Assembly: GCF_020745735.1 (NCBI RefSeq)
Contig: NC_083435.1
Coordinates: 36,605,090 to 36,669,089, forward strand
DNA: 64,000 nucleotides
Direction of reading: 5' to 3'
Source: Hemiscyllium ocellatum
Lineage: Eukaryota
In this document: positions 1 through 64,000 of the stretch, piece after piece
Position numbering within the stretch: position 1 is the first letter of the stretch
Layout of the letters: every line of letters starts with the position of its first letter
Program-made: the position numbers and the translations under genes
Notes under the pieces: generated by a model
What the model was told of the DNA's origin: nothing
The model's input: only the letters and a program-made list of their open reading frames with translations
Databases searched by the model: none

Positions 1-47
1 GCCTGATTCTGATCTGGTGATATTTACACTCACAATTAATGTGGTTG

Positions 48-2189
48 TTTTTAATTTCAAAAATAGACTTTATTCATAAAATATTTTGATGATCTGTACA
101 ATTGGTCATGCCATATACATGTAGACATTCCATTTCTTTGCATACAGAGTAATCATTCATATATACGGTCTGTACATTTACTGTGCATATATTTAGCTGG
201 GGGTGTCAGTGGAGCCCAAATGACTGCATGGGCCCCCTGTTTTTACGCAGGCAGATGTTAAACGGTGGTCTTTCCCCACCGCGCCTTGGCGGCAGCTGCC
301 CCAAGCTTCAGCGCGTCCCTCAACACGTAGTCCTGGACCTTGGAATGTGTCAGTCTGCAACATTCAGTCGGGGTCAACTCCTTCAGCTGGAAGATCAACA
401 GGTTCGGACCACCCAGAGAGCGTCCTTCACCGAGTTGATGATCCTCCAGGCACAGTTGATGCTCGTCTCGGTGTGCGTCCCGGGAACAGGCCGTAGAGCA
501 CGGAGTCCCGCGTCACGACGCTGCTCGGACGAACCTCGACAAACACCACTGCATTCCTCTCCAGACTTCCTCTGCTTAGGCACATTCCAGAAGGAGGTGT
601 GTGACAGTCTCGTACCCCCCGCAACTGCTTCGAGGGCAGCGTGCGGTGCGGCTGAGAGTCCGGGCGCGCATAAAGGATCTCACAGGCAGAGCCCTTCTCA
701 CCACCAGCCAAGCCATGTCTTGGTGCTTGTTGGAACGTTCTGGCGATGGGGCATTCTGCCAAATGGCTTTGACAGTCTGCTCAGGGAACCGCTCGACAGG
801 ATCCGCCCTCTCCTTTTCCCGAAGGGTCTCAAGGACACTAGGTGCTGACCACTTCCTGATGGACTTGTGGTCAAAGGTGTTTTTCTTCATAAACTTCTCC
901 ACGAAGGACAGGTGATACGGAACGGTCCAACAACTTGCAGCGTTCCGCGGCAGCGAGGCCAGGCCCATCCTTCACAACACCGGGGACAGGTAGAACCTCA
1001 GTACGTAGTGACACTTGGTGTTTGCGTACCGGGGATCCACGCACAGCTTGATGCAGCCACACACAAAGGTGGCCATCAGGGTGAGGGTGGTATTGGGTGT
1101 ATTTTTTCCCCCCGTTGCCCAGATCTTTGTATAGCGAGTCCCTTTTGACCTGGTCCATCTTTGACCTCCATATGAACTGGAAGATGGCCCAGGTGACTGC
1201 AGCGGCACAGGTTCTGGGAATAGGTCAGACCTATGCCACGTTTAATAGCAATGACAGTGCCTCACACTTGATGACCAGGTTTTTTCCTGCGATGGAGAGT
1301 GACCGTAGCTTCCATCTGCCCAGTTTCTGCCTCACTTTGCTGATACACTCCTCCAAAGACTTGGCGCACAACCCAGCCCCCCCCCCCACCCCCTGAACCA
1401 AATACCCAGCACCTTCAGGTGGTCGGTCCTGACGGTGAAGGGGATCGAGGATTGGTCGGCCCAGTTCAGGAAGAGCATGGCCTCGCACTTGCCTCGGTTT
1501 ACCTTGGCCCCCGAGGCCCATTCGTACTGGTCACAAATGCACATGAGTCTGTGCACGGACAGTGGATTCGAGCAGAAAACGGCGACGTCATCCATGTACA
1601 GGGAGGCCTAAACCTGCAGGCCCCCACTGCCAGGAATAGTCACCCCTCTCAGGCTCGCATCCTTCCTGATGGACTCAGTAAATAGCTCTATGCAGCACAC
1701 AAACAAGGCAGGAGAGAGAGGGCAGCCCTGCCTGACTCCAGATATGACTGGGAAGCTATCTGATTCCCACCCATTGATTGAGACTGCACTGACAATGTTG
1801 GTGTAGAGCAGTCTGATCCAATTGCAGATTCCATCCCCAAAGCCCATTTTGGAGAGAACATCTCTCATATACCTGTGTGATAGCCTGTCAAAGGCTTGCT
1901 CCTGGTCCAGGCTGATCAGGCAGGCGTCCAACCCTCTGTCCTGCACGTAGGCGATCGTATCCCTGAGGAGTGTGAGACTCTCAGCGATCTTCCTGCCCGG
2001 CACAGCACAGGTTTGGTCAGGGTGAATCACCGACCCCAGAGCAGACCTGACCCGGTTGGCGATTACCTTTGACAGGATTTTGTAATCCGCATTCAACAGT
2101 GAGATTGGTCTCCAATTTTTGAGTTCCTCCCTCACCCCCTTCCGCTTGTAGATGAGGGTGATGATGCCTTTCCTCATGGATTCACTCAT
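48..2189 (-). mobile_element. 5'-truncated L1/Tx1-clade LINE (ORF2 RT to C-terminal zinc knuckle, disrupted)
   Basis: ORF 1608-2189 reads KGIITLIYKRKG..NWRPISLLNADYKILSKVIANR..GVRQGCPLSPALF. Downstream frames give MDDVAVF and CPRSSCGGYETVTHLLLEC. AATAAA and an A-rich end lie near 50-85 on the minus strand. Confidence 0.85.
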
Positions 2190-2650
2190 GGTAACTGCCC
2201 GATCTGGTCTGATTCACACTCAATCATTCGGCACTAGTCAGACTCACTATCAGAGTGATTCTAGAGGAGTCACATTCACACTCAGAATGGGAACCATCTC
2301 ATCAGATCCACACTCAAAATGCACCCAGTTTTATCAGACTGAGCCGAAGAATGATTCCGATCTGTCAGAGTGCCATTCAGCATCATTCTGTGATCCTCAG
2401 AGACACTCTCAGGATGCTGCAGGCCTGTCAGATTGACACACAGATTGTTTTTCTACTCAGGTCGTAGTTAATCCAGTGAATCAGATTCACATTGGGAATG
2501 ATTCCAGTCCACTCCGATTCACACTCAGATTGATTCTGATCAAGTCAGACTCACACTCTGAATAATTTGGGCCAAGTTATATTCTCACTGAGAATGTTTC
2601 TGGTGGAATCATGGTCTCACTGAGCATGATTCTGGATGAGTCCGAGTGAA
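2190..2650. repeat. Degenerate low-complexity tandem repeat (gattcacactcaga-like motifs)
   Basis: Recurrent cactcaga/gattca/gattct words with no clean period. Confidence 0.45.
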
Positions 2651-2819
2651 ACTGCCAATGTTTCCGATCCAAACAAAACCAAGTTGGAAACCTGAAACAA
2701 AACCAGAAATTGCTGGAAGATCTCAGCAAGTGCTTCAGCATCTGTGGAGAGAAATCAGAGTTAATATTTTGGGCCCAGTTACTCTTCTTCAGAACTGACT
2801 GTATTTGGGAAACAGACCC

Positions 2820-3790
2820 TTCCATTCAACTCATCAGGCCAACCAGATACCCTGAACTGATCTCATCCCATTTGCCAGCATTTGACCTGTATGCCTCTAA
2901 ACCCTTCCTGCCCATGTGCTGGTCCAGATACCTTGTAAATGTTCTATTTTCACACAACTCCATCACTTCCTCTGGCAATTCATTCCATCCACCCAACACC
3001 CACAGAGTGAAAATGTTGCTGTTCAGGTCCCTTTCCAAGCTTCCCCCTCCTCCCTTAAACCTGTGCACCTCTAGTTATGAACTGCAACAGCTTGGGGAAA
3101 AAATTACTTTGATTATTCATCCTGTCCAAGTCTCTCATGATTATATGAGCCTCCATAAAGTCAATCCTCAGCCTCTGACTCTCCAGTGGAAAAAGCCTCA
3201 GCATATTCAGCCTCTCTCTGTATCTCAAACCTGCCTCATTCCTGGCAGCATCCTTGTAAATCTTTTGTGAACCCTTTGATGTTTGATAACATCCTTCCTG
3301 CAGCAGGGAGACCAGAATTGAATGTAATGTTGTAAAAGTGGCCAAGCCAATGTCCTGTACTGCCACAACATGACCTCCCAATTCTTATACTCAATGCTCT
3401 GACCAATAAAGGAAAGCATACCAAATACCTTCTTCACTATCCTATCTACCTGCGTCTCCACTTCCAAGAAGATATGAAACTGCACTGACAGCATCCTTCC
3501 TATAGCAGGGAGAATTGAATGTAATATTTCAAAAGTGGCATAACCAATGTCCTGTACAGCCAGAAAATGAGATCCTAACTCCGAAACTCAATGCACTGAT
3601 CAATGACGGCAGGGTCTCCCAATGCCTTTTTCACCACCCTGTCTCCCCGTGACTCCACTTTTAAGGAACTGAACTTCCAGCCCTCAGTCTCTTTGTTCAG
3701 CAACACACCCCGGGGCCCTAACGTTATCTGGATAAGTCCTCTGCTGATTTGCCGAAGAAAAATGCAACATCTCACATTTACCTCAAAACG
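2820..3790 (-). mobile_element. CR1-type LINE 3' fragments
   Basis: Minus ORFs contain VETQVDRIVKKVFGMLSFIGQSIEYK..QFWSP..RFTRMLPG, the CR1 RT C-terminus. Confidence 0.75.
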
Positions 3791-3829
3791 ACCTTGTCAC
3801 TTGTGAGGACAGTGTGGAACAGGCGGATA

Positions 3830-4770
3830 CACTTGAACAGGTCGGAGTAAAGACTGAGGATATGCTGGAAAGTTTGAAAAACATGGGGCTAGGTAAGTCC
3901 TCTGGGCCAGACGGGATATACCCAAGGTTACTAGGAGAAGCAAGGCAAGAGATTGCTGTTCCTTTGGTGATGACCTTTGCACCCTCACGATCCACTGGAG
4001 TAGTAGCAGATGATTGAAGGATGGCAAAAACTATTCCCTTGTTCAAGAAAGGGAATAGGGATAACCCTGGGAATTAAAGAGCAGTCAGTCTTATATCGGT
4101 GGTGTGGAAAGTATTGGAGAGCATCGTGAGAAACAGGATTTATCATTATTTGGAAAAGCACAGCTTGGTTAAAGATGGTTTTGTGAGGGGCAGGTCATGC
4201 CTCACAAGCCTTATTGAACTCTTTTGAGGATGTGAGAAGAATGAACCAGGCCAGGTGTTAGATTTGGAAGTAGGTGAGCACTTTGGTGATAGTGATCACA
4301 ATTTATTTTCATTTACGTTAGCAATGGAAAGGGATAGATATATAGCGCAAGGCAAGCGTTATAGTTGGGGAAAAACAATTATGAGGAGATTAGGCAAGAT
4401 TTAGGATGTATAGGGTGGGGAAGGAAACTGCAGGGGATGGGCCCAATTGAAATGTGGAGCTTATTCAAGGAACAGCTACTGCATGTCCTTAATAAGTATG
4501 TATCTGTCAGGCAGGGAGGAAATGGTCGAGCGAGGGAACTGTGGTTTACAAAAGAAGTTGAATCTCTTGTCAAGTGGGGAAGGAGGCTTCTGCTAAAATG
4601 AGGTGTGAAGGCTCAGCTAGGGTGCTTGGGAGATACAAGTTAGCCAGGAAGGAGCTAAAGAGGGAGATAAGAGGATCAGGAGGGGACAGGAGAAGTCATT
4701 GGCAGGAAAACCCTCAAGCTTTTTATAGGTATGTCAGGAAGAAAGTAATGACTAGAGTTAGATTAGGGCC
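3830..4770 (+). mobile_element. CR1-type LINE fragments (endonuclease/RT junction)
   Basis: + strand reads KSSGPDGIYPRLLGEARQEIA, followed by pieces like DLGCIGWGRKLQG. Confidence 0.7.
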
Positions 4771-4799
4771 AGGTGAAAATGAGGACAGCAGATCCTGGA

Positions 4800-5535
4800 G
4801 AATAGAGTCGAGGGTATGGTGCTGGAAAAGCACAGCAGGTCAGGCAACATCCAAGGATCAGGAAAAACAGCAGAAGCAATTAATCAGGAATGAGGCTGGG
4901 AGCCTCGGGGCTGGAGAAATAAATGGGAAGGAGGGTGGGGCTCAGGGAATGGGAGCTGACAGTGCAATAGGTGGATGGAGGTGGGGGTAATGGTGACAGG
5001 TCAGAGCAGAGGGTGGAGCAGATAGGTGCGAAAGAAGATGGACTGGTGGGACAGATCATAGGGTGGTGCTGAGCTGGAAGGTTGGAACTGGAGTAATGTG
5101 GAAAGAGGGAAATTGGTGAAATCCACCAAGGCAGAAGGTGAAGCGTTCCTCCTCCAGGCATCAGGTGGGAAGGGAGTGGCGATGGAGGAGGCCCAGGACC
5201 TGCATGTCCTTGGTGGAGTGGGAGGAAGAATTGAAGTGTTTGGCCGCGGGGCAGTGGGGTTGGTTGGTGTGGGTGTCCTGGAGATGCTTTCTGAAGCGTT
5301 CTGTGACTAGGTGTCCTGTCTCCCTAATGTAGAGGGAAGCACATCAGGAGCAACAGGTACAGTGAATGACATGTGTGGAGGTGCAGGTAAAACTCTGATG
5401 GATCTGGGGCCTTGGACAGTGGGGAGGGGGGAGGTGTGGGTGCAGGTTTTGTAATTCCTGTGGTGGCAGGGGAAGGTGCCAGGAAGGGAAGGGTGGGTAG
5501 TTGGCGGGCGTGGACCTGGCCAAGTGGTCGCCAGG
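4800..5535 (-). mobile_element. Penelope-like element 3' fragment (GIY-YIG end plus terminal repeat)
   Basis: Collinear with the younger copy at 33191-34000 (ggaggaggcccaggacctgcatgtccttgg etc.). Confidence 0.7.
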
Positions 5536-5539
5536 GTTT

Positions 5540-6720
5540 TTAAAAATCCATTAAGGACAAAAGGGTAACTGAGGAGAGAATAGGACCCCTCAAAGATCAG
5601 CAAGGTGGCCTTTATGTGGAGGTACAGGAGACAGGGGAGTTACTAAATGAGTATTTTGCATCAGTGTTTATTGTGGAAAACGACATGGAAGACATAGAAC
5701 GTAGGGAAATAATTGGTGACATCTTGAAAAATGTCCATATTACAGAGGAGGAAGTTCTGGATGTTTTACAACACATAATAATGACCTGATCAGGTGTGTC
5801 CTAGAACTTTGTGGGAAGCTAGGGAACTGATTGCTGGGCCTCTTGCTGAGATTTTTGTATCATCGGTAGTCATGGGTGGGGTGCCGGAAGACTGAAGGTT
5901 GGCTAACGTGGTGCCACTGTTTAAGCAGGATGGTAAGGACAAGCCAGGGAACTATAGACCAGTGAACTTGCCGTTGGTGGTGAGCAAGTTGTTGGAGGGA
6001 ATCTTGAGGGACAGGATGTATATGTATTTGGAAAGGAAAGGACTGGTTGGGGATAGTCACATGTCTTTGTGCATGGGAAATCATGTCTCACAAACTTGAT
6101 TGAGTTTTTGTGAAGAAGGAACAAAGAGGATTGGTGAGGTCAGAGCGGTGAGCATGATCTATATGGACTTCAGTAAGGCATTCAACAAGGTTCCCCATGG
6201 GAGACTGATTAGCAAGGATAGAGTTCATGGAATACATGGAGAACCAGCCATTTGGATACAGAACTGGGTCAAAGGTAGACAGCAGAGGGTGGTGGTGGAG
6301 GGTTGTTTTTCAGACTGGAAACCTGTGACCAGTGGAGTGCCACAAGGATCAGTGCTGGGTCCTCTACTTTTCATCATTTACATAGATCAGTTGCAGATAG
6401 GGGTGGAAGAGTGGAAGATGGAGGTCAATCGAGGTAAGTGTGAGGTGATGCGTTTTGGGAGATGAGATGTTAAGCAAAAGAATACCTTTAATGGCAGGAC
6501 TCTGAACAGCATTGATATACAGAAGGATCTTGGGGTTCAAGTCCATAGCTCCCTGAAAGTGACCACCCAAGTAGAGAGGGTGGTAAAGAAGGCATATGGC
6601 ACGCTTGCCTTTACAGTCGGGGAATTGATTAAAAGAGTCAGGATGTCATATTGCAGCTTTGTAAGATTGTTCCACTTAGGCCACACTTCGAGTATTGCAT
6701 TCAATTCTGGTCGTCACATT
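5540..6720 (+). mobile_element. CR1-type LINE RT fragment
   Basis: [34 protein letters not shown] and [16 protein letters not shown] motifs with frameshifts. Confidence 0.85.
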
Positions 6721-6834
6721 ACCAGGCCCCTCTCCCTGTTCAGACTTTTCCTGCACCATTACATCAAACAGGGTGTCCATTCACTGAACTTCAACTCCTT
6801 CATCTTTCTCTTTAGTTTTTCCTTTGTGCTATGA

Positions 6835-9800
6835 ATTATGACGGTGGGATCTTGTTACTACACAGTCTGGGAAAATTCCAGGGTATTTTTCTTTTAACTC
6901 CTCAGTTCCCTGGTCTTCCTTTGGTTTCTCCACAACAAGGGGTGTCACTCCCACCTTGGATCCTGCTAGATCGTTCCCAAGAATAACTATATTCCTGGAA
7001 CTGACCCTCTGTCCATCACTCCCACTGTTACTTCCCCAGCCTTGATTTGACTCTCCAACCTGATCTTACACTGGAGAACACGAAATGTCCATCTATTCCA
7101 CAAACTACCACTGTCTCAGGTCACATGTCAGATACAGTGCAAATACAGTCATCTCTTTCTATTAGCGTCTGATTGAATTCCTTATCTTTCAAAATTTTAA
7201 CATCTTTGCCTTCTCCCCCCTTCTTTCTGAATAAACTTTCCCCATGGAGGTGATGTCTTTATAGAGACCAGGCACTAACTCAGTCCCCAGCCCGTGCCGA
7301 GGCTGTGCACTCTCCTGCAGATCCTCGACTTCCCTTGGGGTTTCCTTCCCCAATGTCACTAATGCCACTGGCTTCGCCTCCTTTACCACATTTTGTCCCA
7401 TAGTGCCTTTCTTCAACAACCAGCACTGTGACTTTCCATGTCCCACCTTCCCATATCCTGCCTTTCACCTCCTTTCCATCCTTTTGGGCTTCTTCTTTCA
7501 CCTGTGGTAAACGATTCCCTGTGTGCTCTCCTCTTTGTTGTGTAGTGTAGGATCTCCCCTTCTCCCAGTTTCTATCCCTCACAGGATGAAATGCTTGCTG
7601 GAAGCTGAAATTTGCCGTATGTACCAACGCACATTCTTCTGCCAGCTCTGCTGCTCCTCTCACTTTTTGCACTCTCTGTTCATCCAGATAAATTCTTATC
7701 ATCTCTGGACATGAGTTTTTAAACTCCTCCAGCAAAATAATCTCTCTGAGAGCCTCATCGGTCTTATCTAGTTTTAAGGCCTGCACCCATCTATCACAAT
7801 TACCGTGTGTAATGCTTTTGAACGCAGTGTAAGTCTGACCTGGTTCCTGCTTTCTGTTTGAATCACTGTCGATATGCTTCTGGTACCAATTCATGAGCTC
7901 CCAAAGTAGCCTGTTTGCCATCTGCATGATCTCTTGACCCATCATCTGACAGTGTTGCCTATATCTCACTCAAACTGCCTCCCAGCTCAGTCTGACCTAG
8001 CATTACCCACAAGTTCTCTGATCACTCCATCCACCACACCAATTTTTTTAACTGACATAAAGACAGCTTCGACATCTTTCTCATCAACATGTGGCAATGT
8101 TTAAACACTTTTCAAAAATTCATTTGCAGGATTTGGGTGTCGCTGGCTGGGTCAGCATTGATAGCCCATCCCTATTTACCCTGGAGAAGGTAGTGGGGAG
8201 CTTCTTGAATCACTGCAGTCCACGTGCTGTGGGTTAACACACAGTGCCGGTAGGGAGGGAAGTCCTGGATTTTGACCCAGTGACTGTGAAGGAACGGCGG
8301 TATATTTCCAAGTCAGGATGGTGAGTGGCTTGGAGGGGAACTTGCAGGGGGTGGTGTTCCCAAGTACCTGCTGCCCTTGTCCTTCTCGATGGAAGTAGTC
8401 GTGGGTTTGGAAGGTGCTGTCTAAGGATCTTTGGTGAATTTCTGCAGTTTGTCTTGTAGATAGTGCACACGCTGCTACTGAGCACTGGTGGTGGAGGGAT
8501 TGAAGGTTTGTGGATGTGGTGCTAATCAAGTGGGGGCTGCTTTGTCCTGGATGGTGTCAAGTTCCTTGAGTGTTGTTGGAGCTGGACCCATCCAGTGCAA
8601 GTGGGGGGGATCCCATCACACCCCCGCCTTGTGCCTGTAGATGGTGGATCGACTTTGGGGGGTCAGGAGGCGGGTTACCTGCTGCTGTATCCCATGTCTC
8701 TGACCTGCTCTTGCAGCCACTGTGTTTATGTGGTGAGTCCAATTGTGTTTCTGGTCAGTAGTGATCCCAAGGATGTTGACAGTCGGGGATTCAGTGATGG
8801 TAATACCATTGAATGCCAAGGGGCAGTGGTTAGAGTGTCTCTTATTGGTGATGGTCATTGTCTGGTATATTTATATGATTTTGGTTACTTGTGGTTGGTT
8901 AAATTAAAAGTGAGGGAAATGGCTCTTAAGAATTGCAGAAGAGGTATGTCCTTCCACTATCTTTCTAAATGGTGCGAATGTTACTTGCCACTTGTCAGCC
9001 CAGCCTGAATATTGTCCAGGTCGTGTTGCATTTGAGCACGGACTCCTTCAGTACTTGAGGAGTCGCGAATGGTGCTGAACGCTGTGTAACCATCAGCGAA
9101 CATCCCCACTTCTGACCTTATGGCAGAGGGAAGGTCATTGATGAAGCAGCTGAAGATGGTTGGGCCTAGGACACTACCCTGAGGAACTCCTGCAGAGATG
9201 TCCTGGAGCTGAGATGACTGACTCTCCACAACAACAACAACTCCATTTGTATATCTCACTACCTTTTCTCTGCATCTCCATCCTTTTCATTTGATACCTG
9301 ACTAATTCACAACTTCCGAAAACCAAATTCTCTCTCCTTTCTCTTCCTCTTTGCTCAGCTCTTTCTTTCATTTTCCTCTCTCTCACTCTCTCTCTCTCTC
9401 TTCTCTCATGGCTCTTCTTCTCTTCCTTTATCATCTAACTCCATTTGTCTCAATTGCAATTTAAGTTTTTCGAACTCTACTGCATTGGTCTGTTTCTCTG
9501 ATACACCAAAGTGCTTGACCAACTCCATGACAATTTCAGCTTTACTTTTGTCCCTGGTTAAACCCAACTCTAACCTACTTGCTAATTTTTAAAATATGTC
9601 CTTCCACTATCTTTCAAAATGTTTTTGGCAAATTTGGGAAACAAATTTTCTTCAAACTCCAGAACCTCCTCAGCAATTCTTAAGAGCCATTTCCCTCACT
9701 TTTAACTTAACCAACCACAAGTAACCAAAATCATATAAATTGCCTCACCTACCATTTACTTAAAAATCCAGGAGACTAATTAGCAAGTGGTTAAATCTGC

Positions 9801-9895
9801 TGGGATCTTTCAAACCCCAAATCTGTTCAAATCTCTCCTAATCTCAGACTGGATCTGTCTAAACCTGTCCAACTCACAGACCCAAGCCCCCAGAC
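6835..9895 (-). mobile_element. Gypsy (Gmr1-like) LTR retrotransposon internal remnant, gag with SCAN-like region; interrupted by a LINE
   Basis: ORF 7280-7969 reads EALREIILLEEFKNSCPEMIRIYLDEQRVQKVRGAAELAEECALVH. A gag start MALKIAEEVLEF lies near 9690. A PBS-like tgggggcttg follows the LTR on the minus strand. Confidence 0.7.
8090..9245 (-). mobile_element. CR1-like LINE 3' fragment nested in the Gypsy remnant
   Basis: ORF 8981-9259 reads [38 protein letters not shown]. The family 3' end is near 8090. Confidence 0.8.
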
Positions 9896-10701
9896 TGTTA
9901 GGACATGGGGTAAACTCTTCTGCTAATTAAACCAAACACACAGAAAAGCTCATCTCACCTTGTAATCTGTTAAAATATGAGTGACAGAGAACTCACAAAT
10001 TTCACTCTTTAATGAAAATAACGTCAGTTTATTTTTGTAATTCTAAAAGTGAACATTAACCAACAACTGTTCACAACTCTGAGACCCCATTTCTCATATC
10101 TGATTATTACCTGCCTCCAACTGTATAACAATATACTGTTCCAGTAAGACACTTATTAAAATTACATCAACTTAATTTCAAAACCACACAACAGCTGTCG
10201 TCATCGGTGTCTTTCTTCTTCTGGCTGTAGATCTCCCTGGGTCGTCACCTTTCTTTATCATTTGATCATGCTTCATATGAACAGGTACCTTTGATAGATC
10301 GTGTTTCCTAATTTCTTGGATCTGTGTTGATGGCAGTTGCTCTGTCTGATTTTCAAACTGCCTGCCTTTTTTAAATTCCCAACATTGGATCGTCTCATTG
10401 GGTCAACATTCGCAAGACAATAAATTGAAACTTGATTATGTTTTAGTATCCTGGGGCATAATTTAAACTGATTGATTAAATTCAAATTGCTGTCAAAACA
10501 GCAATTGCACAGCTAATTGATGCATGTTTCAATTTCAGAACTGCCTGTAATATGCATTTGCTTATTAACTCGGTCTCTGTGTTAAATGTTAAGCTTAGAT
10601 AAGCACTTTATCTCTTAAAGAGACCACGCACTCTTTCCTCCTATCATTTTAACAAACAAATTCCATTCCACTTCAGGAGTACTCTACACAACTTCATAAC
10701 A
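9896..10701 (-). mobile_element. LTR (~806 bp) of the Gmr1-like element
   Basis: Bounded by TGTTA...TAACA terminal inverted ends and adjacent to the PBS-like motif. Similar sequence recurs at 63778-64000. Confidence 0.65.
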
Positions 10702-11232
10702 ATATATTTGTAATTATTTCTGACACCGGAAATTTGGAATTCAGACGATCTGACTAATTTTGTCCAAAGACCTGAAGGCATAGGACCAGAACTCGATCAT
10801 CCAGCTCATTAGTTCCTGCTTCATGATGTGATTAAATCATGGCTGATCTGATAATCTTACAACTGCATTTTCCTCCCTGACCCTGACTGATTCAAAATCT
10901 GTCTGTCTCAGCCTCGAAAATACTTAATAAACAAGCCTTGAAAGCCCAATGTGATACAGAATTCCAGAGATTCATCACCCCAAAAATCACTCCTTAAATA
11001 GCTAACCCCTTACTCTGGGTTGAAGCCCTCTTGTCTTCAACTCTTCTACAAAGAGAAATAATCTTTTCACATCTCCCCGTCTAATTTCTAAAAACATTCC
11101 GGTGATCTGAATATTGACTGATGCCTGTGCCATTCTTGAAGGACATTCGTCATTTGGACAAGCACTGTCAGTCTGGAGATTTCCTGACTGCTTTCTGAGA
11201 TCTTCCCCGGGCATGGCATACAGGGGACATTT

Positions 11233-11445
11233 TGTGTCCCACTTTGTGGACAGGTACCTGGAGGCCCTACTGAGCAGGGTGATGCAGAGGAGGGGTGTCC
11301 TCTTTCCCCAGGACCACAGAGAATGCTATGGGTATAGATCCTGCCAGTCTGCCCTGACATTGCCAGTCAGGTCAGTGCAGTGTCGGCTGATTGGAGGAAT
11401 GTCCAGCAGTGTAGGAAGGGGATCAGTGACAATGTCCACTCAGAC
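11233..11445 (+). mobile_element. PIF/Harbinger-type Myb/SANT (trihelix) DNA-binding protein remnant, frameshifted
   Basis: Frame 1 reads HFVDRYLEALLSRVMQRRGVLFPQD. The shifted frame reads ILPVCPDIASQVSAVSADWRNVQQCRKGISD, matching the F.D..LEALL..V..R..VLF / W..IA..VSA..R...QCRK pattern. Confidence 0.6.
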
Positions 11446-11779
11446 AGTGTGGGAGGTCACTATTTCACTCCAACACCTCACGTTCACTCTATCTCTGCAA
11501 CTGGACCCAGCTCCCACCAAGGTTAAATTCCACCCACTATCACTTTTGCATGCAACATCCTCCCCCAGTCGTTCTCACCAACCGCAACATCAGAAACCCT
11601 GAATGCTCCCTCTGCGCTGCCTGCTCAGTGCTTGGGACAACTCCCCACTTGCCCCCACCTGCACCCAGCACCAACAGCTGTACAACCCCCTTCTATCTCC
11701 TTTAATAGCTCCCTTTGTCTCATCCCCAGGGTAAAATGCCCACTGTCAGGCAGGAAGAACCAAGACAGGCAGTGGGCTG

Positions 11780-12530
11780 TCTGACATTCAGTTCCTCACC
11801 CTTCATGAGGAAAGTATCTGACAGACTGAGTATACTTCACAGGGAAATCAGGAAGGCAGAAAGGGGACATGAGGTAGCTTTGGCAAACAGGGTTAATGAC
11901 AATCTGAAGGGGTTCTGGAAATACATTAAGGACAAAAGGAGAGAACAGAGTCCCTCAAAGATCAGCCAGGACACCTATGTGTGGAACCACATGAGATGGG
12001 GGAGATACTAAATGAGTTGTATCAGTGTTTATTGTGAGGAAAGATATGGAAGATAGGGACATGAGGAAATAAGTAGTGACAACTTGAATAATGTTCATAT
12101 TACATCATTCCGACAGCAGGGAGACCAGAATTGCACACAGAATTTCATAAGTAGGCTAACCAATGTCCTGTACAGCCACAATAGGACCTCCCAGCTCATG
12201 TACTCAATACTCTGACCAAACCGGCGAACATACCAAATACCTTCCTCACTGTCCTAGATCCTTACAGCCCCACATTTGAGGAACTATGACCCAGTACTCC
12301 AAGGTCTCTTTGTTCAGAATCACTCCTCAGATCTTACCATGAAGTGTATAAGTCCTGCCCTTTCCAAAATCAGCCCCTCGCATTTCTGTAAATCAAGCTC
12401 CATCTGCCACTCCTCACCCCACTGGCCCATCGGATCAACACCCCATTGTACTCTGAGGTCACCTTCTTCACTGGCCACTCCACCAAAACTGTTGGGGTCA
12501 TCTGCAAACTTACTAACCACACCCTGCGAT
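11780..12530. mobile_element. CR1 fragments in both orientations
   Basis: EIRKAERGHEVALANRVNDNLKGFWKYIKDK on +; VSKFADD..GVASEEG on -. Confidence 0.7.
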
Positions 12531-13369
12531 GTTCTCTTACCATTTTGGGAATACTCAACACACCCCTTTTCCTGCCAAAAGGGGTAACCTCCCATTTTCC
12601 ACATCCCAGTCCTTTTCCTCCTGATTTTCCTCAGATATTGCATTCCCATTCCTGGTTGCCATGTCATCCTTGTTTCTGTCATTTAGGTCATTCCAAAGCC
12701 TTCAGTTGAGCCTTCAGTTGTTTACCTCATTGTGAGTGTTACATCCATCCAAGTGGGGACACCTGAACCTGCTCTTTTTGACATCATTCCATTTCCCAAG
12801 CACACTGGATGCTCCACTTTCTTTCCTCTGCCTTCTAGACTTCCTCAGGGCTTTTTAACTCACTGTCACCAACTTTACTCCCTTCAGTTTGGTTCCCATC
12901 CGTCTGAACTCATCTCATCAGCATCAGCAAATCTCCACCTAGGCATTTCAGTCCAGTCCCAATAGGGTGTAACCAAGTGGTAGTGTCCCTACACTAGACC
13001 GCGAGGCCTGGTTGCAGTCCTACCTGCTCCAGAGGTGTGGAACAATATTCATTAGGAAAATGGGTAAAATAAAACAAAAGTTTCCCTTGACAAGTCTCAC
13101 CTGCCCCAGGATTAGATTGAATTCCTCGGAAGTCCCATGCTATCCCTCAGCACTGCCTCTCTCGCCATGGATTGAAACAACTGATCCTCCTGTTCTTATC
13201 CTCACTTCTTACTTTGGATTGTTTAATGTCCTATTCTTTAATCAGCCGAAACCTCATGCTACAACGATCACTGTCCTTTAAAAGTTCCCTGCTCACTTGT
13301 TGCCTCCCTCATTCCTGAGAACAAAGTCTTACAGTGTCTCCTCTCTGACTGAACTGGAGACATGTCAGA

Positions 13370-15060
13370 GAGTCATAGAGTCACAGAGATGTACAGCATG
13401 GAAACAGACCCTTCGGTCCATCCCGTCCATGCTGACCAGATATCCCAATCCAATCTAGGCCCACCTACCAGCACCCGGCCCATATCCCTCCAAACTCTTC
13501 CTAAACATATATCCATCCAAATGCCTTTTAAATGTTGTAATTGTAGCAGCCTCCACCACTTCCTCTGGCAGCTCATTCCATAGACATACCTCCCTCTGTG
13601 TGAAAAAGTTGCCCCTTAGGTCTCTTTTATATCTTTCCCCTTTCGCACTAAACCTATACCCTCGAGTTCTGGACTCCCCGATACCAGGGAAAAGACCTTG
13701 GGTATTTACCCTATCCATGCCCCTAATGATATTGTAAACCTCTATAAGGTCACCTCTCAGCCTCCAACACTCCCTGGAAACATCCTTGTAATTCTTTTCT
13801 GAACCCTTTCAAGTTTCACAACATCCTTCCGATAGGAAGGAAACCAGAATTACACGCAATATTCCAACAGTGGCATAACCAATGTACTGTACAGCCACAA
13901 CATGACCTCTCAACTCCTGTACTCAATACTCTGACCAATAAAGGCAAGCATAATAAACACCTTCTTCACTATCCTATCTACCTGTGACTGTACTTTCAAG
14001 GAGCTATGAACCTGCACCCCAAGGTCTCTTTGTTCAGCAACACTCCCTGGGACCTTACCATTAAGTGTATAAGTCCTGCTCAGATTTGTTTTCCCAAAAT
14101 GCAGCACTTCACATTTATCTGAATTAAACTCCATCTGCCACTCCTCAGCCCATTGGCCCATCTGGTCAAGATCCCATTGTAATCTGCGGTAACCTTCTTT
14201 GCTGTCCATTACACCACCAATTTTGGTGTCATCTGCAAACTTACTAACTATACTTCTTAAACTCACATCCAAGTCATTTATATAAATCATTTATATGAAA
14301 CGTAGTGGACCCAATCCTTGTAGCACTCCACTGGTCACAGGCCTCCAGTCTGAAAAACTATCCTGCACCACCAGCCTCTGTCTTCTACCTTTGAGTCAGT
14401 TCTGTATCCAAATGGCTAGTTCACCCTGTATTCCATGAGATCTAACCTTGCTAATCAACTTCCCATTGGAACCTTGTCTTACTGAAGTCCATATAGATCA
14501 CATGTACATCTCTGCCCTCATCAATCCTCTTTGTTGCTTATTCAAAAAACTCAATCAAGTTTGTGAGACATGATTTCCCATGCACAAAGTCATGTTGACG
14601 ATCCCGAATCAGTCCTTGCCTTTCCAAATACATGCACATCCTGTCCCTCAGGATTCCCTCCAACAACTTGCCCACCACCGAGGTCAGGCTCACCGGGCTA
14701 TAGTTCTCTGGCTTGTCTTTCCTGCCCTTCTTAAACAGTGGCACCATGTTTGCCAACCTCCAGTCTTCTGACACCTCACCTGTGACTATCGATGATACAA
14801 ATATCTCAGCAAGAGGCCCAGCAATCACTTCCCTAACTTCCCACAGAGTTCTAGGGTACACCTGATCAGGTCCTGGGGAGTTATCCACTTTTATGCATTT
14901 CAACACATCCAGCACTTCCTCCTCTGTAATAAGGACACTTTTCAAGATGTCACCATCTATTTCCCTACATTCTATATCTTCCATGTCCTTTTCCACAGTA
15001 AATACTGATGCAAAATACTTATTTAGTCTCTTCCCCATCTCCTGCAGCTCCACACATGGG
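13370..15060 (-). mobile_element. CR1-type LINE, 5'-truncated with internal deletions, 3' end at ~13370
   Basis: Minus ORFs 14538-15053, 13910-14290 (YINDLD..SKFADDTKIGG) and 13455-13718; tail ctctatgactct. Confidence 0.85.
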
Positions 15061-15616
15061 AGAAAATCTTCTTCAGCGCACTCTCACACTCTTGGACTTT
15101 ACTATTCTGTATCCTCCTGATATTCCCGTTTGGCTTAGTTCCTAATTTTGTTGTTTAAATACCTTTCCCCAATCCCACACTTCATATCATAGAAAACGAG
15201 AGAAGCTTTATGGCTGATTTCTTTACCCAGCAGTCTATGCGGTGGGGACTATCCCCTCCCAAGGTCACAGGGGAGTGGTGCACGGACACACTGACAGCCA
15301 ATGTTTGGAGCATGCCCAGTGTGATCAGTATACACACATAAACACATCTTGTTCCCTGTCTGATCTTCCTTTGTGTGATCGGCCCAGATCAGGTCTAATA
15401 TTGATCATTAAACCCATCACACACACTCTCATCCTCACTGACTGAATATTGATGGGATGAGAGAGATCTCCAGAATCTCCATAAAGTGTAAGGATGGAGG
15501 GGAGTGTGGGAATGAGGATTTCTGACACAATCTCCATCCCCTCACAGTTGTTGTGTTTTCACTCTCTGAGAATGGATTATTCCCCATTCTAATGGACATT
15601 TATTTTGTTCCTGCAG

Positions 15617-15649
15617 GTTCCCCAAGTGGGACCTACACAACAGCTCCCA
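15617..15649 (+). CDS. Orphan MHC class I cytoplasmic-tail exon (exon 6 equivalent), GSPSGTYTTAP
   Basis: Flanked by tattttgttcctgcag| and |gtaagt. Exactly 33 nt, phase 1-1, like HLA exon 6 (GKGGSYSQAA), with the conserved Tyr. Other exons of this gene were not seen. Confidence 0.55.
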
Positions 15650-16038
15650 GTAAGTGAGTGAGGGGACAGAGTGTTGAGAATGATGGGAGAGGGATTGGAA
15701 GGTGGAGAGTTAAATTTCCTGGGAATTACTCAGGAGTGGAATCCTCAACATCCAGATCCTCAGCCTGCAGTTGTTCCTTCTTTTGTCCTTGCTCTTCAAT
15801 CTCTCTTCCTCAATCATTTTTCATCCACTTGCTCACTGTCCAGGTCTTTCAGCATCCTCCCCTCAGCCGCAGCCCTCCCCACCCTCTCCCTCACCATGTT
15901 CTGGGGTATGTGAGGTGGGACAGTGCTGTGCCTTTAAGAGATGCGTTTTGTCCTGTTTCTCTTGCAGAGGGCTGTTGTCACACTGGGACCGAAATGTCTC
16001 ATTCAGACAAGCAGGTGGTGAACAGCTTTCAATCATGA

Positions 16039-16440
16039 GTGGGTGGGGCCGGGCTGGGTGGGGCTGGGGTGGGTGGGGCTGGGCTGGATGGGTGGGGTCG
16101 GTTTGGGTGGCTAGGGCCAGGGTGGGTGGGCTGGGCTGGGTGGGTTGGGTGGGCAGGGGCCGTGCTGGGTGGGCGGGGTGGCTGGACTCAGGCTGGGTGG
16201 GCTGGGGAGGCTGGGGTCGGGCTGGGTGGGCTGGGGTGGGTGGGGCTGGGCTGGATGGGTGGGGTCGGTTTGGGTGGCTAGGGCCAGAATGGGTGGGCTG
16301 GGCTGGGCTGGGTGGGCTGGGTGGGCAGGGGCTGTGCTGGGTGGGCGGGGTGGCTGGACTCGGGCTGGGTGGGCTGGGTAGGGTGGGGTCGGGCTGGGTG
16401 GGCTGGGTGGCTGGGGTCAGCTGGGGTGGGCTGGGTTTGG
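16039..16440 (+). repeat. G-rich GGGCT/GGGGT pentamer-type minisatellite with ~167-bp internal duplication
   Basis: The block gggctggatgggtggggtcggtttgggtggctagggccag occurs at 16081 and 16248. Confidence 0.85.
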
Positions 16441-17400
16441 TGAAGTCTTTGCTGGCTGCTGGAGCTGAAAACTTGAGTTCTCTGCTGCTGGAGTGAAACC
16501 TTCGACAGAGAGGCTTCCTTTCAGGAATCAACCTGGACAAATGTTTCTTTGGGTGTTTCCTACAACTGAGCTGGAGAGAGATAGCATGTGAGAACAACAA
16601 CTTCTGCTGAATTTCATTTGTCAAGAGTTTAAGGGATGCTTTTAAATATATCAATCGGATTAAAGTTATGCCTTTCTTTTGTATTTTAACTGTACTGTAA
16701 AAATAAAGTGTGTTTTGTTTAAAGCCGAGAGATGGGCCAATCAAATCACATCTGGAACACAGCACCTTGACTTGCCTTTCAAGAAATATAAACGTTAGTG
16801 TCGAGGCAATTTCCATCATATACTTTGTGAGGGAACTGGTCTGATCTGTAATAAATTGAGATGTCTGGTCTGGAATCAGAACCTCCAACTCCAGGTTGGG
16901 TTCAGGAGGATTGTCCTCAAAGGCAGCAAATGGTGAGTGTTGGTATTCTCTTTTGACGTGTTGCATTCAGTTGGTTTGAATAGGGGTGTGTTGTATAATA
17001 ATGGCTGTTCTCAGAGGTTAAACGTTTCTGGGCTGTGGGGCAAGTAGTCCCTTGGGCTGGATTGCAGATGGTGAATAATGGAAAGCTTTTGGAGTTGGCA
17101 GATGAGCTACAGTTACCTGCAGATGTGAGGGAGATAATGGCAGTGAGAGCTCTGCATTTCTGGCAAATGTAGGTGCTCTCAGAATCGTTGGAAATGGTTA
17201 AACTTCAATTGCACATGAAGCATCTAATAATACAGGCAACAGTAAAAGAGAGAGAACATTGCAGTAGAACAAAGAGCAAAAAAATTAGACCAGCTTGAAT
17301 ATGAAAAGGAAATGAAACAGTTTGCATTCCAGTTGCAAGCAGAACAAAAAGAGAAAAAGGATATTGTCTTTTATAACTGATGACTGAAAAAGTAAAATAC
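16440..17400 (+). mobile_element. Gypsy LTR 3' part with degraded PBS and gag 5' remnant
   Basis: aataaa, then ctggtctgatctgtaata|aattgagatg at the LTR end/PBS. It is followed by KLLELADELQL-type gag and an E/K-rich coiled-coil stretch resembling 9240-9700 on the minus strand. Confidence 0.5.
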
Positions 17401-17454
17401 TATTATCAACATATTTAAACTCTCTTGTTTTTACTAATGCTGACTGGCTTATAG

Positions 17455-17655
17455 AGTCATCGAGATGTACAGCACGGAAACAGACCCTTCGGTCCATCCC
17501 GTCCATGCTGACCAGATATCCCAACCCAATCTAGTCCCACCTGCCAGCACCCGGCCCATATCCCTCCAAACCCTTCCTTATTCATATACCATCCAGATGC
17601 CTCTTAAATGTTGTAATTGTACCAGCCTCCACCACTTCCTCTGGCAGCTCATTCC
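17455..17655 (-). mobile_element. CR1 3'-terminal fragment
   Basis: tagagtcatcgagatgtacagcacggaaacagaccc, near-identical to 13375-13580 and 49195-49400. Confidence 0.8.
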
Positions 17656-18404
17656 AAGCTTGATGTGAATTTGCATTATTTTCTATCGTTAATTGGAGAT
17701 AGAATACAGTTGTGTTGTTTAATCAGTGTGTATGAATGTCAAAAGGAAATCAATAGCTAACTATTGAAGTAAATAGAAACTGTAACAGTCTTCTGTGTAA
17801 TACAGACAGGTAAATCATAATTTGAACAGGGCTATTTAAACAGATGTATTAGCATTTCACAGGTTTTATGTTTTCTCCAAATTAGTTTGCAGATTATAAA
17901 TGATGTCACGAGTGACCAATAAGTGGACAATATGTGACCTGTGACAACATTATGTTGTTACCCTCGGAAATCATTGTGCAAAACAATCTGACAGCAATTA
18001 TTCAAAATTCCAATTCCAGGCAACAAATCCTAAATGGCTGCAATTAGTTAAACCTTCGATAAGATTTACAGTCAATTTTCTATGTCCTCTTAGTGACTGA
18101 AAAGAAATGAATTTTATTCAGTTGACAATCTTATTTCATCCAGTTTATTTTAATCTTTGCAAACAATTGAATTCCTGAATGAAGCAGTGCAGAGTCAGGC
18201 TTGTGGTTTTGGGTGAGTCAAAAATGATCAAGGAACAACTATAATAACTCTTTTTTTTATTCAGACTGTTTAATTGGCCAGTTTAATTTTTTTTTACTAA
18301 ATATAGTAATTGGTTTCCTCTGTGGGCAGTATCTCCATACACAGAAAATCTGATCATTGAAATGATGTTTAAAAATATTTAATAAACCAACTTTGATTCT
18401 ACAG

Positions 18405-18469
18405 GTATTGAACAAGAATCTGACCAAAGATCCTCACTAAATATAATGTTCTCCACCAAAATGTGCTGA
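18405..18469 (+). CDS. Candidate terminal cytoplasmic exon of the upstream class I gene ((S)IEQESDQRSSLNIMFSTKMC*)
   Basis: Acceptor ctttgattctacag|. Phase-1 compatible with the 15617 exon, Ser-rich, with AATAAA at 18576. Speculative; an alternative candidate is 15968-16038. Confidence 0.25.
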
Positions 18470-19540
18470 GGGGTTAGGGTGAGGATTGAAAACATTGGAG
18501 GGCAGAGGAGGTGGAAGCCACAGCATTTGCAAGGTAGTGAAGGAGTGCAGGCTTAGAAAATCAGCAAATACAATCAATAAAGTTGAAAGTTAGGAGTATG
18601 AGGATAAGGAAAGGAGATGAAGAAGCAGCGGTCGAAAGCTAGTTCTTCCAAATATACATAGAACATAGAACAATACAGCACAGAACAGGCCCTTCGGCCC
18701 CCGATGTTGTGCCGAACATTTGTCCTAGCTTAAGCACCTATCCATGTACCTATCCAATTGCCGCTTAAAGGTCACCAATGATTCTGACTCTGCCACTCCC
18801 ACAGGCATCACTCTCTGGGTAAAGAACCTACCCTGACATCCCCTCTATACTTTCCACCCTTCACATCAAATTTATGTCCCCTTGTAACACTCTGTTGACC
18901 CGGGGAAAAAGTCTCTGTCTACTCTATCTATTCCCCTGATCATCCTATAAACTTCTATCATGTCACCCCTCATCCTTCGCCGTTCCAATGAGAAAAGGCC
19001 GAGAACTCTCAACCTATCCTCATACGACCTATTCTCCATTCCAGGCAACATCCTGGTAAATCTCCTCTGCACCCTCTCCAAAGCTACCACATCTTTCCTA
19101 AAGTGAGGCGACCAGAACTGCACACAGTAATCCAAATGTGGCCTTACCAAGGACCTGTACAGCTGCAACATCACCTCACGACTCTTGAGAATTCCATCCC
19201 TCTGCTAATGAATGCTAATACACCATAGGCCTTCTTACAAGTTCTATCCACCTGAGTGGCAACTTTCAAAGAGCTATGAACATAGACCCCAAGATCCCTC
19301 TGCTCCTCCACCTTACTAAGAACCCGACCGTTAACTCTGTATTCCGCATTCTTATTTGTCCCTCCAAAATGGACAACCTCACACTTGACAGGGTTGAACT
19401 CCATCTGCCACTCCTCAGCCCAGCTCTGCATCATATCTAAGTCCCTTTGCAGCCGACAACAGCCCTCCTCACTATCCAAAACTCCACCAATCTTCGTATC
19501 GTCTGCAAATTTACTGACCCAATCTTCGACTCCCTCTTCC

Positions 19541-19771
19541 TGACCTCTCCGCCCCCACCCCACTCCAGCCTATCACCCTCACCTTGACCTCCTTCCACCT
19601 ATCCCACCTCCATCGCCCCTCCCCCAAGTCCCTCCTCCCTACCTTTTATCTTAGCCTGCTTGGCTACTCTCTCTCATTCCTGATGAAGGGCTTATGCTCG
19701 AAACGTCGAATTCTCTATTCCTGAGATGCTGCCTGGCCTGCTGTGCTTTGACCAGCAACACATTTTCAGCT
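19541..19771 (+). mobile_element. Young PLE terminal-repeat fragment inserted in CR1, 13-bp flanking direct repeat gactccctcttcc
   Basis: Near-identical to the reverse complement of ~33220-33450. The direct repeat is at 19528-19540 and 19772-19784. Confidence 0.8.
19676..19711 (+). ncRNA. Minimal type I hammerhead ribozyme motif (PLE terminal repeat)
   Basis: ATTC-CTGATGA-A-GGGCTTATGCTC-GAAAC-GTC-GAAT: core boxes, stem II, palindromic ACGT stem III, and ATTC/GAAT stem I. Confidence 0.7.
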
Positions 19772-21585
19772 GACTCCCTCTTCCAAGTCATTAATAAAAA
19801 TTACAAACAGCAGAGGACCCAGAACTGATCCCTGTGGAACTCCATTTGTAACTGGTCTCCAGGCTGAATATTTACCATCTACCACCACTCTCTGACTTCG
19901 ACCGGTTAGCCAGTTCTCTATCCAACTGGCCAAATTTCCCACTGTCCCATGCCTCCTGACTTTCCGCATAAGCCTACCATGGGGAACCTTATCAAATGCC
20001 TTACTAAATGCCTTATCAAATGCCTTACTACATTTTGGACGATAACCTGGTGTTGTGCAATCTTTTAGATTGGGTTGCAGGTTTCAGAGGGTCCCAGACT
20101 ATGGGCCACAAAATCTTCTTGATGGAGCAACACCGCCACCTGCTGCCTAACAACGGGATTCCATGGGTTTGTTCATCTCCTGCATTACCGGCGGTGGACA
20201 GTTGGTGGCGGTATTGTCCGTCTTTCACCATTCAAACCCACACAATGGAGTTAATGTACTTCTTTCAAGCCACCGCACTGCCATCGTTGATTATGATGCA
20301 TCTCTCTAAACACAATTTGTCAAATAAAAAACAGACATTCTACAGACATGATCCTGAACTTCCAGTCACATCGTTTTAATTGTCCCAATCTCACTTCAAC
20401 TTCGATTTGAACAAATCAGATTTACAAATGCCACAGGGACATATAATAGGACAGCAAATTATTGCAGCTACTGGAAACCTGAAATATAAATTCAAAACTC
20501 TGGAAATCCCCAGCAGGTCAGGCAGTATCTGTAATGAGAAAAAGACAGTCAAGGTCTCAGGTTCAACATCTGCACCAATCCTGAAGAAGGGTCTTGTTTC
20601 TCCCTGCACAGATACTGAGAGACATGCTGAGCATTGTCAACACTTGGCATTTCTCCTGGAGCAAAACAACCTGTTTGTCCATCCTGCAAAAAGCCATCAG
20701 AGCTCCTCATTCTCCAACAGCAAGAAACCCAGAGGCAGCTGCTTGAGGTCTCGTTTAGCACAATTTTAAACTTTAATTTTATATCATGTTAATGTATGAA
20801 GTAAACATTCACAACTTGCTCAGCAATCAAACTAGACAAAGCATTACATTGATAGCTTGTTACAAATTGAGTAATTGATAAAAATAACCAATGAAATGTG
20901 TGAAGGTGCAGAGCGAACTAAAAATCTTTCTTATCATTTTGCTTAAGAAGCAGAGCTGGAAGGGGACAGCCTGAGGCTCAGATCTGGGTCATCAGGGAGG
21001 GGGAGGAGATTCAATAAGGAGTTGGGTTTAAGTAACGCTGAGTTGACATTCTCCTCTGGTGGTGCACTCTCTGAGCTGCTGTCGATGGAATTCATACAAA
21101 AAAAGGTGTAGGAAGTGGTTTTCCCTCCCACCTGGGTTTTCTCCCCCTCCTGGTCCAGGGTTCACACAGTGGGTCACACACCAACAGTCCCCTACTCCCA
21201 CATTATACCATTGTGAAGGAGAAGGTTGATTGGGGAGATGGTTGACTCAGGGCCTCACACCAGCCAGAAACAGTCCATTTTTAATTTTCTTGAAATAGTG
21301 TACACGTGGTCAGGTCAAGTTCAAATGAAAAATAATTCTGGTAACTTACTGGGAATATACTTGATAAGAGCATTGCAAGTGTATCACAGAAATACAACAT
21401 TTGCTGTCACCAAAACAGAGAAAATGAGTTTGTAAATTAAACAGAAAGCGAGGAATGAAGAAATATGAAGAGCTAATAATGACATTGATCGGCCAACGAT
21501 CATCACTATTATTCATGGTCAGTATTCAGTTATGTTTCAATCATCAATCAGATAATTAGTGAATTACAAACAGGAAGGACCTAAA

Positions 21586-21810
21586 AGAGAAATATTCAAA
21601 TGGTCACCGTCCACTCGTGATAGAGAGATATTGGAATGGTCACCGTCCACTCGTGATGGAGAGATATTGGAATGGTTACCGTCCACTCGTGATGGAGAGA
21701 TATTGGAATGGTCACCGTCCACTCGTGATAGAGAGATATTGGAATGATCACCGTCCACTCGTGATAGAGAGATATTGGAATGGTCACCGTCCACTCGTGA
21801 TAGAGAGATA
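21586..21810 (+). repeat. 36-bp tandem minisatellite, ~6 copies (gagagatattggaatggtcaccgtccactcgtgata)
   Basis: Unit starts at 21601, 21637, 21673, 21709, 21745 and 21781. The paralog has a single unit near 57060. Confidence 0.95.
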
Positions 21811-22501
21811 CTTTTGAATCAGGGTGTATGGATATATTGTGAAACCTATGGAGCAGCTGAGCATTCTGGGATATGACCATTGCCTCACAAGAGCCCAACT
21901 CATTCTGTGTAATCTGTGATGAACAGATTGAACAACTAGAAAAAAATTTAAAATATTGCAGTAATCTGTGGATGTTGTACAGGAGGTAATAGGCAATTTA
22001 AAGAAATTTACCCTCATCTCCATTCAGCCAGGCTCAGGGGAAGAGATTTCACAGCCCCACGCAGGGAGAGGGTCCTTGTAAATAACACACAGAGTCCGAT
22101 CGTGGGTCAGTTCCTGTGGGAGGCTGACAGAGTGGTCACGGACAGACATGGACTACATCCCCCAGAGTGCAGCCTGTGATCAAAATAAATGACCACATGG
22201 AACGGGGCTGTCATTCCAGGACAGTGGGAATGTGAGAGCTGGAATTCTGACCTGGATCAGAGAGCCTGTTCCTTATCTGCTCCAGGTTGGGGTGTGAGAA
22301 AGGTGTGAGCTACTAGAGAAAGAGTCAGTGCTGCCTGAGTCTGGGACCCTCTGACAGCACAGACCCTGGGGATCAGCACCGTGTGTGACCCCCCTCACCC
22401 TGGGCCTGACTCAGGATCCCCATTCACCTTTGATCAGATTGTTTCTCAGTTTCAGTTAAGAATTAATGATTGATCCTTGATTCTTATTGGGTTAGTGACA
22501 G

Positions 22502-22777
22502 GAATTCACACCTTTCAATGGTTTATTACTGTTGAGGTCAGTGATGGCGGCTCTGTGAAGGGATCGATGAGATTTGGAGCCAATGGAAAGGATTATATCA
22601 GTTTAGACCCAGACAGAATGAGATGGATCGTAACCAATCCCATTGCAGTGAAGACAAAAGAGGAATGGGATTCCGATGAATCCTGGAACAATTACTGGGA
22701 AACACAGCCGCATGGACAGTTTGTTGAGCATTTGAAGAGATATTTGCAAGCTGGAAAGCAGGACTTTGGAAGGAAAG
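22502..22777 (+). CDS. MHC class I-like heavy chain, alpha2 exon, copy 1 (nonclassical)
   Basis: gacag|...aaag|gtgtgt; 276 nt, phase 1-1. GIHTFQWFITVEV..NGKDYISLDPDRMRW..TKEEW..FVEHLKRYLQAGK aligns by eye to class I alpha2. Confidence 0.9.
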
Positions 22778-22894
22778 GTGTGTATTTCAGTTTTGATCCC
22801 ATGTTCTGATCTAACCTCACTGATCTATGAAACCGTTCTCCCATTCCATTCAGTGTCTGTCTGTTGTTTGTGTTTTCCCCCTTTCCCATCACAG

Positions 22895-23166
22895 TTCAGC
22901 CTGAAGTGTTCATCTCCAGGAGGGAGCCCAATGGTCAGGACAAGCCGCTCACTCTCTCCTGCCTGGTCACTGGGTTTGATCCTGTAGACATCGAGGTGAC
23001 CTGGCGAAGGAATGGAGAGGTCATGTCTGAGACCCAATCCTCAGGGGTTCGACCGAACCACGATGGGACCCATCAGATCCAGAAAGAGATTGAGATCAAT
23101 GCTGGGGATGAGGATCAATACTCCTGTCAAATTGAACACAGCAGCCTGGCAGAGGCCCAGCTCTAT
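22895..23166 (+). CDS. MHC class I-like alpha3 (Ig C1-set) exon, copy 1; 3' end lost in assembly gap
   Basis: Acceptor tttcccatcacag|. VQPEVF..LSCLVTGFDPVDIEVTW..NHDGTHQI..YSCQIEHSSL. Confidence 0.9.
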
Positions 23167-23301
23167 NNNNNNNNNNNNNNNNNNNNNNNNNNNNNNNNNN
23201 NNNNNNNNNNNNNNNNNNNNNNNNNNNNNNNNNNNNNNNNNNNNNNNNNNNNNNNNNNNNNNNNNNNNNNNNNNNNNNNNNNNNNNNNNNNNNNNNNNNN
23301 N
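23167..23301. other. Assembly gap (135 N)
   Basis: Run of N. Confidence 1.
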
Positions 23302-24710
23302 CAGGGTTCCCCAGCAGAAAATGAAGTGCTGTCCTTCCAGCTTGTGCTGAGCTTCCCTGGTGCACTGCAGCAAGCCTGAGACAGAGATGTTGCCCAGGGA
23401 ACAGGGTGCTGTGTTGTAGTGATAGGAACTGAAATCTCCAGGTCGTTTTTGTGACGCGAGCATGGGGTTGTGTGGAGCAGTCACCCAGTGTCCGCTTTGT
23501 TTCCCCAATGTAGAGGGGACCACAGTCTCAGCAGTGAATACAGTCACCGGGATTGTGTGGAATGCTTCACCTGGAAGGTGTGTTTTGATTCTGGGATACA
23601 GAGGACAGTGGAAGTAAATGGGTAGGTGACACACCTTCTGCCATTGCAGGGAAAAGTGCTGTGTTGCTGTGGGGGGAGGGGGATGTGGAGGTCAGTGGGG
23701 GGATTGGGGAGGGGGTTGGGAGTGAAGAAGGAATGGACTAGGGTTTCTGAGAGGGATTGGCCCCTCTAGAAGGTAGGGAAGGGTCAGGCAGTGGGATGTG
23801 GGTTTGGTGCTGGCATCCTGCTGGAGGTGGAAATGGCAGCTAATGATCCTCTGGAAGTAGATGGTGGTGGGACGGTGGGTGAAGACAAGGGGACCCTATC
23901 ACTGTTGTGGGAAGAGGGGGGGGGTGAGGGCCGAAGTGTGGGAGATGGGTCAGACCCGGCCAACTGTCCTGTCAACCACGGTGTTGGGAATTCCTCAGCT
24001 GAGGAAGAAGATGGATATTGCTGAGGCCATCTTGTCAAAGTTGGCATCATTCAAACAGATGCAGTGGAGACAAAGTCACTCAGAGAACAGGACAGTCTTT
24101 ACAGGAAGCAGGATGTGAGGGTGTCCAGTCAAGGGACCTGTGGGACTCGGTGGGTTTGCAGTGGGTATGGTCACCAGGCTCTCCCAGAAATGGAAACAGG
24201 TGTTAAGGAAGGGAAGGGAGGAGTCAGAGATGGACCAAGTGAGGGGGAGAGCAGGGTGGAAACTGAAAGGGAAATTGATAAACTTGATAAACCAATTCTG
24301 GACAAGGGAGGGAAGCAGCATTGGTGATATCATTGACATACCGGAGGGACAGTTGTGATGGAGGCCAGAATAAGGGTGGAACAAGGAATGTCCCAAGAGG
24401 CAGGCATGTGGATATGTCTGGTACACATACCTTTGACCTGAAGAAAGAGTTGAGGGAAGTTTTAAGGACAGGCTTGGCCAGGAGGAGGGTGGTGATGGAT
24501 GGAGATGGTTCCGACCATTTTACCAGGAAGACTAGGAGAGCCCAGAGACCATCCTGATTGGGGGGTGGACGTGTACAAGGGGACGATACATCCAAGGTGA
24601 AGGGGAGGTGGCCACAGCCCATGAACTGGAAATTCTGAAACTGACATAAAGCAGAGGAATGGCGGGTGTAAGGGGGAAGGGACTGGACAAGGGCAGATCA
24701 CAAAACAAAG
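23302..24710 (-). mobile_element. Old degraded Penelope-like element fragments
   Basis: Patchy similarity to 33800-34700 (e.g. cagatgcagtggagacaaag versus cagatgcggcggagacgaag). Confidence 0.55.
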
Positions 24711-24729
24711 TTGAGGAAGGATAAGATGG

Positions 24730-25420
24730 TTCCTGTGCAGCTGAAGCAGTGAGTCTGCCCAGTCTGCCCAGTGTGGGGATTTTGGGAAGGAGGTAGAAGT
24801 GAGATGTGTGGAGTTAGGAGACTATGAGCTTGGATACACAGAGGGTGAGATTCTTGGATGAGATGAGGTTGGTGAACATTGTGGACACAATGCACTGTTG
24901 TACCAATGGTAGGGTCATGGGTCAGGGGGAGATAGGAGGAGGGACCAGAGAGCTGGTGCACATCCTGTGCAATGTAGAGATCAGTACACCAGGCAACAAC
25001 CACAGGGCTGAGCCAGCATGAGGCGCTGCTGTTGGACAGAGGTTGGGAATATGCATCTGGCGATGTATGACACTGAGTGTGGATCTCAGGAAATGATGAG
25101 AACAGCTGTCAGGGGACCGTTGAACAGCACAGAGAGACCTGTGATGCTGGATGGATTCAACACATAGGATGGAACTGGAGTTGGAATCCACGTGGGGGGA
25201 GTCTGAGCCAGAGGCTGTCTCTGAGAAATATGATGTGATTGTGGATAGGGGTTTTCACAAATACCTTGTCAAACACCAGGAGTGACAGCAAAATGAATGG
25301 TGATGAAAGATTGGAATGGAAATCCTGTCAGAGAGAGGAGCAGCACTTCTTCAAATTGGCTATGTACAATAGCAGCTGATGTGATAACAAGGCCTGGTAT
25401 GTGGGGGTGGGGAAACGTGA
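24730..25420 (-). mobile_element. Degraded L1/Tx1-like fragment
   Basis: The minus strand shows Tx1-like C-terminal remnants (PTPTYQAL); no open frame. Confidence 0.35.
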
Positions 25421-26639
25421 CATTTACGTTGGATCCATTTATGTATCTGTGACATTGTCACTCTCTCAGATCCCTGTTTCACCCTCCCAGACACTTAAAA
25501 CCTGTCAAAATCATTCCCTCCCCACTCTGAAGTGATTGCCTCGTGTCTGTCCATACCTGAACTTGTAGGTTTCCTGGGCTCCACTGCAGGACATTCCCGG
25601 AGCCTCATTGCGGGATAACAGGATTATCCTGTTCCAATGTGAACATGGACATCATTGTCCACCCTTCCACATCACAGCAAACACAGAATTACAGCTCATT
25701 GTTCACACCCAGTTCTTTCAGAATTGAGATAAAGTTTTTTTTTCCTGGGAATGTGTTTCCACAGATTGATCAGTGGAGCCTGGATCCATGGGTTTGGGAA
25801 GTGATTCTTCAAGTGAGACCTGCATCAGTCATTCTTCTGTCCCATCTCAGAAATGTGAGCAGTGTCACCGTCAGAGGGATCTTCACAGATGGTTTCTCCC
25901 TCACACTTTCTCATCTTCACTGTCTTCAGTTAGCCGATGGGGAGGTGATGGCACGGTATTGTCACTGCACAGTTAGTCCAGAGACCCAGCTAATGTCCCA
26001 GGGACCCAAGTTCAAATCCTGCTATGCCAGGTAGTGGAATTTGAATTCAATAAAAATCAGGAATTAAGAGTCTGCTGATGACTATGAATTCATTGTGTAT
26101 TGTTGGGAAAAACCCATCTGACTAATGTCCCTGAGAGAAGGAAAGTGCAATCCTGGTCTGCATGTGACTCCAGTCCCACAGCAATGTGATTGACTTTAAC
26201 TTCCTTCTGGGCAGTTCGATAAATGGTGGCTTCATCCCCTGAATGAATTAAGAAAGGTTATTTGACTTTAGGTATGATCATTTTTAAATGCCTGAAATGA
26301 AGCAATCTCCTGAGGCTACTCAGAGGTGTATTTTATATTGGAAGAAACCCCTCTATTTATGTAGAAAAATTGGGATTCTTTTGTGAATATCTGAATAAAT
26401 GTTATAGCTGTCTTTATATTGAGAAAATACTAGTTATATTAGTATTCTGTTTTATTTTAATCTGTTTTGATTTAAAAGTGATCATACCTAAATTCAAACA
26501 ACCTTTATTTTATCATGTTAATGTATTTAAGGTAACAAAATCTGTAACTATTTATCAATGTTTAACTAAAATACATTTAATTGTGGTTTCTAAATCAATA
26601 AAAAATTGTCAGTGGTTGATTTATTTGAATTAAGCAATG

Positions 26640-27730
26640 ATTTGTCAGGAAAGGTTTAATTCATTCCCTCAGCAGCTTGTGGCTCTTGGAATCAGCAGAT
26701 GTTGAGCTTCAATTCAATGTGAACTGGGGGAGTTAAGACCATCCAACTCCCCAACAAGCCTTCCCCAAACTAACCAGGAAGCTCAAAGTTTATTTAATGT
26801 GTGTTCTGAACTCGATAGTTGATCATGTCTCTAAGTATTCATTCCCCAAGGTGGCATGTCCTTTCTGAAAGATCTGACTGTGTGAAGAGACAATTAAACA
26901 GCTATTGGGAATCAGCAATACTTCACAGGAACAAAAATAGAAATTACTTCAGAAACTCAACAGTGTCTGTGGAGAGAAAGAAAAATTAATGCTTTGGGTC
27001 CACCCAGTGATTTCAGTGCTGATGGTAGCTAGGAAAGGAAAATGTTCACACTGATATCCAGGTTGGAGGTCCGAGGGGTGTAAAGGAGTAAGCGACAGGT
27101 GGAGATGGAGCCAGAGAGAGAGAAACACAGTTAGGCAGACAAATGATGGACAATTCTAAGTCAGGCAAGGAGAGAAACTGAAAATGGAGACCACAACTGG
27201 GTGAAAAATGATTTGGCTGTGCTGAAAGCAGCCCATGTTATGACAGGGCTTGGGGTGTGGGGATTTGGGGAAGGACATGGAAAAAGGTGCTGACGCCCAA
27301 AAGATATTGAGTCCTGAAGGCTGCAGAGCCCCCAAGTGCAAAATGAAATGGTGTTCTTCCATGTTGCGCTTAGTCCCACTGGAGTACTTCAGTGAGCCCA
27401 GGACAGAAATATTAGCCAGGGAACGTGGTGGGGTATTGAGGGGGCAGGCAGCTGGAACATCAGGGTCACTTTTGCAGGCAGAATGTAGGTGTTCTGTAAT
27501 GTGGCCGGCCAATCTGCATGTTACTTCCTCAATGTGGAGGAAGTCACATTGTGAGCAACTTCACTGATTGGTGATCCAGCAGGTATTGGAGGGAGGAAAG
27601 GGCAGGCTCACCAGCTGAATGTTTCACCCAAGGCTGAGCACACAAGCTTCTGGGCTGGGACAGATGGAGAGGAACCTTCATTGTCAATGTTTCCTTCTGA
27701 CAGGTGCTGCCTTTGGACACACCGCCTGGA
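26640..27730 (+). repeat. Unclassified dispersed repeat, split by a ~620-bp PLE-like insert (~26935-27560); inverted paralog at ~47830-48345
   Basis: 26645-26785 and 27560-27725 are reverse-complement matches to 47840-47980 and 48110-48290. A diverged copy starts near 44755. Confidence 0.75.
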
Positions 27731-28199
27731 GGGGTTGGGGTGGGGGCAATGTCAGCAGCCGAGGGGGGGTGAAAGAGGACCTGGAGAAGGCACTGAGCCC
27801 TGGGACACAGAGGGAAGTGAGACAGTAACTGAGTTGGAGGGGGAAGGGGAGTGATATCCAGATGAACAGGAGGGGGAGCACCCTGGGCTGGGAGGGCAGG
27901 TGAAGTGACACTATTACTCCTGATTTTGTTCCCTCTCAGAGTCCCCCAGCTATTCTCGAGCTGCACTGGCAGTGCAGTGGAAGACCAGTAATTTTGAGAC
28001 AGGTCAAAGAGTGTCTTTCACTGAGCTGATAGCTCTCCAAAAGCAGTTGATGTTTGTATCAATGACACTGTCCTCCCTCGAACTACATCCCCAGCTCCTT
28101 TAGGTAAGCTGACCTGATGATGAAGGGACATAGGGTCAGTTGGCCTCATTCACAAAGAGCACAGTCTCACTTTTGCCTCAAATTTACCTTACCTCCTGA

Positions 28200-28900
28200 G
28201 AGCAGTCTAACCAGGTGCTCAGTCAATGCACCAGCAGCAAATCTGAGCACAGGATGGTTCCATCCTCCATGTACAGGGAAGCTTTGAACTGAGTGCCTCC
28301 ATTTCCTGGGATAGTCACTCTTCCTGATGGACTTGGCAAAAAGGTTTGACAACACTTGATCAGAATCGACCAGCCAATCTTTGTGTTCTCCACAAAATAC
28401 TTATCATTCCCACTTGCCACATTCTCATCGGCATCACTTATAAATAGCACAAATAAAAAGGGACCCAGCATGTGGTACACAATTCACACCAGACTCCAAT
28501 CTCACAGACAGCTTAATACCATCACCTCAGTCTCTTGTCACCAAACCAACTTTAAATCCAATTTCCCAAAGTACCCTGGAAACCAAGACATTTGTATCAG
28601 TTTCCTGTGTGGGACCTTGTCAAAGGCCTTGTTGAAATCTGTATAATTGACATCAAGTGCCTGACCCTTATCCAAACTGTGGGTGACCTTCTTGGAAAAT
28701 TCAAAACAATTCATTAGGCACGACCTCCATTTGACAAAGCCATGCTGATAACCCTCATCAAACCTTACCTCCCTAAATGGAGATTACTTTCTTCCTTGGC
28801 CATTTTCTCCAGCAGTTTCCTTGCCACTGATGTTAGACTCACTTGTCTATAGTTCCATAGTCTATTCATACCACCCTACATTTGTACAGTGGAACCACAT
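28200..28900 (-). mobile_element. Old CR1 RT fragment
   Basis: The minus strand reads ..GPFLFVLFISDADENVAS..KYFVENTKIG (decayed FADDTKIG). Confidence 0.6.
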
Positions 28901-29324
28901 TAGCTGTCCTCCAGGTCTCTGGCCCCTCCCCTGTGGACAGAGATTATTTAAATATTTGAGTCAAGGCCCCTGTAATTGCCGCCCTTGCCTCCATGAGCAA
29001 ATCTCACTCCATGAGGTATCACTTTATTCATGGGATTATTGTGCGACACTGTAAAAGAGGCTTTTGGAAATTCCTGTGCATCACAACAACAACACTGCCC
29101 ACATTAACCCTCTCTGTCATCTCTCCAAAATCTCTAGTTATTACACATGGTTTCTTTTTTACAGGCATGATCTCTGCTTCCTCTGCACCACTCCCTCTCC
29201 CTATCCCAAGTCTAAGAAAGATTGAAACGATGGCCATTGCATCTAAAATTTCCACATTCACATCTCTCAGCCTCATTGAATGCATCTCACCCAGTTTTGG
29301 AGCCTTATCCATTTTAAGTGCAGA

Positions 29325-29881
29325 CAGCCGACCAAAAAAGACCCAGTACAACCCATGGACAAAACCAACGTCATTTACAAAATTCCATGCAAGGACTGCC
29401 ACAAACACTACGTAGGACAAACAGGAAGAAAGTTAGCCACCAGGATACATGAACACGAGCTAGCCACAAAAACACACGACCCTCTCTCCCTCGTAGCCCT
29501 ACACACGGATGCAAAAAAACACCATTTCGACTGGGACAACACATCTATCCTGGGACAGGCTAAGCAAAGACATGCCAGAGAATTCCTGGAGGCCTGGCAC
29601 TCCAACCACAACGCCATAAACAAACACATAGATCTAGATGCCATCTATCAACCCCTCAGAAAAGGAACAGGAAATGACATCACCACAAACCCAGGAACCC
29701 CACCCAGGACAAACATATAAATAGAAAACAGGAGACAACAGCTTCGCTTCACTTGGAGGTCACCACTGATGATGTTACCTAGCCAGGTAATAAAACTTCT
29801 GGGTATCAAACCTACAGGTCAGCGAGCAAACCTACACCCTAAACCTCAACCTGAGCTACAAACCTTCACAAACCTTGCAAA
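29325..29881 (+). mobile_element. Penelope-like element 3' end, GIY-YIG endonuclease plus terminal repeat (family B)
   Basis: KTNVIYKIPCKDCHKHYVGQTGRKLATRIHEH..REFLEAWHS; same family as 51344-52248. Confidence 0.85.
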
Positions 29882-32334
29882 AACCTACCATTAATTCATC
29901 AATTTTAACCCTTTCAAGTACCTGATGCAGTGCTTTCACCATGGCCTTGAGCAGCACCTTCTTCGGTAAAGACCAACACAACCCATTCATTTAGCCCCTC
30001 AGCCTTCCTCCATTCTTCACAAGTGTACATCCCCTTTGTGTTTCCAAATTGTTCTTCCTCCTGATTTTCTTACTTATATACCAAGAAGATTTATGGAATA
30101 CATGCTTAGTTGGCTACCTTTTTCATACTTCTGTTATGCTTCTCGCATTCACTTTGTTACCTTGTTCTGAAAGATTCAAAGCAGTTCTCAATTGTATGTT
30201 GTATTTGCCACAATCATAAATACACTTCCTTATTTATCAGTATTTTGACATCTTTTGCCAACCAGGAAGCTGTATTTCATTTTGCCCTACTTTTACTACT
30301 GAGAAAACACACTTGATTGTGCCTGAAATGCCCCCTCTTCATTCAACTGTGATTTTCCTCCCAATCTTTGACTCCAGTTTGTCTTAATAGATACATTGCT
30401 ATCCCCATTAAACTGGCATTCCCACAATTGTTCTTATGAACATCAGAATAGGAGTACACCAACTCGGTCTGCTCAGTTGTTCAGTATGATCATGTCTGAT
30501 TGAACAATGCAATACATTTTACTCACCTCATTCCCAAAACCATGTATGCCATTAGAAACCAAATTTATCAATCTGTGATCTGAACAAACTCAGGCTGGGC
30601 ATCCTCCAAGTATGATTCACAACTCTTCATAAAACAAACTCATCACATTGGACCTTAATCGCATCTGACTTATTTTTCCCCACTTGGGTCATTCAGTTCT
30701 GGTTTCCCCATCAGGGCATACACACTACAGTACATCTATTAGCTCTCTTTTATCAAGTTTGGTTTTGCAACCCTCAAGCAAATTTGACAACACTTTGTGC
30801 TTTCCAAATTCAAATTCATTTTATCATAAATATATAGTAGAGAAAATTTTAGATTTCAAAGTCTAATCAGCTTCTGTTTCTCTGTTTTATTTCTCACTCT
30901 CTTCTAAAATAACCATGTGATTTTGCTATCTTCCAGTCAAAAGGAATAGAAAATTAAGGTATTCATGAATGCTTCAAATATTTCAACATCCAACTCCTTC
31001 AATACTTTGAAATGAAGAATATCAAGCTTTGAGGTTTAATAATTTTCAGCCTCATTAATTTCTGCTGTACAATCTTATTACTAATATTACTTCCCTCTAA
31101 CTCCATTCTCCTTGGTGACTTAGATTTCTACTTCTTGGAGACTGCTGGTATCTTCCTCAGTGAAGACAAACATAAGGTATTCCTTTAGTTTCTCTTCTGT
31201 TTCTCTGTTCTCCATTTTAAAGTCTCTTGACTCTACTTTTAATGAACCCACCTTTGGGTTGGCCGAGCATTCCCTTTTATATATGACAAAGGCTTTTACC
31301 ATCGGTTTGTGCGTCTTATTTTGTCTGAGTGCAGTGAATTGTATTCTCCTGTTGCTTCACAGTATTTGCATCTTATTTATTGTATTCTCCAAACCTTCCA
31401 ATACTCAGAATTACTGTTATTTCTGACAATTTTATAGGCCTTTGTTTATTTTTCTCTGAGTTCTGAACTTCTTTTGACAGGCTGGTTGATGTATTTTCTT
31501 TCTTTATTGCACATTGACAGAATGCATACTGGCTGCAAGTTATGTGACAGTCCTTTAATGATTGTCCATTGCTTATGTAGAGTCATGCCGTTTATTGTAT
31601 TTTTCAACTTCACCAAAACTAATTTGGACCTCAGGTCTTCATAATTTGCCTTATGTGAAAATTAACACCCTTGCTAGAATGCTACCATGATTATAAAGAT
31701 TACATAACATTCTGTCGTTTTAAGATCACTCATTCTTGAAGTGTTTTTTAAATAATAACAAGGTTATTAATTAACAATTTCTTCTTACAAAATACTAGAT
31801 CTGAAATAAAACATCCTCTCATTGGCCCTCCAGCATTGTGTTTGAGAAAACCACCCGATAAAGACTCCACAATCTCGTTCTTCAGAGCTTCGGCGTTCAA
31901 CTGTGTTTTGTTTTCTCATTATATGTGCTGGTAGAAGTCACTCATGGCAACTTAGATGTCCATGTGACGTAACGCTCTCATGTCCTGATGAAAATCATGC
32001 CACATCTCGCCAACCTCCCCCACCCCCCGCCCTCCCCGCTATCTGGTGGCCTCGAAATGAATCTAACTAACGTCTTCTGCCCCCTGCTATCTTTCAGCAG
32101 CATCTGAACAGACTCCACACACCACTCCCGATCCGAGCTGTTCCCTTGGTAATTCATTGATGGCATCCCGTAATATTGTTCTAACACAACCACCCTTTAC
32201 AACTCGTCATCTATTCCGAATCTTCGAATTTCCTTGTCTATTCAGTTCCCCGTTCTGCGAAACATGTGACCTTTATTTCTGTAATAGCAATTAGCTCATA
32301 GTGAGCTCTGTTCGAACGTTTCGCTTAACTGAAA

Positions 32335-32470
32335 CTGAAAAATGTGTTGCTGGCCTATGTCCGAAACGTCGATTCTCCTCCTCCTTGGATGCTGCCTAAC
32401 CTGCTGCGCTTTTCCAGCAACACATTTTTCAGCTCTGATTTCCAGCATCTGCAGTCCTCACTTTCTCCGT
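32335..32470. mobile_element. Short palindromic PLE-terminus derivative
   Basis: ctgaaaaatgtgttgctgg ... ccagcaacacatttttcag inverted arms around a truncated hammerhead (gaaacgtcgatt). Confidence 0.6.
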
Positions 32471-33190
32471 TTTGCTTGATAGCCTTGCTGTGAATGTTCT
32501 ATCCATTCGGGGGGAGTGCTATTAACTTTACCTTTTTGACACCATTTCACTTTCACACCATACTCGATGTTCAGCTCTCTGTCCTGCCTTTCGACTTCCT
32601 TGCTTTTGTTCTGCTTATTGTTGTCAAAATTACTTCCCTCCAATTAGATTTGTATCCCGCGATGAGCTGGTTTAAACTCACACTAACAACTCTCGGAAAT
32701 CTCGCTGTGGGGATATCAGCTTCTGCACAGTTAAAGGTGTAATCCGTCCAGCAGGTGCTCGCGGAACATTTACACTTCATTGTTCTTTACACTACCGCTA
32801 TTCAATTATAATTTGGTTCCAAATTTTATTAATTAAAAACCACCATCTCCCTGCCCACACTCCATATCCAACGAAGAGATGTTATATAGCAATGGCTGGT
32901 TTACCGACCCAGAAATCTCCGCGGTTGAGAACTTCCCCTATACAGGCTACAATAGGGAAGTACGCAGACGCAGTAACTCCCTCACTCTGGAGCATGCGCA
33001 TTGTGACAGAGGGCTGGGTGATGCTGGCGGTGAGGATGTGGGAACGAGAAGGGAACCTTGGAGCCGGAGGGTGGATGGGGAATGGCTCCAAACATTTATT
33101 AAATGCTGCAAACCTCGATTAAAATCCTGCCTCCGACCGAAGGAAGGGCAGGAAAAAGGAGTAGACCCTGAATGATCAATATCTTCGAGT

Positions 33191-35179
33191 AAAAAATGAG
33201 GTCTGCAGATGCTGGAGATCACAGCTGCAAATGTGTTGCTGGTCAAAGCACAGCAGGTTAGGCAGCATCTCAGGAATAGGGAATTCGACGTTTCGAGCAT
33301 AAGCCCTTCATCAGGAATAAGAGAGGGAGCCAGGCAGGCTAAGATAAAAGGTAGGGAGGAGGGACTAGGGGGAGGGGCGATGGAGATGGGATAGGTGGAA
33401 GGAGGTCAAGGTGAGGGTGATAGGCCGGAGTGGGGTGGGGGCGGAGAGGTCAGGAAGAGGATTGCAGGTTAAGAGGGCGGTGCTGAGTTGAGGGAACCGA
33501 CTGAGACAAGGTGGGGGGAGGGGAAATGAGGAAACTGGAGAAATCTGAATTCATACCTTGTGGTTGGAGGGTTCCCAGGCGGAAGATGAGGCGCTCTTCC
33601 TCCAGCCGTCGTGTAGTTGTGTTCTGCCGGTGGAGGAGTCCAAGGACCTGCATGTCCTCGGTGGAGTGGGAGGGAGAGTTAAAGTGTTGAGCCACGGGGT
33701 GATTGGGTTGGTTGGTTCGGGCGGCCCGGAGGTGTTCTCTGAAGCGTTCAGCAAGTAAGCGGCCCGTCTCCCCAATATAGAGGACGCCACATCGGGTGCA
33801 GCGGATGCAATAGATGATGTGTGTGGAGGTACAGGTGAACTTGTGGCGGATATGGAAGGATCCCTTGGGGCCTTGGAGGGAAGTGAGTGTGGAGGTGTGG
33901 GCGCAAGTTTTACATTTCCTGCGGTTGCAGGGGACGGTGCCGGGGGTGGAGGTTGGGTTGGTGGGGGGTGTGGATCGGACGAGGGAGTCACGAAGGGAGT
34001 GGTCCTTGCGGAACGCTGATAGGGGAGGGGAGGGAAATATATCCTTGGTGGTGGGGTCCGTTTGGAGGTGGCGGAAATGGCGGTGGATGATACGTTGTAT
34101 GCGGAGGTTGGTGGGGTGGTAGGTGAGAACCAGTGGGTTCTGTCTTGGTGGCGGTTGGAGGAGCGGGGCTCAAGGGCGGAGGAGCGGGAAGTGGAGGAGA
34201 TGCGGTGGAGGGCATCGTCGATCACGTCTGGGGGGAATCTGCGGTCCTTGAAGAAGGAGGCCATCTGGGCTGTGCGGTGTTGGAATTGGTCCTCCTGGGA
34301 GCAGATGCGGCGGAGACGAAGGAATTGGGAATATGGGATGGCGTTTTTACAGGGGGCAGGGTGGGAGGAGGTGTAGTCCAGGTAGCTGTGGGAGTCAGTT
34401 GGTTTATAATAGATGTCTGTGTTGAGTCGGTCGCCCGAGATAGAAATGGAAAGGTCTAGGGAGGGGAGGGAGGAGTCTGAGACAGTCCAGGTGAATTTCA
34501 GGTTGGGATGGAAGGTGTTAGTAAAGTTGATGAACTGTTCAACCTCCTCGTGGGAGCACGAGGCAGCGCCGGTACAGTCATCGATGTAGCGGAGGAAAAG
34601 ATGGGGGGTGGTGCCAGTGTAGTTGCGGAAGATGGACTGTTCCACATATCCTACGAAGAGGCAGGCATAGCTGGGGCCCATGCGGGTGCCCATGGCAACT
34701 CCTTTAGTTTGAAGGAAGTGGGAGGATTGAAAAGAGAAGTTATTCAGGGTGAGGACCAGTTCAGTCAGTCGAAGGAGGGTGTCAGTGGAAGGGTACTGGT
34801 TGGTGCGGCGGGAAAGGAAGAAGCGGAGGGCTTTGAGTCCTTCGTGATGGGGGATGGAGGTGTACAGGGACTGGATGTCCATAGTGAAAATAAGGCGTTG
34901 GGGACCGGGGAAGCGAAAATCCTGGAGGAGGTGGAGGGCGTGGGTGGTGTCCCGAACGTAGGTGGGGAGTTCTTGGACCAAAGGGGACAGGACCGTGTCG
35001 AGGTATTGGGAGATGAGTTCGGTGGGGCAGGAGCAGGCTGAGACAATGGGTCGGCCGGGGCAGTCAGGTTTGTGGATTTTGGGCAGGAGGTAGAAACGGG
35101 CGGTGCGGGGTTGTGGGACTATGAGGTTGGAAGCGGTGGATGGGAGATCCCCTGAGGTGATGAGGTCCTGGATGGTCAA
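33191..35179 (-). mobile_element. Young 5'-truncated Penelope-like element (RT + GIY-YIG, family A), one frameshift near 34135
   Basis: The 542-aa ORF contains FYLLPKIHK..GRPIVS..GVAMGTRMGPSYA..LRYIDD. After the frameshift, IYCIRCTRCGVLYIGETGR..FREH continues in another frame. Confidence 0.92.
33283..33318 (-). ncRNA. Minimal type I hammerhead ribozyme motif
   Basis: The reverse complement reads ATTC CTGATGA A GGGCTTATGCTC GAAAC GTC GAAT. Confidence 0.7.
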
Positions 35180-35184
35180 TGTCA

Positions 35185-35400
35185 GGGTAGCTCAGTGGTT
35201 AGCGCTGCTGCATTACAGCTCCAGGGACGTAGGTTCGATTCCACACTCGGGATCATTGTCTGTGTAGAGTTTCTCTGTGGGTTTCTGACCAAAGATTAGC
35301 TGAATTAACCATACTTTAAATTGCCCACAATGTGTGGGCTAGCCGTGGGGAATGCCAGGTTATAGGGTAGGGAATGGGTCTGTATTCGAACAAAGTGTCT
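35185..35400 (+). mobile_element. tRNA-derived SINE (V-SINE/HE1-like), decayed
   Basis: A box ggtagctcagtggttagc, B box ggttcgattcc, then a tgtctgtgtagagttt core. Confidence 0.7.
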
Positions 35401-38400
35401 GCATGCTTCACTTATGGTTGGCTGCTGGTGTGTAGTCCTTTTGCGATTACACTGAAAAATACCCGGGTAAGTAAATTTTGCTAATTTTTTCCAAGAACTT
35501 GAACAATTGGAGCATTGAATTAATTGCTTTTACCATCTTGAAATATTGTTAATGGTTTTTGATGGGTTGCTGACAGTGACCTGTTTGAATTGTTTACTTT
35601 GGGGACTGAGTGTCCACCTTTTGAAACCAGAGTATGCACCTAATCTTCTGTGTTATTGAGGCATATCTCCCCCATGTGGTGACTTGTTTGAAAGGAAATA
35701 TTGAGTTGCCCTTTACACTTTGTAAAGCAGTCTTGAATCTCTCTACTTTTGAGTTGTCCGGGCTTGAATCTTTGCAATGACCTGTTTGGGCAAAATTGTC
35801 TGTGTGGCTTGGCTTAGGTGTTGCCACCATACCTTGCTTTTTGACCAGTGTTTCTGCCCTGTTTATTTCAGTTGCTGTGATTGTATTTCTGGCTTTCTTT
35901 TTTAATGACTTTAGTTTTCTTGAACAATAGCAGACTACTACGTCTAAGATGGACAGATTTTTATTGAGCAAAAGTATTAAGATTTTCGTATATAGGTTTA
36001 GGCCTTAGGCCAGCCATGTTTTATTGAGTGATGGAACAGCCTCGAGGGGCTGAATGGCCTCTCCCTGTCCTCAGTTTATATGAGCTGCAGATTTAGAAAT
36101 GTTGCATTTGATCCTTGCCTCCAAATCACTGATGTATGTTGTGAAGAGCTGGAACTAAGTACAGGTCTTTGTGTTATCCCATGAAGCACAAACTGCCAAC
36201 ATGAGAATGACCTGTATCTCTGATTCTGTCTGTTTGCCAATCCCTCATCTGTGCCAGTCCTATCCAATCTATTTAATCTTTCTAACTAGCCTGCTCAGAG
36301 GACTTCATCAAACATATTCTAAAAATTAAGTTTATTCACATCATTGGCTCTCTTAAAATTCTGTTTGAAGGAAACTCCAACGATTTTGTCCAATACAATT
36401 TCTCTTTTGCAAATCCACACTGACTATGCCCAAACCGATCTCCAACACCTCGGTGTGTATTATCCCATCCTCCACAACAGATTTATATGATGTGGAGGTG
36501 CCGGTGTTGGACTGGGGTGAACAAAGTCAGAAATTAGACAACACCAGCTGATAGTCCAACAGGTTTATTTGAAATCACAAGCTTTCAAAGTGTAGCCCCT
36601 TTGTCAGGTGAAGTGAGTGAGAAAAACACAGAACACAGTTTATCGGCAGAGAGATCAAGGGCAGAGATATCGGATCGTATAAATGGTGTGAGTCAGGTGT
36701 TGCAGTCAGCATCTGCAGGTGACTAAGAGAAGTATACAGTGTGAGTAAAGTGTCAACAGCTGAATAACAACTGAAAGGGTGATCTCTAATCAGTTTAAAT
36801 GAGGCAGAGAGAGAATTAGAAAAAAATGAAAATAAAGTGGTGCTGGACACATCCCACTTGACTGGAGCAACAGGGAACACAAACGGAAGCTTCTGGAAAA
36901 GCACAGCAGGCCCGGCAGTATCTGTGAAGGAAAACCAGAGGAAGGATCACCGGACCCAAAACGTTAACTCTGAATCTTTTTCACAGATGCCGCTAGACCC
37001 ACTAAGCAAACCCCCTCCTGGTTTACAGTATCCGGAGCTCTTTTGGTTTTTGTTTGACTGGAATAATATGATCGGTATAAGAATCGCATGTTACAGGTCT
37101 AACCAAAGTAATAAATCTAAAACTATATGACGTAGTTAAGATAGAGAGATCATAATTTATCAAGGTGATTGTGTCAAACAGGACAGAAAGGAAGGTTTTA
37201 CAGATACAGAACTGTGTGGTGGGCTCACATGTAAATGACATGAACCCAACATCATGGTTGAGGTCATCTTCATGGATATTGAACTTGACTATCAGTTTTT
37301 TGTTCGGTAGATTTGTAGCATTTTACCCTGTTACTGATGTAGGCCTAACGTGTTTGTAATTCCTTATTTTCTCTCTGGCTCCCTTCTTAAGTAATAGTGG
37401 CATTCAGTAATTTCCAATCAGCAAGAACAGATAATAAAAATGCATCAATTATCCCTATAAGCACCTGCTTCAGTCTTTATCCCAACATGCTATCAGGTCC
37501 GAGGGATTTAGCCATTACCAGCTGCATTAATATCTCCAGTATAACCATATAATCTCTAAAATTTCTGGAGATCTCTGGTATCTTCTTTATTGAAAATATA
37601 TTATATATAAAATCTTCTCTGCCAGTTCTATATTCATCAATATCAATTTTGTGTAACATATCAACTTTATTGCTGCTATTTCTGGCAACTTTACAGATCA
37701 TTCCTTTTAGTGCAAGGTAACTCTGAACTTCATTTGTTAACCTCCGTTGACTGGCTTTTTTTTCAGTTTTTGCAGCATGAACAAATGGACAGTTGCTGTA
37801 AGTCATGTGACCAAGCTTTTCAGACAAACCCACCTATGACTTTGTCCAGTCAGGCCTTATCCAGTACTTTTCCCATTCACCGGAACCATTTGTTACTCTC
37901 GCCTCCTTCATTTCCTTAATTAGAATGAACTTCTTCACTTTCAAACATAATGTAACAGTGTCTGAGTGACAACTCACTCCATTTGGTTCTTGAAGAATGA
38001 GATTATTAATTAGCATTTTTGCGTTACAAAATACTAGATCAAAAATGACACATGATCTAGTTAACCAAGATATTGCTTGACAATCCCATCCCAAATACAT
38101 TCCGTTGAGGTGAGGATTAGTGCACCAAGTAACTTATATCTAACTTCCCAAAGCCTAGCCACTACCTGCAAGGCACAAGTCAGGAGTGTGATGGGATACT
38201 CTACACTTGTCAGGATGAAAAAAAGCTCAAAGAACACACAAGGAGTTTGAAACCATCCCTCATAAAGCAACCAGCTTGATTGGTACCTAATCCTCAAATA
38301 TCCACCCTCTCCGCCACCCACTCAGTTACATCAATGTATACTAGCGATAGGATTCACCACAGAAATTTGCCAAAGATCCTGAGACAGCACCTTCTGAACC

Positions 38401-41400
38401 CATTACCACTTCCTTCCAAAAGGACAAGAGCAACAGATACATTCCAAGCAACAGATACTTAGGATCACCCCCACCTACAGTTTCCCCTCTAAGCCATTCA
38501 CCATTCTGTGTTGGAACTATATCACCGTTACTTTATTGTTGTTGAATCAAAATCCTGTAATTCCCTCTTCAATGGCGTAATGGCTCGAACTAGAGCAGAT
38601 GGACTGCTGATGTTCAAGAAGGCAGCTCACAGCTATCCTTTCAAGGGTAGCTAAGGATGGGCAGTAAATTCTAGCCCAGCCAATCTCACTCTCATCCATG
38701 AGTGAATTGAAATAAAATATTGTCTTTCACTGCATTATGCATAATTAGCTTACCCAGTGCATATGCAGATTGAAGTCACCCAGCTGTATTGCCCATGTTA
38801 GAACATAATTTCATCTCCTGATTAATACCACACCCCACACCATTACTACTGTTGGTGGCAAATAAACAAATCCAGCTGATATTGCTGCCCCTTCCTGTTT
38901 CTTAGCTCCACCCAGACAGCTTACACACATTTACTCTGCTGATCTGAAATCCTCCCTCATTACTGTATTGATCCCATCTATTATTAGCAGCACAACACTA
39001 CTTCCTTTTCCTTATATCCGTCTTTAAATACTGCATTCCCAGTCCTGGTTACCATGCAGCCATTGTTTCAGCAGCAACATTAGATCATACCCATGATCTT
39101 TATTTGTGCCTTTAGATTGATTATATTGCTGTGAAAGCAGTGTGCTTTTAGGTCAAATGCCTTTAACTTTGGATTTTTGACATCATTCTATTTTCAAACC
39201 TTAATCAGTGCTCTACTTTGTTCTCCTCCCTGCTATTCTCCCAAGAATCTTTTTGATATCACTTTACCAACTTCACTGCTTTCAAATTTGGGTTACCCCT
39301 CAAGTTTCCTTTCCCTGATAGGGGTGGGTTTAAACCACCTTATCAGCAGGAACAAATCTCTGAGAGAACATTGGGTCAGGTCCCATGAGGCTTTCACCCG
39401 TCCAGCTTGACCAGGTTCCACGTGCCACAGAACCAGACTGAATTCCTCAGCAATCTGAAACAAAGACCGAAATATCAACCCTGGCTGATATTTTTGCATC
39501 ATTGTTAGCCCTGGGTGAGGTGCTGGAAGATTGGAGGGTAGGTATTCACTAGTGTTGACATAACCTCCAAAGCTGAAAACTTAGACTTTTGTTCACCATC
39601 AATATTCCATTCCATTTCTGTTGAAAGGTCATCAACACCATTAGTGAATGTTGTTTTTCTTGCTCCACAGATCCTGTTGACTTCAGCTGAACATATCCAA
39701 TATTTTCTATGTTTGTTTCAGATTTCTCGTGTCGGGGTGGAATGACCAAATGATTCACTCTGCACCCAGGAGTTCACTGCCAGCACCAAAGAGTTTATTC
39801 CATTGAGGCAAAAGAAACAGCTGAAAATCCAAAGAAGTCTTCACTAACAAAGGGCAATATATATTTTTATACACTTGTTTCATCCGGCCTTTAATGCTTA
39901 CAACCTAATCATTAATTATTTACATATATTTTCAATTAAGGTAATTGTCTGTGTAAACAGCTACAGATGGACATGCTTGTGGTCAGCCCCCAGTCCTCCA
40001 TGGTCTCATGATGTTTCCCAGACTCTCCTCACTCCCTTCTTGGGACTTTTCACAATGGGCACTGTATTCAAGTACATTCCCGCCCAGGTATTTGTCAGCT
40101 GCACCATGTTAACTGTAAATTAATTGGATATTCACCTATCACTTAAGGACTTTTTAAGTTCCTCATTAACCTCATTACATGAAATGCAAAAACAAATGTT
40201 TACTAGTTATTCCAATGTCAGTTCCAATGAAGTTATATGGTTTCCACCTAATGTTAGAATTCTTTAGCTACTGAGTTGTGAGCAGTGTCTTTCTCACCGT
40301 GATTATGAGACACCCTGATCTTTACCCTTGGGTGTCTTACAATATGTTCATTTAACCTGCATTCTAGTTTCTGTACCTGTTCTCCCTGTAATGATATAGA
40401 GGCTGCTTTTACTCTCTGACACTGGTTTTCCCTCATGATTTTATTTGGATCTTTCCCCTTCATGCTTTTAGTGTTAATTTGGTATATAGAAGAATATATA
40501 ACCACTTCAGAATCCACACCGATGATTATTTGAAGGATCTTAACAAAAACCTACTATTAGTATTGTAACAGATTGATTAAATAATTCAAGACAGACTCAC
40601 TAATTAGATAAGAAATTTTAACACTATATTTATGTCTTATGGTTAAACAACTGCAGCTGCATATTCTATCTTAGTTGTGTTACCTTGGGTCCACAGAGCT
40701 ACTAGGTTGTGCAGGTTACATTCAGCAAATATTTTTCCAAGGTCTCTAAGACAACTGTCAGCCATGTTCTGCTGTTTCACTCAGCTGCAGTCATTGGCCG
40801 TTTTGTGCTGCTCAGTCATGGCTACCCGAACAATCCCCCTTTTGATAAGAGCCACCATCCAAAGGCTCTTAAACCCAATTTTGTGAACAATTTATCACTT
40901 GCCTCATTTGTGCTCACCACTCATATGATTTGAAGAATCCAGGTCACTTAAATCAAATCAAATTGCCTGGATGTAGATGTCTTCCATGGTTTTTGTTGTT
41001 CCTTTACTACAGTGGAAGCATTTGTTTCAGCTAGACATACCAAGTGAATGATCTTGGCACTGGATACCATCGAAGTTTTATGCCCAGACAATATTCCAGC
41101 AACAGTAGTGAAGACTAAGGCTCCAGAATGAGCCATGCACCTAGCCAAGCTGATCTAGTGCAGCTACAACATTAGTGTCTACCAAGAATGTGGAAAATCA
41201 TCCAGTTGGGTCCTGTACACAAAACTCCAAGCCAATCTCTTACTACCCTGTTAGTCTACTCCCAATCATCAGCAAAACTATAAAACATGTCATTGACAAT
41301 GCCATCAAGTGGCACTGACTCCACAAGAACCTTCTCACTCAGTTTGGGTTGCACTTGGCCCATTCACCTCCTAATGTCATTCCAGCCTTGGGACAAAATG

Positions 41401-42119
41401 GACAAAAGAAAATTCAAGAGGGAAAGTAAGGATGGCTGACAATCATTTCAGTGTTTTATTTGACCAAGTGTAACCTTAATGAGCCCAGTTAAACTAGCCA
41501 ATAGGGATTGGGGAAACCTCCCCACTGGTTGGAGACATATCCAGCACAATAAATAACGATTGTAATTGTTAAGAATCACTCACCATATCCAGAAGACATC
41601 ACTGTATGAGTTCTTCAGTGTGGTGTACTTGGCCCAACCATCTCCAGCTGTTTTGTCAATGATCTTCCCCCCACCCCATCATATGGACAGAGGTGGAGAT
41701 GCACAATATTCAGCACAATTCATGACTTTTCAGATACTGAGCATCAAAATGCAGCAAGGCCTGGACACGATCCCAACATCTACTATTAAGGAGCAAGTAT
41801 CATCCAGCTGACACACGTGTTAGACAATGACCATGCAGCTAGTCACCCCAGCTCCAAACCTGCTGACTGCTGTCCCACCTCACTCTGGGCTGGTAGCCAG
41901 TGGGCCCAGGGCAGGGGCAACCAGTGGGCCCACAGCGGGGATGGCAGCAGCCCAGAGTGAAGTGGGGACAGTAGCCAGTGGGCCCAGGGCAGGGGCAGCC
42001 AGCATCTCTGGAGTGGGGAGGCCAGTTGTCCGGAGCAACGATGGGTATTGGTTGGTAACCAGTGGAAAGCCCTTGTGGAAAGTCTAATGTCTATCTTATT
42101 AGCTTTGTTTTATATTTTC

Positions 42120-43030
42120 CTAATTAATATTATGTATATCTCTAATGCTATTAGCCTTCTTCACTACCTGCTGGACCTGCATGCTTACCTTCATTGAGTG
42201 GTGTACAAGAACACACAGATCTCTCTGTACTGGCCCTTTACCTAAATTAATTCCATTGAGGTAGTAATCTGCCTTCCTGTTCTTGCCACCAAAGTGGATA
42301 ACCGTACATTTATCCACATTAAACTGCATCTGCCATGCATCTGCCCACTCACCTAACTTGTCCAAGTCACCCTGTAATCTCCTAACATCCTCATCACATT
42401 TCACCCTGCCACCCAGCTTTGTATCATCAGCAAATTTCCTAATGTTATTGCTGATACCATCTTCTATATCATTAACATATATTGTAAAAAGCTGCAGTCC
42501 CAGCACAGATCTCTGCGGTACCCCACTGGTCACTGCCTGCCATTCCGAAACGGAGCCGTTTATCACTACCCTTTGTTTCCTATCAGCCAACCAATTTTCA
42601 ATCCAATCTAGTACTTTGCCCCAATACCATGCGTCCTAAGTTTACTCACTAACCTCCTATGTGGGACTTTATCAAAAGCTTTCTGAAAGTCCAGGTACAC
42701 TACATCTACTGGATCTCCCTCGTCCGTCTTCAGAGTTACATCCTCAAAATTCAAGAAGATTAGTCAGGCACGATTTCCCCTTCATAAATCCATGCTGACT
42801 CTGTCCTATCCTGTTACTACTATCCAGATGTGCCGTAATCTCATCCTTTATAATAGACTCCAGCATCTTTCCCACCACTGAGGTCAGACTAACTGGTCTA
42901 TAATTTCCTGCTTTCTCTCTCCCACCTTTCTTAAAAAGTGGTATAACAATCCTCAGGAACCGATGCCGAATCTATCGAACTCTGGAAAATAATCACCAAC
43001 GCATCCACGATTTCCCGAGCCACCTCCTTC
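42120..43030 (-). mobile_element. CR1-type LINE RT fragment
   Basis: ORF 42120-42590 reads QRVVING..VTSGVPQRSVLG..IRKFADDTKLGG. Confidence 0.85.
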
Positions 43031-43099
43031 AGTACCCTGGGATGTAGTCATGAATGTATCTAAAGAAAATCAGGATCTACCTTCAGAAACAAATAGTAA

Positions 43100-43700
43100 C
43101 TATCACACATTCCTAAAGTATCAGTTTCGGGAGGTTAAACACTACATTAATATTTCTACTCAATTATTCCTATCATTACATGTTATGACTTTACTCTTTC
43201 AAAAATGTTTTCTTCAAATAATCAAATAGTAGATGACAAGTGTGCTCAATTATTGGACAATATGTAGTTCCTGGCGATGTTGTCCTTTAGTAGAATTTTA
43301 TAATCTACGATAAATAAATTGTTTAACATTCTATTTTGAAGTGATTATTACACTGGTTTAGAATGTTAATTTCATGGTGAACAAAAGCTTGAATCCTGTT
43401 TGAAAGTGTTTGAACATAATTGGATTTCCCATAAAGTCTGAACAAGTGGTCCTCCCTTCCATTAGTTACCTCAACTTTATCAAGCAATCGGGTTTGAAAC
43501 TGTACAAAATTTAATCAGCAATTCATCACTTTACAAAAAAAGGTTTAATCTATCTTCATGTAACCTTTAACAACAACTAAATTCTTGGTTAAATCTCCGC
43601 AAAGAGTAACTGGAGGATGGGTATCTCACTTTACCAAGTAATGTTTCACAATACTCTTTGAGTATTATGTGTTTAGTATGTTTTTAAACTCATGCTTTGT
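43100..43700 (+). mobile_element. Ancient AT-rich L1 ORF2 remnant
   Basis: A decayed LNKWSSLPL motif at ~43438, typical of fish L1 ORF2 after the RT. Confidence 0.4.
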
Positions 43701-46700
43701 GCCAAATATCACTTCATTAGTGAGCATCTTATTTTCCCACTCCACCTTGGTGACTGGGCCATGAAAGCTCCCAGTTAAACAATGCCTTGATTTTAAAAAT
43801 TTTCATACATGTTTTAATACCCCTCCATAGTCTCACTTCTCCCTGTCTCCGTAACATCCTCAAGCCCGCAACCCTTCAGGGTCTCTGTGCTCCTCCAAAT
43901 CTGGCTTCTTCAAGTTGTCTCTGTCTTAATTCCTCCATCAACAATGTGTGTCTCTCCAACTCGCTGGACCCTGAAGTATGGAATGCCCTTCCTGAACATC
44001 TCTACCTCTTTCGATCTTGTTTTACGATGCTCTAAAACCACCTCTGTGACCAAGCGTGCAGTCACCTGACCCTTATTTTAAAAAGCTTCATTCACAGGCT
44101 GAGGGCATCAACAGCTGGGCCAGCATTTCCTGGCCATTCCGCATTGGAATAATTCAGAAACATTCATCAACAATGGTTTCATCAACATCACCGAGTAGCT
44201 GCTGAAGTGATTTGGTCTTAAATTGGGTTTGCTAATTATTCTTCTGAAGTGTCTACTTCATCAAAGATGCTATATAAATGCAAGATATTGTTGTTGCTTA
44301 GATATATTTTAGAGGGTGTGATGTGCTTACCATTACTGAGACAAACAACAGCTGGATTGTAACTCAGACCCGCTGCCCCTAAGCTAATATGAAAGGTGAT
44401 GTTTCAATGTTAGGTATGCAATTTGCATCACCCTATTAGTCTCCAATAATATGGAGGACGTGTACTGTGTATATTGTGAAATATAACCGACAATTATAAA
44501 TGTAATGAGGCAGCTCTGAGAGCCGCAGACTGCACTGAAAGGATGTGACCGACTTGTACTTTGTGTCGTGTAAATTGGATCCAATGTGGAATTTTATTAA
44601 CAATTTTTAGACAGTAAATATGCAAATGGGAAAACAATCTTTTCCTATTTATATCATTTAACTGACCGTAAATGCTGATAATCGTGGTTAGTCATCAATA
44701 AATAATTGTTTGTTGTTGATTGAATTCATTGCTAATAATTTCACGAGATTTTCACTCAGCAGCTTGTGGGTCCTCATATCAGCAGTTGTTAAGGGTCAGT
44801 TCAATGCAACCTGGGAGAGTTAAGGCCACTCATGGGTCACAGGTCAGTATCAGTCACTGCTAAACCTGGGCTGGCTGGGAATCCCATGGACCCTGATGTT
44901 CTTCCTGGTACTGAGTCTAATTCAGGACACAGTCACAGGGGAGACACTCAGACCCTGGGGAAGGGAGGGGTGTGCAGAGAGAGAAATGAAGAGTATGGTG
45001 TGGGGGCTTCATGGAGTGGATTAATGACAGAGAGTGGTGTGGGACGTTTAGTTCCAGAGGCTCCAGTATGGGAGTTGATGGTGAGAGTCTGGTACAGGGA
45101 ATCCAGCATGGAGATTCAGCTGGTTCCCTGCAGTCATGGGAGAACCCATCTCCCCAGTGAACCTCATGGAACATTCCATGTGCTGGAGGCAGACCCACAA
45201 TGTCATTAGGGAGGGAGGGAATTCCAAGGTTTGGAGCCAGTGACAGTGAAGGAATGGATGGTCAGGATGGTGAGTGGCTTTGAGGGAACTTGCAGATGAT
45301 GGTGTTCCTCGGTGAAGCTACAGAACAGGCCGAGGTGTGCAGTAAACAACAGGAGCAGCAGAGGCAGAGCTCAGTGATTCCACAACCAACAGATCAGATC
45401 TGCTGTCCTACCACATCCAGTCATGGTCATTCAACAACTTAATGTAGGAAGAGGAGGAGGTTCCACTTGGGTTGCTGGATTCCTGCTCCAGGGACAATCC
45501 CGATGTACTGTCACCTCCCCCAGTTGGAAGGACTGAGCCATATGTTTCCTGTGAGAGGGGGAATCTCAGGATCCTAGTGCTGTCCTGATGTTCCTGAGCT
45601 GGTGGGGGAGGCCTCTTCTCAGCCCTAGCCTTCCTGGCTCAGAGCCTGAACCTCAGCCTGGCTGTGCTGGAGCTTCCCCGTCACTGGGACCGGGTCATCA
45701 CTTTGCACTTGTTCCATTTTTCTGCTTCTGCAGCTTCACATCAAACAATGGATCAAATTTCTCAACAAATAGGGGGCAGTCTCCAAAGATTGTTGTATTA
45801 CTGGTTTTTCCAGTTTGTAAACAGAAGCTGCTTCCCCTCAGTGTGTTTAATTCCCAGTCCCTGATTGGAATAGGGACAGTGTATTGCCAGAATGTTGCTG
45901 ATCCATTCCTTTACCTCCCAGTGTTTTCCCTGAGTCCCTCCCGTTGAGTACAGAATTCAGCTTTCCATTCTGTCTCTCAGTTCTGCAGCTCAGGGTGAGG
46001 ACAGGAACTTTTCTGGGATTTTATGTGAGGGGGTTCGCAGTGTTTCGTGAGGGAACTGGTCTCTCACCAGTCTGGGCCTCTCACCAGTGTAACAAGCCCT
46101 GAGAGACTGGGAGCTCAGGTTGATCACTGTCCCTGGAAGGCAGGGAGATGAGCAGATCCTTCACCATCTCTGGGCTGCTATTGAAAGCAACCAGGAAGAT
46201 GGTCAAAGGGAATAGGCTCCCAGTAATGGGCACCCAGTGGGAGCAGGGTGCCAGATGAAAGGGGGATGAGTGATTGTGTTGATAAGCAGCATTCCCACTC
46301 AGGGGCAGGGTGCTGACAGGCAGCATTTATATAGCAACCAAGGACTACACTGTGCTCATTGCTGTCTGGCCTGTGTTATACACTGTTCACTGACACTGAT
46401 CCTGAGAGTGAATGAAGCTCGAGTCTATAAAAAGAGAGGTTAAACAATCACAACTACAGCCAGTACGTCTGGTCAAACAACATGGCCAGCATCACAATTA
46501 GCATTGCTGGCTGCATGACTGGTATTGTTGGTACCATGTATTACTGTCACCACAGACATTGTGACTGATCATGACCAGTTACGTAGATACCATGGGCCGT
46601 ATTTCCAGTGTTACATCCGTTATTACTAATATACCGGCACCCATGACCACGTCCATCTCAAAGGGCAAGGGTCATAGATCGATGGTAACACTACCATCTG

Positions 46701-48524
46701 CAAGTTCCCCTCCAGGCTACTCATCATCCTGACGTGGAAATGTATCCAGGATGAAGAGGAACCAGCGTGGGGCGGGGATGGACAAAGTTAAAAATCACAC
46801 AACACCAAGGTATAGTCCAAGTTATAGTTTATATGGAAACACTAGTTTTCAGAGCGCTGCTCCTTTATCAGGAAATATATCGCCGTAACTTCCCTGTCAC
46901 TGGGTCAAAATCCTGGAATTCCCTCCCAAGAGTATTGTGGGTCTACCTATAGCACATAGAACATAGAACAGTACAGTACGGGCCCTTCGACCCATGATGT
47001 TGTGCTGAACATTTATCTTAATGTAAGATCAACCTTAAAAAATCACACAACATCAGGTTAGAGTCCAACAGGTTTATTTGGAAGCACTAGCTTTCGGAGC
47101 ACTGCTCCTTCTAATGGTGGTTGTGGAGCAGGACCAGAAGACACAGAATTTATAGCAAAAGGGTTACAGAGTAATGACATATTAAACAAACTTAGATTGT
47201 GTCTTGCATCCTTTAGGATGGGACATGATGGTTTCAGCTCTTTAATATGCAAATTCGAAAACTCCTTTGAAATTACATTCTCAAGGTAGCTTCAGTTTAT
47301 CTAACAATAGATATTATCCCAGCTCAGAGAATGGATTAAAGATGTGAACGTAAAGTCTGTCCCAGTGTTGAGTCAGTTTTATTTCTAAAGTGGGACTTTT
47401 AGAATCTGACATGCATTTATGCAGTTTTTGAGCAAAAAAAAATGTAATTCAGCAACAGCAGCTCCACCCCATAAACGTGTGTGTGTGTCTGTGTGAAAGA
47501 ATGTGTGTAAATGTGTGTGTAGGTTTGGTCAAGTGTGTGTCTGAGTGTGAGAGGGTGTGTGCATGTGGTTGTGAATATATGTGAAAGAATGTGTGTTTAG
47601 GTTGGTCAAGTGTGTGTCTGAGTGTGAGAGGGTGTGTGAACGGGTGTTTGTTTGGAGGAAAATTTATTTTTTCGCTCCTCTCTCCCCCCTCCCCCCTCCC
47701 CCAGCAGCCTGGACCAGGCATTAAGTGAAAGTGCGATATCTTCTGGGGAGTGGGTACATTTCCTTTTGTTCCAAAACTGCAGACTTACAGACATTATCAA
47801 CCATCCAATTCTGAACACACATTGAATAAACCTCACTTTGTGCTTCCTGGTTAGTTTGGGGAAGGCTTGTTGGGGAGTTGGATGGCCTTAACTTCCCCCA
47901 GTTCACACTGAATTGAAGCTCAACATCTGCTGATTCCAAGAGCCACAAGCTGCTGAGGGAATGAATTAAACCTTTCCTGTGAAATTCATTCATGAAAAAA
48001 GTGCACAAATCAATCACTGACAATTATTCATTAATGACACACTACAGTGATCAGTATTTCCTGACACTGACTCTCCCACCCCCCACCCCTCCTTCGCGCC
48101 CCCCCCCCCCAAGGCAGTGTGTCCAAAGGCAGCACCTGTCAGAAGGAAACATTGACAATGAAGGTTCCTCTCCATCTGTCCCAGCCCAGAAGCTTGTGTG
48201 CTCAGCCCTGGGTGAAACATTCAGCTGATGAGCCTGCCCTTTCCTCCCTCCAATAGCTGCTGGGTCACCAGTCAGTGAAGTATTCCTGATTCCCAGCAGC
48301 TGCCTGGCCCTCTCTTCACACTCATTCAGATCCTTCCAAAAGGACACACTGAAGCACGGACGGTGTTTCCATGTTCACACTGGAACACGAGAATCCCACT
48401 ATTCCTCAGTGAGATTCCTGGAATGTCCTGGAGTGGATGCCAGGAAGCTCACGAGGGCAGGAATGGACAGAAACAAGGTAATCGTTTCTGGGAGGGAAGG
48501 GGAGAGGAATTAGACTGGCAGGTA

Positions 48525-48942
48525 TTAACAGTGTCCGGGAGGGTGAGGCTGGGCTAGGAGGAGACTGAAATCAGTCTGACAGCATTAACAGTGTCTGGGA
48601 AGGTGGGACAAAGTCAGGAGGGGAGTGAAATTGGACTGTCAATGGGACTGCTACAGCTGTAACAGTATCTGTGAGGGTGAGACAGGGCAAGGAGAGGGAT
48701 GAAATTAGTCAGACAGGTTTTAAAGGTGTGGGAGGATGTGACGGGGTCAGGAGGGGAGGGGAATTTGACAGGATTTAACAGTGTCTGGGAGGGTGGGACA
48801 GGGTCAGGAGGGGAGGGGAATTAGTCTGACAGGGTTTAACAGTGTCTGGGAGGCTGGGACAGGGTCAGGAGGGGAAAGGAATTAGTTTGACAGGGTTAAA
48901 CAGTGAGTGGGAGGGTGGGACGGGGTCAGGAGGGGAGTGAAA
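48525..48942 (+). repeat. ~60-bp purine-rich minisatellite, ~7 diverged copies
   Basis: Unit aacagtgtctgggagggtgggacagggtcaggaggggaggggaattagtctgacagggttt recurs near 48527, 48587, 48661, 48722, 48777, 48838 and 48899. Confidence 0.85.
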
Positions 48943-51343
48943 AAGTTCCAAATAAGTCTACAGAGAGAAATTGACATTTCATATACTAAATTATGAAGAA
49001 GTTGGAACAGAGATATCCAAAGCTGTTTTTTTTATTTTCTCAATATTCAAAATGGAAAGTATTATAAAATTACACACTCTAAAACATTCACTCTCACTCA
49101 TTGGACCCAGGATTCAATCACCCTCAGCATTAACGAACCACATTCACACAGCACAGTGCAGAGGGAGCCAAGGGTGAAGGAGTCATAGAGTCGTAGAGTC
49201 ATAGAGATGAACAGCATGGAAACAGACCCTTCGGTCCAACCCATCCATGCCGATCACATATCCCAACCCAATCGATCCCACCTGCCAGCACCCAGCCCAT
49301 ATCACTCCAAACCCTTCATATTCATATACCCACCCAAATGCCTCTTAAATGTTGTAATTGTACCAGCCTAGACCACATCCTCTGGCAGCTCATTCCATAG
49401 ATGTACCATCCTCTGTGTGAAAAAGTTGCCGCATAGGCCTCTTTTATATCTTTCCCCTCTCACCTTAAACCTATGCTCTCTAGTTCTGGACTCACCTACC
49501 CCAGGGAAAAGACTTTGCCTATTTACCCTATCCATGCTCCTCATAATTTTGTAAACCTCTGTAAACCTCTTTACTCAGAGAGTAGTAAGGATATGGAATG
49601 CTTTGCCTGCAACGGTAGTAGATTCGCCAACTTTAAGTACATTTAAGTCGTCATTGGACAAGCATATGGATGTACATGGAATAGTGTAGGTTAGAAGGAC
49701 TTCAGATTGGTATGACAGGTCGGTGCAACGTCAAGGGCCGAAGGGCCTGTTCTGCGCTGTAATGTTCTATGTTCTATAACGTCACCCCTCAGCCTCCGAC
49801 GCTCCAGCAAACACAACCCCAGCCTGTTCAGCCTCTCCCTATAGCTAAAATCCTCGAACCTTGGCAACATCCTTGTAAATCTTTTCTGAACCCTTTCAAG
49901 TTTCACAACATCTTTCCGATAGGGAGGAGACCAGAATTGCATGTAATATTCCAACAGTAGCCTAACCAATGTCCTGTACAGCCACAACATGACTTCCCAA
50001 CTCCTGTAGTCAGTACTCTGACCAACAAAGAAAGCATACCAAATGCCTTCTTCACGATCCTATCTTTCTGCGACTCCACTTTCAAGGAGCTATGAACCTG
50101 CAGTCCAAGGTCTCTTTGTTCAGCAACACTCCCTAGGAACTTACCATTAAGTGTATAAGTCCTGCTAAGATTTGCTTTCCCAAAGTACAGCACCTTGCAA
50201 ATAGCTGAATTAAACTCCATCTGCCACTTCTCAGCCCATTGGCGCATCTGTTCAAGATCCTGTTGTAATCTGAGGTAACCCTCTTCGCTGTCCATTTCAC
50301 CTCCAATTTTGGTGTCATCTGCAAACTTGCTTACTGTAACTCTTATGCTCACATCCAAATCATTTATGTAAATGACAAAGTAGAGGACCCAACACCGATC
50401 CTTGTGGCACTCCACTGGTCACAGGCCTCCAGTCTGAAAAACAACCCTCCACCACTACCTTCTGTCTTCTACCTTTGAGCCAGTTCTGTATCCAAATGGC
50501 TAGTTCTCCCTGTATTCCGTGAGATCTAACCTTGCTAATCAGTCTCCCATGGGGAACCTTGTCGAACGCCTTACTGAAGTCCACATAGATCACATCTACT
50601 GCTCTGCCCTTTGTTACTTTCTCAAAAAACTCAATCAAGTTTGTGAGACATGATTTCCCACGCACAAAGCCATGTTGACCATCCCTAATCAGTCCTTGCC
50701 TTTCCAAATACATGTACATCCTGTCCCTCAGGATTCCCTCCAACATCTTGCCCACTACTGAGGCAAGTCTCACCGGATTATAGTTCCCTGGCTTGTCTTT
50801 ACCGCCCTTCTTAAACAGTGGCACCACGCTTGCCAACCTCCAGTCTTCTGGCACCTCACCTGTGACTATCGATGATACAAATATCTCAGCAAGAGGCCCA
50901 GCAATCACTTCTCCAGCTTCCCACAGAGTTCTCAGGTACACCTGATCAGGTCCTGGGGATTTATCCACCTTTAACCGTTTCAAGACATGCGACACTTCCT
51001 CCTCTGTAATCTGGACATTTTGCAAGATGTCACCATCTATTTCCCTACAGTCGATATCTTCCATATCCTTTTCCACAGCAAATACTGATGCAAAATATTC
51101 ATTTAATAGCTCCCCCATTTTCTGTAGCTCCAACAAAGGCTGCCTTACTGATCTTTGAGGGGCCCTATTCTCTCCCTAGTTACCCTTTTGTCCTTAATAT
51201 ATTTGTAAAAACCCTTTAGATTTTCCTTAATTCTATTTGCCAAAGCGACTTCATGTCCCCTTTTTGCCCTCCTGATTTCCCTCTTAAGTATACTCCTACT
51301 TCCTTTATACTCTTTTAAGGATTCACTCGATCTATCCTATCTA

Positions 51344-52248
51344 TGTAGGTTTGCTCGCTGAGCTGTAGGTTTGATATCCTGACGTTTCATTTCCTGGGTC
51401 AGTAACATCATCAGTGGCGACCTCCAAGTGAAGGATGCTGTTGTCTCCTGCTTTCTATTTATAGATTTGTCCTGGATGGGGTTCCTGGGTTTGTGGTGAT
51501 GTCATTTCCTGTTCCTTTTCTGAGGGGGTTGATAGATGGCATCTAGATCTATGTGTTTGTTCATGGTGTTGTGGTTGGAGTGCCAGGCCTCTAGGAATTC
51601 TCTGGCATGTCTTTGCTTAGCCTGTCCCAGGATTGATGTGTTGTCCCAGTCGAAATGGTGTTTTTATTTCCATGTGTAGGGCTACGAGGGAGAGAGGGAC
51701 GTGTCTTTTTGTGGCTAGCTGGTGTTCGTGCTTCCTGGTGTCTAACTTTCTTCCTGTTTGTCCTAAGTAGTGTTTGTGGCAGTCCTTACGTGGAATTTTG
51801 CAGATGACGTTGGTTTTGTCCATGGGTTGTACTGGGTCTTTTAAGTTTGTTCGTTTTTGTTTGAGAGTAGTGGTGGGTTTGTGTGCTACTAGGATTCCGA
51901 GGGGTCTTAGTAGTCTGGCTGTCATTTCTGAGAATCTTTGCTGTATGGTAAGGTGGTTAGGGTTTCTGGCTGTGTTTGGTCTGCTTGTTGTGGTTTGTTC
52001 CTGAGGAATCTATGGACCAACCCCTCAGAAAACGAACAGGAAATGACATCACCACAAACCCCAGGAACCCCATCCAGTACGAACATATAAATAGAAAGCA
52101 GGAGACAACAGCTTCACTTCACTTGGAGGTCACCACTGATGATGTTACCGAGCCAGGTACTGAAACGTCTGGAAATCAAACCTACAGCTCAGCGAGCAAG
52201 CCTACACCCTAAACCTCAACCTGAGCTACAAACCTTCACAAACCTTGC
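51344..52248. mobile_element. PLE family B with inverted terminal repeat (minus-strand GIY-YIG fragment plus plus-strand copy of its tail)
   Basis: 51344-51535 is the reverse complement of ~52013-52210. ORF 51617-51925 reads KDPVQPMDKTNVICKIP. Confidence 0.85.
52133..52172 (+). ncRNA. Minimal hammerhead motif, PLE family B
   Basis: CCA CTGATGA T GTTACC GAGCCA GGTACT GAAAC GTC TGG; stem II is imperfect. Confidence 0.55.
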
Positions 52249-52489
52249 TATCCTGTCTACACCTGTCTGTGCTTCCTTCTTTTTCTTAACCAAACCCTCA
52301 GTTTATTTAGTCATCCAGCATTCCCAATACCTACCAGCCTTCCCTTTCACCCTGACAGGAATATACTTTCTCTGGATTCTTGTTGTCTCATTTCTGAAGG
52401 CTTCCCATTTTCCAGCCGTCCCTTTACCTGTGAACATCTGCCCCCAATCAGTTTTCGAACGTTCTTGCCTAATACCGTCAAAATAGACT

Positions 52490-54425
52490 GGGTGTGTCCC
52501 AGGTTACCATTCCACGTTAGTGATATGCTCGGTGTTTCCCAGGTTACTGTTCCAGGTCAGTGATGTACTTGGTGTTTCCCAGGTTACTGTTCCAGGTCAG
52601 TGATATACTCGGTGTTTCCCAGGTTACTGTTCCATGTCAGTGATATACTCGGTGTTCCCAGGTTCCTGTTCCAGGTCAGTGATATACCCGGTGTGTCCCA
52701 GGTTCCTGTTCCAGGTTAGTAATATACTCGGTGTGTCCCAGGTTACTATTCTAGGTCAGTGATATACTCGGTGTGTCCCAGGTTACTATTCCAGGTCAGT
52801 GATATACCCGGTGTGTCCCAGGTTACTGTCCCAGGTCAGTGATATACTCGGTGTGTCCCAGGTTACCGTTCCAGGTCAGTGATATACTCGGTGTGTCCCA
52901 AGTTCCTGTTCCAGGTCAGTGATATACCCGGTGTGTCCCAGGTTACTGTTCCAGGTTAGTGATGTACTCGGAGTGTCCCAGGTTCCTGTTCCAGGTCAGT
53001 GATATACTCGGTGTGTCCCAGGTTACTGTCCCAGGTCAGTGATATACTCGGTATGTCCCAGGTTCCTGTTCCAGGTCAGTGATATACCCGGTGTTTCCCA
53101 GGTTACTGTTCCAGGTCAGTGATGTACTTGGTGTTTCCCAGGTTACTGTTCCAGGTCAGTGATATACTCAGTGTTTCCCAGGTTACTGTTCCATGTCAGT
53201 GATATACTCGGTGTTCCCAGGTTCCTGTTCCAGGTCAGTGATATACCCGGTGTGTCCTAGGTTCCTGTCCCAGGTTAGTAATATACTCGGTGTGTCCCAG
53301 GTTACTATTCTAGGTCAGTGATATACTCGGTGTGTCCCAGGTTACTATTCCAGGTCAGTGATATACCCGGTGGGTCCCAGGTTACTGTCCCAGGTCAGTG
53401 ATATACTCGGTGTGTCCCAGTTACCGTTCCAGGTCAGTGATATACTCGGTGTGTCCCAAGTTCCTGTTCCAGGTCAGTGATATACCCGGTGTGTCCCAGG
53501 TTACTGTTCCAGGTCAGTGATGTACTCGGTGTGTCCCAGGTTCCTGTTCCAGGTCAGTGATATACTCGGTGTGTCCCAGGTTACCGTTCCAGGTCAGTGA
53601 TATACTCGGTGTGTCCCAGCTTCCTGTTCCAGGTTAGTGATATACCCGGTGTGTTCCAGGTTAGTGATGTACTCGGAGTGTCCCAGGTTCCTGTTCCAGG
53701 TCAGTGATATACTCGGTGTGTCCCAGGTTACTGTCCCAGGCCAGTGATATACTCGGTGTGTCCCAGGTTACTGACCCAGGTCAGTGATATACTCGGTGTG
53801 TCCCAGGTAACTGTTCCCAGTTAGTGATATATTTCATGTATCCCAGGTTACTGTTCCAGGTTAGTAATGGAACCGGTATGTTCCAGGTTACTATTCCAGG
53901 TCAGTGATATACCCGGTGTTTCCCAGGTTACTATTCCAGGTCAGTGATATACTCGGTGTGTCCCAGGTTACTGTTCCAGGTCAGTGATATATCCGGTGTT
54001 TCCCAGGTTACTATTCCAGGTCAGTGATATACTCGGTGTTTCCCAGGTTACTGTTCCAGGTCAGTGATGTACTTGGTGTTTCCCAGGTTACTGTTCCAGG
54101 TCAGTGATGTACTCGGTGTGTCCCAGGTTACTGTTCCAGGTCAGTGATGTACTCGGTGTGTCCCAAGTTACCGTTCCAGGTCAGTGATATACTCGGTGTT
54201 TCCCAGGTTACTGTTCCAGGTCAGTGATATACTCGGTGTGTCCCAGGTTACTGTTCCATGTAAGTGATATACTCGGTATGTCCCAGGTTACTGTTCCAGG
54301 TCAGTGATATACTCGGTGTGTCCCAGGTTACTGTTCCAGGTTAGTAATGGACCCGGTATTTCCCAGGTTACTGTTCCAGGTTAGTGACATACTCAGTGTG
54401 TCCTACTTTACTATTCCAGGTTAGT
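52490..54425 (+). repeat. 40-bp satellite, ~48 copies (ggtgtgtcccaggttactgttccaggtcagtgatatactc)
   Basis: Period 40 over ~1.93 kb. Confidence 0.97.
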
Positions 54426-54709
54426 GATCTTCTGTTGAACAATCCAATCCCTGGATTCTATCCCAGCCTCTCCCCTGTGTCCATATTGACTCCATCGAGT
54501 ATCTGAGTGACTCTGATTCTGTGTTTACTCCCTGTTCTGAGAGGCTGCAGCAGCTAATTCTGTCCCAGTTGTATCTGATTCTGTTTATTATATCAGACAG
54601 GATTCTGACAGTGTGATAAAGTTGTGAATTATTGAAGATTGTCACTGTTTGGATTCGGCCTCACTTTTCACTCATGTTTATTTGCCTGCTCCTGAAGTAT
54701 GCCTTCCAG

Positions 54710-54834
54710 ACACTAACATGTTTAAAGTGGTTTTCATGATAGTCTCTGACATCAATGATTTTCCTGAGTTTTGTGGTGGTGTTATTATGGTCAGTGGAGC
54801 CTGTCATTATGATGTTGTTTCTGACGGTGATTAG
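54710..54834 (+). pseudogene. Truncated paralogous MHC I alpha1 exon fragment (DTNMFKVVFMIVSDINDFPEFCGGVIMVSG..*)
   Basis: Phase-1 acceptor gccttccag|. Aligns to the full alpha1 starting 152 nt downstream (ATNDLTVIYAIVSRINDFPEATSTAMVNG). Confidence 0.7.
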
Positions 54835-54861
54835 TAATCAGCTCCTTTCTTTGAGTTACAG

Positions 54862-55123
54862 CCACTAATGACCTTACTGTGATTTACGCAATTGTTTCTA
54901 GAATTAATGATTTTCCTGAAGCTACAAGCACTGCAATGGTCAATGGAGTTACAATAGGTTATCGTGACAGCAAAATCCATCACTGCATCCCCAGGCAGCA
55001 ATTCATCAAAGAGTATGTTGACATAAAATTCTGGGATGACATCACAGGCCTTGTGATAGAGCATACAGAAATGGCAAACAAAACTCGAAAATGTGATAAT
55101 GAAGAGGATAAACCAGACATGAG
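54862..55123 (+). pseudogene. MHC class I-like alpha1 exon, copy 2, with +1 frameshift (~55080) and TGA at 55120-55122
   Basis: gttacag|...catgag|gtaaga; 262 nt (261+1). FPE..MVNGV.IGYRDS..CIPRQQFIKE..FWDD; the corrected end is KLENVIMKRINQT*. Confidence 0.85.
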
Positions 55124-56643
55124 GTAAGAACAGGCGTGTCAGAAATTCCCTGTTTGTTGTCCCTTTTCATCACAAAACCTAATCTATTCCTCAGCACTGC
55201 CTGCTGGGCTCCAGTGCTGGGAAAGACATGTCTTTGTTCTTCTCCTGTTTCCTTGAACCTTGTTTCCATCACCTCCTCAGCTCCGACATTTACCCCACTC
55301 CTCACATCCTTGGGTATTGAAGAATGGGAGCCATTGTTACAGAAGCGCCAAACTGCTTTACGTACTTTCAGCAAAATTTCATGGCCTTTGTGCTCTGTTC
55401 CTGTTTTTAAAACACTCATTAGAAGCTTAGGTTTCAGTTTGACTCACTTTATCACCACAGCCGAGTCAGACAGTGACACAACTTCATAGAAACATTGAAA
55501 ATAGATGCAGGGATCAGCCATTTGTCCCTTCAAGCCTACAGCACCACTCAATATGATCATGGCTGATCATGCAATCTCAGTGTCGCCATGCTGTTACCTA
55601 TCCTACATTGTGTGATAAATATTTTCTCATTTTGATTTAAACAAATCAGATTTACAAATGCCACAGGGACATATAATACGACAGCAAATTATTGCAGCTA
55701 CTGGAAACCTGAAATATAAATTCAAAATTCTGGAAATCCCCAGCAGGTCAGGCAGTATCTGTAATGAGAAAAAGACGGTCGAGGTCTCAGGTTCAACATC
55801 TGCACCAATCCTGAAGAAGGGTCTTGTTTCTCCCTGCACAGATACTGAGAGACATACTGAGCATTGTCAACACTTGGCATTTTCTCCTGAAGCAAAACAA
55901 CCTGTTTGTCCATCCTGCAAAAAGCCATCAGAGCTCCTCATTCTCCAACAGCAAGAAACCCAGAGGCAGCTGCTTGAGGTCTTGTTTAGCACAATTCTAA
56001 ACTTTAATTTTATATCATGTTAATGTATGAAGTAAACATTCACAACTTGCTCAGCAATCAAACTAGACAAAGCATGACATTGATAGCTTGTTACAAATTG
56101 AGTAATTGATAAAAATAACCAATGAAATGTGTGAAGATGCAGAGCGAACTAAAAATCTTTCTTATCTTTTTGCTGAAGAAGCAGAGCTGGAAGGGGACAG
56201 CCTGAGGCTCAGATCTGGGTCATCAGGGAGGGGGAGGAGATTCAATAAGGAGTTGGGTTTAAGTAACACTGAGTTGACATTCTCATCTGGTGGTGCACTC
56301 TCTGAGCTGCTGTCGATGGAATTCATACAAACAAAAGGTGTAGGAAGTGGGTTTCCCTCCCAACTGGGTTTTCTCCCCCTCCTGGTCCAGGGTTCACACA
56401 GTGGGACACACACCAACAGTCCCCTACTCCCACATTATACCATTGTGAAGGAGGAGTTGATTTGGGAGATGGTTGACTCAGGGCCTCACACCAGCCAGAA
56501 ACAGTCCATTTTTAATTTTCTGGAAATAGTGTACATGTGGTCAGGTCAAGTTCAAATGAAAAAAATAGTTTTGGTAATTTATTGGAAATGTATTTAATAA
56601 GAGCACGCTAAATGTATCACAGAAATATACTACATCTCACCAC

Positions 56644-56890
56644 TGGGTGGCATGGTGGCTCACAGCGCCAGGGTCCCAGGTTCAATTCTTGTCTGTGTGG
56701 AGTTTGCACGTTCTGCTCATGTCTGTGTGGGTTTCCTCTAACAGTCACAAAGATGTGCAGGTTAGGTAAATTGCCCATAGTGCCAGGTGCATTAGTCAGA
56801 GGGAAATGGGTCTGGGTGGGTTACTCTTTGGAGGGTCAGTGTGGACATGTTGGGCCAAACGGCCTGTTTCAGCACTGTAGGGAATCTAAT
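56644..56890 (+). mobile_element. V-SINE/HE1-like SINE present only in duplication copy 2
   Basis: cagcgccagggtcccaggttcaatt..tgtgtggagtttgcacgttct..gggccaaacggcctgtt. Absent at the equivalent site (~21405) of copy 1. Confidence 0.8.
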
Positions 56891-57469
56891 CAAAACACAG
56901 AAAATGAGTTTCTAAGTTAAACAGAAAGTGAGGAATATAAAGATATTAATTGGGCAAGAATCATTCCTATTATTCATGAACTACATACTATTTGTAGTTG
57001 AGACATTTCCCAATCAGGAATCATATAACCAGTGAATTGAGAACAGGAGGGACATCAAAGAGAAATATTTGAGTGGTCACGGTCCATTCCTGGAGGCTGA
57101 CAGGGTGGTAACAGACAGATATTGACTACATTCCCCCAGAATGCAGCCTGTGATTGAAATAAATGACAACAAGGACTATAACAATCACTCCAGGATAGTG
57201 GGAATGTGAGCGCTGGAATTCTGACCCGGATCAGAGAGCCTGTTCCTTATCTGCTCCAGGTTGAGGTGTGAGGCAGCCACTGGAGAAAGGGGCAGTACTG
57301 CCTGAGTCTGGGACCCTCTGACAGCACAGGCCCTGGGGATTCGCACCGTGTGTAACCCCCTCACCCTGGGCCTGATACGAGATCCCCAATCTGCTTTGAT
57401 CAGACTGCATTTCTCAGTTTCAGTTCACAATTAATCACTGAGGATTGATCCCTGTTTGGTCACTGACAG

Positions 57470-57745
57470 GAATTCACATTCTCCAATGGATACATTCTGT
57501 TGAGGTCAGTGATGGTGGCTCTGTGAAGAGATCAATGAGATTTGGATTCAATGGAAAGGATTATATCAGTTTAGACCCAGACAGAATGAGATGGATTGTA
57601 ACCAATCACTTTGCAGTGATGACAAAAGAGAAATGGGATTCCGATGAATCCTGGAACAATTACTGGGAAACACAGCTGCATGGAATCTTTGTTGAGTATT
57701 TAAAGAGATATCTGGAAGCTGGAAAGGAATATTTCAGAAGGAAAG
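57470..57745 (+). CDS. MHC class I-like alpha2 exon, copy 2
   Basis: gacag|...aaag|gtatgt; 276 nt and open: GIHILQWIHSVEV..FVEYLKRYLEAGKEYFRRK. Confidence 0.9.
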
Positions 57746-57862
57746 GTATGTATTTCAGTTTTGATCCCATGTTCTGACCTAACCTCACTGATCCATGAAA
57801 CCGTTCTCCCATTCCATTCAGTGTCTGTCTGTTGTTTGTGTTTTCACCCTTTCCCATCACAG

Positions 57863-58141
57863 TTCAGCCTGAAGTGTTCATCTCCAGGAGGGAGCCCAAT
57901 CGCCAGGACAAGCCGCTCACTCTCTCCTGCCTGGTCACTGGGTTTTATCCTGCAGACATTGAGGTGACCTGGCTAAGGAATGGAGAGGTCATGTCTGAGA
58001 CTCAATCCCCAGGGGTTCGACCGAACCACGATGGGACCCATGAGATCCAGAAAGAGATTGAGATCAATGCTGGGGATGAGGATCAATACTCCTGTCAAAT
58101 TGAACACAGCAGCCTGGCAGACGCCAAGCTCTACAATTGGG
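57863..58141 (+). CDS. MHC class I-like alpha3 exon, copy 2
   Basis: catcacag|...tggg|gtaagg; 279 nt and open, with both Ig cysteines and GFYP. Confidence 0.92.
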
Positions 58142-58159
58142 GTAAGGGACTGGAGAGTC

Positions 58160-58160
<1 letters not shown>

Positions 58161-58214
<54 letters not shown>
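58161..58214 (+). repeat. (GT)n microsatellite, ~25 units
   Basis: Read directly. Confidence 0.98.
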
Positions 58215-58215
<1 letters not shown>

Positions 58216-58339
58216 TGTTCCACGATTCATTGAGGTTGCTCTGATCTGTCCCTCACTCCCTTTACCCATTCCTGCTCCATGTCTTTTGCTGCTCTTCCCC
58301 AATAAAACCCTCCTGGTCTCAGGCTGGAAATATTCAATT

Positions 58340-61300
58340 GATCCTCAGTGCTCACAGCAATTTGGTTAGAAAACTCCAGATTTCCATTCGCATCAATAGG
58401 AGGCCTCTGATTGGGCCGTTAACCTGATCCAATCAGGGAGTCCTGACTGACATTAAAAAAAGGGTGTGTCAGAGGTATTGAATCTGAATCTGAATGAGGT
58501 ACTACTAAAGTCTAGGACTGTTCTTGTGTAAATGAAGGGTGACTTGGTGAGTGAATGCTAGCTTCTGTCGGGCTATTCCAGTGGCAATGGGAGTAAAGCA
58601 TGATCGTGAAGAAACTTGCTCACAACAGGCGCCTTTCAGTCAGGGGAGCATTTGGTACATCATGCCTTTGTTTGGGAAACTTGACTCGTTCGATCCTGTC
58701 AGCGAGGACTGGGCCCAGTGTGTGAAGATAAGGTGGCATATTTTCTGGGTAAATGGCATTGTGGCAGGTGAAAAGCAACAAGTAATTCTCCTGACAGCTT
58801 GTGGGGCTGCAGCTTTTTCTGTTATTAGGATTCTAGCTTTCCCTGTGGCACCAGGTACTAAAACCTTTCAAACATTGATAGGAATAATTAAGGAATATTA
58901 TGAGCAAAAGCCCCTGCTAATTCTGAGATGCTATCATTTTTATTTGGCAATTCAAGAACCAGGGAAATCCACACTGGGATATCTGACTAGGTTAAGAAGA
59001 CTGGCAAAAGTATGTGAAATCGGTTTAACCCTTAATGAGATGCTAAGAGAATGGTAGGTGAAATTACTGCTGTAACTATGATGTAATACTGATATAACTG
59101 TGATGTAATGAATGATGTAACTATGATGTAATGAATGATGTAACTATGCAAAAACACCTACTGGCTGAATCCCAACTGCACTTCAGGCAGCTACTACAAC
59201 TGGCTTTATCATTGGAAAATGCAGCAAGTGGAGCTCATGAATTACAGGGTATTCCAATGGAAATGGACACCCTCAACAGTCCGACTGAACTTGGAGGACC
59301 CCACCTGGGTGCATGCAATTGCGTAGCCTCAGTCAGGACATATCGATCAGAGGGACTTGAGGTTGGCTCACCGTAAAACACTAAACCAAGCCTCAACAAA
59401 CAGTTAAAATGTTGATCAGGATCCTGGCCATTAAGGCATTGCAGTTTCTGTCGATGGGTGGAATTGAGACAGCAAAAGTGTCCTACTCGACTTAAATTGA
59501 GCGAGATAAATTATAGCCCCATATCCAGGTGGGTATCCTGAAAAATCCATCCATATCTGGTTTGGAACAGTTAAATTGCATCGCGACATCAAAATCAGAA
59601 CCAACCAATTTAAACGTCTGGTTAACTGGTCATTCTGTTCTGATGGAGGTCGATCCGAGTGCAGCTGTATCAGTGATCACAGAACCAACCTTTAACAAGA
59701 TTCACTCTGAACTCCAACCCTTAACTTTGCACAAGTTCTTGGCCAGACTGAGAACCTCAACTGAGGAAGCTTCAGAGAATAGGGGTACAACTTCAGTTCC
59801 GCTCTTTCATGGAAGGCAGCTGGTTCAGTTACCAGTGATTGTGCTAAAAGCTTCAAATCCGAGCTTAATGGGGAGAAATCAGTTGTGAGAGATTCACCCC
59901 AAATGGCTCAAGATGTTTCACTTAGAAAATGGCTGCTTGAGTGAAATTCAATTTAATTACCTGTAGATCATCCAGAAAGATCTAGGGGTTATCAGAGGAG
60001 CCTTGATATTGACCAGGAATCAATCCCATGATGCTGTAAGGCCTGCCCAGTGCCATTGGCCTGACAGGCAAATGTCAAGGCAGAAATTAGAAGGCTGGAA
60101 AGTGAAAGAATTATCAAACCAGTCCAGTTTGTGGAATAGTAAAAAGTGAGGTCTGCAGGTGCTGGAGATCAGAGCTGAAAATGTGTTGCTGGTTAAAGCA
60201 GGAATGAAGGGCTTTGGCCCGAAACGTCGAATTTCCTGTTCCTTGGATGCTGCCTAACCTGCTGTGCTTTAACCAGCAACACATTTTCAGTTTGTGGAAT
60301 AGGCAGCAGTGATTGGAATGGTACTGAAGCCCAGTGGGTCGGTTTGCCTTTGTGGCGATTTTAAATAAAGTGTAAACTGCTTTTGACAGCAGAATAGATC
60401 GCCAGCCCCTCAGGATTTGTGCCCAACGTTGGTGCAGGATGGGCGTTCTCCTTCACACAGCTGGACATGAGCTACACTTACTTGCAATTGTGATCAGACC
60501 AGGTTCCCAGATGTATGCTACAATTAATATCCATCAGGGATTGTACCAAGATACAAGACTGCCATTTGAGGTATTGTCAGCCTGTTCGATCTTTCAGTGG
60601 ACAATAGAGAACATCTTGCATGGTCTACCCCAGGTCGCCATTTACGTAGATGGTAAATTAGCCAATAACAGGGAAAACTAATAAGGAGCAGTCAGAGAAC
60701 TGGATATAGTCCAAAGGTGATTCTCCAAGGCAGGCATTTGCCTAAGAAGGGAAAATGTGTATCCGTAATGATCTACTTGGGATACAGATTCGACAACTCT
60801 GGGTTACACTTGTTGGAAGATAATGTGAGGGAGATCAAAGTTGCTCTGGTTCCTACGTCTGTCCAGGAACTTACGTCATATCTTGGGCTGGTAAATTATT
60901 TTGGAACGTTTGTACATAACCTGGCCTCCGTCCTGGCACCATTACATCAACTCGTGACAGAAAGGATCAGCCTGGGAAATGGTTGCAAACATAAGACCGA
61001 GCTTTCAATGAAGGAACGATACAACTGTCATCCTCTAAGGATTGGCACTCTGTGATCCCAAGAAAGACCTAGTACTGACATGCGATGTTTTCCTGCACAG
61101 CACTGGAGTTGTATTAGCTGATGATGGCTCAGTGGAGAGGAACATCCAACAGCATATACATCTAGGACTTTGGCCAATGCAGCACGTAAATACACCCAGA
61201 TACAGAAGGAAGGATTGATGGTCATATCTGGGGTCAGGACATTCCACCAATACCTTTATGAATTAAAATTTGTGATAATCATGGACTACTTGGTGTGCTG

Positions 61301-61760
61301 AAAGAGGACAAGGCAGGGCCACCCTGTAATTTTGGGCCACCTTCAATGGTGGGTTCTAATACTAAGTGCTTACAATTGCAAGCCAGAACACTGCCTGGGA
61401 GGCTGAGTAGTGAATGTGGATGTATTGAGCCGCCTGGCCATGAGCAAATACACCACTGGTAGCGCCCCCCAGTGGAAAGGTCTGTAATGGTATTAAACTT
61501 TCTGGACAAGCTCCTAATCAGAGCTGACTATCAGGCTTTGGACACAGAAAGATCCAATCCCTTCAAACTGGAAATAACTTGTATTTATGGGGAAACCAAA
61601 AGGCACTTGAAATCCTTTGAATTGAAAAATGTTTGGACCCAGAGATACCAGCTCACGGCAGAGGATGGAAAATTGTTAGAACTTGTTAGAGAAATTGTGA
61701 TTATCCTGAGTAAAGGCTGCCGCCAAACTCTAGCTGAACTCCACCAGGGATCTCTACAAT
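58340..61760 (+). mobile_element. Decayed Ty3/Gypsy element: 5' LTR (ends ~58580), gag, protease, RT, RNase H; truncated before integrase
   Basis: MPLFGKLDSFDP..EDW gag start; LMEVDPSAAVSVI protease; YATINIHQGLYQDTRLPF..QVAIYVDG RT; LVLTCDV RNase H. Confidence 0.85.
60140..60287. mobile_element. 148-bp palindromic PLE-terminus mini-element with 15-bp target-site duplication
   Basis: TSD cagtttgtggaatag at 60125-60139 and 60288-60302. Inverted arms ctgaaaatgtgttgctggttaaagca / tgctttaaccagcaacacattttcag. Confidence 0.85.
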
Positions 61761-61864
61761 GAAATGTGCGGGGAGACATCACATGTCAACACTAGATCTT
61801 TCTTGGGATCACAGAGTGCCAATCCTTAGACAATGACAGTTGTTTCATTACTTCATTGAAATCT

Positions 61865-61907
61865 CGGGCTTATATTTGCGAGCAAGTTAAAGTGTTCAGC
61901 CATCTCT

Positions 61908-61943
<36 letters not shown>

Positions 61944-62430
61944 ACCCTGTGGCTGAATACTTTAACTCCCCCTCTCACTCTGCCAAGGACATGCAAGTCC
62001 CTGGGCCTCCTCCACCACCAAACCCTAACCACCCGATACCTGGAGGAAGAATGCCTCATCTTCCACCTTGGGACCCTTCAACCACACGGGATCTTTGTGG
62101 ATTTCACCAGTTTCCTCATTTTCCCTCCCCACACCTTAATCCCAGAAGAAACCTTCCAACTCAGCACCGCCCTATTGAACGGTCCCACCTTTCCATCTTC
62201 CTTTCCACCTAACCACTTCACCCTCCTCTTCGACCTATCATCTTTACCCCCACCTTCATCTATCTATTGCATTCCCAGCTACCTTCCCCTTACCCAACCT
62301 CCCGCTCCCCCCCCTCCCATTTATCTTGGGCCACAAGCCTCATTCCTGATGATGATCTTACGCTCGAAACATCGATTCTCCTGCACCTCAGATGCTGCCT
62401 GACTGGCTGTGCTTTTCCAGTGCCACACTC
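61865..62430 (+). mobile_element. PLE family A 3' fragment containing a (CA)n tract and a degenerate hammerhead (62342-62377)
   Basis: MAEYFNSPSHSAKDMQV matches the GIY-YIG end at 33450-33695. Confidence 0.75.
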
Positions 62431-62439
62431 TGACCCTGA

Positions 62440-63760
62440 CCAATGAAGGCAAGATGCCATACGCCTTCTTTACCACCTTATCTACTTGGGTGATCACTTT
62501 CAGGGAGCTATAGATTTGAACCTGAAGATCCTTCTGTCTATCAATGCTGTTCAGAGTCCTGCCACTAATTGTATCCTGTTCCTTAACATGTGATCTCCCA
62601 AAGCACAGCACCTCACAATTACCTGGATTAAACTCCATCGACCATTTTTCCGCCCATATCTGCAACTGATTTATATAAATGATGAAAAGCAATGGAGCCA
62701 GCACCGATCTTTGTGGCACACCACTGGTCACAGGCTTCCGCTCCAAAAAGCAACCCTCTTAGACCAACCTTTGTTTCCCACCTTGAAGCCAAGTTTTATA
62801 TTCAGTTAGCTAGCTTCCTCTGGGTCCCATGTGGTCTAACCTTACTCACCAGTCCACATGTAGAACTTGGTCAAACACTTTGTTGAAGTCCATATGGACA
62901 ACATCTACCCCTCTACCTTCACCAATCTTCTTTGTTACCTCTTCAAAAAACACAGTTAAGTTACAGAGACACAATTTCCCACGCACAAAGCCATGTTGAC
63001 TATCCCTAATCAGTCCTTGCTTTCCAAATGCACGTAAGTCCTATTCCTCAGAATCTCCTCCAACTATGTACCCACCACTGATGTATGGCTCATCGGTCTA
63101 TAGTTCCCTAGCTTTTCATTACAGCCTTTCTTAAATTGTACCACCACATTAGCCACCCTCCAGTCTTCTGGCACCTCTCCCTTGGCTATGGATGATCCAA
63201 ACATCTGAGCTAGGTACGCAGCAACCTCTTCCCTAGCTTCCCACAGAATTCTGGGTAACACCGGATCAGGTCCTGGGGATTTATCTACCATTATGCATTT
63301 AAACTTCAGTACCTCCTCTTCTGTAATGTGCACTGTTTTCAAGCCATCACTATTTATTTTCCCAAGTTCCCTAGCTTCCATGTCCTTCTCCATGATACGT
63401 ACTGACACAAAATATGTGATTAGAATCTGATTGATCTCTTATGGTTCCACACATAGACAGCCACATTGATCTTTAAGGTGCCCTATTCTCGAACTAGTTA
63501 CTCTTTTGCCAAAATGTACTTTTAGAGTCTCTTTGGATTCTCCTTAACTGCATTTACTAAAGCTGTCTCATGTTCCCTTTTTGTCCTCCTGATTTCCCTC
63601 TTAAGGATACTCCAACTGCCCTAATACACTTCTTGGGATTTACTCAATCCCTGCTGTCTATACCTGATAAATGCCTCTTTCTTTTTATTGACCAGAACCT
63701 CAATTTCTCAAGTCTTACAGCATTTCCTACATCGACCAGCCTTGTCCTTCTATTATCATG
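62440..63760 (-). mobile_element. CR1-type LINE fragments
   Basis: VTSGVPQRSVLAPLLF and DKSPGPDPVLPRILWEAREE motifs. Confidence 0.8.
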
Positions 63761-63777
63761 CAGTGGTCAAACCCCTC

Positions 63778-64000
63778 TGTTACGTAAAAAGAATAACTCT
63801 GATAGTGAACATTAAACCAAAAAAAATTCACATATCCAAACCCACCCCCCCCCCGGTTCTCTTAATTTCTTACGATCTGACCCCAACTCTACAAATAAAA
63901 GCTATTCCAATAACACACTTATTAAACATTACTTTAACTTAACCTCAAGACCACATACCCTCTATCTTCTTCGGTGTCTTCAATCTTCCCCCTGCTGTTC
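63778..64000. mobile_element. Start of an LTR related to 9896-10701 (runs off the window)
   Basis: Begins tgttac; shares gtgaacattaa, acacttattaaa and tcggtgtctt blocks with 10050-10215. Confidence 0.5.

Follow-up and report, generated by a model that had tools for sequence, protein, structure and literature searches.

The reading we consider likely is that the window, by which we mean the whole 64,000-nt stretch of Hemiscyllium ocellatum DNA that was analysed, holds two partial and probably dead copies of a shark-specific nonclassical MHC class I family, for which the UEA lineage is the best fit, and that both copies inherited their alpha2 domain without cysteines. The cysteine-less alpha2 domain is real but ordinary for this shark family. 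It is a trait of a family that is already described and annotated, and not of a new lineage. What our analysis adds are modest new details: the replacement of C101 by valine appears to be a single founding change, after which position 164 came to be among the most variable in the domain. The locus consists of two broken copies only and therefore provides no evidence for new functional genes.

The two copies (A and B, Table 1) are separated by about 35 kb, and the DNA around them is rich in transposons. Across the 64 kb we found class I fragments and transposons only, and no MHC framework gene. Both alpha2 exons match positions 93–177 of the Pfam MHC_I profile (PF00129) above its curated cutoff (E = 4e-14 for copy A and 1e-15 for copy B), and both match an HMM built for the family (2e-44 and 3e-51). 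The same is true for the alpha3 exons, which are recognized as C1-set domains (PF07654; 1e-16 and 4e-18) and by the family HMM (2e-56 and 8e-57). Class I genes follow a one-domain-per-exon, phase-1 plan, to which alpha2 (276 nt) and alpha3 (279 nt) conform and which the alpha1 exon of copy B breaks. Aligned with the family, both copies have V in the C101 column and F in the C164 column; each alpha3 exon keeps its two Ig cysteines, in the motifs LSCLV and YSCQI. Exon borders read on the DNA, together with the alignment, bear out what the earlier note had reported here, namely open alpha2 exons of canonical size with V101 and F164 and no cysteine, followed by alpha3 exons that keep their cysteine pair. 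Between the two copies, protein identity is 80% in alpha2 and 91% in alpha3. The C101–C164 disulfide is a near-invariant hallmark of class I molecules and is kept in all five teleost lineages (PMC4364491). It is absent from both copies; the MHC_I fold profile and family membership are kept.

Table 1. Class I features and the assembly gap in the window (positions of the window)
Feature	Position	Strand	Details
Cytoplasmic exon, 33 nt, GSPSGTYTTAP	15617..15649	+	clean AG/GT; tblastn 92% identity to P0202 tail
Copy A intron-1 block	20401..21394	+	96% identity to copy B 55631–56627 (self-blastn)
Copy A alpha2 exon	22502..22777	+	276 nt, phase 1, AG/GT, no Cys; DNA read
Copy A alpha3 exon, Ig C1-set, both cysteines	22895..23166	+	DNA read, Pfam, family HMM
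Assembly gap (N)	23167..23301	.	A/B homology stops here
Tandem duplicate of part of the alpha1 exon (5' third)	54710..54831	+	own acceptor site; terminates in stop codons
Copy B alpha1 exon, disrupted	54862..55123	+	262 nt, length not divisible by 3
Copy B alpha2 exon	57470..57745	+	276 nt, phase 1, AG/GT, no Cys; DNA read
Copy B alpha3 exon, Ig C1-set, both cysteines	57863..58141	+	279 nt; DNA read, Pfam, HMM

The alpha3 reading frame of copy A has exactly 90 open codons and ends at 23166, where it directly abuts the assembly gap. Comparison with copy B puts the final ~7 nt of the exon and its donor site inside this gap, and at the matching place copy B has a (TG)n microsatellite. From 23302 onward we found no similarity to the sequence 3' of the copy B alpha3 exon; what follows the gap looks like part of a transposon in minus-strand orientation. 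Because it is unlike copy B and transposon-like, continuity over the gap is not demonstrable, and no conclusion hangs on it. The short cytoplasmic exon at the start of Table 1 probably comes from a further family member with its alpha exons upstream of the window.

Judging from their exon content, copies A and B are probably not functional genes. The earlier note had described tandem genes, but neither unit looks like an intact gene: copy A has no alpha1 exon, and that of copy B carries a frameshift and a stop. A nucleotide alignment of the latter to the intact zebra-shark exon places a +1 insertion within a GAAAAT run near 55079–55083; the last full codon of the ancestral frame is a TGA (55120–55122). 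The family HMM follows the exon in one frame over profile positions 1–74 (E = 3e-30) and in another over positions 74–85. With this +1 frameshift and stop codon in its 262-nt alpha1 exon, copy B has no reading frame that leads from alpha1 on into alpha2. The partial duplicate upstream of it matches positions 1–28 of the family alpha1 HMM (E = 1e-4). A continuous frame from leader through alpha1, alpha2 and alpha3 to TM was not found for either copy within the window; the family HMMs for leader and TM have zero matches across all of it, and the alpha1 HMM matches copy B only. In an intact zebra-shark gene, 2.1 kb separate the leader from alpha1, and the TM exon follows alpha3 at a distance of 1.1 kb. 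The TM exon of copy B could lie past the end of the window.

One could also argue for two functional genes in tandem, of nonclassical class I type, whose missing exons lie outside the window or in very long introns filled with transposable elements; the alpha1 frameshift would then be an assembly error. We think this is unlikely. It is true that the alpha2 and alpha3 exons are open and have canonical splice sites, that the frameshift sits in a short run of A and could thus be an assembly error, and that family genes can cover tens of kb (compare the cytoplasmic exon at 15617). The dN/dS ratio between A and B, 0.44–0.55 and not 1, also counts against reading the copies as dead. However, the TGA of copy B is a substitution and independent of the indel, and the leader, although highly conserved, is missing from the entire window. 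Upstream of the copy A intron-1 block, the family alpha1 and leader HMMs have zero matches between 15650 and 22500, although the last exon of the preceding gene is only 7 kb off, and the family HMM finds no TM exon in the 31 kb after copy A. Putative RNA runs from Hemiscyllium ocellatum contain 14–19% of the copy B alpha2–alpha3 words, in contigs that cannot prove silence, and copy B alpha2 is in no RNA run beyond words common to paralogs. Such small word shares in putative RNA contig sets suggest that copy B is not expressed. The terminal branches of the two copies are long, 0.12–0.16 (A) and 0.07–0.10 (B), compared to 0.006 for P0202, a family member from C. punctatum. If the copies are relics, as we think probable, then copy A would be an alpha2–alpha3 fragment, and the open alpha2 and alpha3 exons would be those of young relics of a functional neighbour similar to P0202.

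The family to which the copies belong is large. A full scan with alpha2 gave six matches at E<1e-30, and the top single-domain matches are cysteine-less shark proteins of 66–71% identity. More than 100 distinct RefSeq paralogs with 60–90% identity come from 13 shark species, often many per genome, and members were found in every shark genome sampled. In rays, searches based on shared words gave best batoid matches of 31–37% identity, which fall outside the clade. The family forms a clade with a support of 99, within which copies A and B group with P0202 (90–92% identity), and Squalus Q8HWI9 is its sister (support 99/95). One protein annotated as 'beta-2-microglobulin-like' (P0265) was rejected as beta2-microglobulin: it is 85% identical to the class I query and has a C1-set domain.

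Which named lineage this family represents can be approached by elimination. Membership of UAA/UBA is rejected by the tree and by identity, and the UAA/UBA-like clade has both alpha2 cysteines. The tree also rejects the Ginglymostoma-type single-copy clade, which again has both, and UGA is rejected at 32% identity to the crystal chain 9ch4. UEA, in the account given by Almeida et al. in 2021, is said to be a multicopy class I lineage found only in sharks and reportedly lacks the invariant residues that hold the peptide ends. We use the name UEA, which best fits the family as far as its sequences tell, because the other lineages are eliminated and because the family resembles UEA as it is reportedly described in the 2021 abstract. 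The family keeps T143, K146, W147 and mostly Y171, a poorer fit to a lineage said to be without the invariant peptide-end residues.

It seems very unlikely that the family is instead an undescribed shark class I lineage separate from UEA, which would turn the cysteine-less alpha2 into a new lineage character. Such a reading could draw on the retained C-terminal peptide anchors and on names, since no entry among the database matches to the family is called UEA. The supplements of Verissimo 2023 label the genes 'MHC-Ib' only, without lineage names. However, a family with more than 100 annotated paralogs, present in all sampled shark genomes and in no ray according to the word-based searches, matches a lineage that has been called 'multicopy' (PMC10751288) and 'expanded' (PMC12562908). 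The sister relationship to UCA fits UEA as well, the other candidate clades keep both cysteines or, in the case of UGA, are too distant, and a family of this size is unlikely to have been overlooked by the surveys of 2021–2023. The earlier note had allowed for a new lineage. What we found is that the exons nest in a huge annotated shark family, sister to the cysteine-less UCA of dogfish, and that by elimination this family is UEA, so that they largely fall within a described lineage without these cysteines.

The lack of cysteines extends across the family. Our census compared 89 family alpha2 domains, taken from the more than 100 RefSeq paralogs, with 167 class I domains from outside the family. 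C101 is missing from all 89 family domains (Val in 82), and 71 have no cysteine at all, whereas among the non-family domains cysteine is found at position 101 in 161 and at position 164 in 156 (about 93% have both). Squalus Q8HWI9 has V at 101, no cysteine at 164 and none elsewhere in alpha2. Because not one of the 89 family domains has C101, the missing cysteines are a lineage trait and not decay, as the earlier note had proposed. Our literature search found no statement on cysteines in shark class I lineages. That neutral decay removed the cysteines from these two dead copies alone is barely credible: both copies do bear other lesions, but Val101 occurs in 82 of 89 family domains, full-length RefSeq models included, and in the Squalus UCA, which was cloned from cDNA, and the census rules out decay of copies A and B as the cause.

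Less survives of the idea that valine and phenylalanine form a hydrophobic pair that replaces the disulfide. The valine half holds up, as V101 is nearly fixed, with 4 changes on the family tree. The phenylalanine half does not: at least 23 changes fall on position 164, and ten amino acids occur there (L, F, Y, S, C, G, D, W, H and T). This position ranks 9th of the 92 alpha2 columns by variability and lies within a hypervariable stretch of the helix. We propose that C101 was replaced by Val once, in the common ancestor of the family and dogfish UCA. The orphaned position 164 would then have drifted or diversified, mainly among TNY codons (F, S, Y, C) plus Leu, inside the hypervariable C-terminal half of the alpha2 helix.

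Other groove positions differ in how well they are kept. T143, K146 and W147 are retained, W156 is invariant and W152 nearly so (87 of 89 domains); most members have V in place of Y7, whereas position 59 holds F or Y and position 159 H, Q or Y. An AlphaFold model of P0202 alpha1–alpha3 (pLDDT 92.5) has position 101 in a strand and position 164 in the helix, with TM-scores of 0.86–0.92 to shark and chicken class I. The model thus predicts with high confidence that this intact close paralog folds like a canonical class I molecule. Intact members may sit at the cell surface together with beta2-microglobulin and have a remodelled groove of greater hydrophobicity, and loss of the staple between strand and helix may have allowed the alpha2 helix to vary.

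A bolder claim would be that losing the alpha2 disulfide, an event in the common ancestor of UCA and UEA that has perhaps not been discussed before, was itself causal and freed residues 158–170 in the C-terminal half of the alpha2 helix, including 164, to vary over more than 100 paralogs. We regard this as doubtful. If it were true, sharks would have gained a panel of flexible class I molecules with hydrophobic grooves that still possess the C-terminal anchor triad. That more than 100 genes of this family have done without the alpha2 disulfide for hundreds of millions of years shows that the class I fold does not need it. The family is a natural system to ask what role the disulfide plays in groove stability and in the choice of ligands.

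How does the family compare to known systems? With UEA as presented in Almeida 2021 it appears to share being a large multigene family of sharks, with members in both superorders and none among the ray matches, the relationship to UCA, the replacement of Y7 and Y159 in most members and a conserved alpha3. It differs in that the copies in the window are broken or partial, compared to intact RefSeq members. Squalus acanthias Q8HWI9 ('Non-classical MHC class I antigen') is Sqac-UAA*NC1 of Wang et al. 2003, later called UCA, and has been reported from dogfish only. Like the family it is missing both alpha2 cysteines and has the V-E-V strand motif, but it is only ~35–42% identical, sits on a long branch and is without the N86 glycosylation site. 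Classical shark UAA (PDB 6LUP) has the same exon plan, the same fold (TM-score 0.86) and T143, K146 and W147, but differs in having the C101–C164 disulfide and Y7, Y59 and Y159, at ~32–34% identity. The CD1-like UGA (PDB 9ch4) and UFA are also nonclassical shark class I molecules of comparable fold (TM-scores 0.87–0.88), but the identity to 9ch4 is 32%, and both are single- or low-copy and not large families (PMC12562908).

Our results show that loss of C101, one half of the usual alpha2 disulfide of class I molecules (C101-C164, HLA-A2 numbering), is unusual among class I generally and universal within a large family of nonclassical shark proteins that includes copies A and B, the two gene units in the window. 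Both parts of this statement follow from a census and from the hallmark status of the cysteines in teleosts. The census covered all alpha2 domains of the proteins retrieved, and its scores split cleanly between 89 family domains (114–198 bits) and 167 other class I domains (at most 74 bits). None of the former carries C101 (V in 82, A in 3, I in 2, L in 2), and 71 have no cysteine anywhere, whereas the latter have C at 101 in 161 cases and at 164 in 156. In a teleost survey the alpha2 and alpha3 cysteines are class I hallmarks that the S and P lineages retain, and the cysteine pair is conserved in most MHC molecules (PMC4364491). Hence, the earlier note was right to see a lineage feature rather than decay, and it had also correctly read an open, cysteine-less alpha2 with V101 and F164, followed by an alpha3 with its cysteines, in both copies.

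Both alpha2 exons match Pfam MHC_I positions 93-177 (E 1e-15 and 4e-14), both alpha3 exons match C1-set, and the two proteins are 80% identical in alpha2 and 91% in alpha3. At the DNA level divergence between the copies is uneven: the far intron-1 block and the alpha2-alpha3 intron differ by about 3.5%, the 380 nt upstream of alpha2 by 14.7% and alpha2 itself by 12% (22119-22777 vs 57092-57745). This patchiness suggests gene conversion from a third paralog.

Features in and around the two class I copies (window positions)
Feature	Position	Strand	Remarks
Isolated cytoplasmic exon (GSPSGTYTTAP)	15617-15649	+	33 nt; clean splice sites; 7 kb upstream of copy A
36-bp x 6 repeat	21586-21810		copy A intron 1
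Copy A alpha2	22502-22777	+	DNA read; 276 nt, AG/GT borders, phase 1, no Cys
Copy A alpha3	22895-23166	+	DNA read; Ig cysteine pair kept
N run	23167-23301		the only one in the window
Retroelement	29280-29720
Retroelement	33551-35179	-
Retroelement	42120-42590	-
Retroelement	49903-51136	-
Satellite, 1.95 kb	52483-54428		40-bp units, ~49 copies, 87-90% matches; directly upstream of duplicate/copy B alpha1 region
Partial tandem duplicate, first third of alpha1	54710-54831	+	own acceptor; two terminal stop codons; 150 bp upstream of exon
Copy B alpha1	54862-55123		262 nt; good acceptor and donor
Copy B alpha2	57470-57745	+	DNA read; 276 nt, AG/GT borders, phase 1, no Cys
Copy B alpha3	57863-58141	+	DNA read; 279 nt; Ig cysteine pair kept
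(TG)n microsatellite	58160-58215		long; ~20 nt past copy B alpha3 donor

A full HMMER scan with copy B alpha2 against 1.8 billion representatives returned a tight top group, whose single-domain members are shark proteins with 66–71% alpha2 identity and no alpha2 cysteine. Two word-index searches with full-length family members yielded more than 100 distinct RefSeq proteins; the best ray proteins were only 31–37% identical. The family occurs in Chiloscyllium punctatum, C. plagiosum, Hemiscyllium, Stegostoma, Rhincodon, Scyliorhinus (two species), Mustelus, Carcharodon, Cetorhinus, Heterodontus, Heptranchias and Pristiophorus.

In the alpha2+alpha3 tree the family is a single clade (support 99). 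Both copies nest within it, next to P0202, an intact C. punctatum paralog (90% and 92% identity). A second protein search supplied named references: Squalus acanthias Q8HWI9, Squalus classical class I and a Ginglymostoma 'nonclassical MHC class I antigen'. Q8HWI9, a 'Non-classical MHC class I antigen' (Sqac-UAA*NC1 of Wang 2003, later UCA), is sister to the family (support 99/95). It has V101 inside the same V-E-V motif and a residue other than Cys at 164.

Position 101 changed four times inside the family tree (five with outgroups), position 164 at least 23 times among ten residue types; the medians per column are 8 changes in alpha2 and 3 in alpha3. Position 164 ranks 9th of 92 alpha2 columns in variability, within a hypervariable stretch formed by positions 158, 159, 162, 163, 164, 166, 167 and 170. 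The residues F, S, Y and C seen at 164 correspond to the four TNY codons, each one step from the others, and C164 still stands beside V101 in five tree members, early-branching ones included. Judged from these sequences, the simplest history would have two steps: C101 would have become V a single time, ahead of the UCA/family split, and position 164, now unpaired, would have been free to change. The earlier proposal that hydrophobic V/F packing replaces the disulfide suits both copies and about two-thirds of members (L, F or Y at 164), but with at least 23 changes at 164 the pair cannot count as conserved.

An AlphaFold model of P0202 alpha1-alpha3 (56-row alignment) predicts that the class I fold persists without the alpha2 disulfide. 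The model is confident (pLDDT 92.5, pTM 0.79), resembles shark and chicken class I (TM 0.86–0.92), and has position 101 on a strand of the floor and 164 on the long helix of alpha2. In the alpha2 helix of the family N153 and W156 are invariant and W152 is found in 87/89. The C-terminal peptide anchors T143, K146 and W147 are kept, as mostly is Y171; Y7 is replaced and Y159 mostly so.

The copies had been described as tandem genes, which they probably are not. We consider it likely that both are relics, copy A with more confidence than the two jointly; most likely they are a truncated fragment and a pseudogene, respectively. Copy B alpha1 should have a length divisible by three, since both flanking introns are phase 1. 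Instead, it measures 262 nt; the family alpha1 HMM hits profile positions 1-74 (E 3e-30) and 74-85 in different frames, and the assembly sequence has one additional base in a GAAAAT run relative to the intact zebra-shark exon. In the ancestral frame the final full codon is TGA (Ser in intact members); read as it stands, the exon closes in phase 2, and a stop would follow 11 codons into alpha2. In putative RNA runs from this species only 14–19% of the words of copy B alpha2-alpha3 occur, a share expected from the conserved alpha3 common to expressed paralogs.

Copy A has no alpha1 or leader between 15649 and its alpha2 at 22502, and A/B homology begins only at 20401. The isolated cytoplasmic exon probably belongs to a preceding family member with alpha exons before the window, which would imply introns of tens of kb. 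Searches with family HMMs and sequences found neither the highly conserved leader (MLLILFSISLCFS...) nor a TM exon anywhere in the window. In an intact zebra-shark gene these lie 2.1 kb upstream of alpha1 and 1.1 kb downstream of alpha3; the TM exon of copy B could lie beyond the window end. Terminal branches are long in both copies compared with P0202, and dN/dS between them is 0.44–0.55, from few sites.

Copy A alpha3 has an open frame of exactly 90 codons that runs to the edge of the assembly gap, which by homology with copy B hides about 7 nt of the exon and the donor. A/B similarity ends at 23165/58133, and no similarity was found between the DNA 3' of the gap and that 3' of copy B alpha3. 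Copy A cannot be traced through the gap, and no conclusion assumes its continuity there. The gap sits at the place equivalent to the copy B (TG)n run, and such a repeat may have caused the assembly break. The 31 kb between the copies are mostly retroelement debris, with several reverse-transcriptase ORFs matching Pfam RVT_1 and a single weak match to GIY-YIG, of Penelope-like type.

The family is already annotated in RefSeq and by all indications already described, as UEA; its cysteine-less Squalus sister has been public since 2003. What remains new is the evolutionary detail on positions 101 and 164. Almeida 2021 reportedly describes UEA as a very large group, restricted to sharks and a distant relative of UCA. 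On this description and by elimination, the family is very probably UEA. Two nonclassical families have expanded in sharks, UBA (UAA-derived) and the more ancient UEA, and UDA, UFA and UGA are single-copy (PMC12562908, PMC10751288). Unlike the family, the UAA-like clade keeps both cysteines, and so does the Ginglymostoma-type clade, represented by a single sequence in each of the five species sampled (P0260, P0143, P0256, P0257, P0261) and alpha domains about 36–40% identical to the family. The leader MLLILFSISLCFSWVSP of P0260 and P0143 is nonetheless near-identical to that of the cysteine-less family, a likeness between sequences which hints that the leader exon may be common to the two groups or exchanged between them. 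The crystallized shark UGA chain (9ch4) shows 32% identity to the P0202 model.
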